This document shows positions 1 through 64,000 of a stretch of DNA of 64,000 nt, in pieces; positions within the stretch are counted from its first letter, which is position 1, and every line of letters begins with the position of its first letter. Source of the stretch: a virus; the IMG/VR virus record IMGVR_UViG_3300042945_001689, positions 44,125 to 108,124 of that record, one strand, 5' to 3'. Both the position numbers and the translations under genes were made by a program. Below the pieces are notes generated by a model. The model had not been told where the DNA came from. It was given only the letters and a program-made list of their open reading frames with translations, and searched no databases.

Positions 1-40
1 CATGGTCTATTATTAGTAAAAATTATTTTTTTAATGTCCA

Positions 41-757
41 TTATTTTTTTCTTTTATCATTTGTTTTTAATCTAATTGTTTTTAATTCATGCTTTCCTAC
101 AGGAATATCTGATTCGTCTGTAGCATTTCTGTAAAAGTGTGTCCACTCACCAACTCTATTTTTTAATTGAGACACCTCTCCATATTTTTTATTTTTAATT
201 TCATCTTCTTTAGAAAAAACATAATCATTAATATCTAATTCATATTGGTTTATGTTTTGTAAAGATATTGGAACAATAGCAGCAATAGGAGTTTTTGCTG
301 GAATTGTTATAACAACATTTGGTTTTGTAACTTTGGCTGCTAGTGGCAATGGATATCTAAAAAAAGAAGTAGAAATAAGTGTTGTGTATAAATGAATTCC
401 ATCAATAAATAGATTTGGAACTGGCATTGTTAACAAAGTTGTATTTTCATCAGTAATAAATTTAGTAAATGTATCAAAACTTAGCGTTGCACTTCTTCTA
501 TTTTCATTGACATATTTGTTACCAGATAGGATAGTTATATGACCATCCTCTTTATCTGTATCAATTCCGTCCCAAATAAAACTAATATCTTCATCAAAAC
601 TAATTCCCCAACCTAATGTATTTGAAATTGATAACGGAAAACAATGATATGCGTGTGCATTTGACACATTGTCCATCCAATCTCTTTTAGCAGAAATTTG
701 AGAGATGTTTACACCAGAATTTGGCATCATGTATGCATTAAAAACTTTATTAGTCAT
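41..757 (-). CDS. DUF6065-like protein (paralog of 11982..12701)
   Basis: KRDWMD..HAYHCFPLSISNTLGW motif shared with 11982..12701; start moved to ATG 757, which overlaps the upstream stop. Confidence 0.6.
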   Translation of the reverse strand: MTNKVFNAYMMPNSGVNISQISAKRDWMDNVSNAHAYHCFPLSISNTLGWGISFDEDISFIWDGIDTDKEDGHITILSGNKYVNENRRSATLSFDTFTKFITDENTTLLTMPVPNLFIDGIHLYTTLISTSFFRYPLPLAAKVTKPNVVITIPAKTPIAAIVPISLQNINQYELDINDYVFSKEDEIKNKKYGEVSQLKNRVGEWTHFYRNATDESDIPVGKHELKTIRLKTNDKRKK

Positions 758-1430
758 TTGTTTCTTCATGAAGGTCTGGCCTATGATATTTTGCGCTATA
801 ATCAAGCATTGTTACTAACGAATATTTTGTTCCAGATACCACTGGCATTGCTGTATGAGGATACATATAGTTTGATGGAAAAATATATAAATCACCTGCC
901 TGTGGTTTAACTTTTATTCCTTGTAGTCTAAAATCCAACTCTCCACCTTCGTAATCATCATTTAAATATCCTACTAAAGAAACTACACAGTTATATGTAG
1001 GACCTTGATCATGATGCTCTTGAAAATGTTGTCCTGGACCATATTTTATAAAATTAAATGATTCCCAGTATCTTAGTTCTCCAACACGAAAAAAATGAGA
1101 GTAGTCTTTAACTGCTGGAAGTTGTAAGTCATAACAGTCCTGCCAGACTTCTTGCAGCAAAACTGATTGAACGCTTTTATCATTCAGTAAATTTTCTTTT
1201 CTATATTTAAAATCAACACAGTCTCTATATTCTGGAATTTTTTGGGCATATCCAACTAAAGCCTCTCTCCAAAAATAATTTGGATTTTTGCCTGTTAGAC
1301 TATTTTCTAGTCTACTAATTATTTTCATGTCTTTTTTAAATACATTTCTATAAACTGCTATTCCATCTGCAAGTAATTCTTTACTATCCCAAGTTGGATT
1401 TTCAACAACATTTGGTTCAAAATTAATCAT
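750..1430 (-). CDS. 2OG-Fe(II) oxygenase, prolyl 4-hydroxylase-like
   Basis: HHD, YLNDDYEGGEL, distal H and GTKY motifs. Confidence 0.9.
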   Translation of the reverse strand: MINFEPNVVENPTWDSKELLADGIAVYRNVFKKDMKIISRLENSLTGKNPNYFWREALVGYAQKIPEYRDCVDFKYRKENLLNDKSVQSVLLQEVWQDCYDLQLPAVKDYSHFFRVGELRYWESFNFIKYGPGQHFQEHHDQGPTYNCVVSLVGYLNDDYEGGELDFRLQGIKVKPQAGDLYIFPSNYMYPHTAMPVVSGTKYSLVTMLDYSAKYHRPDLHEETND

Positions 1431-2161
1431 TGTTGCCTTTCTGTGTAAGTATACTTATGTCCCAATTCATTAATATCTGTCATAATAACAATACAATATT
1501 TTGTTCCATTAACCATGTCCATTGACGCATGCTCATAAATATAATTAGATGGAAAAATTGCTATATCACCAAACTTTGGTTTATAAACTAAGTTGTCTAG
1601 CCTTGGAAAAAATAATTCTCCGCCTTCATAATCATCATTTAAATAAATTACAACAGAAACTGTTGTATTATATGCTGGACCGTGATCTGCATGAATTCTA
1701 AATTGCTGTCCTACACCTTCATACTTTACAAAATTAAATGCTTCATAATAGACCACATTAATTCCCCAATAACGAGCATAGTCATCAACACATAATTTTA
1801 AAGTATTGTAAATTTCTTCATACATATCAATTAATTCAGCATTTTGCTCATCTCTTGCTCCCAGAGAATAAGGATTATACTTAAAATCAGAGCAGTTTCT
1901 AGCATACTTTATTGGTTGATCTGAGTTTGTAACTTTTGCTTCATTCCACTTATACCTTGTTTGTCCATTTAAATTATTTTCTAATATACTTAAATATTTT
2001 TCACAATTTTCTTTTGAAATTGCATTATTATAGATATTTAAACCTAATCCTGGATTGCTTACTTTAATATTATTAAAAGTTTTGTCTGGCATTCTAAAAG
2101 ATGCAGATTCTGACCTATCTTTTGTAAACCAAGGATTTTGTGATTCATTTACTTCAATCAT
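1427..2161 (-). CDS. 2OG-Fe(II) oxygenase, prolyl 4-hydroxylase-like
   Basis: HAD, YLNDDYEGGELFF, HAS..GTKY. Confidence 0.9.
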   Translation of the reverse strand: MIEVNESQNPWFTKDRSESASFRMPDKTFNNIKVSNPGLGLNIYNNAISKENCEKYLSILENNLNGQTRYKWNEAKVTNSDQPIKYARNCSDFKYNPYSLGARDEQNAELIDMYEEIYNTLKLCVDDYARYWGINVVYYEAFNFVKYEGVGQQFRIHADHGPAYNTTVSVVIYLNDDYEGGELFFPRLDNLVYKPKFGDIAIFPSNYIYEHASMDMVNGTKYCIVIMTDINELGHKYTYTERQQ

Positions 2162-2219
2162 TAGCGAGTCTCCTTTATTTAATTATAGCATAAGAATTAT
2201 TTAAAGGAGACTGCGCTTT

Positions 2220-3524
2220 TTATTCAATACTTTGATCTCTTGTGTCATATACTAACATATTTTCTGTAAAGAAGTTGTCGTATGGTTCACAGTTAATCGA
2301 ATATACTGTTTCTTCATAATTTAGAACGTCTAATGAATCAATATTGACAAACCCTAACTCTTCATATGAATATACCATATATGTGTCATCAATTGAATCA
2401 ATTCTTAAGAATTTTGAAACATTATCTTTTTTAGTTAAAATATAATGCGTTTCAGAATATGCATCGCCGTTAAGAAGATATACTTTATCTACTTGCTTTG
2501 ATGATACTGCATAAACTGTAGTTTCTCTTAAATTGGTTTCATTTAGGATTAAGTCTTCTGCTGTCCAATTTAACCAATCAGCGTTATGTGCTGAGGCTTG
2601 TTCTGGAAGTTCCATAGCAATTAAAACATCTCCTACAACTATGTCTTTGGCTTCTTTTCTGCCATTGGTAGTCATGATGCCTGTATTGCTGGCAATGGAA
2701 TACTCTGAGAATCCAAACCCTGGGAAAAATGGTCCGAATGGTGGTGGGAATGGTGGTGGGAATGGTGGTGGGAATGGTGGTGGGAATGGTGGTGGGAATG
2801 GTGGTGGTGCGAAACTTGGGAAGAACGGAAAGAACGGGAAGAATGGGAAAAATGGGAAGAATGGGAAGAATGGTGAAAGTGTAGTAACGCTAGAAGTTGT
2901 TGCTCCTAATGATGCTCCATTAGCATTTGTTGCAGTAACAGTGTAAGTCTGTGAAGTTCCTGCTGTATCAGCAATAGTTGATGATGTTGCTGATGATGCT
3001 AAATCTCCAGAAGAAGTTCCGTCAGAACCAGTAACGTTATGCTTAGATAAAGCCTTTCCACCAGTGGCACCAATTGTCCAACTGATTGTGTTTTGGTTAA
3101 CACCAGCACTGGCGACCGCACCTTGAGGCGCTTGTGGAACTGTTGTTGCAGTTACTGAAGAAGAAGTTGTTCCGCTTGCAGTTCCTGCAGCGTTTGTTCC
3201 TTTTACTGTAAATGTGTATGAAGTATTTGATGCTAATCCCTGAAAAGTATAAGAAGGAGTGGAAGAGCCAGTATTTACTTCGTAAGTTGAGGGGGTTGTT
3301 GTAATGATATAAGCAGTTGCTGCTGGAGATCCCGCTGGCAATGTCCAAGTAAGGCTTACTGCTCCACCTGTGCCTGCTGCAGATGCTGCTGAAGTAGTAT
3401 TAGCAGTAGCAAGATAAGGACGAGATGTTCCTACATCTGTACCACTTAAGGAAGTAACATTATCTGGTTGCAAAAAGTTGTCTTGTGCTGAAGACTTGAT
3501 ACCTCTTTTTTTACTAACTGCCAT
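2220..3524 (-). CDS. FN3-domain virion/fibre protein with (PFF)6-(PPPF)6 tract and C-terminal Hint (intein-like) domain
   Basis: FN3-like LTW..P / YTFTVKGTNAAG; Hint block A SIASNTGIMTTNG..KDIVVGD, block B SETH, block F/G VYSINCEPYDNFFTENMLVYD. Confidence 0.75.
   Translation of the reverse strand: MAVSKKRGIKSSAQDNFLQPDNVTSLSGTDVGTSRPYLATANTTSAASAAGTGGAVSLTWTLPAGSPAATAYIITTTPSTYEVNTGSSTPSYTFQGLASNTSYTFTVKGTNAAGTASGTTSSSVTATTVPQAPQGAVASAGVNQNTISWTIGATGGKALSKHNVTGSDGTSSGDLASSATSSTIADTAGTSQTYTVTATNANGASLGATTSSVTTLSPFFPFFPFFPFFPFFPFFPSFAPPPFPPPFPPPFPPPFPPPFPPPFGPFFPGFGFSEYSIASNTGIMTTNGRKEAKDIVVGDVLIAMELPEQASAHNADWLNWTAEDLILNETNLRETTVYAVSSKQVDKVYLLNGDAYSETHYILTKKDNVSKFLRIDSIDDTYMVYSYEELGFVNIDSLDVLNYEETVYSINCEPYDNFFTENMLVYDTRDQSIE
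2736..2873 (-). repeat. Coding tandem repeats: 6 x 12 bp (PPPF) and 6 x 9 bp (PFF)
   Basis: gaatggtggtgg x6 and gaagaa(c/t)gg-type x6 read directly on + strand. Confidence 0.95.
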
Positions 3525-3555
3525 TTTTACTCCTCTTTTCTATTATATCAAACTA

Positions 3556-5499
3556 TTATGCTTTTAAATCTCCCATTACAACCCAAAGATTTGCTGCTCT
3601 CTTAAATAATGTTGCTGATGACCATTGTGCACGAAGTTTTAATCCAGGAGTTGCATTTACTGTTGTTGTTCCTGGTGTTACTGCTTCAATTGTCACTTCG
3701 CCAGTATTTGTTCGAAGAATATCAATTGATGTTCCGACTGGATAATTAAGTGTAGCATCTGTTGGGATTAAAACCTTAACTGCAGTTCCACCTGTATGTG
3801 AAACTTCAATTAATGAGTCTCTTTCATTTGCTGCTGAAAGGGTGTATTCTGCTGTCTTCTGAATAATTGATGTCCGTGATGGAACACCTTCTTTTGTTTG
3901 TGTACCGTCGGTAAAAATAAATCCACCAGCAGTTGTACTAATAACTGAAGTTCCGTTTACTTTAAGATCTTTTCCTGAAGCAAGGTTGATATGCTCGGAA
4001 GATGTCCAAGAATCTGTAGAATCTACCCAGTTAAAGGTTTTGTCTGTTGCGCCTTTAAGTGTAATACCTCCGCCATCTGCAGTTGTATCAGTAGGAGTTC
4101 CTGTATCTCCAAGAACAATGTTTTTGTCTTCAATAACAAGGTTAGTTGAGTTAAGGTTTGTTGTAGTTCCATTAATCGTTAAGTTTCCAGAAAGAGTTAA
4201 GTCTGTTCCAGAAACGGCTCCTGTAAATGTTGCTCCAGTAAGAGAAGCCTTAGCGTCTAACTGTGTTTGAATGGCTGAAGTTACCCCATCAACGTAGTTA
4301 AGTTCTGTAGTTGATGTGGTTACACCATCAAGAATGTTAAGTTCTGCTGCTGTAGAAGTAATAGAACTTCCAGCAATCTGTAAAGTTGTGGCGTTTACTT
4401 CGCCTGCAGAGCCATAAATAACTGCTTTGCTATTTGCAATAGTTCCTGCTGATGATCCATCTACTAAGTTAAGTTCTGCTGCTGTAGAAGTAATAGAAGT
4501 GCCAGCAATTTGTAAAGTTGTAGCATTTACTTGGCCTGCTGGACCATAAATTACTGCCTTGCTATCTACAATTGTTCCAGCAATAGATCCATCTATTAAA
4601 TTAACTTCTGATGCTGTTGCAGTGACATCTGTTGCACCTGCTGAAAGAACATGTGTATGACCTGTTCCTGCTTTTCCATCAATCTGTCCTTGAATTCCAG
4701 CAGAAACTCCTTCTAGGTACCCTATTTCTGTTGAAGATAGATCTCCAATTGATGTGGTACTTGGAAGAGTTACTGTTCCAGTAAATGTAGGACCTGCTAG
4801 TGCTGCTTTAGCATCTAACTGAGTTTGAATTGCTGAGGTTACACCATTAAGATAACTAATTTCAGTATTTGATACATCTGCAACAACTGCTTGCTTATTG
4901 TCTAATTGTGTTTGAATTGCTGAAGTAACACCAGCAAGATATCCTAATTCTGTTGATGTTGCACCAGTTGCACTAAGGTTTCCTGTTGTAACAACAGTTC
5001 CGCTTACGTTTGGAAATGTAATAGTTCTATCGGCTGTAGGATCTGTTACTGTTAAAGTGGTTTCATAATCGTTTGCTGTAGTACCTTCAAAAACAATTCC
5101 TGTTGTAGCATTAATTGTTGTGCTGTTAATAGTAGTGGTTGTACCACTTACTGTTAAATCTCCTGAAACGGTAACGTTTCCACTACCATCGGACAAAACA
5201 ACTGTGCCTGTTGCATCTGGAAATGTAATTGTACGGTCTGCTGTAGGATCTGTTACGGCAAGAGTTGTTTCAAATGCGTTGTCTGTAGCACCTTCAAATG
5301 TAATGCTTGAACCAAATGATGGGTTTACTGTAGAGGATTGGTCAATAAAGTAGTCAATATTTGCCCAGTGGTTAGTGCCATCACCGATCTTAAACTTATT
5401 AGTGTCTGATTCCCATCCGATTTCACCAGCATTTAGTATTGGGTTTGCTGATGTCCATTGTGCTGCAGTACCTCTGCGTTGCTGCATTCTTGTTGCCAT
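3556..5499 (-). CDS. Tail fibre protein with Mtd-N-like N-terminal domain
   Basis: MQQRRGTAAQW..NPIL..GEIGWESDTNKFKIGDG; internal GVTSAIQTQLD repeats; C-terminal domain shared with 14890..15690. Confidence 0.8.
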   Translation of the reverse strand: MATRMQQRRGTAAQWTSANPILNAGEIGWESDTNKFKIGDGTNHWANIDYFIDQSSTVNPSFGSSITFEGATDNAFETTLAVTDPTADRTITFPDATGTVVLSDGSGNVTVSGDLTVSGTTTTINSTTINATTGIVFEGTTANDYETTLTVTDPTADRTITFPNVSGTVVTTGNLSATGATSTELGYLAGVTSAIQTQLDNKQAVVADVSNTEISYLNGVTSAIQTQLDAKAALAGPTFTGTVTLPSTTSIGDLSSTEIGYLEGVSAGIQGQIDGKAGTGHTHVLSAGATDVTATASEVNLIDGSIAGTIVDSKAVIYGPAGQVNATTLQIAGTSITSTAAELNLVDGSSAGTIANSKAVIYGSAGEVNATTLQIAGSSITSTAAELNILDGVTTSTTELNYVDGVTSAIQTQLDAKASLTGATFTGAVSGTDLTLSGNLTINGTTTNLNSTNLVIEDKNIVLGDTGTPTDTTADGGGITLKGATDKTFNWVDSTDSWTSSEHINLASGKDLKVNGTSVISTTAGGFIFTDGTQTKEGVPSRTSIIQKTAEYTLSAANERDSLIEVSHTGGTAVKVLIPTDATLNYPVGTSIDILRTNTGEVTIEAVTPGTTTVNATPGLKLRAQWSSATLFKRAANLWVVMGDLKA

Positions 5500-5547
5500 A
5501 TTATTTTCCTCCTACAGAAAATTTCTTATTTTTATTATAACAGATAA

Positions 5548-6006
5548 TTAATTAAAGTTATCTGTTGCAACTCCTCCATCATAGGTATTTTCCCATGATG
5601 AAGTGCTATAGTCTCCTGCGCTTACTAGAACACCTGGTTCATTATAAGCACCTCCAGAAACAAATGTACTTACAATAAGACCAGATCCATCAATTGCGGT
5701 ATTGTGAATGTGGTCTTGTAATACTTCTGCATCTTCAAGAGTTGCAATTGCTACCCATTGAGATCCATAATAAACATGAACTCTTTCTGTTAATGTGTCA
5801 AACCAAAGATTTCCATTTGATGGAGAATTTGGTGCTGTTCCGCTAACAGTTACTCCTGCACTACCCGCAACACTATCAACATATGCTTTTGTTGCTGCAT
5901 GTGTATTTTGAGTTGGAGTGGCAACTGTAACCGTTGATCCGAAAGTACCGCCATCGGCTACGACTAAGCCATGTTTTACCTTAAAATCTCTGTTTACAGT
6001 TGCCAT
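5548..6006 (-). CDS. Minor tail/fibre-associated protein
   Basis: N-terminus like 6019..7845; HAATKAYVD and GNLWFDT fibre motifs. Confidence 0.6.
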   Translation of the reverse strand: MATVNRDFKVKHGLVVADGGTFGSTVTVATPTQNTHAATKAYVDSVAGSAGVTVSGTAPNSPSNGNLWFDTLTERVHVYYGSQWVAIATLEDAEVLQDHIHNTAIDGSGLIVSTFVSGGAYNEPGVLVSAGDYSTSSWENTYDGGVATDNFN

Positions 6007-6018
6007 TTAATCTCCTTT

Positions 6019-7845
6019 TTATGCCTCTATGTATGTCTTTGAAACCTTAACAGAAGTATCTGCTGCTGCTGCAGTAACTTGAAGAAGAACATTTCCACCG
6101 CTATAAACAGCATTTGTTGTTCCAAGTTCTGTATTGCTTATAACATTAGCATACTCTGTTACATAAACATTATTGTCACCATCTATAGCAACAAGCATTT
6201 CAATTACTTCAATGTTGCCAGACTTTTTCATCTGAATAACATACTTAGCAGCAGAATATGTTGTTGCTGAGAATGTATCAATTGTTGTTGCTGAAGTGCC
6301 AGCAGTTGCTGTTGCAGATCCAACAAGAGCATCTGGTAGAGCAAGGCTAGTACCTGTTGCTGCTCCAAGTTCTGGAGTTACAAGAGTTGGTGTATTAGCA
6401 AATACCAGTGCACCAGTTCCTGTTTCATCAGTTACTGCTGAAGCAAGGTTTGCTGAAGAAGGGGTTCCCAAAAATGTTGCAACACCTGCTGCCAAACCAG
6501 AAACATCATTTGCAATTCTTACTGTAAGTGTATTGTTTGCACCGCTGATTGTCTTGTTTGTAAGAGTTTCGGCTGCATCTTTAAGTGATGTTCCATTAAC
6601 CTTAAATTCTTTTCCTGAAGCAAGGTTTAAGTGTTCAGATGAGGTCCATGCATCAGTTGCATCTACCCATGAGAAAGTCTTGTCTGTAGCACCCTTAAGA
6701 GTAATACCACCACCATCAGCACCTGCATCTGTTGGAGATGTTACTGCACCAAGTGTAAGGTTCTTGTCATCAACTGTGATTTCTGTTGAGTTAATTGTAG
6801 TTGTTGTACCGTTAACTGTTAGGTCCCCTGAAAGAACCAAAGATGTACCAGTTGCTGCACCAATGTTTGGTGTTACGAGTGTTGGTGTATTAGCAAAAAC
6901 AAGTGCTCCAGTACCAGTCTCGTCTGAAATAATTCCAGCGAGTTCTGATGAAGATGTTGCTGCAAGTACGTTTAACTTATCTGTTGTTACAACAAGAGTC
7001 TTTGTGTTTGGAATAGTTGTACCATTGATAGAATCAGCAGTAGCAACACCAAGTGCTGGAGTTGTAAGTGTTGGGCTTGTAAGTGTCTTATTTGTAAGTG
7101 TCTGTGTGTTAGTTGTTCCAACTACCGCACCAGTTGCACCATGTGCTTCTGTAAGGTTGCCATGAGTTGTAAGATCTGAAGAAGTAGCCTTAGCATCCAA
7201 CTGAGTCTGGATTGCTGAAGTTACGCCATCTACGTAGTTAAGTTCTGTAGCGGTTGCAGTAAGTGATGTACCAGCAATTTGTAGAGTTGTAGCATTTACT
7301 TCTCCTGCTGCTCCATAAATAACTGCCTTACCATTTGCAATAGTCCCTGCAGATGATCCATCTACTAAGTTGAGTTCAGAAGCACTTGCAGTCAAATCCG
7401 AAACATTTGCTACTTGAACTGTAACTGTGTTGTTTGTATAAGAAATTGTTTTGTTGCTTAATGTTTGTGTTGCATCATTAAGTGTTACAGTGCCTGTAGC
7501 GTTTGGAAGTGTGATAGTACGATCTGCTGTTGGATCTGCTACTTCAAGAATTGTCTCATAGTCATCTGCTGTTGCACCTTCAAATGAAATTGAAGAACCA
7601 AATACACCAACGGCTGCTGGGGCTGACCACTCAACTCCGTATGTTGCACTTGAATTTGCTGTGAGGACCTGTCCGTTTGTACCAATGGCTAAACGTGCTA
7701 CTGCATCATCTGCACTACCAACAATTAAGTCACCCTTAGCATCTACGGTTCCTGCGGTAAGAACATTCTTACCATTAACGGTTGCTGTTGATCCTTCAAC
7801 AACTAATCCCGATTTTACTCTAAAATCTTTATTTACTGTTGCCAT
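6019..7845 (-). CDS. Tail fibre / virion structural protein
   Basis: Thr/Ala/Gly-rich, TLTNKT repeats, blocks shared with 3556..5499. Confidence 0.75.
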   Translation of the reverse strand: MATVNKDFRVKSGLVVEGSTATVNGKNVLTAGTVDAKGDLIVGSADDAVARLAIGTNGQVLTANSSATYGVEWSAPAAVGVFGSSISFEGATADDYETILEVADPTADRTITLPNATGTVTLNDATQTLSNKTISYTNNTVTVQVANVSDLTASASELNLVDGSSAGTIANGKAVIYGAAGEVNATTLQIAGTSLTATATELNYVDGVTSAIQTQLDAKATSSDLTTHGNLTEAHGATGAVVGTTNTQTLTNKTLTSPTLTTPALGVATADSINGTTIPNTKTLVVTTDKLNVLAATSSSELAGIISDETGTGALVFANTPTLVTPNIGAATGTSLVLSGDLTVNGTTTTINSTEITVDDKNLTLGAVTSPTDAGADGGGITLKGATDKTFSWVDATDAWTSSEHLNLASGKEFKVNGTSLKDAAETLTNKTISGANNTLTVRIANDVSGLAAGVATFLGTPSSANLASAVTDETGTGALVFANTPTLVTPELGAATGTSLALPDALVGSATATAGTSATTIDTFSATTYSAAKYVIQMKKSGNIEVIEMLVAIDGDNNVYVTEYANVISNTELGTTNAVYSGGNVLLQVTAAAADTSVKVSKTYIEA

Positions 7846-7858
7846 TTTTTATCTCCTT

Positions 7859-8305
7859 TTATGCCTTTAATCCTATACGTGCATAACGTACGGTTATAGG
7901 TGTTGTACCGACTACTGGAGTAACCGTTAAGGATACTGTATTTCCAGCGCGGGAGACGCTTATGGTGCCAATATTCCCATCGTTGTCTATAGTTCCATAT
8001 TCACTAACGCTAACATCTGTACCGTCAATTAATATGTTAATCTCTGTGGCGTAATATTTATTAGCGCCTCCAGAAGTATGTTTGATTGAGATTAGGTATT
8101 TAACCATTCTCCATTCTGTTGCGTTAAAATTATCAACTACCGTAGAACTTTCAATTCCGTTAATTGTTGATTCATTATTACCAGTAGTTCCTAAGTCTGT
8201 GGCTTGGGCTGATGTTGAGTCAATTAAATCTTCATAATCTTGCTGAGTAGGACGATCTCCTGTTTGAAACAAGGCCTTGACTGATGCTAATGATATTTTT
8301 GCCAT
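7859..8305 (-). CDS. Virion structural protein
   Basis: C-terminal half homologous to the C-terminal domain of 6019..7845 (KY.I..K...IDG....V.EY). Confidence 0.6.
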   Translation of the reverse strand: MAKISLASVKALFQTGDRPTQQDYEDLIDSTSAQATDLGTTGNNESTINGIESSTVVDNFNATEWRMVKYLISIKHTSGGANKYYATEINILIDGTDVSVSEYGTIDNDGNIGTISVSRAGNTVSLTVTPVVGTTPITVRYARIGLKA

Positions 8306-8345
8306 ACCTAGATTATAACATAATTATTTTAATAGTTTTATAATT

Positions 8346-8573
8346 TTATAAAATATAGTTGCTTACACCAATCATTTGTAAGGGAATTGGTGGCGCATTA
8401 TTAGCGTTAAAGGCTATAATATCTATATCAGTTATTCTTACTCTAAATGGTAAAAATTCATTTATTGTTATCCCTCTGTCAATCTTTTCTTCAATAGAAA
8501 CTTTAGGAAATGTGTGTTGATCAATTGATTTTAATATTGTTGTTTGTTTATCAAATATTGCAACAGAAGCCAT
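8346..8573 (-). CDS. Hypothetical protein (tail module)
   Basis: 75 aa, start overlaps stop of 8573..8974. Confidence 0.6.
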   Translation of the reverse strand: MASVAIFDKQTTILKSIDQHTFPKVSIEEKIDRGITINEFLPFRVRITDIDIIAFNANNAPPIPLQMIGVSNYIL

Positions 8574-8974
8574 TAACTTGTTACGTCTTCTAAAACAACC
8601 ATTTGACCTCTAGCAACTGTCCAAACTCGTGTTGCATCAGATAGTTGAACATCAAAAACATCTCCAGTTTTTAATTGTGCTGACTGTACAGATGTTAATT
8701 TAACTGTAAATTCTCCAGTTTCATCTCCCGCGTCTGGGGCAGGCGTTATTGTAAATACTGTACCAGCAGAATCTTGATCAAAATTATTTTCTATATCTGG
8801 TCTTCTAAATCTTGCAGCAATTGTCCAGTTGGCTATTACAAGTGGATTTTTAGCATCATCTGTAACATATATCCTAAATGCAACGGTATCTCCCTTTACA
8901 ATTGTCCATTTTACTAATGGCGGGGCATCACCAATATCATAAACAGATTGTCCAGCACCTCTATAATTAGCCAT
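8573..8974 (-). CDS. BppU-N-like baseplate/fibre adaptor protein
   Basis: W.IVKGDT motif; paralog of 16265..16654 and 17499..17885. Confidence 0.5.
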   Translation of the reverse strand: MANYRGAGQSVYDIGDAPPLVKWTIVKGDTVAFRIYVTDDAKNPLVIANWTIAARFRRPDIENNFDQDSAGTVFTITPAPDAGDETGEFTVKLTSVQSAQLKTGDVFDVQLSDATRVWTVARGQMVVLEDVTS

Positions 8975-9091
8975 ATAAGAATTATAACATAATTACAAGA
9001 ATATGTAAAAAGTTGACAAAAAACAAAACTTCATGTTATACTGGTAGGTAACACCATAAAAAATGGTGTTTTGTTTTCTAAGGAGGAAACT

Positions 9092-9658
9092 ATGATTAAA
9101 TTTATCGAAAGAAACAAAGAGGTCATTAGTATACTCGGCATACTGACTTTAGTAACGACATTGTCAAACGTTGCTAATGCTGAAACACGAATAAGTGACA
9201 AAAATAATTTGAGTATAGAACAGGCTCAGGAGCAGGAAAACGCCTCGAAAGAGGTTTTTTTGGTTTCTAAAGAAGAAAATAATAAAATTAACAAAAAATA
9301 CAAATATGGAACCCCCCTTGAAAAAGACGAACTAATTAAAATATTAAAGCAAGTAGGCTTTAAAGGATATTCACTAAAGGTTGCTTGGGCAACGGTAATG
9401 AAAGAATCTATGGGCACTCCTAACTCTTGGAATCCTAATAGACAGACTGGAGATAATTCTTATGGCCTATTTCAAATCAATATGCTTGGAGGACTGGGCG
9501 AAGAAAGAAGAAGCAAGTTTAATCTAAAGTCTAACGAAGATCTGTTTGATCCAGTTAGAAATGCAGAAATCGCTTATCATATGAGTAATGGTGGTGAAGA
9601 TTGGTCTGCCTGGAAAGGCATTACCTGGAAAACTAAAGAGTGGATGGAAAGATATTAA
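9092..9658 (+). CDS. Lysozyme-like / lytic transglycosylase with N-terminal signal/TM segment
   Basis: catalytic ES, DNSYGLFQINM, DWSAW motifs; AGGAGG SD before ATG 9092. Confidence 0.8.
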   Translation: MIKFIERNKEVISILGILTLVTTLSNVANAETRISDKNNLSIEQAQEQENASKEVFLVSKEENNKINKKYKYGTPLEKDELIKILKQVGFKGYSLKVAWATVMKESMGTPNSWNPNRQTGDNSYGLFQINMLGGLGEERRSKFNLKSNEDLFDPVRNAEIAYHMSNGGEDWSAWKGITWKTKEWMERY

Positions 9659-10659
9659 TTTTTAATATCTTGTATTATCTCTAAAAATCCTTCTGCCCAA
9701 TGCATATGTTTATGAACTCCACTATGCCTTGCCTTTTTTGAATAATACTTTTCATCTTCTATGTCTGTTGATGTATCAAAATTTTTTGGATACAAATGTC
9801 TTAAATGTTCGTGTTTATTACATTCGTCTAAATATACATCAAGTCCATCATCACTTTTGTACCATCTATTAGACTTTAAATAAACAAAATTATTTGATAC
9901 ATTTTCTTGTTGTGTTATTAAGTCATACAAAAAACCACTCCACGTTGACCATAAAAATAAAATTTTTGCTTCTTTACAATACTGCTCTAACATTTTAATA
10001 TATTGATATGAGTAAAAAAATGGTAAATCTGGAGAAAAAACATCTTCAGAATAATGTGGTTTTTTAGAATATTTTTCTGATTCTTGATAAATTACGTGAG
10101 TTGAAGACAACATACTCTCTGGATGTACTGGAAAATAAGTATTTTTTGTTATTAATGTTTCAGTATTTACTGGAACCATAAATCTATAAAAATCTGGAAA
10201 CAAACATAAAAGAGTTTTTGGATGACCATATTCTTCAAAATATTTATATATATTATTTATAATTGCAACAACAGAGTCTCCTGGTTGACTTATATTTGAA
10301 TACTTTACATTTAAAGCCTTTGCTACTTGACTGCCCCATATTTCTTTTTCTGGCAATCCCAACCCAAATGTAAAAGAACAGCCACCAAAAACAAGTTCAT
10401 TGTTTTCATTAAAATCTTTTCCTCTAAAACCTAAATTATTTATAATATATGAATTAGACTGGTCCAATAAAAATTCTGTTTCTGTATAATGTCCCGTCCA
10501 TAGCAAACCATTTGGATACAAACCTGGTTTTCTTTTATTTGTAATAATCCAATCATTTAAAAATAAATGTTTAACATTTTCATGATCAACTACATCATTT
10601 CCAATTAAACCTAAGTCACTTATAGTTTCTTTTATAGTTTTAGTATATGTATTTTTCAT
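9655..10659 (-). CDS. Hypothetical SGNH-like protein (paralog of 49728..50606)
   Basis: NNLGFR...GCSFTFGLG motif. Confidence 0.5.
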   Translation of the reverse strand: MKNTYTKTIKETISDLGLIGNDVVDHENVKHLFLNDWIITNKRKPGLYPNGLLWTGHYTETEFLLDQSNSYIINNLGFRGKDFNENNELVFGGCSFTFGLGLPEKEIWGSQVAKALNVKYSNISQPGDSVVAIINNIYKYFEEYGHPKTLLCLFPDFYRFMVPVNTETLITKNTYFPVHPESMLSSTHVIYQESEKYSKKPHYSEDVFSPDLPFFYSYQYIKMLEQYCKEAKILFLWSTWSGFLYDLITQQENVSNNFVYLKSNRWYKSDDGLDVYLDECNKHEHLRHLYPKNFDTSTDIEDEKYYSKKARHSGVHKHMHWAEGFLEIIQDIKN

Positions 10660-10709
10660 ATTTTTTATCCTTTTTTTTAAATATTTTTTTAAATTTATAC
10701 AAATAATAT

Positions 10710-11300
10710 TTAATTTTTATTAACATATTTATTTCTAATTTCATTTTCAAATATTCTGTATTTAGTTGGAATCCAAAAAGATGGTGTGGTATATCTTGTG
10801 CCTTTTGTTATCTCCCGCACACCGTGTATATACATTGTGTTTGATGGGAAAAATACCAATGTACCAGCACTAGGTTTAAAGTCTAAGTTATGATCTGGGA
10901 AGTATATCTCTCCGCCTTCGTAGTCATCGTTCAAATATATAACAGCCCCATAGTCAACTATAAATGCTTCATTTGGATGTCCTTCTGGATCTTCTCCATC
11001 TGCATGTAGTGGTTGAAACTCTCCTGCGTCCCATCTTCTTATTCCAGCAGAATTTGTTTCAAGAGGTCTTCCAAAATAAAGTTCTATCTCTTGCTGTACT
11101 CTATCAATTGCTTTTTTTAGTATGGCATGGGCCTCTGGCTTTTCAGAAGCAAGATTTCTTGTTACTTTGTCTGGTATTCCAGCCATTGAATTAGAACCCC
11201 AAGAAATTGTATCGTCTATTGATGATAATACAATGTCTAAATCTTTCTTTGAAACAAAATTTTCTTTTATAACAATATTTTTTGTAGATCCTATTTTCAT
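10710..11300 (-). CDS. 2OG-Fe(II) oxygenase, prolyl 4-hydroxylase-like
   Basis: HAD, YLNDDYEGGEIYF, HGV..GTRY. Confidence 0.9.
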   Translation of the reverse strand: MKIGSTKNIVIKENFVSKKDLDIVLSSIDDTISWGSNSMAGIPDKVTRNLASEKPEAHAILKKAIDRVQQEIELYFGRPLETNSAGIRRWDAGEFQPLHADGEDPEGHPNEAFIVDYGAVIYLNDDYEGGEIYFPDHNLDFKPSAGTLVFFPSNTMYIHGVREITKGTRYTTPSFWIPTKYRIFENEIRNKYVNKN

Positions 11301-11309
11301 TTTTTCTCC

Positions 11310-11468
11310 TTAATTAGGTAACTCTGATTGCTCTGCTATTTCTTTTACTTTGTCAAAGTTTGATGCATCAACCATTGAAGATAAAACATAACATATCCAT
11401 TGATAAGATGACTTTTCGCAATACCCCTTTGACTGCATAATTTTAGCAATATCTTCTATAATTTCCAT
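11310..11468 (-). CDS. Small hypothetical protein (52 aa)
   Basis: hand-translated MEIIEDIAK..ELPN*; fills gap, start overlaps upstream stop. Confidence 0.55.
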   Translation of the reverse strand: MEIIEDIAKIMQSKGYCEKSSYQWICYVLSSMVDASNFDKVKEIAEQSELPN

Positions 11469-11989
11469 TACTTATACTCCAAAAATATGTTAATTGCATA
11501 TCTTGTTCCAGAATGAACCTGATGCGCTATGTGCATATATGGGTAGTTTGATGGAAATAATACCATAGAATTTTTTACTGGCTTAACTTTAATGTCAAAG
11601 TTGCAAAATTCTATCTCTCCGCCTTCGTAGTCATCGTTTAAATATATAACGCAACTAGTAACTCTGTTAGAAACATGCTTTGAGCCATCATCATAGTGCA
11701 TTACATACTTTTCTCCAGGCTCGTATTTTAATGCCTCTATTGTAAGATATGTTAGTTCTGGAAGAAAATATAAATCACGATATGCACTTAAAGAACTATG
11801 CAGCGCCTCATCTATAATTTTAAAAATTTCTTTTTGCAACTCTTTGTCTTGAAAGTATATGACTGAATTAGATCTATCTTCTGTTTTTACATTTAGTGGT
11901 TTTGTCCACTCATACTTATTAATTTCTTTAATTAATAAATCTGAATTATTCAAAACATTATAATAAAACTCTATTCCGTTTTTATTCAT
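11468..11989 (-). CDS. 2OG-Fe(II) oxygenase, prolyl 4-hydroxylase-like
   Basis: HYD, YLNDDYEGGE, HIA..GTRY. Confidence 0.9.
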   Translation of the reverse strand: MNKNGIEFYYNVLNNSDLLIKEINKYEWTKPLNVKTEDRSNSVIYFQDKELQKEIFKIIDEALHSSLSAYRDLYFLPELTYLTIEALKYEPGEKYVMHYDDGSKHVSNRVTSCVIYLNDDYEGGEIEFCNFDIKVKPVKNSMVLFPSNYPYMHIAHQVHSGTRYAINIFLEYK

Positions 11990-12701
11990 TTTTTTTCCTT
12001 ATGTCTTTGGTATGCAACTTTATTTTTTTTACTTCGTGTGATCCAACAGAATTGCCAAATTGATCAGTAGCGCTTCGATAAAAATCAGAAAACTTTGGAA
12101 TTTTATTATTTTCTAATATTACATTTCCATAGTCTGTTACTTTTTTATGGTATTCATTAATATTATGTGGATTATTATTTAAAGTAATTGTAGAATTTTG
12201 TAAATTTGTTAAAGATATTGGCAAAACAGAAATAATTGGAGAGTTTGCTTTAAACGTAATAACAGTGTTTGGCCTTGTAATTTTCCAAGATACTGGTATA
12301 GGTTTTTGCCAAAAACTAGAACTAATTAAGTTTGTTAACGGAACTGCGCCATCAATGTCTAAATTTGGTGGACCAAAAAACAATAAACTAGTTTCTGGAT
12401 TTGTTTCAAAAAACCAACCTATATTAAAAATTAGTGTTGCAGTTCCTCTGTTAGTGTCAACAAATTCTTTACCTTTTAAAACCGTTATGTGATTTCCTTC
12501 AGAAGAGTCGTTTCCATCCCAAACAACAGAAATATCTTTGGGGAATGAAAATCCCCATCCCATTTGATTTGTTAACGATAAAGGAAAACACCTGTATGCA
12601 TGTTGATCAAATGTTTTATCCATCCAGTCTCTTTTTAAAGAAAGTTGTTCTATTCTTGCACCTAAACCTGGATTTACTTCATATGCATTGATTTCATACA
12701 T
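11982..12701 (-). CDS. DUF6065-like protein
   Basis: KRDWMD..HAYRCFPLSLTNQMGW; paralog of 41..757. Confidence 0.6.
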   Translation of the reverse strand: MYEINAYEVNPGLGARIEQLSLKRDWMDKTFDQHAYRCFPLSLTNQMGWGFSFPKDISVVWDGNDSSEGNHITVLKGKEFVDTNRGTATLIFNIGWFFETNPETSLLFFGPPNLDIDGAVPLTNLISSSFWQKPIPVSWKITRPNTVITFKANSPIISVLPISLTNLQNSTITLNNNPHNINEYHKKVTDYGNVILENNKIPKFSDFYRSATDQFGNSVGSHEVKKIKLHTKDIRKKNE

Positions 12702-13364
12702 TTATTGTTTTTGCCTTAGTGGAGAGTTTGCTCCGTGTACCCTATCATTATAGTCAAACATTGTTACTGCAGAATATTTTATTCCTTCTTTTACAGGCAA
12801 AGCAGCATGAGAATATAAAAAGTTTGATGGGAACAAAACAATATCTCCCTCTTCTGGAGTATAAGTATAGTTTATGTATGGGAAAAACAATTCTCCTCCA
12901 GTATAGTTGTCATTTAAATACATAACTGTAGAAACAGTACATACATAACTAAAACCATGATCTGAATGAACCTGAAAGTGTTGATCTTTTCCATATCTAA
13001 CAAAATTAACTGCTTCTTGATACTCTAAGTTTAAATTAAAAAGTGAAGAATAATGTTTTACACATTCCTGTAGTCGTTCATCTATGTCAAAGTATATTTT
13101 TCTTAAATCTGACATAGTTGCTCTTGGGTTATTTACAAAATCATTTTTTCTTACTTTAAAGTCTACGCAATCTCTATAATCTTTTCTTGTTTCATAATCA
13201 CCAACTTGTGCTTCGCTCCATTTGAAAAAATTATCGCCATGTTTTTCAATAACATCTTCAAGTCGCTGAACAAGATTTAAGTCTTTATTAAGCGCATTTT
13301 TATAAACGAATACAGCAGGCGCAGGATTTTCTATAGTGGTTGTTTCTATAAAGTTAGATAACAT
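12702..13364 (-). CDS. 2OG-Fe(II) oxygenase, prolyl 4-hydroxylase-like
   Basis: HSD, YLNDNYTGGEL, HAA..GIKY; close paralog of 750..1430 (YRDCVDFK). Confidence 0.9.
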   Translation of the reverse strand: MLSNFIETTTIENPAPAVFVYKNALNKDLNLVQRLEDVIEKHGDNFFKWSEAQVGDYETRKDYRDCVDFKVRKNDFVNNPRATMSDLRKIYFDIDERLQECVKHYSSLFNLNLEYQEAVNFVRYGKDQHFQVHSDHGFSYVCTVSTVMYLNDNYTGGELFFPYINYTYTPEEGDIVLFPSNFLYSHAALPVKEGIKYSAVTMFDYNDRVHGANSPLRQKQ

Positions 13365-13403
13365 TTAATCTCCTTTTTGGTCAATATATAGTATACTACA
13401 TAT

Positions 13404-13988
13404 ATGGACAATATGTATAAGGTACAACCTGGCTATTTTGGGGACTCTGTTGATAATATCATTGTTTTAGAAAATTTTATAAGTCCAGATGACTTAGATA
13501 AATTTTACTTTTACTCTAAATCAATAGAAAATTTTTTATCCATACCTGATGACAACTGGGACAACAGGGTTCATAGTTCAGAGTTATTTAAAAATAGTAA
13601 TAAGGCATTATTTCTTAAACTTTTAGAATATCAAAAAAAATTAAAAATAGAAATAGAAAAAAGATTTAACTTTGTTTTACAAGAAAATTCACCATCAATA
13701 GTTCTTTGGAGACCTGGAGACGATCAGCCTCCTCATGCAGACAAACAGGAGCAAGATGGTAATCCAAATTCTTATCCTGAAAATGATGTGGCATCCCTAA
13801 TGTATATAAACGACAATTATGATGGTGGAGAAATATACTTTACTAACCAGGATATAACCATAAAGCCCAAGGCTGGTTCTGCAATATTTTTTCCTGGAGA
13901 TATACATTATACTCATGGGGTAACAAAAGTATTAAATAACAACAGATATACATCGCCAGCATTTTGGCGTGTAAAAAACTTTAATTAA
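13404..13988 (+). CDS. 2OG-Fe(II) oxygenase, prolyl 4-hydroxylase-like
   Basis: HAD, YINDNYDGGE, HGV..RY; resembles 10710..11300. Confidence 0.9.
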   Translation: MDNMYKVQPGYFGDSVDNIIVLENFISPDDLDKFYFYSKSIENFLSIPDDNWDNRVHSSELFKNSNKALFLKLLEYQKKLKIEIEKRFNFVLQENSPSIVLWRPGDDQPPHADKQEQDGNPNSYPENDVASLMYINDNYDGGEIYFTNQDITIKPKAGSAIFFPGDIHYTHGVTKVLNNNRYTSPAFWRVKNFN

Positions 13989-14890
13989 ATATTATCCCTA
14001 ACATCAAAAACCAACATATTTTCTGTAAAGAAATTATCATATGGTTCGCAATTGATTGAATAAACCGTATCTTCATATTCTATAATATCGAACACTTCTA
14101 TTGGAACAAACTGTAGATCAGCAAAAGAGTATACAAAATATGAACTATCAATTTCTGATGTTTGTATAAATTTAACAACATTATCTTTTTTAGTTAAAAT
14201 ATAATGCGTTCCCGAATATGCATCTCCGTTAATTATATAAAGTGTACCGATAGGTCTTGAGGTAATAGAAACAACCTCTGTTTCTCTTAAATTGGTTTCA
14301 TCTAATAATAAATCTTCTTTACTCCAAGTTGTCCAATCAGAAACATTGTTGGTATCTAAATCCATAGCAACCAAAACGTCTCCTACTACAATATCTTTAG
14401 CGTCTTTTCTTCCATTAATAGTTATAATTCCAGTATTGCTTGCAATGGAATATTCTGAATAGACTCCAAACCCTGGGAAAAATGGTGGTATTGGGAACGG
14501 TGGTGGGAACGGTGGTGGGGCAACGGCGAACGGTGGTGGGAACGGTGGTGGGAACGGTGGTGGGAACGGTGGTGGTGCTGGGGCTACTGGAGTAACAGAA
14601 TTACTTGCTGCAGATTCTAACGATGTAGCAACACCATTTCCTAGTTTTACTTTAAATGTATAGGCTGTTCCATTTGACAAACCACTAACAGTTATTGGAG
14701 AAGTTGAAGATGTTCCTGTTATATCTGATGGAGTTGAAGTTGCAGTGTAAGTTGTTCCAATTGGTTTGCCTAAATAGGCTGGTGCTGTAAATGAAACTGT
14801 TGCTGTTTCATTACCTTCTGTTGCAGTTCCAATTGTTGGAGTTCCTGGTTGTATTCCTCCACTACCTGAAGATATTGGTGGTAATGGCAT
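13985..14890 (-). CDS. FN3-domain protein with (PPPF)n tract and C-terminal Hint domain (paralog of 2220..3524)
   Basis: FN3 (GLSNGTAYTFKV); PPPF x6; SEY-SIASNTGI..SGTH..VYSINCEPYDNFFTENMLVFD; start ATG 14890 in TAATG overlap. Confidence 0.75.
   Translation of the reverse strand: MPLPPISSGSGGIQPGTPTIGTATEGNETATVSFTAPAYLGKPIGTTYTATSTPSDITGTSSTSPITVSGLSNGTAYTFKVKLGNGVATSLESAASNSVTPVAPAPPPFPPPFPPPFPPPFAVAPPPFPPPFPIPPFFPGFGVYSEYSIASNTGIITINGRKDAKDIVVGDVLVAMDLDTNNVSDWTTWSKEDLLLDETNLRETEVVSITSRPIGTLYIINGDAYSGTHYILTKKDNVVKFIQTSEIDSSYFVYSFADLQFVPIEVFDIIEYEDTVYSINCEPYDNFFTENMLVFDVRDNI
14495..14575 (-). repeat. Coding 12-bp tandem repeats (PPPF x4 + x2)
   Basis: gaacggtggtgg units on + strand. Confidence 0.95.
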
Positions 14891-15690
14891 TATGCACTCA
14901 GATCGCCAATTGCAATCCAAGTATTGGTTGCTCGTTTAATTAATGTACAAGATGAATACTGTGTTCTTAATTTTGCTGCATTTGAAGAAACTTGAGGTGT
15001 GCAATTTAGTGTAACTCCTGCAGTGACTACTACTGTTGTTGCTCCAGTTCCAGTTTGAATAATTGTAATTTGTGAACCAATTGCAAATGCTTGAGTTGCA
15101 TTAAGTGGAATAGTAACTGTATTTGCAGTTGATGTTAAATTCATTTCAATAATTTTATATGCATCTGACAAAACCAATGCGTGATTTGCTGTTTTTTCTA
15201 AAATAGTAAAATCTAATGCAGATTTAGTATCTTGAACTGCTTTGACTGCAGTTGGTGTTGCTGCTTTAACTGATGAAGTCTCTGATGTTGAATCTGACAA
15301 TTGAACAACTCCAGGTGTTGAAACTGATGCTGCTGTAGGTGCAGCCCATTTAAGACCAAATGTGCCCTGTGTTGAGTCTGCAGTTAAAATATGTCCATCG
15401 CTACCAACTGTTAAATTATCTAAATTATTATTTGATGTCCCTACTAAAAGATCGCCTTTAGCGTCAATGACAGTTTCTTCTACAGCATTTGTTAAAGTTG
15501 CATCAATTGCATCAATTCTTGTATCTATATCATCTAGATACTTTGAAATACCTGCGGTTGCTGTGCCTTCTGGCTCTGCTTCTTGTCCCCAATGATAATA
15601 TTTAAGTGCAACCTGTATGTCGGCTGGATCAGCCATTGCTGGAATTTTTGCTAGGGGATACTTAGAACTTCCTATATTTGTGGCTGCCAT
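14890..15690 (-). CDS. Tail fibre protein
   Basis: GVVQLSDSTS..AATPTAVK fibre repeat; C-terminal domain shared with 3556..5499. Confidence 0.75.
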   Translation of the reverse strand: MAATNIGSSKYPLAKIPAMADPADIQVALKYYHWGQEAEPEGTATAGISKYLDDIDTRIDAIDATLTNAVEETVIDAKGDLLVGTSNNNLDNLTVGSDGHILTADSTQGTFGLKWAAPTAASVSTPGVVQLSDSTSETSSVKAATPTAVKAVQDTKSALDFTILEKTANHALVLSDAYKIIEMNLTSTANTVTIPLNATQAFAIGSQITIIQTGTGATTVVVTAGVTLNCTPQVSSNAAKLRTQYSSCTLIKRATNTWIAIGDLSA

Positions 15691-15716
15691 AGTCTAAATA
15701 TTATAGCATAGTTATT

Positions 15717-16265
15717 CTAAGAAGCAGAAGATGTGTTGTCTTCCCCTATGCTAATTGAAATCATTACATCATAATCCCCTGATAAATTTGACCAGGTTGA
15801 TCCGCTCAAAGACTTAGCCTTAATTGTAAAGTCTAGATCAGTAGCGGTTAATGTTGGCTGAGTTATCACAGAGGCTATAACATTTGTTGTTCCAATGATG
15901 TTGTGATGTACAACAAAACTTCCAGTTGTTTCTGTTATTCCAAACATATCATTAATGTCATATGTAAAATCTGCGCTTCCAGAAATAAAAGTGACAGTTT
16001 CATTAACGTTATATGTTAGTGGAGCAAACTTACCAACAATAGTCCAGACGTTATCAATATACTGATAAAGTTCTGAAGTAGAAACATCTAAATACATATC
16101 GTTTGCTAGTGGAGTTTCTGCAATTGTTAAACCACTTGGCAACCCAGTTCCAACAAATTGTTTGCTTCCTCTTGTGCCAGTTTGTCCAATGTCAACTGAT
16201 ACAGTAATTTCTTCTACTGGGCCATAAACAGAAAGTTCGGGATCAAGGACAACTACCTCTGGCAT
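15717..16265 (-). CDS. Minor tail / structural protein
   Basis: GTRGS..GTGLP..DMYLD..LYQY fibre-type motif; tail-module context. Confidence 0.55.
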   Translation of the reverse strand: MPEVVVLDPELSVYGPVEEITVSVDIGQTGTRGSKQFVGTGLPSGLTIAETPLANDMYLDVSTSELYQYIDNVWTIVGKFAPLTYNVNETVTFISGSADFTYDINDMFGITETTGSFVVHHNIIGTTNVIASVITQPTLTATDLDFTIKAKSLSGSTWSNLSGDYDVMISISIGEDNTSSAS

Positions 16266-16654
16266 TAAACTGCCCCAGTAACATCATCTTGAACTGTAAT
16301 TGTGCCAGTTAATAAAGTATATCTAAGTGCTGCGCCATTATAAATTTCAAGATCATAATAATAAGTTGAGCCACCCTCTAGATCTCTTCCTCCATCAGGA
16401 GTAATCGTACATGTTATTGTATTGTCTGAAGTGTTGATAGATGCACCTAAATCTGAAGATCCGTTAGATGTTAGGACTAATTCTCTGGTACTGCCTCTAG
16501 CGTCTGCTATTGTAAAAATTGCATCTCTTGCTGGACTTGCTGATTTATAAGCAGAAAGAGCAAATGCTGCTCCTGTAGAATCTTTTGGGGATACAACAAA
16601 CCTAAATGTATCGCCACGATAATAGTCAAAATTATAAGTGCCTGGAAATGCCAT
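16265..16654 (-). CDS. BppU-N-like adaptor protein
   Basis: YYRGDTF..YYYDLEI..LLTGTITV. Confidence 0.5.
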   Translation of the reverse strand: MAFPGTYNFDYYRGDTFRFVVSPKDSTGAAFALSAYKSASPARDAIFTIADARGSTRELVLTSNGSSDLGASINTSDNTITCTITPDGGRDLEGGSTYYYDLEIYNGAALRYTLLTGTITVQDDVTGAV

Positions 16655-16669
16655 GTATTTATTATACCA

Positions 16670-17416
16670 CTAAGAAATATGGACTGTAAAGGATTTGACC
16701 TTTACGGCAGAATCTAGATCAGTTCTTATCTGTGGAACAACATTTGCTCGTTTCATTTTTTCATTTAAAATATACAGTGTTTGAGAAATTGAAAAGTCAT
16801 AAGTATACTTATATTTTAGATTAGCAACAAATTGTGAAACATTTACAGCGGGAATAGAATAGGTCCTTAGCCAAACCTCAACATTATTATCAAATGTTTC
16901 TATTTCAAAATTATAAACTATCTCTACCCTTGTGCCAATCTCTAATTGTTTAAAATTTAACTTCTGTGTTTCTGTATTCCACAAACTTACTTTTCCTATT
17001 GGCAAATGTTTTTCTATTGTTTGTCCTTTAGAATCATTTAATAGGTCTACCCAGCCCTCGTCACCTTTATCTAATCCTAAAAATATTTGCTCTTGGTTTA
17101 AATTTTCGTAATATGCCCAACCAGATTTTGTTGGTTGTATTTCAGCACCTTCTTTATTTATATATAAAGTTTCTCCAGCAGGTCCTCTTTCACCCTTTGG
17201 TCCCCTTTCTCCCTTTTCTCCAGGATCCCCTTTATCGCCTTTTGGACCAGCCTCTCCAGCCCTTCCAGTTAGTCCTTGAGGTCCTTGTGGCCCTACAAGT
17301 ATTCTATAGTCTATATCGGGCTCTGGAGCCGTTTTTTCTTCTTCAACAACTTTGCCATAAGAAGGTTTATTTTTTTGATTACCTGGAATTTCTGCTTTAC
17401 GACTAATACTCATCAT
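16670..17416 (-). CDS. Collagen-like (Gly-X-Y) structural protein
   Basis: about 13 consecutive G-X-Y triplets (GPQGPQGLT..GPAGE). Confidence 0.8.
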   Translation of the reverse strand: MMSISRKAEIPGNQKNKPSYGKVVEEEKTAPEPDIDYRILVGPQGPQGLTGRAGEAGPKGDKGDPGEKGERGPKGERGPAGETLYINKEGAEIQPTKSGWAYYENLNQEQIFLGLDKGDEGWVDLLNDSKGQTIEKHLPIGKVSLWNTETQKLNFKQLEIGTRVEIVYNFEIETFDNNVEVWLRTYSIPAVNVSQFVANLKYKYTYDFSISQTLYILNEKMKRANVVPQIRTDLDSAVKVKSFTVHIS

Positions 17417-17498
17417 TCACCAGTTTTAATTATAAATGTTTTGTCATCGACTTTTATAACTTTTGCTGGCGTTACTGCAGGGGAAGTAATTTTAATTA

Positions 17499-17885
17499 TC
17501 ATAGTCCACCTGGAGTTATATCACTGTATACACTAATTGTTCCAATAATTGGAGTCCAAACAATATCATCATCTGTAATGATCTGAACGTCAAAAGGTAG
17601 GTTTGCTACAACATTTTTATAACCATTTCCCCAGAACGTTGTTAAGTCTGAAGGGGCTGTAACAATAATATATCCATCATATTTAGTAACAGTGAGTTCG
17701 TCTAACAAGTCCCCAGAAGAATCGTATGACGTTGCTGAAACTGTCCAATCATCAATATCTATTTCTGTTGTTTCATCATCTTCTAAAAAATCTACCCTTA
17801 GAGTTGCGGTATCACCACGAACTACTTTCCATTTAATATTGATTGGCTCTGCGCCTACCTGTTCAATAGAAGATATTGTACTCAT
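17499..17885 (-). CDS. BppU-N-like adaptor protein
   Basis: WKVVRGDT..FDVQI..GTISV. Confidence 0.5.
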   Translation of the reverse strand: MSTISSIEQVGAEPINIKWKVVRGDTATLRVDFLEDDETTEIDIDDWTVSATSYDSSGDLLDELTVTKYDGYIIVTAPSDLTTFWGNGYKNVVANLPFDVQIITDDDIVWTPIIGTISVYSDITPGGL

Positions 17886-18043
17886 ACGTAAAATTATAAC
17901 ACAATAATCAATTTTTTCTAGCCAGGAGAAGGAAACTTGACAAACTTAGAAAGTTGGTGTATACTTTAAATATATAAGAAAAAAGAACTATCTTTAAGTT
18001 AAATATATAGAAGATATCTTATATATAGTATATAGAGTATATC

Positions 18044-18259
18044 TTATTTATTAGAATCTGAAACTCGATTTTCAATTAAAATGTCATACAGTTTGTCAAC
18101 CTTAATTTCTAACCTGTTGACCTGGTCTTTTACACTAGATCCACCATTTGGGCGGAGTTCAGAAAGATAATGTTTTACAAGCCACTTGATTCCAAAGGCG
18201 ATTGATGATACAATTGTTAAGATGGCTACTAAAAGGGAAGCCCAATCTTGCACTGTCAT
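18044..18259 (-). CDS. Small membrane protein (holin-like)
   Basis: one N-terminal TM, ELRPNGGSS, coiled-coil tail. Confidence 0.5.
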   Translation of the reverse strand: MTVQDWASLLVAILTIVSSIAFGIKWLVKHYLSELRPNGGSSVKDQVNRLEIKVDKLYDILIENRVSDSNK

Positions 18260-18294
18260 AATAAAATTAATTCTATCACATTTTTAGGAGTGTT

Positions 18295-19071
18295 TTGAAA
18301 AAACAAATTCTGGATACCATTGCGTACTCCAAAAAGTTGATAGTCTCGCCAGATATCGATGGACTCATGTCGGCAATGTTGTTATCAAAATATAATGGTT
18401 CGTCAGTGGTAGGTACATACGATAAAAATCTTTTAGTTCTCGCGGATGGCATTGATCCAAAAGACTGTCTATTCGTTGACTGCGATATGAACTCTCCAGA
18501 CTATGTATCAATTGGAAACCATATGCGACTTATGGAAGACAATATTTCAGTCGAATCGTTTAATCCAAATACGCATTACGAAGTCAAGCAATACAATCAA
18601 AAGTTTCCATTTGCAACGTGTTTCCTTCTCGCGTTTGGAATAGAGACTCAAACATCCCTATCTGACAACCTATGCATGGCATATGCAGATTCGACTTACA
18701 AGAATAAAGTCAACTATGCACCTAACATGCAGCATTGGTCAATGTTGATGGATTGTCCAGAAGTTCAATTTGTTATGAACAATGATGTCCACACATCTGT
18801 GGAAAACCATATGGGTTATATGGAAGGTAAGCAAGGTTTTGTTTCAAGACGATTAGGCAAGGAAAAGTATATTGATCAAATGAACCAGGCATTAGATAAT
18901 CAAGGCGCATGGTCATTTGCATTTCCTAATAAATTAACCAGGGGATACAAATACCAAACAGGCCTAATAGACAAAACAACCTGTATACGATATAATAAAG
19001 ATATAATCTCATACGCAGAAGTATATGGAGGAGAATATAGCGTGACTTATAAGGATGAAGTAGAATGGTAG
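18295..19071 (+). CDS. DHH-like phosphoesterase
   Basis: SPDIDGLMSA, FVDCD, GNH motifs. Confidence 0.55.
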   Translation: MKKQILDTIAYSKKLIVSPDIDGLMSAMLLSKYNGSSVVGTYDKNLLVLADGIDPKDCLFVDCDMNSPDYVSIGNHMRLMEDNISVESFNPNTHYEVKQYNQKFPFATCFLLAFGIETQTSLSDNLCMAYADSTYKNKVNYAPNMQHWSMLMDCPEVQFVMNNDVHTSVENHMGYMEGKQGFVSRRLGKEKYIDQMNQALDNQGAWSFAFPNKLTRGYKYQTGLIDKTTCIRYNKDIISYAEVYGGEYSVTYKDEVEW

Positions 19072-19256
19072 GGCCTTGGGATTTATTAAATCCAAATGCG
19101 CCAAGAACACCAGAAGGTCTTGCTGCTGCCCGCCTAGAAATCTGTCAATCGTGTGATTGGTTTAGACCAAAAACTCAAACATGTAAAAAGTGTGGATGTT
19201 TTATGAAACTTAAGACTACCCTTGAACAGGCTAAGTGTCCATTGGGTAAGTGGTAG
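19065..19256 (+). CDS. Small Cys-rich protein
   Basis: RLEICQSC..CKKCGCFM..CPLGKW. Confidence 0.7.
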   Translation: MVGPWDLLNPNAPRTPEGLAAARLEICQSCDWFRPKTQTCKKCGCFMKLKTTLEQAKCPLGKW

Positions 19257-19980
19257 ACTCATTACGATATATCCTAACTAGGTTAGATATTGTTGGATAT
19301 TGAGAGTTATACTTGTTTTCCATAAGAAGTAAGCCATGAACGTTGTTTGCTTCGCATTCCCTCAAAAATTCAATAAACTCATTTTCTGAAAAATTTTCTA
19401 GATCTACATTGTCTGGTCTATCATCTCCTATTACAGGACAAATTGAGATAACATACTTTTTGTCAGTTAGATCAAACTTATTTATTTTATACCAAGAATA
19501 TGGAACAATCATTGGAAAGTCATTATCTGCACAAACATTAAAAACCTCTTTGTTTGTTGTTGAAATGTAAAAGTCATTATCGCTTATTCTTTTAAATTCT
19601 TTTGCATATTCAAGCATATAGTTAGATCTTTCAATATTTGATGAATTGTCGTTTAGATCAGACAATATACCGCCAAAAATTTTTTCTTTCTCGTAGATAA
19701 ATCCACTTATAAAATTAATTGATACTGCCTTGTCATTAATTTCATTTATAGAAGAACATATCATAGATAGATACTGTGGCGAGATTGAGTGAGGCCTAAT
19801 TGCAACTATAAATTTAAAGTTATCTTTTTCCATTATTCTAGATATTTTTGTAAAGTAGTCATTGCTATAGATTGTGTATGGATACATTACACCATCAAAT
19901 TTTTTATACTGCAGGTTTTTCTTTTTTTTTATAAGTCCAGTAATATTTGTAGAATATCTGTCAAACCAGATTATATCCAC
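19231..19980 (-). CDS. Short luciferase-like (SsuD/LLM) monooxygenase-like protein
   Basis: FIVAIRPHSISPQY..INFISG resembles LLM motifs; paralog of 35140..35874. Confidence 0.55.
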   Translation of the reverse strand: MDIIWFDRYSTNITGLIKKKKNLQYKKFDGVMYPYTIYSNDYFTKISRIMEKDNFKFIVAIRPHSISPQYLSMICSSINEINDKAVSINFISGFIYEKEKIFGGILSDLNDNSSNIERSNYMLEYAKEFKRISDNDFYISTTNKEVFNVCADNDFPMIVPYSWYKINKFDLTDKKYVISICPVIGDDRPDNVDLENFSENEFIEFLRECEANNVHGLLLMENKYNSQYPTISNLVRIYRNESTTYPMDT

Positions 19981-20213
19981 TACTCTTCCTTACAACTACA
20001 ATGATTACAAACATCTTCTTTGAATAATTGAGTTGCCCATTTATCTTCTAGCCATAAAGGGTTTGGAGGAGTGTGTGTCTTGTTAATCTCTACCCATGTT
20101 TCTCTACCCATATTGTCTGTTCTAGGAATATGGCTTGATTCGAACTCAGGAGCCTTTGGTTCTTCCTGGAAATCTATGTCCCAGGCATTTTCGAAATTAT
20201 CTAATATACCCAT
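19980..20213 (-). CDS. Hypothetical protein
   Basis: 77 aa; TATAAT 6 nt upstream of ATG. Confidence 0.6.
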   Translation of the reverse strand: MGILDNFENAWDIDFQEEPKAPEFESSHIPRTDNMGRETWVEINKTHTPPNPLWLEDKWATQLFKEDVCNHCSCKEE

Positions 20214-20344
20214 GTATTTATTATACCCGAAAATCTGAAAAATTTTGGTTTTGAGAAAATCTGAATATTTTGTAAAGATGTATGATACATGATTTTAAAA
20301 AAAACACACAAAAAAATTAGTGAGCACACCGCAGAGATATGCCC

Positions 20345-20403
20345 ACTATGCATGGCCTTTTATTTTAAACTATGCACCCACTTTTATTTTACACTATGCA
20401 CCC
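20345..20403. repeat. Three direct repeats with 24-bp period (core ACTATGCA)
   Basis: ACTATGCA at 20345, 20369, 20393 separated by TTTTATTTT tracts. Confidence 0.85.
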
Positions 20404-20429
20404 TTGTTTATTTCTTAGGGGTGCCACCT

Positions 20430-20606
20430 CTATAATGTATTCCCCTGCACGTAGCCGTCAATACATAATAGATCGCATGTAATTTTTACACGCTGGTTAG
20501 GTAGTAGTGTTGATTTAAATACCTCAATAAAATCGTAGACCTCTTGCTTAGTCATGAGGTTAATGTTGCGAGTGTTACCTGACATTGTTGTTAGTGTTAC
20601 TTTCAT
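20430..20606 (-). CDS. Small early protein (paralog of 21762..21938)
   Basis: hand-translated MKVTLTTMSG..KITCDLLCIDGYVQGNTL*; AAAGGA SD. Confidence 0.7.
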   Translation of the reverse strand: MKVTLTTMSGNTRNINLMTKQEVYDFIEVFKSTLLPNQRVKITCDLLCIDGYVQGNTL

Positions 20607-20735
20607 TTAGTTTCCTTTAGTAGTGCATAGACATTGGTTAATTGTAATTGTGTTACCCTTTTGGATAACGCTTGCGAGAGTGTCACACTCATCGCAGATG
20701 TAAAGATGATCGAACATATCCATAATGTTACCCAT
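20607..20735 (-). CDS. Small Cys-containing early protein
   Basis: AGGAG SD; CDEC motif. Confidence 0.55.
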   Translation of the reverse strand: MGNIMDMFDHLYICDECDTLASVIQKGNTITINQCLCTTKGN

Positions 20736-20740
20736 ATTGG

Positions 20741-20935
20741 TTACTCTCCTAAAAAATAATCTAATTTGTAGCGTGAGAGGTGAAACCACTCACCTGATTC
20801 TAGTAACACACTCTTAGCGTGTTGATTAGACTTTTTGATCTTAACGATCTTGCCTGATTTAACTAAGGCAAAAGATAGAGGCATTGTAATAATATCTCCA
20901 ATTTCGATATTGTCGTATAGTGATAATGTAGTCAT
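20741..20935 (-). CDS. Small early protein
   Basis: GAAAGG SD, downstream of minus-strand promoter. Confidence 0.65.
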   Translation of the reverse strand: MTTLSLYDNIEIGDIITMPLSFALVKSGKIVKIKKSNQHAKSVLLESGEWFHLSRYKLDYFLGE

Positions 20936-20990
20936 TTAGTAACTACCTTTCTTTTAATGTGATAAACCTTGTGTTTATCGCTTTCCTTGA

Positions 20991-21065
20991 CCTAGGTTAT
21001 TTGCTCTTATTTGCTACGCTCACTCTATTTCTAGATTTATTTGGTAGGCTCAGAGGCTCACTAGG
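20991..21065 (-). ncRNA. Structured leader RNA: hairpin with three UGAGC/CAAAUAA internal loops and GAAA tetraloop
   Basis: CCUAG UGAGC CUC UGAGC CUAC CAAAUAA AUCUA GAAA UAGAG UGAGC GUAG CAAAUAA GAG CAAAUAA CCUAGG; four stems pair. Confidence 0.75.
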
Positions 21066-21091
21066 ATTTCTTATTTAATTTTATAGTAGTA

Positions 21092-21120
21092 ATACTAGCA
21101 TAGAAATCTCAAAAAGTCAA
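21092..21120 (-). promoter_or_regulatory. SigA-type promoter TTGACT-N17-TAGTAT with extended TG
   Basis: consensus match and spacing; drives the leader RNA and leftward early genes. Confidence 0.75.
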
Positions 21121-21206
21121 GTTTAGACACGGACAAATCGGACATTTTTTGTGTGATCTGTACCACATTTACCCGCGGGCCCCGACACGCCCGACCTCGT
21201 TGTGGG

Positions 21207-21256
21207 TTATCCACATGATGTACATCACATCCAGAATTGAGCGTGAGTTATCCACA
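21207..21256 (+). promoter_or_regulatory. Two DnaA boxes (TTATCCACA at 21207 and 21248)
   Basis: perfect consensus; further boxes at 23806 and 28711, 1-mismatch box at 28722. Confidence 0.7.
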
Positions 21257-21310
21257 TGACCTACATCACATTTCAAAATGTCCGTTTTGGTATGATTACT
21301 GGTCAGTAGA

Positions 21311-21332
21311 TGTCAGACCCCCCTGCTATACT
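21311..21332 (+). promoter_or_regulatory. TGTCAG-N10-TATACT promoter
   Basis: member of 7-copy motif family with fixed spacing. Confidence 0.7.
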
Positions 21333-21387
21333 TCTAGGTATAGAAGGTTGAAAAAGAAGTAAACCCCTTAAAGAAAGGAAGTCCAGA

Positions 21388-21597
21388 ATGACTTCACTAA
21401 ATGTAAATGTAACTACTAAACAATATGAATTGCGTTGGTCTGGATTGCAGACTTCTAGCAATTACACTTCATCTAATTTAGGTGGATTGTTCAATGATGA
21501 AAAGTCTATGAACGACTACTTAGATCAAAAAGTATCTGAGGGTTGGATAATCCTTGAAACTTCCGTTAATGTTTTTGAGCCTTTGGAGGTAAAGTAA
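21388..21597 (+). CDS. Small early protein
   Basis: GAAAGGA SD after promoter. Confidence 0.7.
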   Translation: MTSLNVNVTTKQYELRWSGLQTSSNYTSSNLGGLFNDEKSMNDYLDQKVSEGWIILETSVNVFEPLEVK

Positions 21598-21761
21598 TGA
21601 ACGCTATTTATTCACTAAAATCTATCTGCGGAAAGAATACTTTCTATGTAGATGCATATGATGTAAATTTTAATCCTAATGGTGCAACATGTTGCGATAA
21701 TTGCAAATCAATTTTAATCTGCCGTGAGGCTTGGGACTTTCTCTATAAGGGGGATAAATAA
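21597..21761 (+). CDS. Small Cys-rich early protein
   Basis: hand-translated MNAIYSLKSICG..CCDNC..GDK*; GGAGG SD. Confidence 0.65.
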   Translation: MNAIYSLKSICGKNTFYVDAYDVNFNPNGATCCDNCKSILICREAWDFLYKGDK

Positions 21762-21938
21762 ATGATAAAACTTAAACTAACTACGTTTAATGGTACTACT
21801 AAGGATATTTCTTTCAGTACCTCGTCAGATGTGCGTACATATATTGACGCACTAAAAAATACACTACCTAAATCAGTAGTGTTGCAAGTATCTTGCGATA
21901 CTCTTGGAATATCGGGTCACTTGAAAGGAAACAAATAA
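21762..21938 (+). CDS. Small early protein (paralog of 20430..20606)
   Basis: MIKLKLTTFNG..QVSCDTLGISGHLKGNK*. Confidence 0.7.
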   Translation: MIKLKLTTFNGTTKDISFSTSSDVRTYIDALKNTLPKSVVLQVSCDTLGISGHLKGNK

Positions 21939-22483
21939 TGAACCTTGATGAATATAAACAATTCGTAAAAACAAAACGTCAGATGTCAAAAATTGACGCT
22001 ATGGCAATTCTTGAAAATGCTAAAAAGCAAAATGAACTTATCCACTCTCAAAAAGAAAATGGTGAAAACTAATGAGCCTTGAACTACAAGACACACTGGC
22101 TATATGCCGTCAAATTCGTAACAATGATCGTGATAGTGGAACACACTACTTACTAGGTTATCTATGGGCTAACACTTCAGATAAAGAAAAGAAAAGAATC
22201 TATAAATTGTTCAAGGCAGACCTTGATGAGATTGGAGAAAAATAAAATGGAATTCGTAATTGTGTGCATGCATTGTTGGAAGAATACAAAATATGATGCG
22301 CTATCAGATGCAAGAGGGTTGCCGTGTAATCAATGCGGTAAAATCCTATAGGATGTGTTTAGACAAATAGTCTAAAAAAGCCCGCGGGCCCCTGTCCAAA
22401 ATGTCCGATTTGTGATATGTGATGTAACACACATTGAGAGTTGTCCGATTTGTCTGATAATTACTTGACATAATGTGTGCAAA

Positions 22484-22505
22484 TGTCAGACCCCCCTGCT
22501 ATAAT
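22484..22505 (+). promoter_or_regulatory. TGTCAG-N10-TATAAT promoter
   Basis: near-identical to 21311 copy. Confidence 0.7.
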
Positions 22506-22558
22506 ATAAATATAAAGAAAACAAGCGGTAAAGAAATCCGCTAAGAAAGGTGGTCAAA

Positions 22559-22756
22559 ATGACTACATTAAATAAAACTCAATGTGTGAATGGTAATTCT
22601 CACACCCCTAATCGTAAAGCAATTTCAATAATTGCTCACAATTTCGATTGTTCCGATTACTTTACATTTTGCGAAGTTTGCGAGCAAAACATTTCAGCAT
22701 TCTCATTCTATGATGAGGATCGTGGAGATGTTCTCAGCAAATGGTCAATAGACTAA
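22559..22756 (+). CDS. Small Zn-finger-like early protein
   Basis: CEVC; GAAAGGTGG SD. Confidence 0.65.
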   Translation: MTTLNKTQCVNGNSHTPNRKAISIIAHNFDCSDYFTFCEVCEQNISAFSFYDEDRGDVLSKWSID

Positions 22757-22763
22757 AAGGTCG

Positions 22764-22779
22764 TGTGATTAACCTCACA
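22764..22779. promoter_or_regulatory. CRP/GlxR-type site TGTGA-N6-TCACA
   Basis: perfect consensus. Confidence 0.7.
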
Positions 22780-22817
22780 TTCCAAATGTCCTAAATGTCC
22801 GTTTTTGGATTTGATTA

Positions 22818-22839
22818 TGTCAGTCCAATCTGGTAAGAT
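22818..22839 (+). promoter_or_regulatory. TGTCAG-N10-TAAGAT promoter
   Basis: motif family. Confidence 0.65.
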
Positions 22840-22872
22840 AAATACATAACAAAAAAAGAAAGAGGTGGCACT

Positions 22873-23076
22873 ATGTCAGCCAATGTTTACTCAGTCCAAT
22901 CCCTACTAGTGGGAACCGAATATCAGTCTGCAACCTTAACGGGTAAGATCGTTAGAGCAGAAGCGCACCCTAAAGCCGTATGGTATGATGGTTGCGAAAG
23001 TTATCTCGTAGAAATCCGACCTGAAATCGGATTTAGAAATGCTTATCGCACCATAGCGGTAAAAACTTCTAATTAA
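22873..23076 (+). CDS. Small early protein
   Basis: GAGGTGG SD. Confidence 0.7.
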   Translation: MSANVYSVQSLLVGTEYQSATLTGKIVRAEAHPKAVWYDGCESYLVEIRPEIGFRNAYRTIAVKTSN

Positions 23077-23091
23077 ATAAAATCGAAACAA

Positions 23092-23139
23092 GGGCAGTTT
23101 AGAGAGTGTTCTCGCCCGATGTCGTAAGTAAGAACTCTC
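23092..23139 (-). ncRNA. Divergent antisense copy of the pseudoknot motif
   Basis: GAGAGUUC..GGGCG-A-GAAC(A)CUCUC-UAAAC-UGCCC; same topology, longer loop 1. Confidence 0.4.
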
Positions 23140-23147
23140 ACCAATAT

Positions 23148-23169
23148 TGTCAGTGCCCACTGATATAAT
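23148..23169 (+). promoter_or_regulatory. TGTCAG-N10-TATAAT promoter
   Basis: motif family. Confidence 0.7.
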
Positions 23170-23201
23170 TTAACTCAACTAAAGAATAGGAAATAAAAAC
23201 A

Positions 23202-23408
23202 ATGAAAAAAATAACCCACTCGCTACAATTCGTTACCGAGGTTGATGAAAATCACCCAATAGGAATGCAACTGCTTTCACTTTCACGAGAAATGCAAAAA
23301 GAAATGCTTGAAGGAATGTTAAAAGAACTGGTTGCACCAAAAATTCAACCAATCCTTGACTTTCTTAATGAAGGCAATTCATATGCAATTCTAAAGGTGG
23401 CAGACTAA
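23202..23408 (+). CDS. Small early protein
   Basis: ORF after promoter, AGGA SD. Confidence 0.7.
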   Translation: MKKITHSLQFVTEVDENHPIGMQLLSLSREMQKEMLEGMLKELVAPKIQPILDFLNEGNSYAILKVAD

Positions 23409-23608
23409 TGATGACACGAAAAGACTATGTCGCAACTGCTGAAATTCTAAGCAATTATTTTGCTACATCTATTTTTGATGAGCAGGCAGAAATTTTATTT
23501 GCTGATTTGGTAGATGAATTTTCGCTAATGTTTGAAAGTGATAATCCAAGATTTGACGCAAATAAATTTGCTCTTGCTTGCTATAAAGAAATTGAGGTAA
23601 ATGCGTGA
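23408..23608 (+). CDS. Small early protein
   Basis: MTRKDY..DNPRFD..F..AC; coupled start/stop. Confidence 0.7.
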   Translation: MMTRKDYVATAEILSNYFATSIFDEQAEILFADLVDEFSLMFESDNPRFDANKFALACYKEIEVNA

Positions 23609-23735
23609 ATAGATTTTTAACAACAATCGTTCAACTATTTTTAGCGGGTAGCGTTTTCATTTTATTTAAAATGATGTTACCAATGCTAAAAGAAGATTTT
23701 CAACAAATAAAAAATGATTTAACAAAATAAAAAAA

Positions 23736-23763
23736 ATTCCTAAGCAAGAATAAAAACTGCTTA
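23736..23763 (+). ncRNA. H-type pseudoknot motif, copy 1
   Basis: AUUC-C-UAAGCA-A-GAAU-AAAAAC-UGCUUA; compensatory A-U in P2. Confidence 0.8.
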
Positions 23764-23879
23764 AATTTTGCCCGCGGGCCCCGACACGCCCGACCTCGTT
23801 GTGAGTTATCCACAACTCCTTTACGTGTGGTTAAGATCACACCCCAAAACCTGCAAAACCCCCTTAATGAATTATGAGA

Positions 23880-23901
23880 TGTCAGTCAAATATGCTAGGA
23901 T
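23880..23901 (+). promoter_or_regulatory. TGTCAG-N10-TAGGAT promoter
   Basis: motif family. Confidence 0.65.
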
Positions 23902-23928
23902 TGTATTATTCCAAAGAAAGGAAAACTA

Positions 23929-24123
23929 ATGGGAAACTTGTTTGATAAAATAGGAATTTGCTACACTTGCTATGATGAGGGCGTTATCTTTACTGATATG
24001 GATAGCGATGGATTTATAAATGATTTCTGCGCTGATTGTGAAAAAGGTCAGGTATTTGCTAATGACTATTCAATATGGTATGCTGAAAATGAAATGAACG
24101 AATACACTAAGGAGAACGCATAA
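23929..24123 (+). CDS. Small Zn-finger-like early protein
   Basis: CYTC..CADC; strong SD. Confidence 0.7.
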   Translation: MGNLFDKIGICYTCYDEGVIFTDMDSDGFINDFCADCEKGQVFANDYSIWYAENEMNEYTKENA

Positions 24124-24226
24124 TGACCTACTATGACGACTACTATGAAACTGATACGCCTACTGCCGTAGGTTGCTACTGCAAAATAAATTATCTATGC
24201 TCAGAATGTAAAGGAAGTTACAACTA

Positions 24227-24439
24227 ATGGAATATGAATATCTAATTACCTGCGCCTATGACGGGAACGCTCCGCATTGGGAGCAACGCTATGAAAACGA
24301 ATATGGCGCATGGGAAAACTTTTTCCTATTTACTGATTGGGGAATGGCTGATGAATACTCAACAGTTAATCTTTACACGCCAACTGGCAAATGTTATACA
24401 AAAAACTTTTATCGTAGTGGAATGGTGAGTGTAAAATAA
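24227..24439 (+). CDS. Small early protein
   Basis: 70 aa with SD. Confidence 0.7.
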   Translation: MEYEYLITCAYDGNAPHWEQRYENEYGAWENFFLFTDWGMADEYSTVNLYTPTGKCYTKNFYRSGMVSVK

Positions 24440-24633
24440 TGACACAGGAAAATTTTAAATATAGTTGGGAACGCTATACTATTTGGGATACCCCCGAAGT
24501 TTGGGAAGAACCATGCGGTGATGAAAGGGCTGAATTGAATGGCGTTGTGTCTTGGGAGTTAGAAGATGAAGAGCCATTTATTTCTTTAGAAGAAGATCCA
24601 GAAATGGAAGATTGGTTAATGAGTAATGTTTAA
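24439..24633 (+). CDS. Small acidic early protein
   Basis: very Glu/Asp/Trp-rich; coupled to upstream ORF. Confidence 0.6.
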   Translation: MTQENFKYSWERYTIWDTPEVWEEPCGDERAELNGVVSWELEDEEPFISLEEDPEMEDWLMSNV

Positions 24634-24842
24634 GATGTAAAATATAAAAACCCCCGCGGGCGATGTCCGATTTGTCCAGAATCTCCCAGGATTTGATTTC
24701 TAAGATTATTTATGATATTATTTTTATATGTGGAAAAAAACAAGCGAAGAGTTACGTAGAATACAAGAGTTACGTAGATCTAATGCTGCTACCCCTTTAC
24801 GGGACAAGTCTAAATATTCCCGAAAAAACAAGCATAAGAAAC

Positions 24843-24871
24843 TTGACATTTATCTCCCTGAAAGGTAGAAT
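24843..24871 (+). promoter_or_regulatory. SigA promoter TTGACA-N17-TAGAAT, leaderless for 24878
   Basis: consensus; ATG 6 nt after -10. Confidence 0.8.
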
Positions 24872-24877
24872 ATTAAT

Positions 24878-25606
24878 ATGAACCCAACTCACACCCTGAA
24901 ACGCTCTAATGATAGGAAAGTAACTAATGCTGTCAGTCCTAATGGTAAGACTCCAACAATTGCTAACACCTTCGGACTACCCGCAGGCAAAGAGTACTCC
25001 TGTCCTGGAGAAACCCCTACCTGCAAAAAAGTCTGCTACGCAGGAAAACTTGAAAAGATCTACAAAGGCGTAAAAGCCGTACTATTACATAATTGGGATT
25101 TGCTAAGCAATGCAGATTTTGATACCCAGGTACAATTGATAGATGAAATGATTATTGATTTCAAGTCTGATTGTGTAAAGAAAGACGCTCCTATGCTATT
25201 CCGTATCCACTGGGACGGAGATTTCTTCAATGATCAATACACTCTGGCCTGGAAGACAGTAATTGAAAGACACGAAGATGTTCAATTTTGGGTATACACG
25301 AGAGTAGCAAGCGCTGCTAGGATTCTTAAGGATGTTTCTAATTTAGGATTATATTATTCTACAGACGGCGATAACAAAAATATTGCACAAGGTCTCTCGG
25401 AAGAAGGAATAAAACTAGCATATCTTTCTACTACATTTGCGTTAGGTAAGGAAGATATGCTAAACTTGATAGGTAAGTCAGCCGTCAAGTGTCCTGAGAA
25501 TAATAAAAAGATTCCCCTCATTTCTAAACAGGGGTCAGCGTGTGTTACTTGCGGTCAATGTGTATTTGAGCGTAATAATATCCTATTTTCTAGTACTAAG
25601 AAATGA
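24878..25606 (+). CDS. GP88-family protein (mycobacteriophage gp88-like, Cys-rich)
   Basis: CPG.T..C..VCYA, FRIHWDGDF, YTR, C-terminal CxxCxxC. Confidence 0.75.
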   Translation: MNPTHTLKRSNDRKVTNAVSPNGKTPTIANTFGLPAGKEYSCPGETPTCKKVCYAGKLEKIYKGVKAVLLHNWDLLSNADFDTQVQLIDEMIIDFKSDCVKKDAPMLFRIHWDGDFFNDQYTLAWKTVIERHEDVQFWVYTRVASAARILKDVSNLGLYYSTDGDNKNIAQGLSEEGIKLAYLSTTFALGKEDMLNLIGKSAVKCPENNKKIPLISKQGSACVTCGQCVFERNNILFSSTKK

Positions 25607-25767
25607 GGAACTATGGAAGTCCTAATTGTCCTATTTATCGGTATTGTCGTATTGTTGGCTGGCTTGGGACATAAGTGATTTATCTCACACCAAAACTAGG
25701 CTCTACGATTTGATATTTTCTAGCAACCCTGCTAGAATTGTAATAACAACAAAAGAAAGGAAGCAAA

Positions 25768-25926
25768 ATGGCAAAGTCAGCACTATACAAAGTAGGCGAC
25801 ACCTATACCTCTCAAAAGAGCAAGGTAACAGGAACCATCTTGGAGATTTCTCCAAACTCATCTGGCTCGGTGCGAGTTAAACTAGATGTAGAGGGAAATA
25901 CCCGTTGGACAACTTGGAAGGCATAA
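25768..25926 (+). CDS. Small early protein (52 aa)
   Basis: hand-translated MAKSALYKVGD..RWTTWKA*; GAAAGGA SD. Confidence 0.7.
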   Translation: MAKSALYKVGDTYTSQKSKVTGTILEISPNSSGSVRVKLDVEGNTRWTTWKA

Positions 25927-25952
25927 GCCTTTAGGTTTAGCAAACGCTAACC

Positions 25953-25983
25953 AGACCTGAGCAAGTCTAGGATAAACTGCTCA
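25953..25983 (+). ncRNA. H-type pseudoknot motif, copy 2
   Basis: AGAC-C-UGAGCA-A-GUCU-AGGAUAAAC-UGCUCA. Confidence 0.8.
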
Positions 25984-26013
25984 CCAAACCCCTTACCCGA
26001 AAGGAACCCAAAT

Positions 26014-26436
26014 ATGGCACGACAGAAAGCAATCTCAGTAAAAATTGCAACAAGCAAAGTAATCAAGGCACTAGAAACTCGTCTAGCAGAACTAGAAAAG
26101 AACTATGCCTCACAAGAAGCCAATGAAGCAAAGTATCAGAAGGCTTACAAGAATTGGCAGAAAGAACTACAAGAGTTCGCTATTGCTAATATCAAGAAGG
26201 CAGAAAACTTCCGCACATCATATCGTTCTTGGAATAAGACCTTGAACATTGACTACGACATCATCACAAACGAGGACTCTTTACCAAAAGAGCCTGAGCG
26301 TGATTTTGAGCAACTCCATCAACACAGTTATCGTGAGATGAAAGAGGAAATGGAAAATGCTATCCGTATTCTCAAAATGACAGATGAGGAAGTTGTAAGC
26401 ACATCAACTTACAATGCTATTTCTCGTTATCTTTAA
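26014..26436 (+). CDS. Hypothetical coiled-coil protein
   Basis: 140 aa, strong SD. Confidence 0.8.
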   Translation: MARQKAISVKIATSKVIKALETRLAELEKNYASQEANEAKYQKAYKNWQKELQEFAIANIKKAENFRTSYRSWNKTLNIDYDIITNEDSLPKEPERDFEQLHQHSYREMKEEMENAIRILKMTDEEVVSTSTYNAISRYL

Positions 26437-26483
26437 CAAGATAGGCACACGGATAATTTAATTATCTATACGCCTTAGTTAAA

Positions 26484-26511
26484 TCTCCTGAGTATGAGGC
26501 TAAACTGCTCA
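26484..26511 (+). ncRNA. H-type pseudoknot motif, copy 3
   Basis: UCUC-C-UGAGUA-U-GAGG-CUAAAC-UGCUCA; G-U wobbles fix the + strand. Confidence 0.8.
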
Positions 26512-26568
26512 CCAACTTTCATCTCTGCTAAGCCCCAGGCCATGATGCGTGGGTATGCCTGAGATGAT

Positions 26569-26596
26569 CTTCCTGAGCATGAGGTTAAACTGCTCA
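26569..26596 (+). ncRNA. H-type pseudoknot motif, copy 4
   Basis: CUUC-C-UGAGCA-U-GAGG-UUAAAC-UGCUCA. Confidence 0.8.
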
Positions 26597-26615
26597 TTTT
26601 TGCCCCGCGGGGGAT

Positions 26616-26631
26616 TGTGATAAACATCACA
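26616..26631. promoter_or_regulatory. CRP/GlxR-type site TGTGA-N6-TCACA
   Basis: perfect consensus just after CCCGCGGG. Confidence 0.7.
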
Positions 26632-26674
26632 TTCTTAAAAAATGTCCAGAAACGCCCAATTTAAGATTAGACAA

Positions 26675-26696
26675 TGTCAGCCCTATCCGCTAGAAT
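26675..26696 (+). promoter_or_regulatory. TGTCAG-N10-TAGAAT promoter
   Basis: motif family. Confidence 0.7.
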
Positions 26697-26727
26697 TATA
26701 TTAACAACAACGAAAGGAACAACCCCT

Positions 26728-27021
26728 ATGGCAAATATGAAGAAAATTATGGATGCAACAAATGATGCTATCCATACTAATGAAATTTCAGATGAGGCTT
26801 CAGGTCTTGTAGCAACTATCGCAGAAGGTCTGCCACTTGATGTAATTATCAAAGAGTTATACCAATACTCGCAAGCCTTATCTGCTATGGTACTAACAAA
26901 AGTTTTGCACACCATGTATGATGCCGAAACTATTGAGAACATGATAGATGGCTACCAAGATGAACTTACCGCAGAAATGTTTGATGAGATTGAAAACTAT
27001 CTTCAGAAAGAAGGAAACTAA
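26728..27021 (+). CDS. Hypothetical acidic early protein
   Basis: start moved to ATG 26728 after promoter and SD. Confidence 0.7.
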   Translation: MANMKKIMDATNDAIHTNEISDEASGLVATIAEGLPLDVIIKELYQYSQALSAMVLTKVLHTMYDAETIENMIDGYQDELTAEMFDEIENYLQKEGN

Positions 27022-27022
27022 T

Positions 27023-27424
27023 ATGCCTATTCCAGATAACTCGTGTCTAGTAACTATCAACTCACTAAATGAGGAGATTGCTTTACTAAAATCACAACTA
27101 GGAGATGCTCTTAGTAACTCACAAAGACACTATGAATACTATGAAAAACTGCAAAACTCTATTCGTTATTTCTTTGAGAGCAATCGTAGTGATGCTACTT
27201 GTGAGTTTGACATTGACAATGTAAATGCTTTCCTTGCTGAAAATAGCATTGAACCGCTAAAGCGTGAGTATCGTGTTGAGTTCCGAATTGAAGGAACAAT
27301 TCTTGTGGAAGCAGAAAACGAAGATGAAGCACAAGATATAGTAAATGAACTTGATGTAACGCATTGGACTGCTGAAGTTGAAAATTTTGAAGCAGAAGCA
27401 ACTAATGTAGAAGCAACCTACTAG
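27023..27424 (+). CDS. Hypothetical early protein
   Basis: GAAGGA SD before ATG 27023; VEAENEDEA motif. Confidence 0.7.
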   Translation: MPIPDNSCLVTINSLNEEIALLKSQLGDALSNSQRHYEYYEKLQNSIRYFFESNRSDATCEFDIDNVNAFLAENSIEPLKREYRVEFRIEGTILVEAENEDEAQDIVNELDVTHWTAEVENFEAEATNVEATY

Positions 27425-27442
27425 TTTTTCCGTAGGGGAAAA

Positions 27443-27470
27443 AGTCCTGAGCATGACTAAAAACTGCTCA
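27443..27470 (+). ncRNA. H-type pseudoknot motif, copy 5
   Basis: AGUC-C-UGAGCA-U-GACU-AAAAAC-UGCUCA. Confidence 0.8.
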
Positions 27471-27483
27471 CCACCCGCGGGGG

Positions 27484-27516
27484 TGTGACATTGATCACAG
27501 TGTGTTCTTTATCACA
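27484..27516. promoter_or_regulatory. Tandem CRP/GlxR-type sites
   Basis: TGTGA-CATTGA-TCACA then TGTGT-TCTTTA-TCACA. Confidence 0.7.
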
Positions 27517-27592
27517 TAACGATATTTTAGGATGATTTGACTTTGACTTTGATTTACGATAAAATTAGAATATCAACTGAAAGGATAAAAAT

Positions 27593-28573
27593 ATGGCTCA
27601 TGAAATCGAAATAATCAACGGTGAGGCTTCTTTTGCTTCATTGCGTGAACCTGCGTGGCATGGTTTAGGTACCGTGTTTACAGAAGAGAAAACAACTAGC
27701 GAAATGCTAGAGTTAGCAAATCTGCAAGACTGGAATGTAAGATTAGAAGAGGTCGAGGCTCCTGCTACTCTAACATCAGACAAAAATTATTTCTATGTAG
27801 TACGAAATAATCCCGTAATCGAAAATCAAAACGATATTTTAGGTATTGTTGGAGAACGTTACAATGTATTGCAAAATGAACAACTATTTGATTTTGCAGA
27901 TGCAATGCTAGATGGTGGACGATGGGAAACCGCTGGCTCACTACGAGGTGGACGTGTAGTATTTGGTAGCCTTGCACTAGATCGTGAAACCGTACTAGAC
28001 CCTAATGGCGTTGCAGATAAAATCAACACCTATCTGATAGTCAATACATCACACGATGGTTCTATCTCAATTCAAGCAAGCGTTACCCCCGTACGTGTAG
28101 TGTGCGCTAACACATTGAACTTTGCTTTGCGTAGTGTAAAGCAATCCTTCAAGATTCGCCACACACAAACTGCTAATGGTAAAGTACAATCCGCTAAGAC
28201 TGCTCTAGGTATTGCTAACGCATACATGGACGACTTTAGCGTTATGGCAAACAAGATGATTCAGACTGAATTATCCGCTAAGCAATTCAACGATATTCTT
28301 CTCACCGCTTACCCTAAGCCTGATAAGGATTCTAAGCAAGCCCTAACCAAGTGGACAAATAAAATTGACACTCTCAATGATATTTACACTGGCGAATTCA
28401 ATCACATGATTTCGGGTAATGCGTGGGGCGCTCTTAATGCAATGACTGAACGCATTGACTGGTTCAGAGGTCAAGGTGAAACTAAGTTAGCAGCAGCAAG
28501 TGGTTTTGATGTTGCGACTAATGCAGAAAAAAATCGTTTAATGAAAATCGTAAATGATTTTGTAGCAGCGTAA
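27593..28573 (+). CDS. DUF932 / TIGR03299-type phage-plasmid protein
   Basis: PAWHGLG, ETAGSLRGGR, NTSHDG, RVVCANTL, RHT motifs. Confidence 0.85.
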   Translation: MAHEIEIINGEASFASLREPAWHGLGTVFTEEKTTSEMLELANLQDWNVRLEEVEAPATLTSDKNYFYVVRNNPVIENQNDILGIVGERYNVLQNEQLFDFADAMLDGGRWETAGSLRGGRVVFGSLALDRETVLDPNGVADKINTYLIVNTSHDGSISIQASVTPVRVVCANTLNFALRSVKQSFKIRHTQTANGKVQSAKTALGIANAYMDDFSVMANKMIQTELSAKQFNDILLTAYPKPDKDSKQALTKWTNKIDTLNDIYTGEFNHMISGNAWGALNAMTERIDWFRGQGETKLAAASGFDVATNAEKNRLMKIVNDFVAA

Positions 28574-28577
28574 ATAA

Positions 28578-28606
28578 ATATCCTGAGCATGATATAAAAC
28601 TGCTCA
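28578..28606 (+). ncRNA. H-type pseudoknot motif, copy 6, 3 nt before tRNA-Asp
   Basis: AUAUC-C-UGAGCA-U-GAUAU-AAAAC-UGCUCA. Confidence 0.8.
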
Positions 28607-28609
28607 TCT

Positions 28610-28686
28610 GATTCCATAGATCAATTGGTTAGATCGCCACCCTGTCACGGTGGAGGTTGCGGGTTCAAGTCCCGTTGGAATCGCCA
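28610..28686 (+). tRNA. tRNA-Asp(GTC)
   Basis: cloverleaf; anticodon stem CCACC/GGTGG, TTCAA T-loop, encoded CCA. Confidence 0.95.
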
Positions 28687-28825
28687 AAGGTTGGTGCAAC
28701 ACCCGCGGGGTTATCCACAGGTTATTCACATGATGAACGGTAAATCAAATTTTAAATCTAAAACATACTTTTTCCCTTTATTAAGAAGAGTTGACTTTTT
28801 CCTGGAATCAGGGTAAAATATTAAT

Positions 28826-29044
28826 ATGACCCAAAAAGTTGCAATTTACGAAATGAATTACTCTTGCTCTCCTGGCGGTATTGACTGCTGGGAAGCAACC
28901 ATTCAAGGTTATGGTACTAGTACTACTGCCTCTGACTTTAAAAATGCTGGAGAGGCTCTTAATTGGGTACTTGACAGATACCCTGACGAAATGTTAGAAT
29001 TGGTAGTAACTTCAATTCCTGCCTACGAAAAGGAATATGTATGA
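28826..29044 (+). CDS. Small early protein (leaderless)
   Basis: TTGACT-N17-TAAAAT at 28791-28819, ATG 6 nt later. Confidence 0.7.
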   Translation: MTQKVAIYEMNYSCSPGGIDCWEATIQGYGTSTTASDFKNAGEALNWVLDRYPDEMLELVVTSIPAYEKEYV

Positions 29045-29204
29045 CCCAAACAACCTACAAACCTTATACTATAAATGAACTAGTCATGGCTATCTATGAA
29101 GATAACCTATCACATTTTGAATTTATGGAAAACATGAATGGGGGAGACTGTGATTGTTCTCTCCATAATACTATGAATACTATTGTTGAATACTGGGGAG
29201 AATA

Positions 29205-29480
29205 ATGGGACGTAATCTAGCAGAAGAGTTAGCAAGCAATTCTTTATTGGATGAGATTAAATTAGATAATGCTATAGCGATACACTTACGGGGTAATCAC
29301 TATCCCCCGATTCCTTTGACTATGGTCCAGCCATGTATCGAAGCAATTGACGCATATTGGGATGAGGATTTAGACCATATGATTGATCTGCCAGAGGGCG
29401 TCTTCTATCGTGGTAGTGACAAGGCTCCTGCTTGGGCCATTATTGAATCACATCATCTTGGCGCTTGGTGTGCAGATTGA
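29205..29480 (+). CDS. Hypothetical protein
   Basis: HLRGNHYPP motif; GGAG SD. Confidence 0.75.
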   Translation: MGRNLAEELASNSLLDEIKLDNAIAIHLRGNHYPPIPLTMVQPCIEAIDAYWDEDLDHMIDLPEGVFYRGSDKAPAWAIIESHHLGAWCAD

Positions 29481-29657
29481 GGTGTACCTCATGTGGAAGT
29501 AAGATAACCTTTGAAAGCCAGGATGAAAGAGGATTCTGGTCCTGCCAGGATTGTGGGCAACCTACAGAAGAAGAGGGTTGACCTTATTAAGAAATGCTTG
29601 ACATTTTCCCCAAAACCTGCTAAAATTTAATTACGAACCAAGTAGAAAGAACCCGAA

Positions 29658-29885
29658 ATGAAAACATCAAGACTAGACCCATACTTACAAAAACAAGTTG
29701 AACTAGGCTCATCTGGCATAGACATTATGCATGGAGCATTAAAGACTATTATGCATGAGTTTGAAAACAAAACCTTTGAGGACAAATCATATGAAGAAGG
29801 ATATATGGATTGTCTTGTTGACCTATACAGTTTGACCTACGATATCTCATTTGCTATCATGGATAATGAGAGAAAGGATACGTAA
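29658..29885 (+). CDS. Hypothetical protein
   Basis: follows TTGACA-N17-TAAAAT at 29598. Confidence 0.7.
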   Translation: MKTSRLDPYLQKQVELGSSGIDIMHGALKTIMHEFENKTFEDKSYEEGYMDCLVDLYSLTYDISFAIMDNERKDT

Positions 29886-30045
29886 TGGCAACATATCGTT
29901 TTATGACTGGTACTTGGTATGAGATTACCCTGCCAGATAACAAGGTAGATTTAGAGGGTTATTTCCCTGAAGAGTTACATGATGCATACTTTGATAACTG
30001 TCTACCCGAAGATGTTCAAGTATACGAAGTTGAAGCGGACCATAT

Positions 30046-30240
30046 ATGGGACAATTGATTGAGTATATTAAGATACATCTAATTAGTTTAAGACAAGATT
30101 GGGAAGATGCTATTAATAACATAGACCTAATTGATTCTGAGTACCATCCTTCTGATGATTATTTTGAAGGAGCAATTGAGGCAACAGAGCACCTGTTGTC
30201 AGTGGCAGAAGGTATACTTAATGGTGGAGAGGATAGATAA
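30046..30240 (+). CDS. Hypothetical acidic protein
   Basis: coupled to 30240 ORF. Confidence 0.6.
   Translation: MGQLIEYIKIHLISLRQDWEDAINNIDLIDSEYHPSDDYFEGAIEATEHLLSVAEGILNGGEDR
30197..30218 (+). promoter_or_regulatory. TGTCAG-N10-TATACT promoter (inside upstream CDS)
   Basis: motif family; 21 nt before ATG 30240. Confidence 0.6.
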
Positions 30241-30887
30241 TGCCAAATTGGGTATACAATCAGGTATCTATCAAGGGACCTGAGAATCAGATAGCAGATA
30301 TCAAGGAACAACTTAATCAACCATATACTAGTATTCAAGATAACTACAATCATGAAACTAAAAAATGGGAGAAAAAAGAGTTTGCATATAGTAATCCTAT
30401 ATTTGCATTTTGGAATATCCATCGACCATTAGACATGAAAACATATAATTTGCAAGAAGACCCCAATGCAGATAAAACTAAACTATTTGATGGCAATAAC
30501 TGGTATAACTGGAATGTTCGTGAGTGGGGTACTAAATGGGATGTTGGACTTAGAGACGATGAAAGATTTACTGATACTGAGTTAATAGAAGAGACTAGTG
30601 GTTCATTAGTTTATTCTATACATACCGCTTGGGCTCCCCCTGTTCCTGCCATCCAAAAATTATCTAAGTTTGTGCCTGATTGTATTGTTACTCTTACCTA
30701 TCAAGAAGAGCAAGGCTGGGGTGGCGAGGTAATTTATCTTGATGGCTTGGCTGTTATTGAGAAAGAATACGACTCTCTATGCAATGAGTGCGATGCAGAA
30801 AACACTATGGAATACTGTGAGCATTGCGAAGTTGAGACATGCACTGCTTGCGCCTTTCCTTCCTGTACCCATTTAGTACAGGCATAG
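30240..30887 (+). CDS. DUF1281/YubB ferredoxin-like domain protein with C-terminal Cys cluster
   Basis: MPNW..N, WYNWN..WGTKWD, TAWAPP. Confidence 0.8.
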   Translation: MPNWVYNQVSIKGPENQIADIKEQLNQPYTSIQDNYNHETKKWEKKEFAYSNPIFAFWNIHRPLDMKTYNLQEDPNADKTKLFDGNNWYNWNVREWGTKWDVGLRDDERFTDTELIEETSGSLVYSIHTAWAPPVPAIQKLSKFVPDCIVTLTYQEEQGWGGEVIYLDGLAVIEKEYDSLCNECDAENTMEYCEHCEVETCTACAFPSCTHLVQA

Positions 30888-30949
30888 GTTGACAAACTGC
30901 AGCGGTAACGGTAGAATATATATACAACTAAAACTATGAGAGGATAGCA

Positions 30950-31315
30950 ATGGGAGATAGAACTAATTTTCACTTTAAAGTAAATGAAGACACCTTGACT
31001 TTGTACAGTCACTGGGGTGGTACCTGGCGTAAACAAGATTTGGCTCGTGCACTGAGTGTAGCAATGCCACGAATCCAAATGGGAGATATCGACTATGCAT
31101 TGCGTGTTTGTATCTCACAATTGATTGGAGCAGATTGGAATCAGGAAACTGGTTTTGGTCTACGCATTAATAACCCGCAGGGTGCTGAAGAAGAATATGG
31201 ATTTTTAGAAATCAACTTTAACAATGGCACAGTCCAGGATGATGACATTGTCAAGCCAATCCAGGAATTCATTTCCTACCACTTGACACAAGCAGCAACA
31301 ACTGCTACAATTTAA
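30950..31315 (+). CDS. Hypothetical protein
   Basis: MGDR..LYSHWGG; promoter TTGACA-N17-TAGAAT at 30889. Confidence 0.75.
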   Translation: MGDRTNFHFKVNEDTLTLYSHWGGTWRKQDLARALSVAMPRIQMGDIDYALRVCISQLIGADWNQETGFGLRINNPQGAEEEYGFLEINFNNGTVQDDDIVKPIQEFISYHLTQAATTATI

Positions 31316-31346
31316 TAACCACAACCCTAACCGAAAGGAGCCAGCA

Positions 31347-31511
31347 ATGGCAACTAAGAAAGCAGCAAAAGCAAAGACATACCCATATCTTGAAACTTGG
31401 GACACACGGTATGGCCTCTCCCAACGTGTGGTCCTACGTAAGAACGGCAAGTTTGTAGACAATGTCTCGCTTGACGCTCTTAAGCGAGGCCAACGGGTAG
31501 GCTCTCGCTAA
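31347..31511 (+). CDS. Small basic protein (54 aa)
   Basis: hand-translated MATKKAAKAK..; GAAAGGAG SD; promoter at 31282. Confidence 0.7.
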   Translation: MATKKAAKAKTYPYLETWDTRYGLSQRVVLRKNGKFVDNVSLDALKRGQRVGSR

Positions 31512-31541
31512 ATCAGTGAGGAATGGGTTCCCTCACTAACT

Positions 31542-31584
31542 AGGGGGGCGTTGGGTCTGCGACTTGCGCCCCTCTTTACTTTTT
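31542..31584 (+). terminator. Probable intrinsic terminator
   Basis: AGGGGGGCG..CGCCCCTCT stem plus T-rich tail. Confidence 0.55.
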
Positions 31585-31608
31585 GGTACAATTCAATAAG
31601 GGAGAAAA

Positions 31609-31842
31609 ATGACTAGATTATTTAGACCAACAAGACAGACTAAGGAGGAAAAGGCTGCAGTAGAGATAGGTGACATCCTATCAGACTTTAGACTTGACTT
31701 AGATTCACTTGGTTACTATGTAGCAAGGTCTAACCCCTATGTTATTTATCGTAGGTTTGAGGCTGTTGCGGAATCAGCATTATTAGAACGTGAAGGTTTA
31801 GATGATACAAGAATGGAGAACTACAATGACAGACTTCTATAA
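31609..31842 (+). CDS. Hypothetical protein
   Basis: 77 aa with SD. Confidence 0.7.
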   Translation: MTRLFRPTRQTKEEKAAVEIGDILSDFRLDLDSLGYYVARSNPYVIYRRFEAVAESALLEREGLDDTRMENYNDRLL

Positions 31843-32104
31843 GGCATGTGCTATTCTATCTGAGTTATACATGGGGTATGGAGATGACCCAGAGTTTAGA
31901 GATTTTATAGAATACAATGATATTGGAATACCACTTGCTCACTTTGTAAATGACGGGCTGGTAAGAGAACTTGGCGACTCAGCAAATATCTATATAGAGG
32001 AAACATTCTCACTACTATGTAAGTCACTAGGATACAAGGGTGCTACATATGATTTTGATAATTTAGATGATTTATTAGAAATGGCTCCTAGTAAAGAAGA
32101 GTAA
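31826..32104 (+). CDS. Hypothetical protein
   Basis: FIEYNDIGIPLA; start moved to ATG 31826 (GGAG SD). Confidence 0.7.
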   Translation: MTDFYKACAILSELYMGYGDDPEFRDFIEYNDIGIPLAHFVNDGLVRELGDSANIYIEETFSLLCKSLGYKGATYDFDNLDDLLEMAPSKEE

Positions 32105-32227
32105 GGTTTGGGCAGATCCTCTACTTCCCTGGAGGATCGGCCTGATCGCGGCACCCGCGGGAAACTATATCAAGTGACCGTGGTCCCCATGGCAAATCAT
32201 ATCAAATTGGACATATTGGACAAACCT

Positions 32228-32318
32228 TATTTTCCCAAACCTTATTACGAAGACAATTATATTTTCCCAAAACCATATTACGAACATGATTATATTTTCC
32301 CAAACCCTTATTACGAAA
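32228..32318. repeat. Three ~33-bp tandem repeats (TTTTCCCAAA..TATTACGAA)
   Basis: TATTACGA at 32243, 32276, 32309. Confidence 0.85.
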
Positions 32319-32360
32319 CATTAAAAAAAATCCCAGAAACTTTAGTGTTATAATAGTTTT

Positions 32361-32624
32361 ATGAGTCCAAGAGTCCATTTTGCTAAAGAAATGTATGGTC
32401 CTTATTTCCTAGAATCCAAACACTTTAGTTGTGATTGTGATAAAGATAAGAAGCCTATTCATCCTATACGTAAGTTTATAGATCGTCTCTTTCGTATCCC
32501 CGCCAAAGTAGAGGTCGAGCAGGTCCCTGAGCAGCCCAAGCCAAAGACGTCCAAGCCAGCCACCCAGGAAGAGATTGACGCCTACAATTTTCGGCGGGAA
32601 CAACGTAAACAATCTAATCAATAA
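32361..32624 (+). CDS. Hypothetical protein (near-leaderless)
   Basis: TGTTATAAT just upstream of ATG. Confidence 0.6.
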   Translation: MSPRVHFAKEMYGPYFLESKHFSCDCDKDKKPIHPIRKFIDRLFRIPAKVEVEQVPEQPKPKTSKPATQEEIDAYNFRREQRKQSNQ

Positions 32625-32800
32625 TACCCCTATATAAAACATTACGATACCAAACCTTTTTTCCTGGTTTTCTTTTATTTATCAAACCTTTATATAATTT
32701 TATTACGAAATATTTTAAAATATCCTAAAATTTGTTATCAAATTGTTATACATATTTGGCAACTTGACAAACCTTTATATCTATGATATGGGGGATATGG

Positions 32801-32866
32801 GGTTTGGGATATAAGGTTTGAAGGTTTGATGGTTTGAAGATATAAGGTTTGGAGATAAGAGGTTTG
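32801..32866. repeat. Cluster of six GGTTTG hexamers in non-coding DNA
   Basis: 32801, 32815, 32823, 32831, 32846, 32861; flanked by CAAACC copies. Confidence 0.8.
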
Positions 32867-33084
32867 GCCCCTAGACATTACGACCCCATCTGTCTAAGCG
32901 CTCCATAACCCATTACTCTCCACTTTCCTCCACTATACACCAAACCATACTATCTCAGTAACATTTATTTCATCCAAACCTCCCTATTACAATAGCCTTT
33001 ATAGGTCATATAAGCCTATTTGCGAGGGGATATTAAACACCCAAACCATACTTCTTGGCCATAAAAGGATATATACTTATATGT

Positions 33085-33201
33085 ATGTCCGACTTTCTAT
33101 GTGATATCTGTGATCGCTCTTTGGCCAAATATGTAACCATCAAAGCAGCATATTGTAGTACATGCTATAGAGATGAAGTCCTATTGGATCAAATAGACTA
33201 A
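33085..33201 (+). CDS. Tiny Zn-finger-like protein (38 aa)
   Basis: CDIC..CSTC; TATACT 7 nt upstream. Confidence 0.5.
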   Translation: MSDFLCDICDRSLAKYVTIKAAYCSTCYRDEVLLDQID

Positions 33202-33253
33202 TGCTTCATACTGGGGCTATGTTCTTATATAGGTATTAATGGTCTTTCTTGAT

Positions 33254-33502
33254 TTACCCCGCAGTGCAAGGTTCAAGCACTCTATGAGATACAAAATCAC
33301 CACAAGGACATAAACCTGCTCTACATTCACATTCATCTAGGTTTATCAAACTCTCATTAACAGGTAGAGGGGCACATGACTTATTACTTTCATGAGAAAC
33401 ATACTCTCCACATGGAGAAAAACCTATTTTTCCATAGTCATAAAAATGTGATCCAATTGGAGTATGAGCACAACTTTTAGGATTTATTTCTTTGTTTTCC
33501 AT
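33254..33502 (-). CDS. Cys/His-rich small protein with internal duplication
   Basis: PCGEYVSH / PCGDFVSH repeats. Confidence 0.55.
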   Translation of the reverse strand: MENKEINPKSCAHTPIGSHFYDYGKIGFSPCGEYVSHESNKSCAPLPVNESLINLDECECRAGLCPCGDFVSHRVLEPCTAG

Positions 33503-33603
33503 ATATGTATCTTATCATACTGTTTTATTATAAGGGTGATGAGGGTCTTTATTGACTTCCCGCCGAACTTGACAACCTATCCGCCGAACTGTATAATGAA
33601 TAT

Positions 33604-33777
33604 ATGAGCATAGACGACATGACATTAAGAGAAGAAATAGCAAGGGCTATAGAGGCTATACCTATTGAGCCTGGAGTAACCAATGCTTTGGGTATGCGTA
33701 TTGCTGCTGCTGAAATTGCAAGAGGGTTAGACAATTACATGACTCAGTGGTTTGAAAGACAGGTTGATTTTGAATAA
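33604..33777 (+). CDS. Small hypothetical protein (leaderless)
   Basis: TTGACA-N17-TATAAT at 33569-33597; MSIDDMTLREEIA.. Confidence 0.65.
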   Translation: MSIDDMTLREEIARAIEAIPIEPGVTNALGMRIAAAEIARGLDNYMTQWFERQVDFE

Positions 33778-33987
33778 GAATGAATGTGTGAAATGTGAGA
33801 TGCATCACAAAGATCCTTTATTCTGGGAAAGTCATCAAACCATGACAGATAATAGAATTTGGTGTGTTTATGGAAGATAAGTGTAGCCATACTTGGTATA
33901 TGCGAGAACCAGGTATCCAGTGTACAAAATGTGGAGATATTTGGCAATCCGAGAATACTAACACATAGTGCTCGTGTAGAGCATAAG

Positions 33988-34021
33988 GGTGTTTACTGTT
34001 CTATTTACCGCCGAACTTTAA
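33988..34021. repeat. 34-bp direct repeat, left copy
   Basis: GGTGTTTacTGTTCTATTTACCGCCGAACTTTAA; 32/34 identical to 35127-35160. Confidence 0.9.
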
Positions 34022-35061
34022 GACTTAGATCCAATTAGTGCAATTTGCGCTTTTGCTATAGTTAGCGCCGAGCCTGTAAGTGGAGAGTATTCCAATTTTT
34101 TGGCTGAAAGAGTAGCGCATGAAGTGGCAGTATACTTAAAGAATCCTTTGATTATATTTGCCTTATCGCTTGCTTGTGTTGGTGCTAGGCCATAAGAGAA
34201 CGAGGATATGTTGTAAGCCTTCTTATCCTTGTTGTTATAGTTTGGAACAATGATGCCATTTCCTTCAGGCTCAAAATCACTTAGGAATGCAGAGGCTGCT
34301 TCAGATGTAGGTTGCATAAACACACCAGCACCATTTTCAATAAATGCCTTAGCAAGATTTTGATTTGTAGCATAAGAAGATTCCATATATCCTATTGCGC
34401 CATTTGTACGTGCAACCTGAGATGCCATAAGATTAGTTCCAGCAACAGAACTAAAAGTTCCTAAAGGTAATTGAGTTTTTGGAAATGCTTGTGTAAAAGA
34501 CTTGTTTGGAGCCTTTGTCCAGATTGATGGAGCAATAGCACTAAGATATTCTGTTACTACTTGAGTTGTTCCAGAACTATCTGCACGATAGAAAACCATT
34601 ATTTGTAGGTTTGGTAGTTTTGGTTTTACTTTCTTTATAGTATTATCTTTAACTATTTGAGGATCATTCCACTTTGTTATATCCCCTGCAAAAATTTTAG
34701 CCAATGTTTTTTTCTTTAATTGAATCTTGCCTTTGTACCCATCAATTCTATATGCAATTGCAATAGGGCCTGCTACTAATGGAACATACACAAAATCTTT
34801 TTCTTTATTAATTTGTGAAGCAGCAACATCACTTGCTGCAAAATCAACAGTGCCTAGCATAAACATATTAATTCCAGCACCTGATCCTAGTGCTGTGTAT
34901 TCTATGCTATGTCCAGAGGCTTTTCCATATTGAACACGGCATTCATCAATAAAGTTAGCAATGAATGATGAACCAGAACCCGTAAGTTGATCTGCATGGG
35001 CTGGTTGGGCGATGAGTAAAGATGCAGCGATTGCTGCTACGATAAATCTAGAAGATTTCAT
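34018..35061 (-). CDS. pstS: Phosphate ABC transporter substrate-binding protein
   Basis: signal peptide, GSGSS, GSGAG, DFAASD, RADSSGTT. Confidence 0.92.
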   Translation of the reverse strand: MKSSRFIVAAIAASLLIAQPAHADQLTGSGSSFIANFIDECRVQYGKASGHSIEYTALGSGAGINMFMLGTVDFAASDVAASQINKEKDFVYVPLVAGPIAIAYRIDGYKGKIQLKKKTLAKIFAGDITKWNDPQIVKDNTIKKVKPKLPNLQIMVFYRADSSGTTQVVTEYLSAIAPSIWTKAPNKSFTQAFPKTQLPLGTFSSVAGTNLMASQVARTNGAIGYMESSYATNQNLAKAFIENGAGVFMQPTSEAASAFLSDFEPEGNGIIVPNYNNKDKKAYNISSFSYGLAPTQASDKANIIKGFFKYTATSCATLSAKKLEYSPLTGSALTIAKAQIALIGSKS

Positions 35062-35126
35062 AATTTAATGATACCAGGAGTATTTTAATTTAGGGTAAAT
35101 AGAAAAAGAACATCTAATTAACAGTA

Positions 35127-35160
35127 GGTGTTTGATGTTCTATTTACCGCCGAACTTTAA
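35127..35160. repeat. 34-bp direct repeat, right copy
   Basis: see 33988. Confidence 0.9.
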
Positions 35161-35874
35161 AGCCTTATATTCTTTTACAAAGTTCATAACTTTTTTTTCT
35201 GCGTTTGTCTCATACACTAATACACCATAAAACCCTTTACTATTTAAATCATCTAAAAAGTCAGCGAATTCTTTTTTAGTAAACGTTGTAGAGTCTGAGT
35301 GGTTAGCATGAATAGTGTTTTCATCATCGTCTTTAAATATAGGTCCAATGGAAACTATTGCTTTTGAATTATCTATATCATACTCACCGCTTATATACCT
35401 TGAATATGGCAAAATAACATTTTGATCATGCTTTTTTGCAGCGTCAAACGTAAACTTATTTGTTGTAGAAACAAATAATTTTGGTAACTTTAGTCCTTTC
35501 ATTGCACTAAATACATCTAAAAATTTAATAAGATAGTTAGATTTGTCTATGTTTGAAGAAAGATCATTGACATCTCCAATTACCCCTCCATACTCTCTTT
35601 CATGTTCTTTAGGCCACCCAGATATTAAATTAATTTCTATTGATCCTGGAGAAATTTCATCTAAAGAATTGCATAAAAAAGAAAGATACTGTGGAGATAT
35701 AAGATATGGCCTTATTGCTATCATGTATGTAAAGTTTTGATATTTATCTATACATCTTGCTACACGAACAAAATCTGCATTTTCAATACCAGTAGCAAAT
35801 AATATACCATCAAAACCACTGGCGTGGGCATTTTTAATTTCTTCAAACCAACCACTAAAATAATATATCTTCAT
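35140..35874 (-). CDS. Short luciferase-like (SsuD/LLM) monooxygenase-like protein
   Basis: GFDGIL, MIAIRPYLISPQY, INLISG; start moved to MKIYYF. Confidence 0.6.
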   Translation of the reverse strand: MKIYYFSGWFEEIKNAHASGFDGILFATGIENADFVRVARCIDKYQNFTYMIAIRPYLISPQYLSFLCNSLDEISPGSIEINLISGWPKEHEREYGGVIGDVNDLSSNIDKSNYLIKFLDVFSAMKGLKLPKLFVSTTNKFTFDAAKKHDQNVILPYSRYISGEYDIDNSKAIVSIGPIFKDDDENTIHANHSDSTTFTKKEFADFLDDLNSKGFYGVLVYETNAEKKVMNFVKEYKALKFGGK

Positions 35875-36143
35875 TAATAATCCTGCAACCATGCTAAATA
35901 ATTTGCTATTGCAAAAATAAACAAATAGATAAAGAAAATATACTTCATAGTGTATAATTGTAGCATGGACACTATAGAAAAAGAAAACACCTGTGCTTAT
36001 TGCAATCACCCTGCCGTCTATAATGATATAGGATTAAATGATAAAGGTATGTTTGCAGTATTGGATGTATGTAAGTGCCACCTTGAAAAGTATGCTCCAT
36101 AATCGCTATTGACAAACTGACTTCTGCAAGATATACTTAATAC

Positions 36144-36485
36144 ATGGAATCATTACTATTAGCAATTGCATTGTTTTTGTCATCCCCTGCTGGACAGGAT
36201 CCAAATAGGGAGCCAATGTGGTTTGATGGATGTCAAAACATCACAGAACAACAATTAGATAGTTCAACCTGGCAATATTCTTGCGGGGATAATGATATGA
36301 TAGAACCACAAACTATAGAAGAATGGGTGGAACCAAATGCGGCAATCGAACACTTTAGCCTCACAAAACAAACAAAAGCGTTACCTAAAAAACAAAAAGC
36401 GTCTACAATCAAAGCCAAGCCTGTCAAGGCAGCAAAGACGGGAACAGGCAATAAGAGAACTCATGCTTCTAAACTACTTAAGTAA
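36144..36485 (+). CDS. Secreted/membrane hypothetical protein
   Basis: signal peptide, Lys-rich tail; leaderless promoter 36109-36137. Confidence 0.65.
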   Translation: MESLLLAIALFLSSPAGQDPNREPMWFDGCQNITEQQLDSSTWQYSCGDNDMIEPQTIEEWVEPNAAIEHFSLTKQTKALPKKQKASTIKAKPVKAAKTGTGNKRTHASKLLK

Positions 36486-36670
36486 AACAGCAAAGCCAAG
36501 TCAAGAATCAGTTTCTAATAATGATAAATAAAGTGAGTGGTCCTGATGATGATGGCTATATGCTTTATGCTAATTCAAACAGACTGCTAGGATTTTGGGG
36601 CAATTTGTGTGGACTAGTGGCTACATTTTTTATTAATCAATCAATAAAACATGGAGATTATTTTGAAATA

Positions 36671-37057
36671 TTAGACCAAGACTAGGTCTATTGTAGTTTT
36701 TTTAAGTTCTTCTTCTGTCCAAAGTCCAACTTTAGAATCTCCGCCATATGATTTTGCCAAACCAGAATTTATAAGTTGATCATTAACACTTACCTCTGAC
36801 TTTAAATATATTTTGCCAAGATATCTTCCATACTTATCAGGTTTAGATACTTCTAGTTTTACAAGTTTGCCTTCTAGGTTCTTAACTAAAAACTCTTTAA
36901 GGGCTTTTCCAAGTGGTGTATTTTTTTCTGCAGTATCAATACCAGATAATCTAATTCTTTCTTTGTGCCATACACTAAATCCAAGATCAATAAATACATC
37001 ACAGGTATCACCATCAACTACCTTGTCAATTTTTGTATAATATGTATACATAGCCAT
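36671..37057 (-). CDS. Thermonuclease (SNase-like)
   Basis: VVDGDT, RIRLSGIDTAE, DKYGRYLG. Confidence 0.9.
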   Translation of the reverse strand: MAMYTYYTKIDKVVDGDTCDVFIDLGFSVWHKERIRLSGIDTAEKNTPLGKALKEFLVKNLEGKLVKLEVSKPDKYGRYLGKIYLKSEVSVNDQLINSGLAKSYGGDSKVGLWTEEELKKTTIDLVLV

Positions 37058-37127
37058 GTTGACAATTATAACATCGTTTGGTACAATTGAACTATAGAAA
37101 CAGCCTATTTAACACTTTAGAAAGGTC

Positions 37128-37385
37128 TTGGTTATGAAAGAACTTATTCACTTTACAGCAGATTGGTGTCAACCATGCAAGGCTATGGCGCCAATTGTTT
37201 ATGAATTTAAAGATAAACATCCAGAAATTATATACACAAAGATAGATGTAGATGAAAATCCAGATGCTGCTCAATTTTTTAATGTAAAAGGAGTTCCAAC
37301 TTTTATATCTCAAATAGAGGGACTTAATCATGATCGAAGAACTGGTAAGTCTACTTTGTTTCAATTAGAATCACTGTTCGGATAA
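37128..37385 (+). CDS. Thioredoxin
   Basis: WCQPC, IDVDE, VPTF. Confidence 0.9.
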   Translation: MVMKELIHFTADWCQPCKAMAPIVYEFKDKHPEIIYTKIDVDENPDAAQFFNVKGVPTFISQIEGLNHDRRTGKSTLFQLESLFG

Positions 37386-37391
37386 AACTTA

Positions 37392-37465
37392 GCACCAGTA
37401 GCCAAGTTGGTTAAGGCCCCGAACTCATAATTCGGTTATCGTAGGTTCAAGTCCTACCTGGTGTA
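37392..37465 (+). tRNA. tRNA-CAT (Ile2 or elongator Met)
   Basis: cloverleaf, CCGAA-CT-CAT-AA-TTCGG; C4/C5 in the acceptor stem hint at Ile2. Confidence 0.9.
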
Positions 37466-37469
37466 CTAA

Positions 37470-37543
37470 TGGTCTGTAGCACAATTGGCAGTTGCACTCG
37501 GCTGTTAACCGAGATGTTGTAGGTTCGAGTCCTACCAGACCAG
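37470..37543 (+). tRNA. tRNA-Asn(GTT)
   Basis: CTCGG-CT-GTT-AA-CCGAG; acceptor TGGTCTG/CAGACCA. Confidence 0.93.
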
Positions 37544-37546
37544 CAA

Positions 37547-37618
37547 GGCACCATCGTCTATCGGTTAGGACATCGCCCTTTCACGGCGAAAAGACGGGTT
37601 CGACTCCCGTTGGCGCTA
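37547..37618 (+). tRNA. tRNA-Glu(TTC)
   Basis: TCGCC-CT-TTC-AC-GGCGA; one A-C mismatch in acceptor stem. Confidence 0.88.
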
Positions 37619-37619
37619 C

Positions 37620-37692
37620 GCCCTCATAACTCAGGGGATAGAGTCACGGACTTCTAATCCGTTGGTCGCAGGTTCGAATCCTGCTGAGGGCA
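37620..37692 (+). tRNA. tRNA-Arg(TCT)
   Basis: ACGGA-CT-TCT-AA-TCCGT; acceptor GCCCTCA/TGAGGGC. Confidence 0.93.
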
Positions 37693-37723
37693 CAAATATG
37701 ATAGAATTAGTAATGGAGATATT

Positions 37724-38386
37724 ATGTTAACTAAAAATAGTTTTATTGGATATGAAGTAGAAGAGCCTATTGCAAATGTTTTTATTATTAAAAATTTTTT
37801 ATCTGACACAGAACAAAAAATATTATTAGATTATGTTAAATCTTTGTCTCAAGAGGATTGGGAACATGAGTATCGTGAAAATTTAAAAAAGTTTTGTTTA
37901 GTAAAATTTGGCACAGATGATGTACAAAAATTAGTAAAAGAGGGAAAGTTTGAAGTTACAGAAAATTGGAGCGATAAAAATTTTCATCTTGTTAATAATG
38001 GAACTTCAGCAGTTAAAAAAATATGTTTATCTTTAACTGAAATTATTAATACTTTTTTACCAGAAGATATAGAAATGAGAGGCCCAGGAACAGCACAAAG
38101 GCAGTATGCTGGTGTTCCACTTACTGCACATTACGACCAATACACTGATCCATCAATAGAATATGCAGCAATTATTTATTTAAATGACGACTACATTGAT
38201 GGAGAATTATTTTTTCCAAACAAAACTTTTGAAATTAAGCCATTATCAAAATCGTTAGTTATTTTTCCTGGAACAGAAGAGTTTACTCATGGAGTAAAGG
38301 CTCCTGGAGAAGGACCAATAAGATATGTTTTGCCTTCTTTTATCTCTAAAAAAGAATTTTATAATGATGGAAAATATTATGTATGA
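37724..38386 (+). CDS. 2OG-Fe(II) oxygenase, prolyl 4-hydroxylase-like
   Basis: HYD, YLNDDYIDGELFF, HGV..RY. Confidence 0.88.
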   Translation: MLTKNSFIGYEVEEPIANVFIIKNFLSDTEQKILLDYVKSLSQEDWEHEYRENLKKFCLVKFGTDDVQKLVKEGKFEVTENWSDKNFHLVNNGTSAVKKICLSLTEIINTFLPEDIEMRGPGTAQRQYAGVPLTAHYDQYTDPSIEYAAIIYLNDDYIDGELFFPNKTFEIKPLSKSLVIFPGTEEFTHGVKAPGEGPIRYVLPSFISKKEFYNDGKYYV

Positions 38387-38416
38387 AATTAATGAAAACA
38401 TTGATAAAACAATAAA

Positions 38417-38965
38417 ATGTTTTTAACGCTTACAACATATCCAAGATCTGGGCAACACTTTTTAAAAGAGCATCTAGAACAAAGATTTTTTTTAGAAAAC
38501 TTTAAATATACCCACGAAGAAGAAGAAAATAAAGAATGTACAACAATAACAATAATAAGAAATCCGTTAGAATCAATAGCATCTTGGGTGGCTATGCAAA
38601 ATTATTATGACAAAAAAACAAATCACTTTTTAATAATCAAAAATATTAAATTTTGTCAAGCAAAATATAACAAATTTTATAAATATATTTTATCAAATGT
38701 AGATATAATTATTGATTATAATTATTTAAATTCAAACACTGAAGACATAATACAATATATAGGACAAAAAATAAAAAATGTTCCAAACAACAATAACGTT
38801 GTGCTAAACATTAAAGATGAACCTGATAGAAAACACATAGTCTCTTCAAAAAAAAATCAAGAATATGATTTTATTTTAAATATAACAAAAAAAATTGATA
38901 TGAAAAATGAATTTGAACTATACAATTTAGCACTTAAAAAATCTTACCCTAATTTTATTTTATAA
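38417..38965 (+). CDS. Sulfotransferase-like protein
   Basis: TYPRSG (5'-PSB-like) and IIRNP..S..S (3'-PB-like). Confidence 0.65.
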   Translation: MFLTLTTYPRSGQHFLKEHLEQRFFLENFKYTHEEEENKECTTITIIRNPLESIASWVAMQNYYDKKTNHFLIIKNIKFCQAKYNKFYKYILSNVDIIIDYNYLNSNTEDIIQYIGQKIKNVPNNNNVVLNIKDEPDRKHIVSSKKNQEYDFILNITKKIDMKNEFELYNLALKKSYPNFIL

Positions 38966-39487
38966 CTATTTTTCTGGACAACAGTTGAATGAATCTAACT
39001 GTACTGCAGTAGAACGATCTGTTCCAAAAGACAACATTGCAGATTTAGTTGCTGGAACACAGTTAGGTACTGGTTTTCCATCTTTACCTGGCTTCATGCC
39101 ACGTTGCACATAACCCTCCCAACATGGGGCAGCCTTTTCAATTCCAAACACATCAGCAAACAAAGCCTTGTTTCTTTCACGTTCTGCAATTCTGCGAGAC
39201 CAAGAAAATCCTGCATCTCCGCCCCAAGCATCCCACATAATACGACCATTAGATGGATTTGACGTGTTATAAAAATCTTTACCTTTTTTATCTACTTCAT
39301 GACGAGAAAAAAAAGAATACATGCGCTTTACTGTATCTAAAGATAATGCTCTTCCAGCAACAATGTCAGTTGCTCTACCCCAGCCTACAGGTGTACCAGC
39401 ACCAGTTGCTTTTCCTTCTTCTTTCCATTTAAGCGCTCTACGAGCAGCAGCCTTCATGCCAGACGTTGGGCTATAGGTATCAGCCAT
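38966..39487 (-). CDS. Conserved phage protein
   Basis: RMYSFFSRH, WDAWGG and CWEGY..VPNCVP modules. Confidence 0.65.
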   Translation of the reverse strand: MADTYSPTSGMKAAARRALKWKEEGKATGAGTPVGWGRATDIVAGRALSLDTVKRMYSFFSRHEVDKKGKDFYNTSNPSNGRIMWDAWGGDAGFSWSRRIAERERNKALFADVFGIEKAAPCWEGYVQRGMKPGKDGKPVPNCVPATKSAMLSFGTDRSTAVQLDSFNCCPEK

Positions 39488-39616
39488 TTTTCTTCTCCTT
39501 TGGTTTACCAGGCGTATATGGCTCTACACGAGACTTTATACGACCATCCTTAGTCATACGAACAATCCATCCATCTTTTATCTGCATTGGATTAAATGCA
39601 TATTTTGATTTCTTCA

Positions 39617-40177
39617 TTATTTAGCAAAACCTCTAGGATCAAACATGCTATTATCCCAAATAGACTTTGTAACTTTTTCTGAACTATATGTTCCACCCCT
39701 ACGCTTATATTCTTGAACTACCCAAGAATTAGCAACAGCGCTTGGATACACATCAAATTTATCTTTTGCTGCTTGCACAACTCTAGCATAAAGTTGTGGA
39801 TTTGATGGTCTTGATCCACCACTTCTTGGTTTAATGAAATCACCATAATTTGGTTTTTCTGCTTTACCAATTGAATTGTCATATGCATCCATGCCTGATC
39901 CTTCTTTATCGTCTTCCATTGAATTATTCTCCATATCTATTACTTTTGCATCATTGTGCATCATTCCAATACTATAAGCGGTTGGTTCCCACTTACCATC
40001 TTCTTCTTTATAAATTCTGACTGACATTGCTGGGTTCTCTGGTGGCATTGACTCAAGAGCGTACTCAGATCCAGGAGTTCCTAGTGTTCCGCCTTCTATC
40101 ATTATATGTTCAACAACTCCATGAATAATACCTTCTGTAGTTTTACCCATAACGAAATTGCCTTCAGTAATATGCAT
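39617..40177 (-). CDS. Hypothetical phage protein
   Basis: C-terminal LY.RV..AK.KF.VYPSA.AN.W..EYKRRGG module. Confidence 0.65.
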   Translation of the reverse strand: MHITEGNFVMGKTTEGIIHGVVEHIMIEGGTLGTPGSEYALESMPPENPAMSVRIYKEEDGKWEPTAYSIGMMHNDAKVIDMENNSMEDDKEGSGMDAYDNSIGKAEKPNYGDFIKPRSGGSRPSNPQLYARVVQAAKDKFDVYPSAVANSWVVQEYKRRGGTYSSEKVTKSIWDNSMFDPRGFAK

Positions 40178-40229
40178 AACTATAATTATACCAGTTTTTC
40201 TGGTATACTATTATAGTTGAAAGGTAATA

Positions 40230-41186
40230 ATGGCAAACATAGTCTTTTTAGGCAATTTTGAAGTACCATATAGTAGCGAAAATCATCACGCTAACTCTTT
40301 AGAATCTTTAGGTCATACTGTTTGTAGATTGCAAGAAAGAACAATTAAGGATAGTTTTGTTCTTGAACAAGCAATGAACAGTGATCTCTTTATATGGGTG
40401 CATACACATGGCTGGAACACTCCAGGAAGAATCGGTATGGGCTACGTGCTAGAAGAGTTAAAGAAGGCCAACATCCCCACAATGACATATCATTTAGACC
40501 TATGGCTTGGTTTAGAAAGACAGAAAGACTTAGAAGAGGATGACTTCTATAAAACAATTGGACACTTCTTTGCAACAGATAAATTAATGACTGATTGGTT
40601 TAATGAGAACACTAATGTAAAAGGACACTTCCTTCCTGCTGGAGTATATGATAAAGAGTGCTACATTCATCCAGACTATGATGTTCAAGACTTTGATTAC
40701 GATGTGATATTTGTTGGTAGTAAAAGATATCACCATGAATATCCATACAGACCGCAACTAATAGATCACTTAAGAAATGTTTATGGTAAAAGATTTTTAC
40801 ATGTAGGTGGAGATGGTGATACTGGAACTGTCCGTGGAGATAAGTTAAATAGAATTTATGCTAAAAGTAAGATAGCAATTGGAGATAGTTTAAATATAGG
40901 ATTTAACTATCCTTACTATACAAGCGATAGATTGTTTGAAAGTACTGGTCGTGGTGGATTTACTATCTACCCTCGTATTAAAGGTCTTGAAGAATATTTT
41001 GAAGATGAAAGTGAAATTGTTTTTTATGAACATGGAAACTTAAAAGATTTAACAGATAAGATAGATGAATATCTTGAAGACAACCTTAGCAGGGAAGATA
41101 TAAGATTAAATGGTCATGAAAGAACTAAGCAAGAGCATACATATATACATAGATGGGCAACTATACTAAAGGAGTTAAACATATGA
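40230..41186 (+). CDS. Glycosyltransferase (CgeB/Glyco_trans_1_2-like)
   Basis: DVIFVGS, Y..SKI, SDRLFE..G.G, HTY.HR. Confidence 0.85.
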   Translation: MANIVFLGNFEVPYSSENHHANSLESLGHTVCRLQERTIKDSFVLEQAMNSDLFIWVHTHGWNTPGRIGMGYVLEELKKANIPTMTYHLDLWLGLERQKDLEEDDFYKTIGHFFATDKLMTDWFNENTNVKGHFLPAGVYDKECYIHPDYDVQDFDYDVIFVGSKRYHHEYPYRPQLIDHLRNVYGKRFLHVGGDGDTGTVRGDKLNRIYAKSKIAIGDSLNIGFNYPYYTSDRLFESTGRGGFTIYPRIKGLEEYFEDESEIVFYEHGNLKDLTDKIDEYLEDNLSREDIRLNGHERTKQEHTYIHRWATILKELNI

Positions 41187-41935
41187 ACTTTATAGAAAGA
41201 TCTGATATCGTATGGAAAACAGTTCCATATATTCGTCAAGGTGAAACCAGAAACTATGATTACAATCTTGAATTAAACGAGCCATTGGCAAGTTGGGATG
41301 TTTGGGATTATTGGGAAAAAGAAAGAATACATAGCATGAAGACTCACCTTAAGAAAGGTGATGTATTTTTTGATATTGGCACAGAATCTGGATGGTGTAA
41401 TTTAGTTTATGCTGATATAGTTGGACCAGAAAACATGGTGCTTATTGAACCAACACCAGAGTTTTGGCCAAACATTCATGCTCTTTGGTATAAAAATTAT
41501 TCAGTAGATCCGTTAGGAATGTATGCTGGATTAATTAGCGACAACACAACTGATACTCGCAAAGGTAGTGATCTTAATGCGTGGGGAGAAGATTATCTTG
41601 GTGCAATTATTGATCGCAATAAGTATGTCTATATTCATGACAATTCTGCAAACATACCTATGATTAAATTAGATGACTATGTTTCTGAAGTTGGCATTGT
41701 TCCAGATGTTTTAAATATTGATGTAGAAGGTGCAGAACTTCTTGTATTTAAAGGTGCAGAAAACACGTTAAGAAATAATAATTTAAAAATATTTGTATCA
41801 ATTCATGATGATTTAGGTCTGCGTGATTACAATACATCACCTGAAGATACTATATCTTATCTAGAATCTCTTGGATATGTTGGAGAATTTCTAGCAAAAA
41901 ATCATGAAGCACATTGGTATTTTGAAAAGAAATAA
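41183..41935 (+). CDS. FkbM-family methyltransferase
   Basis: FFDIG, IEP, LDDY, IDVEGAE. Confidence 0.88.
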   Translation: MNFIERSDIVWKTVPYIRQGETRNYDYNLELNEPLASWDVWDYWEKERIHSMKTHLKKGDVFFDIGTESGWCNLVYADIVGPENMVLIEPTPEFWPNIHALWYKNYSVDPLGMYAGLISDNTTDTRKGSDLNAWGEDYLGAIIDRNKYVYIHDNSANIPMIKLDDYVSEVGIVPDVLNIDVEGAELLVFKGAENTLRNNNLKIFVSIHDDLGLRDYNTSPEDTISYLESLGYVGEFLAKNHEAHWYFEKK

Positions 41936-41937
41936 AA

Positions 41938-42786
41938 ATGTTAACTGCCTATATTTATTCTAAAGATCCACTTGATTCTGCTAATGATAAATGGGATTAC
42001 GGTCTATTAAAGCAAACATTTGAAAGAAATAAAATAAAAGAAGTTGTTGTTGATACATTGCCACAAGAAGAAAGAGCCTTTGTTGTTATTCCTGGACAAG
42101 GTAATGCTGGTAAAGAAGATAGTATAAATGATGAATTAAAAAATATAGGCAGAGTAGTTTTATTTATAACTGGAGATGAAGGAAATTTATTTGATATTGA
42201 TAAAATAACGCATGGAAATATATCTATTTGGGTTCAATGCCCGACAAGAAAACACCAAAAATATAATAAACTTCCTATAGGTGCACCACATCATATTAAA
42301 GACAACATCCCCGAATATACAGAAAAAACACATACTGCATGCTTTGCTGGGCAAATTACACATAAGAGAAGACAGCAATTAGCAGACATAATGCCAAGTA
42401 TTAAAGATTCTATTTATAAACCTACTGATGGCTTTGCCAAAGGCGATGAACCAAAAGAATATTATAAAAATTTGTTTAGTGCTAAAATTGCTCCCGCTCC
42501 TGCAGGCGCTGTAAGTATGGATTCATTTAGATTTTTTGAAGCAATTGAAATGCTTTGTCTGCCTATTGCAGACTTAAGAAACTCTAAAGGGCATAAAGAT
42601 AATTTTTATCATTATATTTTTGATGAAACATTGCCATTTCCATCAACTAGTAATTGGTCAGAATTGCCAGAGATTATTAAATCAATATTAAAGGATTATC
42701 CAAACAATATGCATCATGTAGTTTCTTGGTGGATTAAATATAAAAGAGATTTTGCAATTAAACTTATGAAGGAGATATATGCATAA
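41938..42786 (+). CDS. Exostosin (GT47)-like glycosyltransferase
   Basis: FAGQ, AP.P.G..DSFRFFEA..CLPI. Confidence 0.65.
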   Translation: MLTAYIYSKDPLDSANDKWDYGLLKQTFERNKIKEVVVDTLPQEERAFVVIPGQGNAGKEDSINDELKNIGRVVLFITGDEGNLFDIDKITHGNISIWVQCPTRKHQKYNKLPIGAPHHIKDNIPEYTEKTHTACFAGQITHKRRQQLADIMPSIKDSIYKPTDGFAKGDEPKEYYKNLFSAKIAPAPAGAVSMDSFRFFEAIEMLCLPIADLRNSKGHKDNFYHYIFDETLPFPSTSNWSELPEIIKSILKDYPNNMHHVVSWWIKYKRDFAIKLMKEIYA

Positions 42787-43540
42787 GAATGACGTAACAA
42801 TTATTGTTGTAACATCAGTTCTTCCAGATCACCCAGACACTTCTATCCTTGATGAAACAATTAACTCCGTAAGATATCATTTTCCTGATAACGAAATCAT
42901 ATTGCAGATAGATGGCTTGCGTGAAGAAAGACTAAATAGAAAAAATGATTATGATGAATTTAAGAACAGAGTGTTATGGAAATGTTTGCATGAATGGAAA
43001 AATGTTTTACCAATAATTTTTGACAAACATAGTCATCAGACAACAATGATGAAAGAAACAATTGGTTTAATAACTACATCAATATTATTGTATGTTGAGG
43101 GAGATGCTCCACTTGTTACTGAAGAGCCTATAGATTGGCAAAAATGTTTAGATATGTTTGAGTATAATGAAGCAAAAACAATTAGATTTCACTTTGAAGC
43201 ATCTATTCCAAGATCACATGAGCATTTAATGTTTGGTCTTAGTGATGATTTTATGAAAACAGCACAATGGAGCCAAAGACCACACCTATCTTTAGTGTCG
43301 TATTATAGAAATGAGATTATGCCAAGATTAAAGGATCATTCGTTTATAGAAGACATTATCCATGGCGCTATACAAGATGATATTTTGCCCTATGACGTAT
43401 TTGATAAAGAAGGATGGGACAAACATAAACTTTGGATCTACCATCCAAAAAATAATATTAAAAGATCTTACCATTTAGACGGACGCAGGGGTACAAGAAA
43501 ATTCACATCAGATGATGACGTATGGGGATATACTGAATGA
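42779..43540 (+). CDS. GT-A fold glycosyltransferase-like protein
   Basis: VTIIV, IILQIDG, YVEGD, HLDGR; operon context. Confidence 0.6.
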   Translation: MHKNDVTIIVVTSVLPDHPDTSILDETINSVRYHFPDNEIILQIDGLREERLNRKNDYDEFKNRVLWKCLHEWKNVLPIIFDKHSHQTTMMKETIGLITTSILLYVEGDAPLVTEEPIDWQKCLDMFEYNEAKTIRFHFEASIPRSHEHLMFGLSDDFMKTAQWSQRPHLSLVSYYRNEIMPRLKDHSFIEDIIHGAIQDDILPYDVFDKEGWDKHKLWIYHPKNNIKRSYHLDGRRGTRKFTSDDDVWGYTE

Positions 43541-44580
43541 GACTTGGAATTATTGCTAGATCAGACAATACTGGGCTGGGATACCAAACAAAACAGTTAA
43601 CAGATATGTTAAAACCTAGCAAAGTAATGTTAATTGATTTTTCTCAACATAACAATAATAAACAACATCCTGAATGGTATAACGGATATGAAGTAATAAA
43701 TGTTCTTGGTATACCAGATAGCAGGGATATCGATAGATTTTTAAAAGATATAGACGTTGTATTAAGTTGTGAAACATTCTACAACAATGACGAACTGATA
43801 TTAAAGGCTAGAGATAAAGGAATTAAAACAATTCTTCAGTATAATTACGAACTTTTTGGGAACCTATCAAAAAAGAATATGGAATTACCAAATGTTTTAG
43901 TATCTCCTAGTTCATGGAAAATAGATGATATTGAGTTTAAATTTGGCAGAAAAGCAAAAGTAGTTCACTTGCCACCGCCAACAAACACAAATCTATTTGA
44001 CGGTGCTAGTAAAATTAATAGATCAAAAACTCATAATCGCATACTGCACATTGGTGGAAAACGTGCTGCACAAGATAGAAATGGAACCAACACAATAGTT
44101 AATATGTTGAAATATTCTAAAGCAGATTATGAACTAGTAATAAGGACGCAAACCAAACTTGATCTAAACTTTAATGATGATCGTATTGTATTAGATTATA
44201 ATGATAGTGTAGATAGAGAGTCAATGTACGTTGGCTTTGATGCTATGGTCTTGCCTAGAAGATATGCTGGACTATGTTTACCTATGAATGAGTCTTTGCT
44301 TAGTGCCCTGCCAGTTTTTATGACAAATATCGCCCCCAACCATAAAGTGCTTCCAAAAAAATGGTTAGTAGAGTCACATCTAATTGAACAGTTTAAAGCA
44401 AAAACTATGATAAATGTTTATGAAGCAGATTTAAAAAAACTAGCAGGACTTATTGATAATTATGTTGCACTTAGTAATGAACAAAAAAATATTGAAAAAG
44501 AAGAAGCCTTGTCCATAGGATATGAAAACTTTGCTCCAGAGGCACTACTGCCACAATACATTAAATTAATTAATGAATAA
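43537..44580 (+). CDS. GT-B glycosyltransferase (GT4-like)
   Basis: D.MVLP..GLCLPMNE. Confidence 0.8.
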   Translation: MRLGIIARSDNTGLGYQTKQLTDMLKPSKVMLIDFSQHNNNKQHPEWYNGYEVINVLGIPDSRDIDRFLKDIDVVLSCETFYNNDELILKARDKGIKTILQYNYELFGNLSKKNMELPNVLVSPSSWKIDDIEFKFGRKAKVVHLPPPTNTNLFDGASKINRSKTHNRILHIGGKRAAQDRNGTNTIVNMLKYSKADYELVIRTQTKLDLNFNDDRIVLDYNDSVDRESMYVGFDAMVLPRRYAGLCLPMNESLLSALPVFMTNIAPNHKVLPKKWLVESHLIEQFKAKTMINVYEADLKKLAGLIDNYVALSNEQKNIEKEEALSIGYENFAPEALLPQYIKLINE

Positions 44581-45273
44581 CTACTCTTCATAAATTGTTT
44601 TATTTTTAAACTCTTTAGATAAATATAAATCTTTTAATTCTAAAAATGATCCACTCTCCGTTGATAAAAATGGATATTTGTTTGCCTCGTAGTCATAAGA
44701 TAATGGTGCAAAATTTTCTGATTTATAAACTTTAACATCTGATATTTCTTTTGACTCATCATTAAATGTATTGCCATAAATAGATCGATACAACAAATTA
44801 TGATTTATTCTTAAAATATTATCAAATTTTTCTTTTGACATTTTCATCGGTACATGTATTTCATAGTTTAATGGATTATCAATACCCATCTGTAAAAGTT
44901 TATCTTGTGTTATTTTTAATCTATTTATATAAGAACTTCTTCCAAGTATAGTTTCATAAGCATCAATTTTATTTTCTAATGTGCCACTGTAATATGAAAC
45001 TATTGTATCAATTGGTTTAATAATAAAAAAATCATCATTCATTAAAACAAAATCATCTGGGATATCAGATGTGTTACATATTGTTTTAAAATTATTAAAA
45101 GCATTTTTATATTTAGAATATTTTTGATTTACTGGTATATATTGCCCAACATACCAATCTGGTTTACCACCAACTACCCATAGACTGTCTACATTGCAAT
45201 TTTTAACAACAGACCTTATAGAATAACGAAGTTCTTCGTTGTTTCCATCTTTGCATATATAAACAAAATTCAT
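44581..45273 (-). CDS. Stealth-like sugar-phosphate transferase
   Basis: ELRYSIRS and FVLMNDDFF motifs. Confidence 0.6.
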   Translation of the reverse strand: MNFVYICKDGNNEELRYSIRSVVKNCNVDSLWVVGGKPDWYVGQYIPVNQKYSKYKNAFNNFKTICNTSDIPDDFVLMNDDFFIIKPIDTIVSYYSGTLENKIDAYETILGRSSYINRLKITQDKLLQMGIDNPLNYEIHVPMKMSKEKFDNILRINHNLLYRSIYGNTFNDESKEISDVKVYKSENFAPLSYDYEANKYPFLSTESGSFLELKDLYLSKEFKNKTIYEE

Positions 45274-45294
45274 AACATCTCCAAAATAATATGA

Positions 45295-45316
45295 GGCAGA
45301 CTAATTAAAGTCTGCC
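45295..45316. terminator. Hairpin downstream of holin
   Basis: GGCAGACT/AGTCTGCC 8-bp stem. Confidence 0.5.
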
Positions 45317-45333
45317 CCACACTTATTAATATA

Positions 45334-45618
45334 TTACTTAACTACCTTTTTTGCTGTAGTAGCCTTTTTTGTAGCCTTCTTTTTCACTGGCTTAATAGTC
45401 TTCATTGCATCATCAACATCCTTTGCGATTGCATCGAACTTGCCAAATGCTGGATCTTTTGGATTTGCTGCACGAAGAACTACTGGGACTAGAGCAGCCA
45501 CCAGAGCAGCCCACATGTCCTTTGGATCGGTAACTCCCGCTGTGTATAGTGCAACTACACCAGCAAGTACAGAGCGTCCGTATGAGGCTCCCATAGCCTT
45601 TAGTTGTGCTTGATTCAT
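45334..45618 (-). CDS. Putative holin
   Basis: two hydrophobic helices, NPKDPAFG, basic tail. Confidence 0.6.
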   Translation of the reverse strand: MNQAQLKAMGASYGRSVLAGVVALYTAGVTDPKDMWAALVAALVPVVLRAANPKDPAFGKFDAIAKDVDDAMKTIKPVKKKATKKATTAKKVVK

Positions 45619-45724
45619 TTACTCACCTCTTTCTATTATTATTATACACTAAAACTAATAAGTAAAATTTTTTTTATTTCTAATTTGTTTTTTTAATTTA
45701 ATCTTATTTATTAGTTTTTTTATT

Positions 45725-46123
45725 TTATTTATCATCTGAACCTTTTCCATTGTCTTGAACAATAGGAAGAAGTTTTCCTATCACACTAGACAAAAATGTT
45801 GGGCTATTTAAATCATCAACCCTAGTATTATTCATTTCTTTGCGACAATCTTCAATAACATTATTTACAATATCAATTGTATCCTCAATATATTTGAATG
45901 CCCATTCCCTTGAGTCTGATAAAAATTTAACAAATCCTTCGTTAGTTTCATCTTTAAACATTGATGAATTTTCTATTTGATCTTTCATTGCTGACATCAT
46001 GGCAATAGCAATTTGATTATCTAATAAACTTTGATTGAGAGCACCTTGTATTTGATATGCTCTATAAATCATATAAATATTAAATGCTGATAGCCCAATA
46101 ATTACCCAGTTATACCACTGCAT
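45725..46123 (-). CDS. Membrane-anchored hypothetical protein
   Basis: N-terminal TM; FVKFLSDSREWAF.YIE. Confidence 0.65.
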   Translation of the reverse strand: MQWYNWVIIGLSAFNIYMIYRAYQIQGALNQSLLDNQIAIAMMSAMKDQIENSSMFKDETNEGFVKFLSDSREWAFKYIEDTIDIVNNVIEDCRKEMNNTRVDDLNSPTFLSSVIGKLLPIVQDNGKGSDDK

Positions 46124-46601
46124 TTCGCTCCTCATGTGTTGGCCAATAGTAATTGCATTTTTCACAACATGGTTCATTGTATGGACTAATTGTTGCATAC
46201 TGATACTTGTTATAAAAAATAGGATCCTTTTTAAATAGATTAGCCTTGTGAGTTGTTGTAATACGCATTACCTTATTATCATTAAGCCAGAATGATGGTG
46301 GAGTTTTTCCCCATCTATCCGAACATTTTTCTTTAAGATCATTAAGGTTGTTTTCATTGTTTATTGTCTTAATCCCACGAACCTTAGCCTCTTCTATCAT
46401 GTGCTGTATATAAGACCACAGACCAGCCTCATAGCCCTTCCACATAAGCACTGCAGGGTGATTACGCCATGCCCCAGACGGTGACTCTCCTGACAACACC
46501 TTGAGTATTTGATACCCCTCAAGGATTTGTTTATTAAGTCTTTTATTGTCTAAGGATTTTGCGGTATATGAAATATTACTAGATGGAAGAAATGTTTGCA
46601 T
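46110..46601 (-). CDS. Pyrimidine-dimer DNA glycosylase / MSMEG_6728-like protein
   Basis: MQTFLP, LD.KRL.KQ..E..Q, HPAVLMW.G, YYWP. Confidence 0.8.
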   Translation of the reverse strand: MQTFLPSSNISYTAKSLDNKRLNKQILEGYQILKVLSGESPSGAWRNHPAVLMWKGYEAGLWSYIQHMIEEAKVRGIKTINNENNLNDLKEKCSDRWGKTPPSFWLNDNKVMRITTTHKANLFKKDPIFYNKYQYATISPYNEPCCEKCNYYWPTHEERNAVV

Positions 46602-46719
46602 TAAACAACCTTAAGGGTATTGCAACGAGTACAGCCAACATATGTATTACCAGTAAATGGACATGCTCCAGCATCTACAAGAGCATGACCTTTAAATTTA
46701 CATACAATTTTTTTGATAA

Positions 46720-47475
46720 TCATAATCCTAATTCTTTTCTTTTTTTTGTAGCAGAGATTGCTTCTATATCTTTATCTAAACCAACCTGCTCAATCTTATA
46801 TCCAACATCACGTCCATACACTATGTTTGTTATGTTAGGCATTTTGATTACAAATGGAAAGTTTAAACTGGCATCTTTCCTAATATATCCATTAACTTCT
46901 TCATAAGAGAGCGGATCTTTTTCGCTAGTCCCTTGAGTATCCCTAACACCAAGCACCACCTGTTCTGTTCTTTTCTTTGCTTCAAAGTATAATGCATTAT
47001 GACCCTCATGCCAAGGCTGGTAACGACCTAGCATTAGCGTTGTAGGGGCTTTCCAGTCTGGTAAATTATACTTATCTATAATATATTGTACCCTATCATC
47101 TGATTCTATTGTACTGTCAAAAGACTCATCATAAAGAATGGGATCTTCCCAAAGTTTATTTGTGTCTTCAAACCTTCCTTCTTTAATTCTATTCATCCAA
47201 ATTAAAATATCTGGTTTACCAAAAGCATCTCTTGTTTTTTCGGTAGGGCAAATAAAATCTACAACTACAACCTGACCTTGCTCTGATAACATTTTTGCAA
47301 TAGCACCAAGTCTACGAGCATTCTCTACTCTATCTTCTATAGAAAATCCTAAATCAGAGTTAATTGTTGACCTAACATAATCAGCATTAACATGAATAGC
47401 ATTAATTCTAGAAGATAGTTTTGTCGCCAAAGTGGTTTTACCAGATCCAGGAATACCAATTATTTGTATAATCAT
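46720..47475 (-). CDS. APS-kinase-like P-loop kinase fused to HxGH nucleotidyltransferase
   Basis: GIPGSGKTT, DLGFS.EDR.EN.RR; LGRYQPWHEGH; ISATK.R. Confidence 0.8.
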   Translation of the reverse strand: MIIQIIGIPGSGKTTLATKLSSRINAIHVNADYVRSTINSDLGFSIEDRVENARRLGAIAKMLSEQGQVVVVDFICPTEKTRDAFGKPDILIWMNRIKEGRFEDTNKLWEDPILYDESFDSTIESDDRVQYIIDKYNLPDWKAPTTLMLGRYQPWHEGHNALYFEAKKRTEQVVLGVRDTQGTSEKDPLSYEEVNGYIRKDASLNFPFVIKMPNITNIVYGRDVGYKIEQVGLDKDIEAISATKKRKELGL

Positions 47476-47702
47476 TTTCCACCCGTCCTAACTAACATAA
47501 CTATAGCCCCATTTTCTTCTAAGGCTTTTTTAACCCTTACCATATATTCTACAGCAAGTCTCTTATCTCTGTCAAATAACTTCATAAAACTTGCTTCGTC
47601 TGCTCTTACTGTAATAAAATGCTCATTATCAATAATATCTACACCAAATCCATTTGGTGGGGCAATAGATCTAACGGCTCGCCTCATTGCGTCTGTATAC
47701 AT
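47472..47702 (-). CDS. Hypothetical protein
   Basis: start moved to MYTDAMRR, coupled to neighbours. Confidence 0.65.
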   Translation of the reverse strand: MYTDAMRRAVRSIAPPNGFGVDIIDNEHFITVRADEASFMKLFDRDKRLAVEYMVRVKKALEENGAIVMLVRTGGK

Positions 47703-47914
47703 TATTCTTCTCTTTTCCAGTGAAAGAATGACTTTATATAAACTGCAGCATAAGCAACGGCGGAAAATATAAAACCATACTGTTTTGTTATCAGTGCATA
47801 TGTAATCCATAACACCTCATTGGCGCAAAGTATTAACCAACCCCAAATCGTTTTGCGACCTACAAAGTAGATGCCTGCTACTCCTATTACTGCTAATACC
47901 CACGACCACCACAT
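47702..47914 (-). CDS. Small PnuC-like membrane protein
   Basis: three hydrophobic segments, GW..N..W..QYG..W. Confidence 0.55.
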   Translation of the reverse strand: MWWSWVLAVIGVAGIYFVGRKTIWGWLILCANEVLWITYALITKQYGFIFSAVAYAAVYIKSFFHWKREE

Positions 47915-47937
47915 GATTAAACCTATCTCTTAGTATT

Positions 47938-48363
47938 CTATTCTACCAGACCTGGATAATCTGTGCAAATGCCATAAACATTATTATATTTATAATCTAA
48001 ATTTAAATCAACTATAATTGATTTTTCTGTAACATTTTTTCCTGGATATGTCCATATATACCCATTGCTTGTTAAAGTAAAATCATCTTCTTGATGCCAA
48101 AAAAACATATGTTTATTTCTATCTAATGCATTTAAAGCATTGATATTTTTACAATGAAACCAGGACACATCTTTAATATCATCTATAAATCTATCTCCTA
48201 CTGGATATTGTGAAAAATCATGACCTAAGTACCAAGTAGATTCTATCAGTCTAATATCAATCTCTACATTAAATCCCTTTTGTATTGCATGGTAAATAAG
48301 CCCAGGACTATTCTCTAGTGGACTTGGACCATCAACATTTCCTCTGTGTGCTATTTTAATCAT
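47938..48363 (-). CDS. GDPD-like phosphodiesterase
   Basis: IAHRG, EN, VEID, GHD, GICTDYP. Confidence 0.75.
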   Translation of the reverse strand: MIKIAHRGNVDGPSPLENSPGLIYHAIQKGFNVEIDIRLIESTWYLGHDFSQYPVGDRFIDDIKDVSWFHCKNINALNALDRNKHMFFWHQEDDFTLTSNGYIWTYPGKNVTEKSIIVDLNLDYKYNNVYGICTDYPGLVE

Positions 48364-49723
48364 TCTTACTCCTATTATATAAATAATAGTTCAAATCTTC
48401 TGGAGTACCTATTCCCCACATTTTTTCAACTGGTAAAGCATAAATCTTTTTTTCATCTAAAATAGCCTCGTTAAATGCTGGGCATGTATAAAATTCATTA
48501 TTTACACGAATATCTTTATTAATCATTTGTTTTGCATATTTTATAAAATCTGACCCATGTTTCCAATAGTATATTCCTACCGTTGCATTATCACTAATAG
48601 GTTTTTTTTCAGCAACTTCTAAAACTAATCCATCTGAGTCTGTTTTTGCATAAGACCACTTTGGATGTGATGATTTAAATGTTGCTATTCCACCGTCTGC
48701 ATTCTTGCTATATAAATCATATAAAAACTTTTTACTGTCCCATTCAACAATTTGATCTGAGTTTGCTATAAAAAGTGGACTATTGTTGTTTATATACTCG
48801 GAGGCCATTAAGCAGGTTCTTGCAGCACCGTCTGTAATTCCATTTATTTTTATTATGTTGCAATTAGGTGTAATTCTATTAAGCAAGTATTCTAAACCAT
48901 ATTTATCATAATGTTCTTGTTGTACAACATAAGTATATTTTGCATTAATACCCAAACTATTTACTACAGCCTGTATCATTGGCATATTATCAACTTCTAT
49001 CAATGGCTTTGGAAATGAATATCCAGCATCAAAAAATCTACTACCCATTCCAGCCATTGGAATTAAAACGTTTAAACTATTATCATTCCACATACTTTTT
49101 GAATTTTTTAAATAATCAATTGCAATATTTATTTTTTCTAAACACAAGTCAGATCTATTTGTAATTTCAAAAAGTTTTGCTTTGCTATCTATTGCTGCAA
49201 GTTTTCCAACAATACTATCTTCAAATATTGCTGTATCTTCTGGCAAAAGACCAAAAAATGACATTGCCTTCCAATACATTTCTGGATGTGGTTTAGCAAA
49301 CTTAACGTCTTCGCTGCTTACTATATAATCTACAAAGTCAATAATTCCAAGAGATCTTAAACAACTTTCAACTGTTAATTTTATACTATTGCTTGCAACA
49401 GATATAAACATATTATTTTTTTTAATATGTTTAAACAAATCAATAAGTTCATAATCTATTGATAGACCATCTAATGCAATTTTAGTAGCATTCTGTTTTT
49501 CAGTATAAATTTGTTCATAGTATTTTTGTTCTAAACCTTTACTCTTTGTTAAAATTTTTAACTTATCTTTTGTTGGTAGGCCTTCATAAATTTTAGAATG
49601 TTCTTCTTTTGATATGATATATTTTTTATCAACATTTTTTAAGGCACAGTTTAATGCAACAAAATGTATTTCTTTGCTGTCAATTAACACTCCATCAAGA
49701 TCAAAAACAATTAATTTGTTCAT
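48356..49723 (-). CDS. HAD phosphatase fused to sugar nucleotidyltransferase
   Basis: FDLDGVL..KPHP..EDS; IPMAG.GSRF..PKPLI..GTPEDL. Confidence 0.88.
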   Translation of the reverse strand: MNKLIVFDLDGVLIDSKEIHFVALNCALKNVDKKYIISKEEHSKIYEGLPTKDKLKILTKSKGLEQKYYEQIYTEKQNATKIALDGLSIDYELIDLFKHIKKNNMFISVASNSIKLTVESCLRSLGIIDFVDYIVSSEDVKFAKPHPEMYWKAMSFFGLLPEDTAIFEDSIVGKLAAIDSKAKLFEITNRSDLCLEKINIAIDYLKNSKSMWNDNSLNVLIPMAGMGSRFFDAGYSFPKPLIEVDNMPMIQAVVNSLGINAKYTYVVQQEHYDKYGLEYLLNRITPNCNIIKINGITDGAARTCLMASEYINNNSPLFIANSDQIVEWDSKKFLYDLYSKNADGGIATFKSSHPKWSYAKTDSDGLVLEVAEKKPISDNATVGIYYWKHGSDFIKYAKQMINKDIRVNNEFYTCPAFNEAILDEKKIYALPVEKMWGIGTPEDLNYYLYNRSKND

Positions 49724-49727
49724 AATA

Positions 49728-50606
49728 TTATTTTATCATATACAACGAATGTGCAAATTCAGACCAGGCATAATGAAACGCATATCCAAAATGTGGCTCT
49801 TGATCATCTCTTTTGTCATAAGCGTCTATCAAACAATCTAAATTTTTATTTTGATCAATACATGTAAATATATCATTAAAAAATTTTTTTTCATCTATTT
49901 GATAAAAAGTTTTAAAATAGTTATAAAGTTTTTCATCAGATTTATTTTTATATAAGTCAACTATATTTTTATTTTTTATTAAAGTATATCTGTTAAGTAA
50001 GAATTGTGTCCAAGTAAAAGAAATTAATTTTATGTTATTTGAATTACAATACTGTTCTAACATTAAATATACATTATGAGATAAAATAGTAGCAAGATAG
50101 TTTGTCTGATGATTCTGCTGTGCATCATCATGTAGATAAATAACGTCTCTTCCAATATTTGGAAAGTTAATAAAAATACAATCTGGATTGCCAAACATTT
50201 TACAGTATTTAAAAATGTTACTTATTATTTCAAAGTTTGATCCTGCTGGAATTCCAAGATTATAGAAACCACTTAATGACTCTTTTTCTTTTATTTTTTC
50301 ATAAACTAAAGTTGGCCATAAATAATCTTGTGGCATTCCAACTCCAAAGGTGTTTGAACATCCAGCAAATAAAATATGCTTGCCATTATGTTTATCAGTA
50401 AAATCATCTGATCTAAATCCATAATTGTTTAAATAGTATGTACTTGGATCATCTGATAAATAATTTATTTTTTGTTTTTTTTGAGAGTCGTATGTAGGTC
50501 TATCAACAAAACAATTTGTTTTTATTTTTTCATTATCAAATGCCCATAGTGGCACAATAAAATCATTTAAGTTTATATTTTTTTTATGAAATTTAAAAAG
50601 ATTCAT
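49728..50606 (-). CDS. Hypothetical SGNH-like protein
   Basis: NNYGFR..GCSNTFGVG; paralog of 9655..10659. Confidence 0.5.
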   Translation of the reverse strand: MNLFKFHKKNINLNDFIVPLWAFDNEKIKTNCFVDRPTYDSQKKQKINYLSDDPSTYYLNNYGFRSDDFTDKHNGKHILFAGCSNTFGVGMPQDYLWPTLVYEKIKEKESLSGFYNLGIPAGSNFEIISNIFKYCKMFGNPDCIFINFPNIGRDVIYLHDDAQQNHQTNYLATILSHNVYLMLEQYCNSNNIKLISFTWTQFLLNRYTLIKNKNIVDLYKNKSDEKLYNYFKTFYQIDEKKFFNDIFTCIDQNKNLDCLIDAYDKRDDQEPHFGYAFHYAWSEFAHSLYMIK

Positions 50607-51618
50607 TGTTTAATAACACCCCAACTATTTTATTTTTTTCTAGTTTATCTACTAAATCTTTTGAGTTAGAATTATACTCATTTTGTATTGATATATATGT
50701 GTGGTTTTTTGACCAGGCTATATCTCTATATTGTCCATGAGTTGATGTCCTTTTCATACGAGATTTTGTCTCAACATTATATGATGATGTCTCTAGTGGT
50801 GTGTATATTTCTACAATGTTAGATTTATTTGGCATCATTAACATATTTAACAAACCGCTTCCAGTCAAACCGATTAGTGTTTTAACAGAACTAAAATATT
50901 TTATTTGATCTTCAAATGTTTTAAATGTTTCTGGAATAACTATCTCGCAACCATTATTTTTAAAAAATTCTTCAATTAAATATTCGTTATTTTGTCTATC
51001 CATATTAATATATTTTTGTGATTTTACATTTCTTGACAAATATACAACTTTATTTGCAACTTCATCTTTTGAATATTCGCTAAACAAATTAGAAAGCAAG
51101 TCAAGGTTTTGCAACTTAAGTTCTGTGTCTTTGAAGATGGCACAGTTATCTGTTTTAATAATAACATTTTTATTTGGATGTGATGTATTATTAATTTTAT
51201 TAAGTTCTTGCATTCTTTTTGGAGAAGAGTTTATTATTGTAAAATTAATATGTTTTTTTTCTAATACTTCTAAAAAAAATTTAAAAAATGCTGGTCCATC
51301 TTTATCATAAAAATAACTAGGAATATCTGAAGAATCTAAAATGAATTCAAAATCACCCCACGAAGGACTAGACTTAAAATTTTTGTCTAAATATAAAATT
51401 TTTGCAAGATTGTCTATTAAATTATGATATATTCTTGGATGTAAACCTATAAGTATTTTATTGTTTGTTGAAGTTAGGTCTAATATACTATAATTGTTTT
51501 CTTTTATAAAATCATTATTCCTTGCTACATAAACATGGTTGTTAGACTGATACTCAAGGTATCTAATATTTTTATCATAATTGATATGCATATGTATTGG
51601 AATATTATTTATTAACAT
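50593..51618 (-). CDS. GT61 (DUF563)-like glycosyltransferase
   Basis: YH.L.D, VYLSR, PE..F.DQI..F, GSGL.N. Confidence 0.7.
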   Translation of the reverse strand: MLINNIPIHMHINYDKNIRYLEYQSNNHVYVARNNDFIKENNYSILDLTSTNNKILIGLHPRIYHNLIDNLAKILYLDKNFKSSPSWGDFEFILDSSDIPSYFYDKDGPAFFKFFLEVLEKKHINFTIINSSPKRMQELNKINNTSHPNKNVIIKTDNCAIFKDTELKLQNLDLLSNLFSEYSKDEVANKVVYLSRNVKSQKYINMDRQNNEYLIEEFFKNNGCEIVIPETFKTFEDQIKYFSSVKTLIGLTGSGLLNMLMMPNKSNIVEIYTPLETSSYNVETKSRMKRTSTHGQYRDIAWSKNHTYISIQNEYNSNSKDLVDKLEKNKIVGVLLNNESF

Positions 51619-51903
51619 TTAACCCTCAATTGTTAAATTTTCCCAGATTTCAGCCCACCTAGGCTTGGTCTTATGATTGTTGAATTCTCTCGAAATGTTT
51701 CCCTTGTCTAAGTATACTCCGCCCCATACTCCATACTCTTTTTCAGATATACCGACAGCAAAGCAGGTTCTGGCAACTGGGCAAGCAATGCATACATTAT
51801 CTACTCCATGTCTAATGTTTGGATTATCTTCATATTTATCAAAGAATAAATTTGTATCATAATCAAGACAAGCAGCATCTTCTTTCCATAAATGTTTATT
51901 CAC
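51619..51903 (-). CDS. whiB: WhiB-family transcription factor
   Basis: four Cys (C..C-x2-C-x5-C) and GVWGG; GTG start. Confidence 0.92.
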   Translation of the reverse strand: MNKHLWKEDAACLDYDTNLFFDKYEDNPNIRHGVDNVCIACPVARTCFAVGISEKEYGVWGGVYLDKGNISREFNNHKTKPRWAEIWENLTIEG

Positions 51904-52115
51904 TATAACTCCAAATGTTTTTGGCTTATCTTCCATCCATTTTGATCTGGAGCATAGACTGTTTTAACATACCAATTGCCATCAACAAATGCACCATTTG
52001 TTTGGTATATTGCTGTTTTAGACTTTGATAGATGAATTACATTCCACCCATCCCATCTTAAACTTGAATTAGCAGAAACGATTTTTTCCATCTGATCTAA
52101 TGTTGTGATATTCAT
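51903..52115 (-). CDS. Hypothetical protein
   Basis: 70 aa in operon. Confidence 0.7.
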   Translation of the reverse strand: MNITTLDQMEKIVSANSSLRWDGWNVIHLSKSKTAIYQTNGAFVDGNWYVKTVYAPDQNGWKISQKHLEL

Positions 52116-52122
52116 AATTTCC

Positions 52123-52473
52123 TTAGTATGAGAATACGTTCAGTTCAACATTGTTAGATTGTGCAAGTGAAGCCAACTTTGATATATGCTGATTAGGCTT
52201 ACTAAAATACGCAAAATAATTAATGTCGTTCATATTTTCTTCAATCCATTGTGGATTTGTTTTGTAAAACTTTACCCTTATGCCTCTTGCCTTTAATCCT
52301 TTTTCAGATACATTACAAAACTCAGAAACAAAAGAGTGAACTTGCTGTGGACCAACTGAATAAACTATGTAATCTTCATTATCTTGTTTAATAGATGAAA
52401 GAGCAATCCCCATAGCACGAAGAAATATCTGGTAGTCATTGAACTCATTTGTCCCCTGCACCACGACCTTCAT
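52123..52473 (-). CDS. Hypothetical protein (possible SLOG-like fold)
   Basis: MKVVVQGT..F.DY. Confidence 0.6.
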   Translation of the reverse strand: MKVVVQGTNEFNDYQIFLRAMGIALSSIKQDNEDYIVYSVGPQQVHSFVSEFCNVSEKGLKARGIRVKFYKTNPQWIEENMNDINYFAYFSKPNQHISKLASLAQSNNVELNVFSY

Positions 52474-52855
52474 TTTTACTCCTGTCAGTTAGTTTATCTA
52501 GTATATTAAGCATTTTTTTTAATTCTTCTTCTGACATACCTTCTGTATTTACAGGAGATGTTGTTGATCGATCTACATGACCATCTTCAACATTGGCTTT
52601 ATAAAAAATATTTTTATGAACCCAGTATGCATAATCTTCAGTTATTAAAACATCTATAATACTTTCTCTATTACGTTTTGTTAACTGAGTATCTTTTACA
52701 TCAATTGGAACCAAGTCTGGCAAAAATGGGCCAATAATATGATGTATGCTGCTTTGTCGATATTTAATTTTAGACTTTTTTTCTTTAGGCTTTATTATAT
52801 AAAGTATAGCAAGAATAGCCATCGTTGTCAAGAACGATACAAGAAAATCATTCAT
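52445..52855 (-). CDS. Membrane-anchored hypothetical protein
   Basis: N-terminal TM. Confidence 0.65.
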   Translation of the reverse strand: MNDFLVSFLTTMAILAILYIIKPKEKKSKIKYRQSSIHHIIGPFLPDLVPIDVKDTQLTKRNRESIIDVLITEDYAYWVHKNIFYKANVEDGHVDRSTTSPVNTEGMSEEELKKMLNILDKLTDRSKNEGRGAGDK

Positions 52856-52874
52856 GTATCTATTGTAGCACTAC

Positions 52875-53213
52875 TTATCTTTTTTCATGGTAAACACGTT
52901 TAAGTTCTTTTAAAAAGTTTTGTAGTGTTTCATTTAAGTCATTAATTTCATTTTTATCAAATGCTTTTTTTGTTAACTTTACCGTTGGACTTTGTTCAAA
53001 TAAATCCATGTCAACAAAACCCTTTTCCCATAATGCCATAACCTCTGTATTCAACATTGACATGTGCATTTTATAAAGATCAGGGTCAACATCTTCTAGT
53101 TTTTCTGTAAAACGATAAAGTGGTTCGCCATCTTCGGCAAATCCTTCAAATGAAACAGCACCTTTATCAATTAAATTAATTAGTGCAAATTCTGCAGCCT
53201 CGTCTGGTGTCAT
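52875..53213 (-). CDS. Hypothetical protein
   Basis: 112 aa in operon. Confidence 0.7.
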   Translation of the reverse strand: MTPDEAAEFALINLIDKGAVSFEGFAEDGEPLYRFTEKLEDVDPDLYKMHMSMLNTEVMALWEKGFVDMDLFEQSPTVKLTKKAFDKNEINDLNETLQNFLKELKRVYHEKR

Positions 53214-53470
53214 TAGTGTGACTCTCCCTTACTGCGATTTTCGATCAGTCTTTCTCTTTCATCAAGTACTGAATATGCATAAGCCATCATCTTTCTGGAT
53301 CCTTCAATGTCATTCATGATTTTTCCATAATGATGTCCACAAAACATTAACTCTCCATTAACACCAGTTACAGATACATAAGCCTGTGAAGAACAACCAT
53401 CGCATCTATCTTGTGCAGTCAACAGCCATTTACGCTCTTCTACTTTTTCTTCAGTGCCCATCTTAAACAT
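53213..53470 (-). CDS. Small Zn-binding protein
   Basis: DRCD.C..AY..L.FCGHH. Confidence 0.7.
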   Translation of the reverse strand: MFKMGTEEKVEERKWLLTAQDRCDGCSSQAYVSVTGVNGELMFCGHHYGKIMNDIEGSRKMMAYAYSVLDERERLIENRSKGESH

Positions 53471-53471
53471 A

Positions 53472-53657
53472 TTATACCCTCTTATTGTCGGTGGAATAAA
53501 AACCCTTACCATTAAATTGTACACCAAAAGAAGTGTATTGTCTAGTCAGAACCACACCACATTTTTCACAGTTGTACTGTGGCTCTGACTCTACTATTGA
53601 TCTAGTTTTAATTATTTCTGTATTACATTCAATACATTTATAAACATAGTCTGGCAT
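53472..53657 (-). CDS. FmdB-family zinc-ribbon protein
   Basis: MP.Y.YKC..C..C..CG..F.GKGFYSTD. Confidence 0.85.
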   Translation of the reverse strand: MPDYVYKCIECNTEIIKTRSIVESEPQYNCEKCGVVLTRQYTSFGVQFNGKGFYSTDNKRV

Positions 53658-53857
53658 TATTTTATTTTCTTGTTAAACCTTGCCCACACACGTTCGTGAA
53701 TATAATATGCACAGGATTCCCAGGCAATATATGCAAGAGATCCTAAACTAGCATATTCCCATTCACGAGTAAATGCATAAATAACACCATATACAAAACC
53801 AATGTGGACAAACTGCCAACTAATTGTTTTTAATAAACTTCTTTTATTTGATTCCAC
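53657..53857 (-). CDS. DUF2061-like membrane protein
   Basis: RSLLKTISW..YY.HERVW. Confidence 0.75.
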   Translation of the reverse strand: MESNKRSLLKTISWQFVHIGFVYGVIYAFTREWEYASLGSLAYIAWESCAYYIHERVWARFNKKIK

Positions 53858-54454
53858 TTATTTTGCTGCCTTTTTTGCTGCCTTTTTTACAGGCTTTGGT
53901 GCTGGCTTTGCAAGTTTAACTGCTAATGGCTGTCCCTCTTCACCTTTATAAACTGGACGACCCCAGGCAACGACTCCATTAATCAACTTTTTGCCATTGT
54001 TTTTAACATATGCACGAGTTTTTTCTACGCACATTCCGCCATTTCTTTGGTCTCCCTTTGCAGTTCCTGAAGTGTTTCCTTCAATAACTTGAATTGTTCC
54101 ATCGCCATTATTCTTAATACAAATACCGACATGTGAAATACGATTCACACCATCTTCTGGGAAATCAAAATAAATCCAGTCTCCTGGAGTTGGATCATCA
54201 TTACGAGCATCTGACCAACGATTATTTTTCTTAAACCAATCTGATGCTGCTACTGTTGATGCTGACTTTGGATACTTCTTTGGATCTAGCCCAGAAGTAA
54301 ATGCACACCAAGAAACGAATGATTGGCACCATGGCTGAAAATTCATGCCAGTCCATTTGCCGTACTTTGTTTCATTATCTTTTGGACCTTCAATAGTTCC
54401 AACTTCTTTCTTAGCGATTTCAATAATCGCTTCTACTGTACCTTTTTCTGCCAT
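53858..54454 (-). CDS. CHAP-domain amidase / endolysin
   Basis: PWCQSFVSW, PGD, SHVG, IEGNT. Confidence 0.88.
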   Translation of the reverse strand: MAEKGTVEAIIEIAKKEVGTIEGPKDNETKYGKWTGMNFQPWCQSFVSWCAFTSGLDPKKYPKSASTVAASDWFKKNNRWSDARNDDPTPGDWIYFDFPEDGVNRISHVGICIKNNGDGTIQVIEGNTSGTAKGDQRNGGMCVEKTRAYVKNNGKKLINGVVAWGRPVYKGEEGQPLAVKLAKPAPKPVKKAAKKAAK

Positions 54455-54466
54455 GTTATTCTCCTT

Positions 54467-55888
54467 TTATTTGTAAATAGGAAAGTTATATGTTTTTTCC
54501 CATTCAATTATATCATGCTCGTCATTAAGCAGGGGCTGGCCCTTAATATTTAAACTTGTATTTAATAATACTGGGACCCCTGTTTCTAAAAAAAACTTAT
54601 TCAATACTCGCCATAAACCAGAATGCTGTTCTCTATTTACTGTTTGAACTCTACTTGTTCCGTCAATATGAACAACAGATGGTATTTGACTAGGTCTTAA
54701 ACACTTTACGGCATACTGCATATAAGGACTAGTAAAAGACATGTCAAACCATTTTGATGCGTATTCTTCCATAACTACTGGGGCAAAAGGTCTAAATAGT
54801 TCTCTTTGTTTTATTTTGTTTACCTTATCTTTAATGCTAGGATCTCTAGGATCTGCCAAAATACTTCTATTCCCTAATGCTCTAGGCCCATATTCTGCTC
54901 TACCGTTTGCAACTGCAACTATTTTATTTTTCTTTATTGCCTCAAAAATTTCTACTGCTGGATACTTATCTCCAATTTTATGACCTAAATAAGGTCCTTG
55001 CCAATCAAGATGTTTGCCATATAATGCTGCTGCTGCCCCCAAAGACGAACCAGCATCTCCAGGATTAGGCATAATCCAAACATCTTCAAATATATCCCAT
55101 AGTTTTGTATTAGCAGAACAGTTTAATGCACAACCACCCATAAAAACTAACTTTGTTTTTTTTGTTTTTTGTTTTGCATATCTCATAAATTCTATAAGCC
55201 TGTCTTCATAAACTTTTTGAACCGCTGCTGCAATGTCAAATTTATCTTGTTCTAAAATTGTATGTGGCCAATCATGTATTCCTTTATGAAGATTATATTT
55301 TTGTCCATTAAAAACAGGAAAATATTCATCTACCTTTTTTAAATATTTTGATGGATCACCATAACCAGCCATGCCCATAAAAATATACTCTTCTTCATTT
55401 GGTTTTAATCCTACAAGTTTTGTAAATGCTGAATAAAATAATCCAAAACTTATTGGATAATTAATTGATTCAATATGATTTATTTTATTTCCTTCACCAG
55501 TCCAAATTGTAGACGTGTTCCACTCACCAATAGCATCAAGAACAACTATCAATGCATTATCAAACTTACTTGTATAGTATCCTGCTGCTGCATGTGAGTA
55601 ATGGTGTTTAAAGTTTACCCTTGGTATTCCTAAAAGATCAAATTTAGGTTTCCAATCTGATGACCCACCAAATAACAGCCTAGATTTTTTTAAATATGGT
55701 TTTTCATAATATGCAATCTTATCTGGTTTGCCATAGTTAAATGCATCATTAATCAACTGTTGATTGATATACCAGTCATTTTTTTGTTTGCTGTATCTTT
55801 CTGCATGCCCTGCAAAAAGTATTTCTCCATCTTTAATCAAAGATACAGATGCATCGTGAGACGTTTCGTTAATACCTAATATAATCAC
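54467..55888 (-). CDS. Carbamoyltransferase (NodU/CmcH family)
   Basis: HD, HH.SHAA, GGCALN, EYGPRALGNRS, NTSLN; GTG start right after tRNA-Thr. Confidence 0.92.
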   Translation of the reverse strand: MIILGINETSHDASVSLIKDGEILFAGHAERYSKQKNDWYINQQLINDAFNYGKPDKIAYYEKPYLKKSRLLFGGSSDWKPKFDLLGIPRVNFKHHYSHAAAGYYTSKFDNALIVVLDAIGEWNTSTIWTGEGNKINHIESINYPISFGLFYSAFTKLVGLKPNEEEYIFMGMAGYGDPSKYLKKVDEYFPVFNGQKYNLHKGIHDWPHTILEQDKFDIAAAVQKVYEDRLIEFMRYAKQKTKKTKLVFMGGCALNCSANTKLWDIFEDVWIMPNPGDAGSSLGAAAALYGKHLDWQGPYLGHKIGDKYPAVEIFEAIKKNKIVAVANGRAEYGPRALGNRSILADPRDPSIKDKVNKIKQRELFRPFAPVVMEEYASKWFDMSFTSPYMQYAVKCLRPSQIPSVVHIDGTSRVQTVNREQHSGLWRVLNKFFLETGVPVLLNTSLNIKGQPLLNDEHDIIEWEKTYNFPIYK

Positions 55889-55889
55889 G

Positions 55890-55960
55890 AGCCTCTTGTA
55901 AGAATCGAACTTACGCATCCCGCTTACAAGGCGGGGGCACTACCACTATGCTAAAGAGGC
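55890..55960 (-). tRNA. tRNA-Thr(TGT)
   Basis: acceptor GCCTCTT/AAGAGGC; CCCGC-CT-TGT-AA-GCGGG; GTTCGA T-loop. Confidence 0.92.
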
Positions 55961-55967
55961 AACACTA

Positions 55968-57260
55968 CTAATTAATTTTAACATATACCTTGTTATTTGT
56001 AAAATCAGCAACTGAAATACTTAAACCATCAAGTGTTATTGATGTATTATTATCGTGTAACTCTTTAATAAGAACATATGGTGCATGTCCATGCCAAATT
56101 GAAGTGTCTACCAAATAAACAATAACAGTGTTTTTTCCAAAATAATATTCTGATTGTGTTCTATATTCAATAAATATTGATTTGCCATCTGATATTTTAA
56201 TTGAAATTAACCTGTTCTCATTTTTTAAATTTAACGAAAACAAATTTATAAAAGAATTTGAATTTTTTGTCAAACATAAAACATTTTTATCTTCTATCCA
56301 TCCAGCAGACCATCTATGCCATCCAAGAATGTCGGCGTTATATGCGTTAGCCATAAAATCCCAATTTTTCATTGGATTTGAGAAATCAAAATGGTTATAC
56401 AAATCTTCAAAACCTAGCCAACCATGACCCAACTCGTGAGCAATTATTTCCCAGGTTCCCGATGTTTGTCCGCCATCTAATACGACAGTATGTATTTTTT
56501 CTCCATGGAAATCAAAATAATTTCCTTTTGTTTTTAGCAATCCCCCTGCAAAATAGTATTTCGTTTTATTATTGGTCTGTATTGCAACTATGTCATATGA
56601 GGAAAGTTTTAATTCTTTACTTGAATTGTTAAATATTTCCTGGACCAATGAATCCTGACTAACCTTTTTGCCGTTGGGAGAAAGTCCATACTGATCCATG
56701 GTGTTTGGCAATCGGACCCAATAGTCTTTTTCCGCAATCTTGTAGGCTAAATTTGCTTTTCCATATGAATTAAATGAAAAATATTTTTTTACTTTCTTCA
56801 TTTGTTCTTCTAAGTTCTTGAAATCTGAATCATCAAAGATCAAATCTTTAAAGGAGACTGGCAAAACAATTAATGACAACTCTTGCGGATTTTTAAAATT
56901 ACTGTAGGTAAATCGTTCAAAGCCTGATGAAACGAGTTGCACATTTTTATTTACTGTAGCGTCTACTATTTTGCAGGCATCTATTTCTAGATAGGTTCCA
57001 AGTGAATCAGGTATGGGAGTGGGTGTTGGAGTTGGACTTGAGGTTGCACTTGGAGTAGGAGTTGGCTTAACAATTACTACGCCCTTGTTCCAAACCAACT
57101 TCTTTCCTGATTTAATGCATGTGTAAACCTTGTCTTGATTAGTAACTTTCTGCTTATAGATCTTGCATGTAGATCTAGGAGTTATATTTTCGGCGTTAGC
57201 GCTACCTATTGATGAAACAAAAAAAAATATAATTGTTATAAATGTTAAAAGTTTTTTCAT
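55968..57260 (-). CDS. Secreted M6-like zinc metallopeptidase
   Basis: signal peptide, PT linker, HELGH..G..DLY, WDFM. Confidence 0.75.
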   Translation of the reverse strand: MKKLLTFITIIFFFVSSIGSANAENITPRSTCKIYKQKVTNQDKVYTCIKSGKKLVWNKGVVIVKPTPTPSATSSPTPTPTPIPDSLGTYLEIDACKIVDATVNKNVQLVSSGFERFTYSNFKNPQELSLIVLPVSFKDLIFDDSDFKNLEEQMKKVKKYFSFNSYGKANLAYKIAEKDYWVRLPNTMDQYGLSPNGKKVSQDSLVQEIFNNSSKELKLSSYDIVAIQTNNKTKYYFAGGLLKTKGNYFDFHGEKIHTVVLDGGQTSGTWEIIAHELGHGWLGFEDLYNHFDFSNPMKNWDFMANAYNADILGWHRWSAGWIEDKNVLCLTKNSNSFINLFSLNLKNENRLISIKISDGKSIFIEYRTQSEYYFGKNTVIVYLVDTSIWHGHAPYVLIKELHDNNTSITLDGLSISVADFTNNKVYVKIN

Positions 57261-57460
57261 ATAAAAATCCTAATGACGTGTTCGCATGGGTCGCCCCCTG
57301 CTTCCCACTCTTCTATTTCTTCTTGACTCATAAACTCGTATCCACCATCATGTGTGTGACAATATGGGTTACTTACCCAACCTCTTTCAATTCCATTTGT
57401 AAGCCAAATACCAAATTCTTTTTCTCCTGCTGATAAATCTTCTTCACCTAAATGATTCAT
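57257..57460 (-). CDS. Hypothetical protein
   Basis: C.THDG..GGDPC.H. Confidence 0.7.
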   Translation of the reverse strand: MNHLGEEDLSAGEKEFGIWLTNGIERGWVSNPYCHTHDGGYEFMSQEEIEEWEAGGDPCEHVIRIFI

Positions 57461-57475
57461 AACTATATTTTATCC

Positions 57476-58000
57476 TTAAATGCTAACTGTGTCAATAGGA
57501 CCCATACATGATGTTGAGAATTTAATTGCAGATGCAACTGCACCAATAGATCTTTTACGTGCATCCTTTTGATTTTCTGTAGCAAACAAATACCCCATTG
57601 CATATGACGAGCCAGAACCCATTGTAAGATATTCATTATTATATTGAGTTAATGACATGTCTGCTGCACTATGTTCAAAGATTTCACCTTTAACGCAAAT
57701 GATCATTCCAAAATCAGAATCTTTTGAAACGTCTACCCACCAATCATTATAAAAATCTCTAAGTTCTTTGATAAACTTTGTATACATAAATTTTTGTATA
57801 TTGTTTCCAGTTGGAATAGATGGTTTAAAATTATGTCGAATGCGTTCGCCATCCATACTGCCTGCATAACCGATAATATACGGACCTAATTGCCAAACTT
57901 TTGGCGTGGAAGATGCAAGCATCATATCATCATCAGATACACCACGTTCACCAGACATATAAATTTTATCTTCTTTACGAACAGCAACAATACAAGTCAC
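57476..58000 (-). CDS. HslV/proteasome-beta-like Ntn protease
   Basis: GTG then N-terminal Thr (TCIVAV), PKV, GSGSSYAMG. Confidence 0.75.
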   Translation of the reverse strand: MTCIVAVRKEDKIYMSGERGVSDDDMMLASSTPKVWQLGPYIIGYAGSMDGERIRHNFKPSIPTGNNIQKFMYTKFIKELRDFYNDWWVDVSKDSDFGMIICVKGEIFEHSAADMSLTQYNNEYLTMGSGSSYAMGYLFATENQKDARKRSIGAVASAIKFSTSCMGPIDTVSI

Positions 58001-58077
58001 AAATACCCCTTTAATAGCACCTAAATCAATTGTACCATCAGAGGGGTATCGTGTCAAACAACCCAGACCAAAATGTC

Positions 58078-58368
58078 CTATTTGCCCTTTTTGTCCACCG
58101 CAGAAAACGCATTATTGATTTCTTGAATGGTCAGTTTTCCGTCATCCAGAAAGCCCCTAGCGAGTCTTTCAACTACTGTTGCAACTCCTAATGTGCCAGC
58201 CAAAATAACAGCCTTTGCTGTGCTAATTCCTACTACTGCTCCAGCACCTATTACGGATAGTCCTGATGCTGCAAATACTGCAATAATACGCATAATAATA
58301 TTATTAATGCTTGCGATAGCGCCAGATCCAACTTGGGTAGGCTCTTCAATTTGTTTTGCTCTTGCCAT
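58078..58368 (-). CDS. Small membrane protein
   Basis: two TM helices, DDGKLT..EIN. Confidence 0.7.
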   Translation of the reverse strand: MARAKQIEEPTQVGSGAIASINNIIMRIIAVFAASGLSVIGAGAVVGISTAKAVILAGTLGVATVVERLARGFLDDGKLTIQEINNAFSAVDKKGK

Positions 58369-58370
58369 AT

Positions 58371-58553
58371 TTAGTCCCCCTCCCTATTTCTTATTGGACT
58401 TGTGATTATCCAAAGAGTTGTAGTCGCCATGATTCCATAACCAACTATTGTTTTTGCACTACCATCTAATACTACCCAGGCAATAAACATTCCAAGAAGG
58501 GTCCATGCCTGATCTATTAGATCTTTTATTATATTTTTTATTATTCTTACCAT
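58371..58553 (-). CDS. Small membrane protein
   Basis: two TM helices. Confidence 0.7.
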   Translation of the reverse strand: MVRIIKNIIKDLIDQAWTLLGMFIAWVVLDGSAKTIVGYGIMATTTLWIITSPIRNREGD

Positions 58554-60694
58554 TTTCTTCCTCCTCTTGAACCTGGTGAGTTGGCTCCTGAGCCCCCACC
58601 AGAACTTCCTCCGCTACCTGAACCTCCTGTAGCGCCACCTGCTGCTACTGCTGCTGCGTTAATTGCTGCACCTGTTGCAACAACTGTTGCCACAACCATA
58701 TCTGTTGCTTCTTCTCGTTCTTCCTCAGTCATATCTGCACCAATACTTCCAAGGGCTGCTAATGCTGCTCCTGGGTCAGTAAATGCTGCTTCTAATAATG
58801 CTCCTGGGTCTTGAACTAATTCTATGTTTGCAGCAACTTCAGCAGTAATAATAAGTGCGTTTCCATTTTCGTCAGTGCGTAGTTCTACTGGTGTTTCTGG
58901 TGGAAGATCTGCGTATGAAACTCCAGATGCCTGTACTTCTGCTGCTGAAATTGATTCTCCTGGCTTAAGATCTTCTATTAATGCTGCTACTACAACATCT
59001 TTTTGTTCTTCAGTTAATTCTTTACCATCTTTTGCATCTTCAAGTATTTCGTTTAATTCTTCTTCTTCTGCTTTTGCTTCTTCTTCAGCAGCCTTTTCTT
59101 CTTCTAATTCTTTTGCTTCGACTTCTTCAGCAATTCTTTTTTCTTCTGCAAGTGCTTCAGCCTCTGCTTCTGCCTTTGCTTTTGCAATTGCTTCTTCTTC
59201 TGCTGCTATACGCTCAGCCTCTGCCTTTGCTTCTTCTGCAAGTCTTTCTTCTTCCGCTATGCGCTCTGCCTCTATGCGTTCAGCCTCTGCTTTTGCTTCT
59301 GCTTCTGCTTTTTCTTCTGCTTCTTTAAGTTCTGCTGCAATGCGATCTGCTTCTTCTTGGGCTTCTATCTCTGCTTGAATTCTTGCTGCTTCAATCTCTG
59401 CTGCTTCACGGTCAGCCTTTTCTTTTAGTTCCAATTCTGCTTTAATTCTTTCTGCTTCTTGTGCTGCTTGAAGTGCTGCAATTCTTTCAGCCTCTGCTTG
59501 AGCTGCTGCTGCCTGGGCTGCAATTAATGCTGCTGTTTCTGCCTGTATCCTTGCTGCTTCTGCTTGTTGTGCTGCTGCTAATGCTGCAGTTGTTGCAGCA
59601 ATTTCTGCTTCAGTTGGCCCAGTTGGTATTGTCACAGTTGTTGTTTCGCTAGGTGTAGGTGTAGTGACTGTTGATGTTTCACTAGGTGTTGTCACGGTTT
59701 CTGTTTCAGGTGTTGGCGTTGTGACTGTTATTGTTTCAGGTGTAGGTATTGTTACTGTTATTGTTTCAGGTGTAGGTATTGTTACTGTTGCTGTTTGAGA
59801 AGGGCTAGGGGTTGGAGTAGGGGTAGGCTCTGGAGCAGGGGCTACATATGTAGAACCAGTAACAACATTTGAATTTGCAGAGTAAAGGGAGAAGGTATCG
59901 TTATCTGATCTAATATGAAATGACCATATTGTTCCTGCTGGCATAAGACCATCTAGCAAGGAATGGTCAATTGTAATTGTTGTATTTAAAGAGTTTGGTC
60001 CGCCAACATTTCCAGTAGCAATTCCCCAACCATTACATCCAGTACAATTAAAACTAATTGCATATCTTTCTGGTTGAGTGTTTCCAGTGTCTGGTGCTTC
60101 CCAACTTAAAACTGTTGATGTTTCTCCACTACTTATTGTTAAATTTCTTGGAGGTCCTATTGTTTTTACTACTGGTGCTGATTGTGAAGTAAATGCTGAT
60201 GCTGGAATAATATCCATAGATCCAGACTGATCCCAATGAAGGAATACATTTGCTCCCCCGCCATTTTCATAATACATTAATTCTATTGTTTTTGGAATAC
60301 CTGCTGTAAATGATATTGGATCACTAATAGTACCTCCACCGCCTTTATCACGCCAGTCATCTGCTACTAAGACTCCATCAATGTAAAGCTTTGTACCATC
60401 ATCTGCTGTTGCTAAAAATGATATATTTTGAGTAGAATCGCTTCTAATTGACCCAGTAAATCGTACGATAACATCCTCTGAAGGGCCACCTAATACACTA
60501 CCAGAACCCCACTGGAAGTCAATGTTAGGTACATTAGTCGTGACGACTGGAGAGGCTCCCTGGGGTATGTAGGGAGAGCCATTTTGTCCTAGTACATTAT
60601 AGACTTGAGCAGTCAAACCTTCTGCTGCGTGGGCTTTATCAATTATTAAAAGCAGGGGAAATAGAGCAAGGGATAAAACCAATGCTACTCTCAA
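58547..60694 (-). CDS. Secreted/membrane PA14 + FN3 + Thr/Pro linker + Ala/Glu coiled-coil protein
   Basis: signal peptide; PA14 (IDFQWG, ADDG..LYIDG, YYENGG); TP repeats; EAERIAA repeats; hydrophobic helix and Gly tail. Confidence 0.8.
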   Translation of the reverse strand: MRVALVLSLALFPLLLIIDKAHAAEGLTAQVYNVLGQNGSPYIPQGASPVVTTNVPNIDFQWGSGSVLGGPSEDVIVRFTGSIRSDSTQNISFLATADDGTKLYIDGVLVADDWRDKGGGGTISDPISFTAGIPKTIELMYYENGGGANVFLHWDQSGSMDIIPASAFTSQSAPVVKTIGPPRNLTISSGETSTVLSWEAPDTGNTQPERYAISFNCTGCNGWGIATGNVGGPNSLNTTITIDHSLLDGLMPAGTIWSFHIRSDNDTFSLYSANSNVVTGSTYVAPAPEPTPTPTPSPSQTATVTIPTPETITVTIPTPETITVTTPTPETETVTTPSETSTVTTPTPSETTTVTIPTGPTEAEIAATTAALAAAQQAEAARIQAETAALIAAQAAAAQAEAERIAALQAAQEAERIKAELELKEKADREAAEIEAARIQAEIEAQEEADRIAAELKEAEEKAEAEAKAEAERIEAERIAEEERLAEEAKAEAERIAAEEEAIAKAKAEAEAEALAEEKRIAEEVEAKELEEEKAAEEEAKAEEEELNEILEDAKDGKELTEEQKDVVVAALIEDLKPGESISAAEVQASGVSYADLPPETPVELRTDENGNALIITAEVAANIELVQDPGALLEAAFTDPGAALAALGSIGADMTEEEREEATDMVVATVVATGAAINAAAVAAGGATGGSGSGGSSGGGSGANSPGSRGGRKW

Positions 60695-60771
60695 TAACTT
60701 TTTAATCTTTAACTCCTTATAGTCGTAGTGGTGATATGACTAATAAGGCTATTATATCATTTTATTGCAAC

Positions 60772-60805
60772 AAAAAAGAGGGCCAGCACTAAAACTGACC
60801 CTCTT
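60772..60805 (-). terminator. Intrinsic terminator
   Basis: AAGAGGGTCAG..CTGGCCCTCTTTTTT on minus strand. Confidence 0.75.
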
Positions 60806-60817
60806 ATTGTTAAGGTA

Positions 60818-62524
60818 TTAAGCCTTTACCTTCTTAGCAATCTTTGCAACTACCGTTGCAAGTGACTTGATTTGTGCTTGAAGTCCAGCAATTAACTTAG
60901 CTACAGACTCTGAAAGAGCTGCAACTGCATCTGTTGCTGCTTGTGCTGCTGCAGTTGCAGCATCTGCTGCTTTAGCTGCATCAAGCGCTGCAGTTGTTGC
61001 TGCGTTAGAAGCCTCTAGAGCTTCTTTTGCTGCATCTGTTGCTGCCTTCTGTGCAGAATCTTCAACAAGTGCCTCTGCAGAAACTACAACCTGACCTGCT
61101 ACTGGAAGAGATGATCCACCAGTTGCTGTAATCTTAATTGTATTTTGTACAAGTGGCATAAAGACCTTGTATGTCTTAACTGTTGCTGTATCTGTTGTTA
61201 CAGAAGCAGATGTTAGTACATCAGATGCTGATCCAAATGCATAGTTAGAAACAATTCCACCTGTAGCAAATAGATTAGCGTGTGTCTTACCAGATACTGG
61301 AAGACCTGCTGCATCTAGAACCTGAACTGTAATAGTCGCTGCTTCTCCTGGAAGGTACTGAGCCTTATCAAAAGACAACTTGACAGTTGCTGCTGCACCC
61401 TCTACACGAGTTGCAACTGGTGCAGATGATACTGTTCCTGACTTAACAGTTACAGCAACTCCACCTGTCTTAACTCCTGTAAGAGTAAATAGTGCTTCAC
61501 CATTTACGATTGTTGCTGCAGTTCCTGAATCAGATACCACTGAAACATCGCTTGAGAAAGCATTAAGTGTTCCTGCTCCAACTGTTACTCCAGCAGCATC
61601 GTATGCTACTGCCTTAATTGTTGAAACATTTGATCCCACTGGGATAACAGACTTAACTGTTGTTGCTACGATAGATGCGATATCTCCATAGAATGTTACC
61701 TTCTCAGTTGCAAGAACTACACCTGCAAGTGTTGTAAGGGTAATTGTTGATACTCCTGCTGTACCGTCAGCAAATACACCAATATGGTTTCCTGAAGGAA
61801 TTACCAATGAGCGACCTTGTGCTGAAATTGATGTTGCATTTGATCCGCTACCAATCATTCCTGAACCTGAAACTGTTGCAAGAATTGACTCAGTTGCTGA
61901 TCCTCCTGCTGCATTCTTAGGTGTAACAACAATTACTGCTGCTGCATCTGTTGAAGTAGCCTTTGGAGCATAAACTGTAGCATCTGCTGTTGCAGTTGTT
62001 ACTTCGCCAGCATTAAGGATAGATGTAGTAGTTGAAGCAGATGGAGTTAGATCCGCTGCCTTAACTGTTACTGTCCATGAAACTGATGGTCCATTGATTG
62101 GGCTTGTTGTCAAAATTCTTGCATCATATGTACCTGCAACTGTTGGTGCATTCAAAGTTACCAAGAACTTTGCTGTTACATATGTTGGTGTGTTAACTGT
62201 TGAGTTAACGTTTGCTGAAACATTATTTCCTGCAATAACTACTGAGGATGTTGATGTTTCTAGAAGTGATAGGGTTGCAGACTTTGCTGCCCCTGTTGGC
62301 TGAGAGAACATAGCAGAGATAATTGTTGCTGTATCTGCTGATGTTTCTGAAATAAACGACAATGTTACTACTGCTGTAGCAGACTCACCAGATGTCACAG
62401 CGTCTGTTGCTGAGTCAATGGCTAGAGTTGGTGCGTTTACAGCAGCACTTGTCGGAAGTGCTGATAGTACGCCAAAAGACATTGCTGCAGCTAGTCCCAA
62501 AGCGATTTTCTTAAATGAATTCAC
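60818..62524 (-). CDS. Secreted Ig-like surface protein with C-terminal coiled coil
   Basis: signal peptide MNSFKKIA..; Ala/Thr/Val-rich beta domains; D..G.PV motifs. Confidence 0.65.
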   Translation of the reverse strand: MNSFKKIALGLAAAMSFGVLSALPTSAAVNAPTLAIDSATDAVTSGESATAVVTLSFISETSADTATIISAMFSQPTGAAKSATLSLLETSTSSVVIAGNNVSANVNSTVNTPTYVTAKFLVTLNAPTVAGTYDARILTTSPINGPSVSWTVTVKAADLTPSASTTTSILNAGEVTTATADATVYAPKATSTDAAAVIVVTPKNAAGGSATESILATVSGSGMIGSGSNATSISAQGRSLVIPSGNHIGVFADGTAGVSTITLTTLAGVVLATEKVTFYGDIASIVATTVKSVIPVGSNVSTIKAVAYDAAGVTVGAGTLNAFSSDVSVVSDSGTAATIVNGEALFTLTGVKTGGVAVTVKSGTVSSAPVATRVEGAAATVKLSFDKAQYLPGEAATITVQVLDAAGLPVSGKTHANLFATGGIVSNYAFGSASDVLTSASVTTDTATVKTYKVFMPLVQNTIKITATGGSSLPVAGQVVVSAEALVEDSAQKAATDAAKEALEASNAATTAALDAAKAADAATAAAQAATDAVAALSESVAKLIAGLQAQIKSLATVVAKIAKKVKA

Positions 62525-62537
62525 TTACTTCTCCTTA

Positions 62538-63998
62538 TTATATTAGTTTTAAATTGTCAAGAAAATCCCTGACATCTTCAGGCATTTGCCTGTCTTCCAA
62601 TTCTACCATAGCTCTTTGCTGTCTTGCAAGTTTATCACTTGTTCCCCAGGTATGGATCTCTATTTCAATATCTATATCCTTTGGGGTGTGAGAGATAGCA
62701 CCAAAAACAGCACCACAAACAGCATCTGCCAAGTCTTTAGATTTCTTTCTAGGGTGATCAACACGATTGCCCTTCATAATCTTCAACTCTGACATTTCTT
62801 CCAAGAGTAATGGAATCATTGGCATAGCAACTCGCTCTTCATAGATCATCATTGCTAAATCTTCGTAGTGTTTTTTTGCAACAGAAACAGTATCAGTTCT
62901 TATTCCTACTGCTTTAAGTTCTTGTTGAATATCAAATGATTGCCAACGGTCAAAAGAAACCATTCCTATATTAAAGCCTTGCCTTCTAAGGTTTTGAATC
63001 CACTGCTTAACCTGAGATAGATCAACTGGTCCTTCTGATCTTGGTTCCCACCATGCTACTGCATCTACTATTACGATAGGTGCTACTTGTTCATAATCTT
63101 TAATTACCTGGATATTTACCCACTTATCTACGTGAGCAATTGCTACCGCACACTTATCGTGCTTTTGTGCAAGGTCAGCGTGAACATAATAAATTTTATC
63201 TGGATCTGGTTTAAAGTTTTCTGCAAACCTTCTAAAACTATCAACAGGATTTGTTAATGTCATACAGCTAATTAGCTTGTCCTTTTGCTTAAAAAAAGCA
63301 TCAGATGAGTACGTTGGGGTACAAAGAAAACGCATCATTGCATCTCCTAAGTCTGTTAAGAATGCAATCTTAAAGTCATCAATCTTACGGGTAGGGTTTA
63401 CATCCCAAGTTGGACGCTTTAGTGCAAATATCTTAGGAATTTTATATGAAAGTATATTATCCTCATCCCATGATATTTCAAAATTGTTGTCTGGATTATC
63501 GTGTGGTAGATCTTCATTAATAATAAACTTATGTGTTTTTTCTATTACTTCTTTCTCAGCAATAACTGAATCATACCGTTGAGAAATAAAGTCACCTTGA
63601 TAGCGGGGAAATGAAAGAAGAACAACCTTACCAAGATCAGGAAAACGAGAATCTACAGTACCACGAAAAGCTTTGTATATGTTATCAGCAGTCTTTCCTT
63701 GTTCATTTCCTGTTGCTACCTCAGATGCAAAACCAGAAATTTCATCAAGGACTGCCATAAACAAGTTCAAACCTTCGTGTGACTCACGCTCAGAGTGTCC
63801 AGAATAAACTGTGATTGATTTGTCAAACTCAACTGAGTCTGCTTTTGGATTATACTTTCCTGCAAACCATGGTGATCTTTCAATCTTTGATTTAAAACCT
63901 TTAAAAAAAACGTTCTTTGCCTGCTGAGCATTAACTGCAACGTTGATAATGTCAATAGCATCTCCCGCAGGCTTTCCATAGTAAACTGCAGGGTCTTT
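62538..63998 (-). CDS. terL: Terminase large subunit (5' part outside window)
   Basis: frame open to window edge; A.NAQQA, Walker B AVLDE, LLSFP, nuclease HADLA..D, FDRWQS, DH..SKDLADA. Confidence 0.88.
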   Translation of the reverse strand, partial: KDPAVYYGKPAGDAIDIINVAVNAQQAKNVFFKGFKSKIERSPWFAGKYNPKADSVEFDKSITVYSGHSERESHEGLNLFMAVLDEISGFASEVATGNEQGKTADNIYKAFRGTVDSRFPDLGKVVLLSFPRYQGDFISQRYDSVIAEKEVIEKTHKFIINEDLPHDNPDNNFEISWDEDNILSYKIPKIFALKRPTWDVNPTRKIDDFKIAFLTDLGDAMMRFLCTPTYSSDAFFKQKDKLISCMTLTNPVDSFRRFAENFKPDPDKIYYVHADLAQKHDKCAVAIAHVDKWVNIQVIKDYEQVAPIVIVDAVAWWEPRSEGPVDLSQVKQWIQNLRRQGFNIGMVSFDRWQSFDIQQELKAVGIRTDTVSVAKKHYEDLAMMIYEERVAMPMIPLLLEEMSELKIMKGNRVDHPRKKSKDLADAVCGAVFGAISHTPKDIDIEIEIHTWGTSDKLARQQRAMVELEDRQMPEDVRDFLDNLKLI

Positions 63999-64000
63999 AA

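Follow-up and report, generated by a model that had tools for sequence, protein, structure and literature searches.

The stretch of DNA that we analysed (64,000 nucleotides, here called the window) belongs to the 108-kb genome of an uncultured lake-type phage and carries two modules, A and B, with one gene order: a tail fibre gene comes first, then a gene encoding a protein with FN3, repeat, and Hint regions, referred to here as the precursor, and then a cassette of genes for oxygenases and DUF6065 proteins. Both modules lie on the minus strand throughout except for one oxygenase gene, and their components are as follows.

Module A
3556..5499, minus: long tail fibre A, 647 aa; Mtd_N and tail-fibre PHROGs, C-terminus matching phrog_8780 minor tail protein
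2220..3524, minus: precursor A, 434 aa; fn3 and a weak Intein_splicing match, 63% identity to the Hint of B
1427..2161, minus: P4H-like 2OG-Fe(II) oxygenase A2; PF13640 (2OG-FeII_Oxy_3), E 3e-12, HxD..H and K kept
750..1430, minus: P4H-like 2OG-Fe(II) oxygenase A1; PF13640 (2OG-FeII_Oxy_3), E 3e-15, and alignment
41..805, minus: DUF6065 protein A; PF19541, E 1e-25, 46% identity to copy B

Module B
14890..15690, minus: short tail fibre B, 266 aa; Phage_fiber_2 and PHROG tail-fibre matches
13985..14920, minus: precursor B; Pfam, AlphaFold model, and Foldseek
13404..13988, plus: P4H-like oxygenase B4; PF13640, E 6e-10, and alignment
12702..13364, minus: P4H-like oxygenase B3; PF13640, E 6e-13
11982..12701, minus: DUF6065 protein B; PF19541, E 5e-36, model pLDDT 80
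11468..11989, minus: P4H-like oxygenase B2; PF13640, E 8e-17
10710..11300, minus: P4H-like oxygenase B1; PF13640, E 2e-9

Both modules were found where the first-pass annotation had placed them, and their parts are paralogous far above chance, with 63% identity between the Hint halves of the precursors (E 5e-75), 46% between the DUF6065 copies (E 3e-68), and 40% over the C-terminal ~108 aa of the two fibres (E 6e-13). The earlier description of a duplicated module holds as far as paralogy is concerned but not as a recent copy: the duplication is old, and the two-fibre layout is conserved across the phage group. In an alignment, the domain shared by the fibres is a C-terminal region of ~115 aa (3559-3909 in A, ending in GDLKA; 14893-15243 in B, ending in GDLSA) that is conserved and has invariant Lys/Arg positions. 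Precursor B likely starts at an ATG at 14890 (301 aa), which overlaps the stop codon of fibre B as TAATG. Module A runs past the left edge of the window; the next gene, X, encodes a distant DUF6065 relative (L002:638-1369), and the gene beyond X, outside the window, is one that we take from its translation to be ribonucleotide reductase-like (RNR). The module B cassette is sited elsewhere than that of A, between the short-fibre Hint gene and a lysozyme gene. Oxygenase arrays sit where structural and nucleotide-metabolism modules meet, a junction that is a typical insertion hot spot.

Precursors, oxygenases, and DUF6065 proteins

Precursor A consists of an FN3 region, a (PFF)6-(PPPF)6 tract (~2700-2879), and a Hint domain (2220-2699) starting at Ser276, and precursor B of one FN3 domain, a (PPPF)n tract (~14450-14584), and a Hint domain (13985-14449) starting at Ser148. 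Both tracts finish with PFFPGFG(F/VY)SEY, and the invariant Ser follows at once. Neither Hint domain reaches the cut-off of the Pfam Intein_splicing model (22.9 bits in A and 17.0 in B vs 35.8) because the family is too divergent for this curated model. The AlphaFold model of precursor B (pLDDT 82) contains an FN3 domain, a low-confidence tract, and a Hint part with a pLDDT of ~90, and Foldseek matches the modelled Hint part to BIL2 (6y75, E 1.6e-7, TMt 0.76) and BIL (2lwy, TMt 0.80) domains as well as to the DnaB and gp41-1 inteins and Hedgehog (1at0). In the model, the domain thus has the BIL/intein/Hedgehog fold, and the Hint domain that had been proposed at the SEY boundary is borne out by this fold and by the presence of the residues for N-terminal cleavage. 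Across 27-30 Hint sequences, Ser1 (the counterpart of gp41-1 intein Cys1 in an alignment) and the block-B His do not vary, whereas the block-B Thr is not conserved; together with the C-terminal motif SI[NH]CEPYDNFFTENMLv[FY]D these two residues are (near-)invariant down to ~35% identity. The domain ends in MLV[FY]D, with [FY]-Asp in place of the terminal His-Asn, and the stop codon comes 2-10 unconserved residues later. We therefore rejected an identity as splicing inteins, since there is neither a terminal His-Asn nor a Cys/Ser/Thr at position +1 of a C-extein; these features fit N-terminal self-cleavage or transfer rather than splicing as the predicted chemistry.

The oxygenases all score above the Pfam cut-off for PF13640. 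An alignment of the seven paralogs in the genome revealed that H139, D141, and H192 are invariant and that all have K/R in the G-T-[KR]-Y position, and a PDB sequence search with paralog B2 alone (E <= 0.01) returned five structures, all five of them prolyl 4-hydroxylases, including those of B. anthracis (3itq/5hv0) and PBCV-1 (5c5t) and 6iuq, with 3itq/5hv0 and 5c5t being the best matches. The earlier assignment of the cassette oxygenases as P4H-like is thus supported at the level of sequence, with the HxD...H triad and the distal K/R in 7/7 paralogs. There are two to four paralogous oxygenases per cassette in this phage and up to ~9 in its relatives. The seventh oxygenase of the genome (37724-38386) is distant from any fibre gene.

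The DUF6065 proteins match their Pfam model with 90.9 (A) and 124.8 (B) bits against a cut-off of 26.6. The model of copy B combines a dUTPase-like beta fold with a C-terminal helix, and the structural matches are consistent with this: VIA aligns it with dUTPase 1dun (Z 10.5, rmsd 4.9, 120 aligned residues) and finds 12 chains, dUTPases with few exceptions, at Z>=8, and Foldseek finds 3loj (E 5e-4), with identities to these dUTPase matches of 5-12%. A search of the PDB by sequence with a profile of X found no dUTPase. The dUTPase-like fold in the model led us to reject an oxygenase-like enzyme as the identity of DUF6065. True DUF6065 proteins are encoded inside oxygenase arrays in 9/9 extra loci, and five of ten long homologues are fusions to PF13640 oxygenases, so that DUF6065 is probably an oxygenase adaptor. 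Other fusion partners are a sulfotransferase and an AraC-type HTH, which would suit a small-molecule-binding domain equally well.

Conservation of the fibre-Hint pair and occurrence of the cassette

Among 78 related viral loci, the only constant core is the fibre gene (ending in GDLSA) followed by the FN3-repeat-Hint gene; in all 47 unique cases a fibre ending in TPGLK[LF]R..GDLSA is encoded directly upstream of the repeat-Hint gene. The repeat is always short-period and hydrophobic, and its sequence varies, as in (GAF)n, (SPF/APF)n, (FTPFG)n, and (HYAGFS)n, compared with PFF/PPFF/PPPF in the phage studied here. The majority of relatives have Gly/Ala/Phe or Ser/Pro/Phe tracts and lack the oxygenase cassette, revealing that the enzymes are an accessory layer on a wider and older pair of fibre and repeat-Hint genes. 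Consequently, the earlier view of the cassette as integral to the fibre-Hint system does not stand, and the first reading as a whole is supported in part.

Across the 108-kb genome, Pro content peaks in the A and B tracts, with 20/30 Pro; among plausibly coding frames the next one reaches 9/30 Pro, and an out-of-frame ORF overlapping that gene 14/30, in agreement with the earlier proposal of the tract as the substrate. Six of the seven oxygenases in the genome flank these two tracts. Because a Hint gene with a Pro/Phe polymer is followed by a P4H-like cassette twice, the polymer appears to be the best candidate for the target of these phage oxygenases, which are otherwise unexplained. A collagen-like triple helix was ruled out for the (PFF)n/(PPPF)n tracts in this genome, as they lack Gly at every third residue. 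The (GAF)n tracts of relatives would satisfy Gly-X-Y.

In the survey of related loci, an oxygenase is encoded within 1.5 kb downstream of 24 of 26 Pro-rich proteins vs 1 of 30 non-Pro-rich proteins. Kinship reduces this association to ~4 independent contrasts, of which 4/4 point in the same direction (p=0.125, with significance out of reach at n=4), and some of them pit a first-module gene against a second-module gene so that gene position confounds. In the Hint tree, the Pro-rich and multi-oxygenase state is essentially one clade. A contrast within a single phage contig (L060/L076) is provided by a Pro-rich-linker Hint gene that has an oxygenase and a (GAF)n Hint gene that does not. Exceptions occur in both directions: in L047 a PPFF tract has a lysozyme gene directly downstream and no oxygenase, L007 and L010 have (SPF/APF)n tracts that are one-third Pro and no oxygenases, and L028 has a single oxygenase where the short fibre precedes a non-Hint Gly/Ser/Cys-rich protein. 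The predicted co-occurrence is seen in the counts but represents few independent events. Single oxygenases also follow the gene read from its translation as RNR-like, and the arrays flank X on either side at the H-X-RNR junction in varying orders (FHooDX, FHXooD, and FHDXoo).

Interpretation and comparison with known systems

The gene architecture, folds, conserved residues, synteny, and co-occurrence are observed, and on them we base a reading that, as a whole, has about an even chance of being correct: a fibre-linked FN3-repeat-Hint precursor would lose its Hint domain, and in this clade the tract would be hydroxylated by the adjoining P4H-like enzymes together with DUF6065. Each fibre type, long and short, would be partnered by an accessory precursor made up of one or more FN3 domains, a hydrophobic repeat of short period, and, at the C-terminus, a Hint domain. 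The Hint domain would carry out an N-to-O acyl shift at the invariant Ser1, aided by the invariant block-B His, and the resulting ester would be resolved by water or another nucleophile; splicing would be impossible, given the [FY]-Asp end and the 2-10 unconserved residues after it. The Hint domain would thereby be lost like a self-cleaving C-terminal propeptide, leaving an FN3-repeat protein that has the repeat as its end and that would be free or joined to a partner by transfer. In the clade of this phage, the repeat would have turned Pro/Phe-only (PFF, PPFF, PPPF), and the P4H-like cassette and its DUF6065 partner would have been recruited directly downstream, with the tract prolines most likely hydroxylated by the cassette enzymes before or during assembly and DUF6065 serving as a non-catalytic binding or adaptor subunit. 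Cleavage and hydroxylation, the adaptor role of DUF6065, and a product that associates with the fibre and may form an adhesive tip are all inferred. It speaks against this reading that a polymer of only two letters would be served by as many as nine paralogous enzymes.

It is also possible, although we consider it rather doubtful, that the arrays are accessory ("auxiliary metabolic") genes at a hyperplastic junction of fibre and nucleotide-metabolism genes, that they act on some other target (e.g., a nucleotide, small molecule, or host protein), and that their link to the tract reflects shared descent only. Such positional adjacency would account for arrays on both sides of X in several orders, for a correlation that is mostly explained by one clade, for the distance of the seventh oxygenase from the fibres, and for single oxygenases without Pro-rich neighbours, and the dUTPase-like, nucleotide-binding-type fold of DUF6065 and its sulfotransferase and AraC-type HTH fusions point the same way. 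However, the module B cassette occupies a different site and yet it, too, directly follows a Pro-rich precursor, the oxygenase of the L060/L076 contig accompanies the Pro-rich-linker Hint and not the (GAF)n Hint, the 4/4 independent pairs agree, the sequence search of solved structures (E <= 0.01) hit protein prolyl hydroxylases in 5/5 cases, and the genome encodes no other comparably Pro-rich protein.

The Hint step itself may be read differently. We regard it as unlikely that the domain is catalytically dead or retained as a folded C-terminal knob in the virion (e.g., receptor-binding or trimer-capping), with the repeat as an internal spacer. Ser in place of the canonical Cys1, the unconserved block-B Thr, and the loss of the terminal His-Asn would be expected of such a knob, homologues in cultured phages are annotated as virion structural proteins, and the C-terminal motif CEPYDNFFTENML is conserved beyond what catalysis seems to need, which hints at a binding surface; yet Ser1 and the block-B His, the two residues of the N-O acyl shift, are invariant family-wide, and the closest structural matches are BIL domains, which are of the N-terminal-cleaving kind. 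Improbable in our judgement is a BIL-like ligation in which a protein nucleophile resolves the Hint ester and joins the C-terminus of the FN3-repeat protein to the shared domain of the fibre or to another virion protein. The universal pairing of fibre and Hint genes, the invariant Lys/Arg of the fibre C-terminal domain, and the best structural match, to BIL2 from the Tetrahymena BUBL locus, would be in line with ligation to a putative acceptor residue. BIL domains of the BUBL locus conjugate their N-terminal cargo, ubiquitin-like domains.

Carried further, the preferred reading of Hint loss and tract hydroxylation would amount to a procollagen-like maturation in tailed phages, which we put forward tentatively and rate as somewhat improbable: the Hint domain would act as a "propeptide", in one clade DUF6065, as a dUTPase-fold adaptor, would recruit a dedicated battery of P4H-like enzymes to hydroxylate the prolines, and Hint self-removal or ligation to the fibre would then yield an appendage that is chemically modified and perhaps adhesive. 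Should this hold, the abundant phage "orphan" 2OG oxygenases, at present classed as metabolic genes, would gain a substrate and a function. In procollagen, which has a C-propeptide, prolyl hydroxylation comes before maturation, and Peptidase_S74-type chaperone domains of fibres and spikes are C-terminal, aid the assembly of repetitive fibres, and are removed at a conserved Ser. The likeness to both is a functional analogy only, that of a removable C-terminal assembly domain, as fold and chemistry differ from those of the phage Hint, the tracts lack Gly at every third residue, and no Pfam or PHROG match to Peptidase_S74 was found in the precursors or fibres.

Ser1 inteins and C-terminal Hint domains that cleave only N-terminally (Hedgehog, BIL) are well established. 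The phage Hint resembles BIL and Hedgehog domains in its fold, its C-terminal place, its position-1 nucleophile, its block-B His, and the absence of a splicing partner, and N-terminal cleavage or transfer is therefore expected of it. It differs in having Ser rather than Cys at position 1 and [FY]D for HN, in lacking a sterol-recognition region, in its cargo of FN3 and the hydrophobic repeat of a fibre module, and in scoring under the Pfam cut-off. Cultured jumbo phages (Dickeya AD1 gp108, Yersinia fHe-Yen9-02 gp333c, and the Erwinia Yoloswag group) encode, inside a tail gene cluster, a "virion structural protein" that has collagen repeats and ends in a Hint domain. These proteins share a homologous C-terminal Hint (tblastn E down to 2e-5; phrog_38766), an upstream repeat, and the tail/fibre setting with ours, but have the canonical Cys1, THEH, and His-Asn, true Gly-X-Y collagen repeats, and an Ig-like domain, and no oxygenase is annotated in the 4-kb flanks that we inspected. 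In the literature, we found no paper analysing these jumbo-phage proteins and no published description of a system of fibre repeat-Hint and hydroxylase cassette.

The closest parallel for the enzymes is PBCV-1, whose prolyl 4-hydroxylase acts on Pro-rich repeats of that virus (Eriksson et al. 1999, as cited in PMC9301287). Both viruses encode P4H-type oxygenases together with Pro-rich repeat proteins, and few solved structures are closer to the phage enzymes than that of PBCV-1 (5c5t). PBCV-1 differs in being a eukaryotic giant virus and in having a single enzyme and repeats of the (PAPK) type. In the tailed phage, each cassette encodes two to four paralogous predicted enzymes along with a DUF6065 partner, the tracts consist of Pro and Phe only, the candidate substrate carries a Hint domain, and the linkage to fibre genes is tight.

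Gene content of the two modules

The source record is 108 kb long and estimated to be 99% complete, and the window is its right-hand 64 kb. An ORF listing combined with Pfam searches of the window recovered both modules, A and B, each with a fibre gene, a precursor gene that combines FN3, a Pro/Phe tract and a Hint domain, a set of P4H-like oxygenase genes and a DUF6065 gene.

Genes of modules A and B
Module A
3556-5499 (-), fibre, 647 aa, Mtd_N at the N-terminus
2220-3524 (-), FN3 precursor (precursor A), 434 aa, tract and ~160-aa C-terminal domain
1427-2161 (-), oxygenase, 2OG-FeII_Oxy_3 (Pfam)
750-1430 (-), oxygenase, 2OG-FeII_Oxy_3 (Pfam)
41-805 (-), DUF6065 gene (Pfam)
Module B
14890-15690, fibre, 266 aa
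13985-14920, FN3-(PPPF)n precursor (precursor B), 301/311 aa, ATG overlaps the fibre stop
13404-13988 (+), oxygenase
12702-13364, oxygenase
11982-12701, DUF6065 gene
11468-11989, oxygenase
10710-11300, oxygenase

The tract of precursor A reads (PFF)6-PSFA-(PPPF)6-GPFFPGFGFSEY and leads directly into the C-terminal domain. The first-pass annotation held that this gene order occurs twice, and the comparison bears this out and shows the parts to be paralogous: the Hint halves of the two precursors are 63% identical (E 5e-75), the DUF6065 proteins are 46% identical (E 3e-68), and the fibres, which otherwise differ, share 40% identity over their last ~108 residues (E 6e-13). An antisense ORF of 137 aa (2533-2946, +), which reads as (GNGGGN)n and (GKN)n repeats, was rejected as a gene, as it is only the reverse complement of the PPPF/PFF tract.

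All seven oxygenase paralogs of the genome keep the HxD...H motif and the distal K/R, and when one of them was searched against solved structures the five matches with E <= 0.01 were all prolyl 4-hydroxylases (P4Hs), among them Bacillus anthracis 3itq/5hv0, PBCV-1 5c5t, and 6iuq. The label P4H-like that these genes had been given is a fair one; sequence does not reveal the substrate. The seventh paralog (37724-38386, +) is remote from the two fibre modules and comes immediately behind four of the six tRNA genes in the window (Met, Asn, Glu, and Arg; cluster 37392-37693). P4H-like 2OG-Fe(II) oxygenases rank with the most abundant "auxiliary metabolic genes" of aquatic phage metagenomes, and their role has been called cryptic (PMC9301287). 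A candidate substrate that is phage-encoded and adjacent makes the role of such orphan oxygenases testable. Two further genes are typical auxiliary genes of aquatic phages, encoding a PstS-like phosphate-binding protein (34018-35061, -) and a Nol-like carbamoyltransferase (54467-55918, -). Next to the enzyme cassette of module B lie an ORF of 334 aa that matches neither Pfam nor PHROG (9655-10659, -) and then an SLT_3 lysozyme-like gene (9071-9658, +) whose product has an N-terminal stretch that looks hydrophobic; in relatives without the cassette (L047), the lysozyme gene comes immediately after the Hint gene of the short fibre.

The fibre and repeat-Hint pair

We collected 78 related loci from two viral-contig scans and screened their ORFs with profiles of the window's own proteins. 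A fibre-like gene with the same C-terminal domain lies directly upstream of the Hint gene in all 47 unique cases that have upstream DNA, 40 of them recognized by profile and seven by a readable ..TPGLKFRT..GDLSA terminus. What precedes the Hint domain is in every case a hydrophobic repeat of short period whose letters vary freely, including (GAF)n, (SPF/APF)n, (FTPFG)n, (FSPFGVFG)n, (HYAGFS)n, and (EPVIIIA)n, with PFF/PPFF/PPPF/PYF repeats in the clade that holds the window phage. Many phages carry two pairs ~4 kb apart, in which the short fibre goes with a precursor that has one FN3 and the long fibre with a precursor that has two, and this layout occurs with or without oxygenases (L007, L037, L038, L059, and L060/L076). 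Because the Hint tree places the two copies of the window in separate sub-lineages, the apparent duplication represents an old, conserved two-fibre layout. The conserved core is the fibre and repeat-Hint pair, and the enzymes are not part of it; of the module first proposed as one system, the fibre-Hint pairing therefore stands as universal, whereas the enzymes are not constant among relatives. In some relatives, a Gly/Ser/Cys-rich protein without a Hint domain (353 aa, L028:475-1536) follows the short fibre in place of the repeat-Hint gene.

An AlphaFold model of precursor B built on a 30-sequence alignment (mean pLDDT 82) comprises FN3, a tract modelled at low confidence (residues 118-145), and a C-terminal domain of good model quality, for which the best Foldseek match is the Tetrahymena BUBL locus BIL2 (E 1.6e-7, TMt 0.76), with further matches to a Clostridium thermocellum BIL (TMt 0.80), mini-inteins, and the Hedgehog autoprocessing domain. 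At the sequence level, the window's Hint domains score below the cut-off of the Pfam intein model, and a PDB profile search with the Hint domain gave only marginal matches, in the correct register. Residue 1 is an invariant Ser throughout the family (..SEY|SIASNTG in the window phage, ..WGD|SLAVQT in others), the block-B His is likewise invariant, and the C-terminus SI[NH]CEPYDNFFTENMLv[FY]D corresponds to intein blocks F/G with [FY]-Asp in place of His-Asn, followed by only 2-10 unconserved residues. This replacement and the short trailing segment exclude splicing. Judged from the conserved positions, the domain keeps every residue that an N-to-O acyl shift at its N-terminal junction requires, and self-cleavage of the Hint domain is a reasonably likely prediction.

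Neither a tblastn search with full-length precursor A nor a megablast search with 16 kb matched any cultured phage; homologues in jumbo phages came up only when the query was cut down to the Hint domain and the E-value was relaxed. A "virion structural protein" of 480 aa is encoded within a tail gene cluster in Dickeya phage AD1, Yersinia phage fHe-Yen9-02, and the Erwinia Yoloswag group; it combines collagen Gly-X-Y repeats with an Ig-like region and ends in a canonical Hint domain:

L084:2996-4438, collagen-Hint gene of fHe-Yen9-02
L085:2990-4429, collagen-Hint gene of AD1

These Hint domains have Cys1 (GC|IVFGS), THEHP, and His-Asn (VLVHN), in contrast to the Ser1 and [FY]-Asp of the window phage, and they lack a C-extein nucleophile. 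C-terminal Hint domains on repeat-bearing fibre-module proteins are thus more widespread than the window's phage group. A literature search found no analysis of the collagen-Hint protein, which lends itself directly to experiments on how Hint domains process fibre proteins. With relatives in cultured jumbo phages, the fibre and FN3-repeat-Hint pair suggests that virion assembly uses Hint autoprocessing in a way not yet studied, and it points to a new class of fibre-associated proteins.

Pro-rich tracts, oxygenases, and DUF6065

To compare tracts with oxygenases, each unique Hint protein was scored by its most Pro-rich 30-residue window (Pro-rich at 0.3 or higher), and an oxygenase was scored as present if its gene lay <=1.5 kb downstream. 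A downstream oxygenase accompanies 24 of 26 Pro-rich Hint proteins versus 1 of 30 others, but the evidence is thinner than this table suggests, because on the Hint tree the PFF/PPFF/PPPF state with multiple oxygenases is essentially one clade, the independent contrasts number four (4/4 concordant; sign test p = 0.125, treekit), and several of them set a first-module against a second-module gene so that position is a confounder. Within the (GAF)n clade, a single oxygenase follows only a few Hint genes, namely those that carry an additional PT/PV-rich linker (L060, against L076 on the same contig; L061/L075, against L083; L062 and L055/56, against L059 and L057). Exceptions run both ways: a PPFF tract is directly followed by the lysozyme gene in L047, and (SPF/APF)n tracts that are one-third Pro lack oxygenases (L007, L010/L017), while L028-type phages have a single oxygenase at the homologous place, ~700 nt beyond the protein without a Hint domain, and another single oxygenase follows a gene read from translation as ribonucleotide reductase-like. 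The co-occurrence by which the first-pass annotation meant its proposal to be checked is found in the counts and in the direction of every contrast, with the qualifications just given.

No other stretch in any ORF of the genome comes near the two tracts in Pro content (20/30 residues); an out-of-frame ORF overlapping a real gene (14/30) and the next plausibly coding frame (9/30) come after them. The tracts are flanked by six of the seven oxygenases. After the Hint precursors, the plausibly coding sequences richest in Pro are two large ORFs without PHROG matches, at 58547-60694 (-) and 55968-57260 (-), with PT-rich linkers (..PAPEPTPTPTPSPS.. and ..PTPTPSATSSPTPTPTP..); their Pro content makes them possible alternative oxygenase substrates.

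The DUF6065 model (31 sequences, pLDDT 80) has a dUTPase-like beta fold with a C-terminal helix (VIA Z 10.5 against 1dun; 12 chains with Z>=8, nearly all dUTPases; Foldseek E 5e-4), which rules out a cupin or an oxygenase. True DUF6065 genes (strong matches) were seen only inside oxygenase arrays, in 9/9 further loci and in all Pro/Phe loci. A scan of cellular-genome contigs gave no bacterial context for the family, returning only nine MAG contigs, apparently mis-binned phage fragments and all with oxygenase arrays. When any DUF6065-like gene is counted, including distant profile matches, adjacency does not follow Pro-richness. Following a lead from the ESM Atlas, Pfam analysis of 10 long homologues from a representative library found DUF6065 fused to a C-terminal 2OG-FeII_Oxy_3 domain in five, to a Stf0 sulfotransferase in one, and to an AraC-type HTH in one; a separate homologue search for longer DUF6065 proteins found none. 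Given the array location and the fusions, the likeliest role of DUF6065 is that of a binding or adaptor domain that serves modifying enzymes, with the tract or a small molecule as its possible ligand. A literature search found no description of DUF6065; this family without an assigned function gains a predicted fold and the working hypothesis of an enzyme adaptor.

Module A extends past the left edge of the window with a distant relative of DUF6065 (hhalign 92%, E 7.6e-7), which lies just left of window position 1:

L002:638-1369 = genome 43434-44165 (-), gene X, 243 aa, phrog_7084, no Pfam match

In most loci X follows the second-module Hint gene (order F-H-X), and it is absent after first-module Hint genes. 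A highly conserved gene whose N-terminus, read from translation only, is ribonucleotide reductase-like starts +29 to +106 nt after X, and a halovirus homologue of X adjoins thymidylate synthase and DNA polymerase. These neighbours and the absence from the first module place X outside the Hint system, and X was dropped as a dedicated Hint partner; it probably belongs to a nucleotide module and may be a nucleotide enzyme of the dUTPase superfamily. A PDB profile search with X gave only marginal sequence matches. Homologues of X occur in haloarchaeal myoviruses (HSTV-2, HF1, and the HCTV/HRTV series), next to thymidylate synthase, and in three cyanophages.

A proposed processing pathway and its relation to known systems

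We propose that the C-terminal domain shared by the fibres is obligately paired with the FN3-repeat-Hint gene, and that the Hint domain would be a C-terminal propeptide that removes itself by means of Ser1 and His. Its removal would leave the FN3 protein with the hydrophobic repeat as its C-terminal tail or hand the repeat to a nucleophile, and in the Pro/Phe clade the adjoining P4H-like enzymes would hydroxylate the tract with DUF6065 as adaptor. We give this chain as a whole roughly even odds of being right; hydroxylation of the tract by the candidate enzymes, taken by itself, falls slightly short of that. The rival explanation, under which the oxygenase arrays are insertions at a hot spot on the module junction, draws its main support from the presence of arrays on either side of X at that junction. 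Elsewhere in the window, a same-strand ORF run (40230-44580, +) contains at least two glycosyltransferase PHROG matches (40230-41186 and 43537-44580). Hydroxyproline is commonly O-glycosylated in plants and algae, and a link between this run and the hydroxylase cassettes is worth testing.

A literature search found no description of the combination or of the fibre and repeat-Hint pair. A viral P4H together with viral Pro-rich repeats is already known from PBCV-1, and Hint autoprocessing is likewise of a known kind; the present analysis adds the universal fibre-Hint core, the contrast count with its exceptions, the dUTPase-like fold of DUF6065 and its oxygenase fusions, a new assignment for X, and the collagen-Hint homologues in cultured phages.

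Follow-up and report, generated by a model that had tools for sequence, protein, structure and literature searches.

Hint chemistry is known from inteins, Hedgehog proteins, BILs and toxin release. In Hedgehog an Asp activates the incoming nucleophile and, to our knowledge, the terminal-Asn position adjoins residue 1 in every solved Hint fold. Type A BILs are said to have been described by Amitai in 2003 and Dassa in 2004, and PDB 2lwy is the BIL of C. thermocellum. Among domains that remove themselves from phage fibres, the C-terminal S74 chaperone is the only one that we know to have been described so far. Hedgehog and BIL Hints carry out N-terminal (thio)ester chemistry only, and BILs mostly cleave (PMC4031507). 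The Hint of BIL2 transfers its upstream domain to a nucleophile (PMC8616854). In the literature on Hint, intein-like or Hedgehog domains in phage tails or fibres, we found only true inteins (terminase, RNR, polymerase), the toxin PT-HINT and S74; a Hint-cap module for fibre maturation is not described in the literature searched.

Here, we analyzed a 64,000-nucleotide window from the 108-kb genome of an uncultured phage. The genome holds two Hint copies only, in genes A and B, and both genes adjoin tail-fibre genes (Table 1). Protein A has a Pfam fn3 match at residues 52-116 (E 2.7e-8), and its full-length AF2 model consists of two beta-sandwich domains and the Hint. The intervening Pro/Phe tract has a pLDDT below 50 and is predicted to be disordered or extended. 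Gene A carries the Shine-Dalgarno sequence AAGAGGAG 7 nt 5' of its ATG. For gene B the true start is the ATG at 14890; relatives begin at the same MPLPP. This ATG overlaps the stop codon of the fibre gene upstream (TAATG), and gene B is predicted to be translationally coupled to that gene.

The sequence-only reading of this DNA had singled out a set of motifs common to the two proteins. Translation of 2220-3524 and 13985-14920 on the minus strand bears them out: both proteins contain ...SEY|SIASNTGI, keep the block-B His (YSETHYIL in A, YSGTHYIL in B), have the identical stretch VYSINCEPYDNFFTENMLV in common, and end in YD-TRDQSIE (A) or FD-VRDNI (B), with few residues beyond the Asp. The motifs are not a product of chance, since 18 relatives show next to no variation at S276, at H360 or along S409-T420. 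CEPYDNFFT is very strongly conserved in the same set, more strongly than catalysis is known to require, which hints at a further function, for instance in binding. Over 164 residues the two Hint domains share 63% identity (BLASTP E 6e-75), and their DNA is 71% identical, with a dN/dS of 0.21 at a dS of 1.2, indicating that A and B are old paralogs, both under purifying selection.

Table 1. Features of the two Hint loci (positions within the window).
Feature	Positions	Strand	Description	Basis
Genes downstream of A	41..2161	-	Two 2OG-Fe(II) oxygenases (1427-2161, 750-1430) and a DUF6065 protein (41-805)	Pfam PF13640, PF19541
Gene A	2220..3524	-	434-aa precursor: basic N-terminus, two FN3-like domains, Pro/Phe tract, Hint	ORF and translation
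Tail after Hint A	2223..2243	-	Seven residues, TRDQSIE; x-[RKP]-D pattern conserved in clade	
Hint domain A proper	2244..2699	-	S276-D427; codons: Ser1 2697-2699, block-B His360 2445-2447, terminal Asp427 2244-2246	
Pro/Phe tract of A	2700..2876	-	Residues 217-275; 27 Pro and 23 Phe in 59; (PFF)6 then (PPPF)6, end ..PGFGFSEY	
FN3-like domains of A (cargo)	2883..3371	-	Residues ~52-214; beta strands 54-126, 134-214	AF2
Fibre gene upstream of A	3556..5499	-	647 aa; Mtd_N-like N-terminus, shared ~115-aa C-terminal domain	Pfam and PHROG
Genes downstream of B	10710..13988	mixed	Four 2OG-Fe(II) oxygenases (13404-13988, +; 12702-13364, 11468-11989, 10710-11300, -) and a DUF6065 protein (11982-12701)	
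Gene B	13985..14890	-	301-aa precursor: one FN3 (Pfam fn3 E 7e-5), (PPPF)n tract, Hint	
Hint domain B proper	14003..14449	-	Codons: Ser1 14447-14449, His 14204-14206, terminal Asp 14003-14005; then VRDNI	
Pro/Phe tract of B	14450..14581	-	23 Pro and 9 Phe in 44; end ..PGFGVYSEY	
Fibre gene upstream of B	14890..15690	-	266 aa; Phage_fiber_2 repeat, same C-terminal domain as the fibre upstream of A	

The proposal that these C-terminal domains are Hints held up in structure and profile searches. The AF2 model of the Hint domain has a pLDDT of 92 and a pTM of 0.87, and its top Foldseek matches in the PDB were BIL2 (6y75/6tmm), the BIL 2lwy, the DnaB mini-intein 1mi8 and the gp41-1 and Npu DnaE inteins (TM 0.64-0.81, probability 1.0). 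Every chain listed among the 54 PDB matches at E <= 1e-3 contains an intein, BIL or Hedgehog Hint. The top viral matches in BFVD were phage FN3 and 'Hint domain containing' proteins, with TM up to 0.89. A profile of the family found 2lwy best in the PDB (E 1.2e-8), followed by inteins; the profile was needed, as a single-sequence phmmer search of the PDB gave no match. The sole Pfam match to the catalytic domain was PF14890 (Intein_splicing), at 22.9 and 17.0 bits and below the gathering cutoff of 35.8. Neither protein matched PF01079 (Hint), PF13403 (Hint_2) or PF07591 (PT-HINT), none of 10 diverse family members reached a Hint gathering threshold in Pfam, and the NCBIfam search gave no match. 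Among isolate phages, tblastn with the full-length protein had no match, and with the Hint alone it returned five jumbo-phage records only, at 24-29% identity. As modelled, the C-terminal domains of A and B belong to the Hint (Hedgehog/intein) fold superfamily: they combine the Hint beta-fold with a nucleophile, Ser, as residue 1 and the block-B Thr-x-x-His position, here S-E-T-H or S-G-T-H.

Sequence comparison assigns the two domains to a large family of phage Hints that sit at the C-terminus, and places them at its derived end. The deep members, which include jumbo-phage virion proteins, are of the form Cys1...His-Asn, middle members are Ser1...His-Asp, and the A/B clade is Ser1...Phe/Tyr-Asp. 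Jumbo phages with Cys1...His-Asn homologues include Yersinia fHe-Yen9-02 (gp333c) and Erwinia pEa_SNUABM_2 (gp110). In a set of 122 diverse members, position 1 is Ser or Cys in 121 (Ser in 91, Cys in 30), block-B position 7 is Ser or Thr in 119 (Ser in 81, Thr in 38), the block-B His is present in 115, and Ser occupies the usual Asp position of block F in 79. The terminal Asp is strongly conserved; the block-F His is absent from the A/B clade, which has also lost the penultimate His, and not one Ser1 member of the set has His-Asn. The sequence-only reading had called these Hints non-canonical; this stands for Ser1 and the Tyr/Phe-Asp end, but they are no isolated oddity: they belong to a continuum with canonical Cys1...His-Asn Hints at its other end. 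A coupling of the Cys-to-Ser and Asn-to-Asp changes was considered and rejected: only 2 and 3 changes are required on the tree, 1-2 pairs were available to the independent-pairs test, and the co-occurrence is inseparable from shared ancestry.

All relatives of the gene family that we found carry the Hint, which is terminal and not inserted inside a conserved host protein, and which follows a Pro- or aromatic-rich repeat across the family. Among 144 cluster representatives it almost always lies 0-15 residues from the C-terminus, leaving nothing substantial to splice in nearly all of them; 3-12 residues follow the Hint in relatives and 5-7 in A and B. The +1 residue in the A/B clade is T, V, S, A, R or Y, with no conserved nucleophile, and at least 90% of relatives have Asp at +3, giving an x-[RKP]-D tail. 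Apparent stand-alone Hint proteins of 106-151 aa lie on 1-5-kb contigs, one of them starting at an internal Met of ..IMTTNG.., and were treated as truncated gene calls.

The neighbourhood is likewise conserved. The Hint gene stands directly after a fibre gene in 32 of 32 related IMG/VR loci, which are the loci that our neighbourhood counts cover, and the upstream fibre ends in the same particular C-terminal domain in all 16 loci checked. In the two fibres of the window, this domain is 40% identical. The idea that it is always paired with a Hint failed on the minor tail protein of Gordonia phage Ali17, which has the domain; the protein encoded next, of 198 aa, is unrelated and has no Hint. The nearest solved relatives of the 2OG-Fe(II) oxygenases downstream of A are prolyl 4-hydroxylases. 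Pro-rich tracts travel with prolyl-hydroxylase-like genes, which suggests that phages post-translationally modify their host-binding appendages.

We think it probable that the Hint is an N-terminal self-cleaving cap that cuts itself off the Pro/Phe-rich tail; we infer the cleavage, its site and the resolver of the ester as follows. Each precursor would consist of FN3 cargo, an aromatic/proline repeat tract and a single-turnover autoprocessing Hint that performs the first reaction only. The side chain of Ser276 (Ser148 in mature B, also numbered Ser158) would attack the carbonyl of the preceding Tyr, in an N-to-O acyl shift aided by the block-B Ser-x-x-His, and the simplest way of resolving the resulting ester would be by water. 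At the intein terminal-Asn position, the conserved Asp may serve this resolution, for example as a general base, and not splicing. The products would be a free Hint of ~160 residues and a mature fibre-associated protein with the Pro/Phe tract ..SEY as its new C-terminus; this protein should function together with the product of the fibre gene immediately upstream. Until assembly, the Hint would act as a removable cap that keeps a sticky low-complexity tail soluble or in register. Conservation of the first residue and the block-B His in nearly all members, down to ~25% identity, is hard to explain without catalysis. The earlier suggestion of a cleavage-only Hint remains the best reading, because the fold is Hint, the residues of step 1 are conserved and the clade has no conserved +1 nucleophile. 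The terminal Asp does not prove that C-terminal chemistry has been lost, as some inteins cyclise Asp or Gln at their C-terminus (PMC4031507).

Several observations count against the cap and have to be weighed with the alternatives. If nothing beyond step 1 mattered, there would be no reason to expect conservation of the terminal Asp and of the x-[RKP]-D tail. Oxyesters at Ser1 are less reactive than thioesters, and block F here has Ser where many inteins use an Asp to assist step 1. In the A/B clade, loss of that Asp and of the penultimate His would fit a module that is retained and does not cleave, in which a co-opted Hint fold would remain on the mature protein as a stable distal domain, with a part in binding or assembly, and its conserved residues would be structural or serve binding. 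The invariant CEPYDNFFT.NMLV block and other surface-independent conservation beyond catalytic need point the same way, as does phage NCTB, which has a stand-alone 153-aa Hint-like protein without upstream cargo beside its fibre genes. We nevertheless regard a purely structural role as unlikely: a first residue that follows a disordered linker would drift, and instead both it and the block-B His are kept almost throughout the family. Splicing or a ligation of the type A BIL kind is very unlikely. By this route the terminal Asp would cyclise and the 5-7-residue tail would be released and joined to ..SEY through a +1 Thr or Ser or by aminolysis. In its favour, splicing is known from some inteins whose last residue is Asp or Gln (PMC4031507), and type A BILs join their flanking sequences even though no +1 nucleophile is present. 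The +1 residue of copy A is Thr, the tail pattern is conserved, and in the sister His-Asp clade Lys at -1, Ser at +1 and a tail of 4-5 residues are conserved. However, Val, Ala or Arg takes the +1 position in copy B and in many close relatives, the penultimate and block-F His are missing, free peptides are inefficient in the aminolysis of an oxyester, and adding a few residues has no apparent benefit.

The Tyr275-Ser276 ester could also be attacked by an outside nucleophile in the manner of Hedgehog or BUBL, coupling the FN3 protein covalently through its C-terminus. Candidate acceptors lie in the virion (a Lys or the N-terminal amine of the adjacent fibre or of a different virion protein) or in the host envelope (a molecule offering a hydroxyl or an amine); we consider such a transfer improbable. 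In its favour, BIL2 of Tetrahymena, the best structural match, conjugates a ubiquitin-like domain to lysines by an isopeptide bond and without ATP (PMC8616854). Cargo and Hint are ordered at the protein end as in Hedgehog, synteny is strict with a fibre bearing one particular C-terminal domain, most Cys1...His-Asn relatives have Lys at +1 or +2, and the Asp next to the ester could, like its Hedgehog counterpart, activate the attacking nucleophile. However, the AF2 model is a bare Hint of ~150 residues without an extra region resembling that for sterol recognition, and a Ser1 oxyester is a poor acyl donor. We also entertain, as a rather remote idea, that the Hint is a removable 'follower' in a phage system for making chemically modified fibre appendages: it would hold the Pro/aromatic tract for the prolyl-hydroxylase-like oxygenases and then, through its ester, couple the hydroxylated adhesive tail covalently to the fibre tip or a host envelope molecule; this would be Hedgehog-like conjugation in a bacteriophage.

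If the self-cleaving cap is correct, phages have a second, independent route to self-removing C-terminal domains in fibre maturation. The series from Cys1/His-Asn through Ser1/His-Asp to Ser1/Phe-Asp would illustrate how an active site built for splicing becomes dedicated to cleavage, and could be of use to intein engineers for clean N-terminal cleavage or thiol-free ligation. Peptidase S74 (the endosialidase CIMCD) is a functional analogue, a C-terminal intramolecular chaperone domain of phage tail spikes and fibres that, once assembly is complete, releases itself by cleavage at a Ser (PMC7824862), but with an unrelated fold and a Ser-Lys dyad; the A and B proteins have no S74 match in Pfam, and their fold is Hint. 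The Asp/Gln-ended inteins (Amitai, Dassa and Pietrokovski 2004, in PMC4031507) have Asp in the place of the terminal Asn, as here, whereas they are true inteins that interrupt conserved host proteins, carry a +1 nucleophile and undergo splicing. The terminal (His)-Asn, conserved +1 Cys/Ser/Thr, C-extein and insertion in a host protein of class 1 inteins are all absent from A and B. Hedgehog/Hog (1at0) resembles A and B in placing cargo before a Hint at the protein end, in having no terminal Asn and, under the cap reading, in carrying out only the N-terminal (thio)ester step, with an Asp that aids ester resolution. It differs in being eukaryotic and in having Cys1, where A and B have Ser, and a sterol-recognition region, where A and B have only 5-7 residues after the Hint; its structural match is also weaker (rank 28, TM 0.58/0.64). 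BIL2 of Tetrahymena thermophila BUBL1 is the closest in structure (TM 0.72-0.77, E 3e-7), but it is eukaryotic, has Cys1, a terminal Asn and ubiquitin-like cargo, and is ~14% identical in sequence. Type A BILs include the best profile match, 2lwy, which is also second by structure (TM 0.70/0.81), and they too have a Hint fold without a +1 nucleophile, are not mobile and occur in variable surface proteins; in BILs, cleavage outweighs splicing (PMC4031507). By contrast, they have Cys1, a C-terminal His-Asn and host sequence on both flanks, whereas the A/B clade has Ser1, [FY]-Asp and an Asp replacing the block-F His, and the phage Hints almost always stand at the extreme C-terminus of fibre-module proteins, behind an aromatic/proline repeat.

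Genes A and B, which share the minus strand of the window, encode proteins with the same architecture at their C-termini. Protein A has a basic N-terminus followed by two FN3-like beta-sandwiches (Pfam fn3 E 2.7e-8; AF2 strands), a 59-residue tract containing 27 Pro and 23 Phe, and a C-terminal domain whose first residue is Ser276. In protein B, a 44-residue (PPPF)n tract leads into the C-terminal domain found in A. A sequence-only reading had proposed that these are non-canonical Hint domains, and translation recovered the features on which it drew: the junction SEY-SIASNTGI in both proteins (hyphens mark Hint boundaries), the block B motif (YSETH in A, YSGTH in B), an identical 19-residue stretch, VYSINCEPYDNFFTENMLV, and the C-terminal ends, YD-TRDQSIE for A and FD-VRDNI for B. 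Between the two domains, identity is 63% at the protein level (E 6e-75) and 71% at the DNA level, with a dN/dS of 0.21 at a dS of 1.2. Judged from these sequences, they are old duplicates, both retained by selection. A search of the whole 108,124-bp IMG/VR virus record, which is judged 99% complete and whose right-hand 64 kb form the window, revealed no third copy.

Coordinates of the Hint genes, their neighbours and the compared loci (window positions unless a locus is named)
Feature	Position	Strand	Description
Gene A	2220-3524	-	434 aa; FN3 x2, Pro/Phe tract, C-terminal domain
Gene B	13985-14890	-	301 aa counted from ATG; single FN3 domain
Fibre C-terminal domain, two copies	3559-3909 and 14893-15243	-	40% identity between copies; 22 invariant columns in 18 sequences
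Third fibre	6019-7845		
Oxygenase and DUF6065 genes	41-2161 and 10710-13988		
Lysozyme-like (SLT_3) gene	9071-9658	+	
Collagen-repeat protein	16670-17416	-	Pfam Collagen E 5.6e-9
tRNA cluster	37392-37693	+	four genes: Met, Asn, Glu, Arg
tRNA-Asp	28610		single gene
tRNA-Thr	55889		single gene
Region compared with L013 and L014	10710-15690		
Related loci	L013:1611-3270 and L014:5411-7070		
Portal	L039:15684-17285 (G000 35684-37285)		
Phage NCTB Hint-like gene	L002:3477-3938		153 aa, stand-alone

In Pfam searches, the A and B domains gave only a sub-threshold match to Intein_splicing (22.9 and 17.0 bits; cutoff 35.8). The isolated domain, modelled from 27 aligned family sequences, was predicted with a pLDDT of 92 and a pTM of 0.87. 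Foldseek comparison of this model with the PDB yielded 54 matches at E <= 1e-3, and among the matches listed all chains were Hint domains. They included BIL2 of Tetrahymena BUBL1 (6y75, 6tmm; TM 0.72-0.77), the C. thermocellum BIL (2lwy; TM 0.70/0.81), and Ssp DnaB, gp41-1, Npu DnaE and other mini-inteins; Hedgehog (1at0) ranked 28th. A family sequence profile searched against the PDB placed 2lwy first (E 1.2e-8) and inteins next. The proposed Hint fold is therefore upheld, with no other fold among the matches listed. The best BFVD matches (TM up to 0.89) were uncultured-phage proteins named 'Fibronectin type III' or 'Hint domain containing protein' and a Phage NCTB tail protein. Furthermore, the C-terminal motif aligned residue by residue to intein blocks F and G (V-Y-D-L-x-V-E-x-x-H-N-F-x-A-x-G-I-L-V-H-N), with Ser in place of the block F Asp, Asp in place of the block F His (..PYDNF..) and Tyr/Phe-Asp in place of the terminal His-Asn.

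A word-indexed search retrieved 33 close relatives, all 33 with the order FN3, repeat tract, Hint, and HMMER, run exhaustively against 1.84 billion cluster representatives, returned 144 clusters at E <= 1e-3. Proteins bearing the family Hint were 150 to 1,840 residues long and, with few exceptions, the domain lay 0-15 residues from the C-terminus. In an alignment of 122 members with complete domains, position 1 was Ser in 91 and Cys in 30, block-B position 7 was Ser in 81 and Thr in 38, the block-B His was present in 115, and the E, P, Y and D of block F were found in 105, 113, 96 and 108, respectively. The terminal pair was Phe-Asp (41), His-Asp (30), His-Asn (26), Tyr-Asp (7) or Tyr-Asn (7). 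Every His-Asn member had Cys1, and no Ser1 member in this alignment ended in His-Asn.

In a family tree computed without these trait columns, the Cys1...His-Asn forms were deep and scattered, and included virion proteins of the jumbo phages fHe-Yen9-02 (Yersinia) and pEa_SNUABM_2 (Erwinia). The Ser1 forms made up two derived clades, His-Asp and Phe/Tyr-Asp, the latter containing A and B. Because the tree requires just 2 Cys/Ser and 3 Asn/Asp changes, the link between these states is only suggestive and beyond statistical test. Each group had its own junction: in the His-Asn clade a variable -1 residue, mostly Lys at +1 or +2, and a tail that is often 'K' then stop; in the His-Asp clade -1 Lys, +1 Ser and a tail of 4-5 residues; and in the Phe/Tyr-Asp clade -1 Tyr, Asp or Asn, a variable +1 residue and the tail x-[RKP]-D. 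Given this placement and these signatures, A and B are not isolated degenerate inteins and, on the alignment and tree, represent the derived extreme of a coherent phage family whose Hints are terminal.

Several members have unusual ends or layouts. Tails in the His-Asp sister clade (metagenome relatives P0046-P0106) include HD-SFSI and HD-SRSV; this junction resembles an intact splice junction with Asp replacing Asn, and these members might splice onto a tiny C-extein. Many Cys1...His-Asn relatives (P0111, P0130, P0148, P0152, P0155 and others) end in His-Asn-Lys-stop, where the whole 'C-extein' is one Lys, or carry Lys at +2. At least two Hint domains are present in P0125 (1,840 aa), P0123 and P0174; in P0125, a second Cys-Leu-Thr-Val-Asp-Thr start follows four residues after the first His-Asn, a tandem layout that recalls BUBL loci. 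Phage NCTB also encodes a Hint-like protein that ends ..LVHNKVD, lacks the Cys1 motif and upstream cargo, and lies between the gene for its Hint-ended tail protein and tail fibre genes.

Low complexity upstream of the Hint was a family-wide feature, with repeats that varied by member: (PFF)n, (PFFP)n, (PPPF)n, (FGFTP)n, (FGA)n and (GFSHYA)n. Over the 40 residues upstream of position 1, aromatics accounted for 17-35% and Pro for 18-34%, compared to 9-11% and 7-8% in the remainder of the protein; aromatics reached at least 20% of the tract in 82 of 120 members. A fibre gene directly preceded the Hint gene in 32 of 32 related IMG/VR loci, and the gene B ATG overlaps the stop codon of its fibre gene. 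In both window cassettes and in 16 of 16 loci checked, the fibre terminates in a shared domain of ~115 residues (..KLRAQWSSATLFKRA.N.WVV.GDLSA), which is likewise the C-terminal domain of minor tail proteins from Gordonia and Mycobacterium phages. A third fibre in the window has neither this domain nor a Hint partner. The lysozyme-like gene lies on the opposite strand within the fibre module and is kept in related loci. The portal shares 47% identity with its counterparts in Streptomyces cluster-BE-type siphoviruses (~125-130 kb), which, with a window G+C of ~35%, suggests an aquatic, low-G+C actinobacterial host.

In Hint domains, a (thio)ester forms at the first residue with the block-B His assisting; if no +1 nucleophile is present, the reaction ends in cleavage or in attack by a different nucleophile, cleavage is the main outcome in BILs, and in some inteins Asp is able to cyclise (PMC4031507). 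We consider it probable that the A/B domain is a self-cleaving cap, a prediction based on its fold, conservation of the step-1 residues, its terminal position, the absence of a conserved +1 nucleophile in the clade, purifying selection and fibre synteny. Ser276 would form an ester with Tyr275, hydrolysis of this ester would follow, and the FN3 protein would be freed with the Pro/Phe tail as its new C-terminus, the Hint having acted as a removable cap over a sticky tract. The terminal residue adjoins residue 1 in all solved Hints. Asp427 is predicted to lie beside Ser276, as judged from its match to intein block G and from the features common to the fold, and may aid ester resolution.

Of the cleavage-only and ligating Hints that the sequence-only reading had put forward, the cleavage-only form gains from the step-1 residues and the lack of a conserved +1 nucleophile; A and B are not isolated oddities, as the family reaches Cys1...His-Asn. 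Transfer of the ester to an acceptor, in the style of Hedgehog or BUBL, would suit the BUBL1 matches, and is unlikely. A retained, non-cleaving Hint would accommodate the replaced block F and terminal residues and sits poorly with the conserved step-1 residues; we regard it, too, as improbable. Our confidence in the self-cleaving cap goes no higher mainly because of the conserved Asp, the x-[RKP]-D tail and the cyclisation of Asp in some inteins. Ligation of the short conserved tail, to which these features could point, would have to proceed with a variable +1 residue and is very unlikely.

Downstream of the two Hint genes lie six 2OG-Fe(II) oxygenase genes (PF13640) and two DUF6065 genes. The nearest solved relatives of the oxygenases are prolyl 4-hydroxylases of Bacillus anthracis and PBCV-1 (E ~1e-6). 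Among 23 related loci, compared without control for relatedness, the tract was Pro-rich in 10 of 10 with oxygenases right after the Hint gene (16-25 Pro per 85 residues); among the 13 lacking such genes there, 11 had 1-7 Pro (FGA or GFSHYA types) and 2 had 14-15. Since relatedness was uncontrolled, this association is only a lead that the neighbouring enzymes may hydroxylate the tract. In loci L013 and L014, genes flanking the cassette are 93-99% identical to those of the window and the fibre and FN3-Hint genes only 64-70%; with a (PFS/PFA)n tract and no five-gene oxygenase/DUF6065 block, these loci look like a natural cassette swap. The same fibre module encodes a collagen-repeat protein, possibly another substrate of the prolyl-hydroxylase-like enzymes.

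By analogy, we predict that the A/B domain acts in the manner of a type A/B BIL or a Hedgehog Hint. It missed all Pfam and NCBIfam thresholds for curated Hint families and, as it lacks the Asn, Cys1, a +1 nucleophile and a flanking C-extein, falls outside the intein and BIL-A definitions. Relatives already carry the automated labels 'intein domain' or 'Hint domain', and we found no published description of Hints that serve as terminal modules in phage fibre proteins. New here are the Ser1 / Phe-or-Tyr-Asp variant, placed in the series Cys/His-Asn, Ser/His-Asp, Ser/Phe-Asp; the placement of the Hint on an FN3 'partner' with a gene of its own behind the fibre, as opposed to a Hint on the fibre itself; and the link of the proline tract with prolyl-hydroxylase-like genes.

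Follow-up and report, generated by a model that had tools for sequence, protein, structure and literature searches.

The leftward early operon of this phage raises the question of whether a nested hairpin lying between its promoter and its first gene is a real structured RNA and, if so, what such an RNA would do on an early transcript. The window, by which we mean the whole stretch of 64,000 nt that was analysed, belongs to a 108-kb siphovirus encoding a 2533-aa tape measure protein, a portal, a protease and a ribonucleotide reductase. Its minus strand from 21065 to 20991 can be drawn as a 75-nt nested hairpin, called the rod below, in which four stems are separated by three 5x7 internal loops. 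The parts of the rod and of the surrounding operon are as follows.

20991..21065, minus: three-module rod, P1-loop 1-P1b-loop 2-P2-loop 3-apical stem (from sequence, MFE and covariance model)
21065-21061 with 20995-20991, minus: stem P1, 5 bp, CCUAG/CUAGG (sequence reading)
21055-21053 with 21006-21004, minus: stem P1b, 3 bp, CUC/GAG (sequence reading)
21047-21044 with 21017-21014, minus: stem P2, 4 bp, CUAC/GUAG (sequence reading)
21035-21032 with 21027-21024, minus: apical stem, 4 bp, closed by GAAA (sequence reading)
21060-21056 opposite 21003-20997, minus: loop 1, UGAGC opposite CAAAUAA (invariant in relatives)
21052-21048 opposite 21013-21007, minus: loop 2, UGAGC opposite CAAAUAA (invariant in relatives)
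21022-21018 opposite 21043-21037, minus: loop 3, inverted, UGAGC opposite CAAAUAA (invariant in relatives)
21092..21120, minus: sigma-70-type promoter TTGACT-17-TAGTAT with TG before the -10 (same layout upstream of relatives' rods)
21071..21080, minus: A-rich leader start AAUUAAAUAA, single-stranded, with a fourth AAAUAA (conserved T(A/G)AATA)
20959..20981, minus: hairpin 2 of the leader, between rod and Shine-Dalgarno (SD) sequence (stem varies and compensates among relatives)
20928..20946, minus: hairpin 3, a stem right after the SD (pairs the UG of the ATG at 20935-20933 and the next two codons)
20430..20935, minus: three small ORFs of 64, about 50-60 and 58 aa, served by the predicted rod leader
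about 20308-20348, minus: strong intrinsic terminator, 13-bp stem and U7, ending the short leftward operon

The stems and the three UGAGC/CAAAUAA loops are present in the minus-strand sequence as an earlier, sequence-only reading of this DNA had described them. Loops 1 and 2 carry UGAGC on their 5' side and CAAAUAA on their 3' side, loop 3 has the two strands swapped, and a single extra C (20996) adjoins P1. The fold prediction suggested by that reading, run as an unconstrained MFE search, returned all four stems, and the position it gave for the rod, about 20 nt after a minus-strand promoter, agrees with a P1 that begins 27 nt past the -10, at about +20 from the likely start. The repeat arrangement is not due to chance. 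Counting both strands of the entire 108-kb genome, there are 91 copies of TGAGC and 52 of CAAATAA; the half-pattern TGAGC-N(2-6)-CAAATAA-N(2-6)-CAAATAA occurs once in the window and in none of 100 shuffles. At the promoter itself a second -10-like hexamer, TACTAT, lies 3 nt downstream of the -10 and forms a small palindrome with it, TAGTA-NNN-TACTA at 21083-21097 (minus), in which 3 nt separate the -10 hexamer from its complement. In loci L001-L119 these two halves co-vary (ATACT/AGTAT, GACT/AGTC, TATAGT/ACTATA).

The rod has many relatives. Pattern scans, which took up the proposed descriptor search for UGAGC/CAAAUAA loops, recovered at least 276 rods on at least 194 viral, metagenome and MAG contigs, with at least 118 distinct cores. 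When viral contigs were scanned with the 3' half of the pattern, at least 119 loci were found; 69 of them hold the complete three-loop element, though the 5' half was not in the query, about nine hold a one-module version, and the remainder are chance matches in coding DNA. A covariance model built from the three-module set and run on relatives gave many weaker hits, which proved to be two-module rods and more one-module rods. With the family covariance model the window rod scores 102.7 bits, and it is the sole copy in its genome (99% complete); in relatives 17 loci carry 2 rods and 16 loci carry 3. By a strict two-module pattern, 114 of the 120 metagenome matches listed were true rods, as were 5 of the 12 matches listed from MAG contigs, the rest of these being unrelated tandem repeats. 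The five MAG rods sit on AT-rich contigs, four of them short, in MAGs of inconsistent taxonomy, and are most likely phage DNA; no cellular RNA carrying the module was found among the matches listed from the scan of MAG and genome contigs. The carriers are uncultivated aquatic phage contigs. An Rfam 15 cmscan of window positions 19000-23000 at E<=10 returned nothing overlapping 20991-21065, a literature search on the loop strings turned up no pertinent report, neither a 701-nt region (blastn) nor the first ORF (tblastn) matched any GenBank phage, and a search for related loci using a 249-aa ORF found nothing. Streptomyces phage BillNye, the nearest cultured relative by polymerase, is without the rod. 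Judged from sequence, the rods form a large and widespread family of structured leader RNA that is undescribed and unusual in its modular design.

All members of the family are built from one 5x7 internal loop, in which (U)GAGC faces C(A/G)AAUAA. Its GAGC and C-AAUAA letters are invariant in 67 of 67 distinct two-module model hits, the variable places being loop position 2 (A/G) and the leading U, and the 11 invariant letters are kept across phage lineages that share neither stems nor flanks, which bears out the loop conservation that was to be looked for in related phages. The commonest form (193 of 276 among the matches listed) is a two-module symmetric unit. Here two UGAGC-stem-CAAAUAA strands, with stems of 4-5 nt such as CUAG, are paired via a central stem so that each UGAGC lies opposite the other strand's CAAAUAA and the duplex is two-fold symmetric. 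One-module rods are half of this unit, three-module rods are the unit plus an extra loop towards P1, and a four-module rod, the sole one among the matches listed (L189, 1027-1117, plus), stacks two symmetric units with a 6-bp stem between them. The rods are about 45-85 nt long and the two-module unit about 45-65 nt. A purine-purine mismatch, or U opposite C/U, is often found between loop and outer stem, and the apical loops are often GNRA, with many others that are not. A CRP/GlxR-like palindrome, a perfect TGTGA-N6-TCACA, makes up the apical hairpin of many two-module rods, some 60 nt ahead of the promoter that comes next; L051 2780-2797 and L130 6215-6232 are examples.

Is this design folded as RNA? 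Free energy gives the rod no support, and its support comes instead from comparison between related rods. In the window the rod has an MFE of -10.6 kcal/mol with a z of -0.29, and 81 of 200 shuffles fold as well. With the loops forced open many rods barely fold, their stems being marginally stable, and RNAalifold predicted no structure on 45 two-module rods; taken together, these two results imply that the rod must owe its cohesion to non-canonical pairing or to a partner. Following the null RNAalifold result, pairing was counted on the named structure of the two-module rods. In the three-module rods fitted to the model, 95.4% of cells were paired compared to 73.8% in shuffles, and the covariation score was 0.531 compared to 0.166, with none of 500 shuffles as high; slid partners were paired in 21-50%. 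The two-module model (67 distinct hits) gave 91.5% compared to 65.6% in shuffles, a covariation score of 0.529 compared to 0.135, again with 0/500 shuffles as high, and 27-47% for slid partners. Both alignments were fitted to the structure, a bias in its favour, and the compensating changes are plain in the raw sequences too. There P1b takes the forms CUC/GAG, CUG/CAG, CUA/UAG and CUU/AAG, its variable pair being C-G, U-A or G-C in the covariance-model alignment, to which a direct reading of CUU/AAG and CUA/UAG adds A-U. P2 is found as CUAC/GUAG, CUAG/CUAG, CUAAG/CUUAG, CUAU/AUAG and others, and more than 60 different apical hairpins occur among the relatives. Among 1185 pairs 25 are G-U and none is an A-C mismatch; since G-U is tolerated and A-C absent, the structure is selected on the sense strand, that transcribed by the upstream promoter. 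On these comparisons the fold of the rod is under selection, and we consider it very probable indeed that the rod is a real structured RNA. The claim of a modular, multivalent leader element with conserved loops and differing stems is likewise backed, by homologues of 1-4 modules and by this strong covariation.

The place of the rod is as regular as its loops. Nearly all rods lie in a predicted 5' leader after a promoter-like site. T(A/G)AATA is present 8-45 nt upstream of 47 of 47 three-module and 40 of 46 two-module distinct rods (87 of the 93 distinct rods of the first set) on a background of 5%, a -35-like TTGAY or TGTCAG lies 50-95 nt upstream of 82 of these 93, and a full promoter match was found in 186 of 227 contexts, with the -10 ending 14-53 nt before the first loop. 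These promoters are close to consensus, strong and in many cases tandem, and about 12-25 unpaired nt precede the rod. Downstream, 46 of 47 three-module rods are followed by a covarying second hairpin, an A-rich stretch and then an SD within 110 nt, and none of the 47 distinct ones has a promoter-like site within 60 nt after it. Two-module rods run directly into another promoter-like site in 32 of 46 cases, typically standing between a sigA-type and a PafBC-type promoter; some rods come after PafBC-type promoters rather than before them. In more distant lineages two-module rods have an SD within 4-40 nt, and the distance from rod to SD wherever no promoter follows is 4-60 nt. One rod may be found before different first genes and one first gene after different rods; the leader is generic and does not depend on the gene that follows. 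Relatives have rods on both sides of a divergent promoter region, and in some lineages (L150) each small cassette has its own promoter and rod.

In PeSL elements, a terminator-like stem-loop stands ahead of an early promoter, and such units flank shuffled genes. The PeSL of T4-type phages has been described as a composite promoter-terminator motif (PMC2839356, PMC4122927) and it appears to resemble our leaders in that conserved units of promoter and stem-loop flank variable small early genes with mosaic gene content. Unlike such a terminator-like stem-loop, the rod follows the promoter, sits inside the leader and has invariant internal loops and covarying stems. Two-module rods do lie just upstream of a second promoter, but the rods have no U tract, and what comes after a three-module rod is an SD. 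This mosaicism of leaders relative to the following genes, as in PeSL cassettes (PMC2839356, PMC4122927), is one of the observations that would fit a DNA-level element, in which a hairpin in the displaced non-template strand, phased protein sites or PeSL-type recombination joints would matter and the RNA would have no role; others are the two DnaA-box-like sites and CRP-like palindromes that adjoin the window rod and the TGTGA-N6-TCACA apical stems of many two-module rods. However, the direct repeats in the rods are spaced 24-36 nt apart, showing no helical phasing and so speaking against phased sites on duplex DNA, the compensating changes break direct-repeat identity while keeping the pairing, G-U pairs are tolerated on the sense strand only, and nearly all rods have a promoter-like site before them and an SD or promoter after them. 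We regard a purely DNA-level role as very unlikely.

In the window the rod is followed by hairpin 2, an A-rich stretch and the SD GAAAGG (20951-20946, minus). Hairpin 2 also scores as a weak terminator on the plus strand. Hairpin 3 recurs with compensating changes in 22 of 30 distinct relatives (mean z -2.7), the bases before the AUG co-varying with the first codons as in GUGGUCA/UGACUAC and GUAUUCA/UGAAUAC, and a similar start-codon hairpin is present at about 22530-22560 (plus). The three ORFs next to the rod matched no Pfam or PHROG family, and early ORFs further along matched only DUF families or families of unknown function. Beyond the operon terminator, a TATAAT lies 6 nt before the ATG of a 77-aa ORF that is without an SD (20213-20232, minus), which looks like a gene with its own promoter and a leaderless mRNA start; leaderless starts are common in actinobacteria. 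With an operon of three ORFs, a strong terminator and a next gene that apparently has its own promoter, antitermination would not be needed in the window. The seven or more rightward early promoters of the phage have no rod by the covariance model run on the genome, so early expression in general does not depend on the rod. Two copies of TGTGGATAA, the complement of a DnaA box, lie at 21248-21256 and 21207-21215 (minus), in the interval that separates the divergent early promoters; L051 has the same pair, which may mark an origin region.

Pairing between the rod and the end of the operon was also considered. In many relatives, as at the window terminator (20308-20348), the leftward early operon closes with a conserved box, GUGCUCACUA, and U5-7 after it; in some relatives the box stands about 9 nt beyond a strong hairpin and not inside it. 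The box is complementary to the first 8 nt of the rod, so that these bases, the last three of P1 with loop 1, could pair with the 3' strand of the terminator, and in L075 the match extends to 10 nt with a changed sequence. We set this long-range pairing aside, as most relatives have strong local hairpins there and the string is shared with local pseudoknot stems.

What, then, might the rod do? We propose that it serves, on early transcripts, as a multivalent docking site for a trans-acting factor that is conserved and probably dimeric, a reading for which belief and doubt are, in our judgement, about evenly balanced. The argument comes from the 11 invariant loop letters, the two-fold symmetry, the 1-4 copies of the module, the several rods per genome in relatives and the fixed place in the leader. 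The rod would be a cis-encoded structured RNA in the predicted 5' leader of an immediate-early transcript, its loops a sequence-specific docking site, and its symmetric loop pair the part read by a dimeric partner. Such a partner appears to be slow-evolving, so a host component (RNA polymerase elongation complex, ribonuclease or ribosome) would be likelier than a fast-evolving phage protein, and its binding would mark transcripts from rod promoters for a special fate. As the consequence we would favour protection or processivity of the early transcript, that is a nut/put-like change of the polymerase or a roadblock against 5' decay, with shut-off by a repressor as second choice; any one named consequence is, taken singly, unlikely. 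Against the whole reading stand the short, terminated operon of the window and the rightward early promoters that have no rod. No protein family was found to accompany the rods across all lineages by gene neighbourhood, the early ORFs having no informative family match, and invariant loops could also reflect a self-contained tertiary fold. The three functions named in the sequence-only reading, a sponge for a protein, a put-like antiterminator and a ligand sensor, are fair hypotheses, a docking platform being the best supported, and a docking site is our reading of the rod in preference to a precise fold of the ribozyme or aptamer kind.

Among the nearest precedents are the cis-acting leader RNAs of early operons in HK022 and lambda. 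The put RNA of HK022 acts in cis and needs no factor, antiterminating via the zinc-binding domain of the RNA polymerase beta-prime subunit; lambda-type nut sites carry on the transcript a boxA (YGCUCUUA-like) next to a boxB hairpin. Like these, the rod is short, structured, independent of the gene, placed just downstream of early promoters and equipped with conserved unpaired bases, and the rods of relatives occur in both divergent early operons. It is unlike them in having no likeness of sequence or architecture, being one loop repeated 1-4 times, nested and with two-fold symmetry. A lambda-type nut was rejected: the boxA-like UGCUCUUA is on the antisense strand only, at P1b/loop 1, and is lost in relatives whose P1b is CUG/CAG or CUA/UAG. 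A put-like RNA, in which the nascent rod, unaided by any protein factor, would itself bind the host RNA polymerase that is transcribing it and make the enzyme resist pausing and termination, we consider unlikely. Its promoter-proximal position in early operons fits HK022 put, as do the rods on both sides of a divergent promoter region in relatives and a length of about 45-85 nt with conserved unpaired bases; an invariant partner such as RNA polymerase would explain invariant loops, and no sigma factor gene (Sigma70_r2) was found in the genome. Yet 1-4 modules would be odd for a precise polymerase ligand, the window operon stops at a strong terminator after three ORFs, and read-through is not obviously needed where, as in L150, each cassette has its promoter and rod.

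The symmetry of the rod may also bring ribonucleases to mind. The leaders of T7, SP82 and lambda N contain irregular RNase III hairpins with internal loops, and the enzyme is a symmetric dimer; a substrate of the T7 R1.1 type has about two turns of duplex around an internal loop. The rod is likewise an irregular hairpin with internal loops in a phage early leader, but it has stems of 3-5 bp and large loops whose sequence is strictly conserved. With stems of just 3-5 bp we rejected a T7 R1.1-type substrate. In a broader version, a host ribonuclease (an RNase III-type dimer, or RNase E/J) would cut or bind the rod, trim the leader and stabilise the message, and this too we think improbable. It has in its favour the two-fold symmetry, the location in 5' leaders, with 4-60 nt to the SD wherever a promoter does not come next, the own copy of the rod on each transcript and the phage precedents just given, and against it the 3-5 bp stems between 12-nt loops, compared to the roughly 20 bp of duplex for RNase III, a strictness of loop conservation that is atypical of RNase III sites, and the about 12-25 unpaired nt ahead of the rod, which mean that the 5' end cannot be hidden.

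Repeated asymmetric loops in a leader hairpin are known from the RAT antiterminator, in which two similar asymmetric internal loops are read by a symmetric LicT/SacY CAT dimer and the overlap of RAT with a terminator is how it works. The rod shares with RAT the leader hairpin with repeated similar asymmetric internal loops. Unlike RAT, rods overlap no terminator, their loop sequences are unrelated and no PRD-type protein is evident.

The loop itself was compared with known modules. A kink-turn has a three-nt bulge followed by tandem sheared G-A/A-G pairs, with GA on both strands; the long strand of the rod loop, CAAAUAA, is without G, which excludes this motif, and the bulge would be on the wrong strand. 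In the UAA/GAN signature ccUAAg/uGAagg, a trans U:A pair stacks on a Watson-Crick pair formed by the base 5' of the U (PMC2615604). The rod loop resembles it in having UAA opposite GAG in register next to a helix, but differs in that the base 5' of the U is an A opposite C and four further bases are conserved, and the motif (PMC2615604) was rejected. A riboswitch was also rejected, a promoter-like site following 32 of 46 two-module rods and the distance to the SD being variable, and no alternative pairing of the rod with the SD was seen. These data bear as well on a ligand sensor or self-contained tertiary module, in which symmetric loops would bind a small molecule or ion or dock on each other. 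The invariant loop letters, a pseudo-symmetry that recalls two-site aptamers and the frequency of GNRA apical loops are consistent with it, but it would have to act with a varying number of modules, many apical loops that are not GNRA and an SD at anything from 4 to about 60 nt. As two-module rods have no expression platform and the next promoter comes directly after them, the ligand sensor is the least likely of the options named in the earlier reading, and we think it highly improbable.

The other option there, a decoy or sponge, would have abundant early leaders with 1-4 sites each titrating a regulator, a defence factor or some other RNA-binding protein of the host. Multivalent sites, relatives with 2 or 3 rods per locus and the strong, near-consensus, often tandem promoters would suit such a function; a single rod in this phage would not, nor would rods that always lie within mRNA leaders and never form free-standing RNAs with terminators. 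There is also no candidate target, and to our knowledge actinobacteria lack Hfq and CsrA. We consider a sponge quite unlikely.

Actinobacterial hosts are what the sequence features of these phages point to, namely PafBC-type promoters, polymerase relatives and GAAAGG ribosome sites. The DnaE-type polymerase of the phage shares 54% identity with its counterparts in Streptomyces phages (Stanwilliamsviridae), BillNye among them. The phage itself is rich in PafBC-type promoters. The PafBC-type word TGTC(A/G)G-N10-TAnnnT occurs 898 times in 209 rod-bearing loci compared to 21 in shuffles, and 4 times in 42 unrelated loci; this word, PafBC/RecA-NDp-like, is present in 180 of the 209 loci, and in the window at 21311-30218. 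In one further mechanism, to which we give very little credence, the rod would be a phage-made nucleic-acid effector of the host WYL-type activator PafBC. The loops, exposed on RNA or on displaced non-template DNA while a strong sigA promoter fires, would bind the paired WYL domains and so turn on the many PafBC-type phage promoters, the outcome being a cascade from immediate-early to early transcription. The abundance of these words, the typical location of two-module rods between sigA-type and PafBC-type promoters and a symmetry that fits a dimer are in line with this. However, PafBC was activated in vitro by ssDNA and not by the one 12-nt ssRNA tested (PMC11804915), some rods come after PafBC-type promoters, and the co-occurrence may reflect no more than a shared host clade.

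Returning to the docking site, we searched for candidates for its partner. A basic 46-aa peptide at 24728-24868 (plus), directly upstream of a GP88-family gene (24878-25606, plus), scores 26.5 bits against a DUF7230 cut-off of 27, and a DUF7230-like peptide is found in 50 of 207 rod-bearing loci. As an arginine-rich RNA-binding partner it was rejected, being present as a weak match in BillNye, which has no rod, and missing from the genome to which L133 belongs. In the phage genome the sole pocket-type target (UUAUUUG next to GCUCA) was the antisense strand of the rod itself. UGAGCC is complementary over 6 nt to what we take to be the 5' end of 16S rRNA, a match within chance. The suggestion that the rod might share a partner with pseudoknots through a common UGAGC gained no support, since UGAGC(A) there is one strand of a local stem with UGCUCA.

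The early-promoter leader RNAs known to us (nut, put and RNase III sites) were all found in a handful of model phages that infect E. coli or Bacillus, and they opened whole fields of research on transcription and RNA decay. The rod is abundant in aquatic phages whose polymerase and promoters point to actinobacterial hosts, and its design is very simple: one 12-nt internal loop, made into a symmetric pair and stacked 1-4 times. Probing, pull-downs and structure determination should all be practicable with a unit as short as the two-module one. Loops this invariant imply a conserved partner, whose identity would reveal either a new form of phage early-transcript control in actinobacteria or a new host RNA-binding factor.
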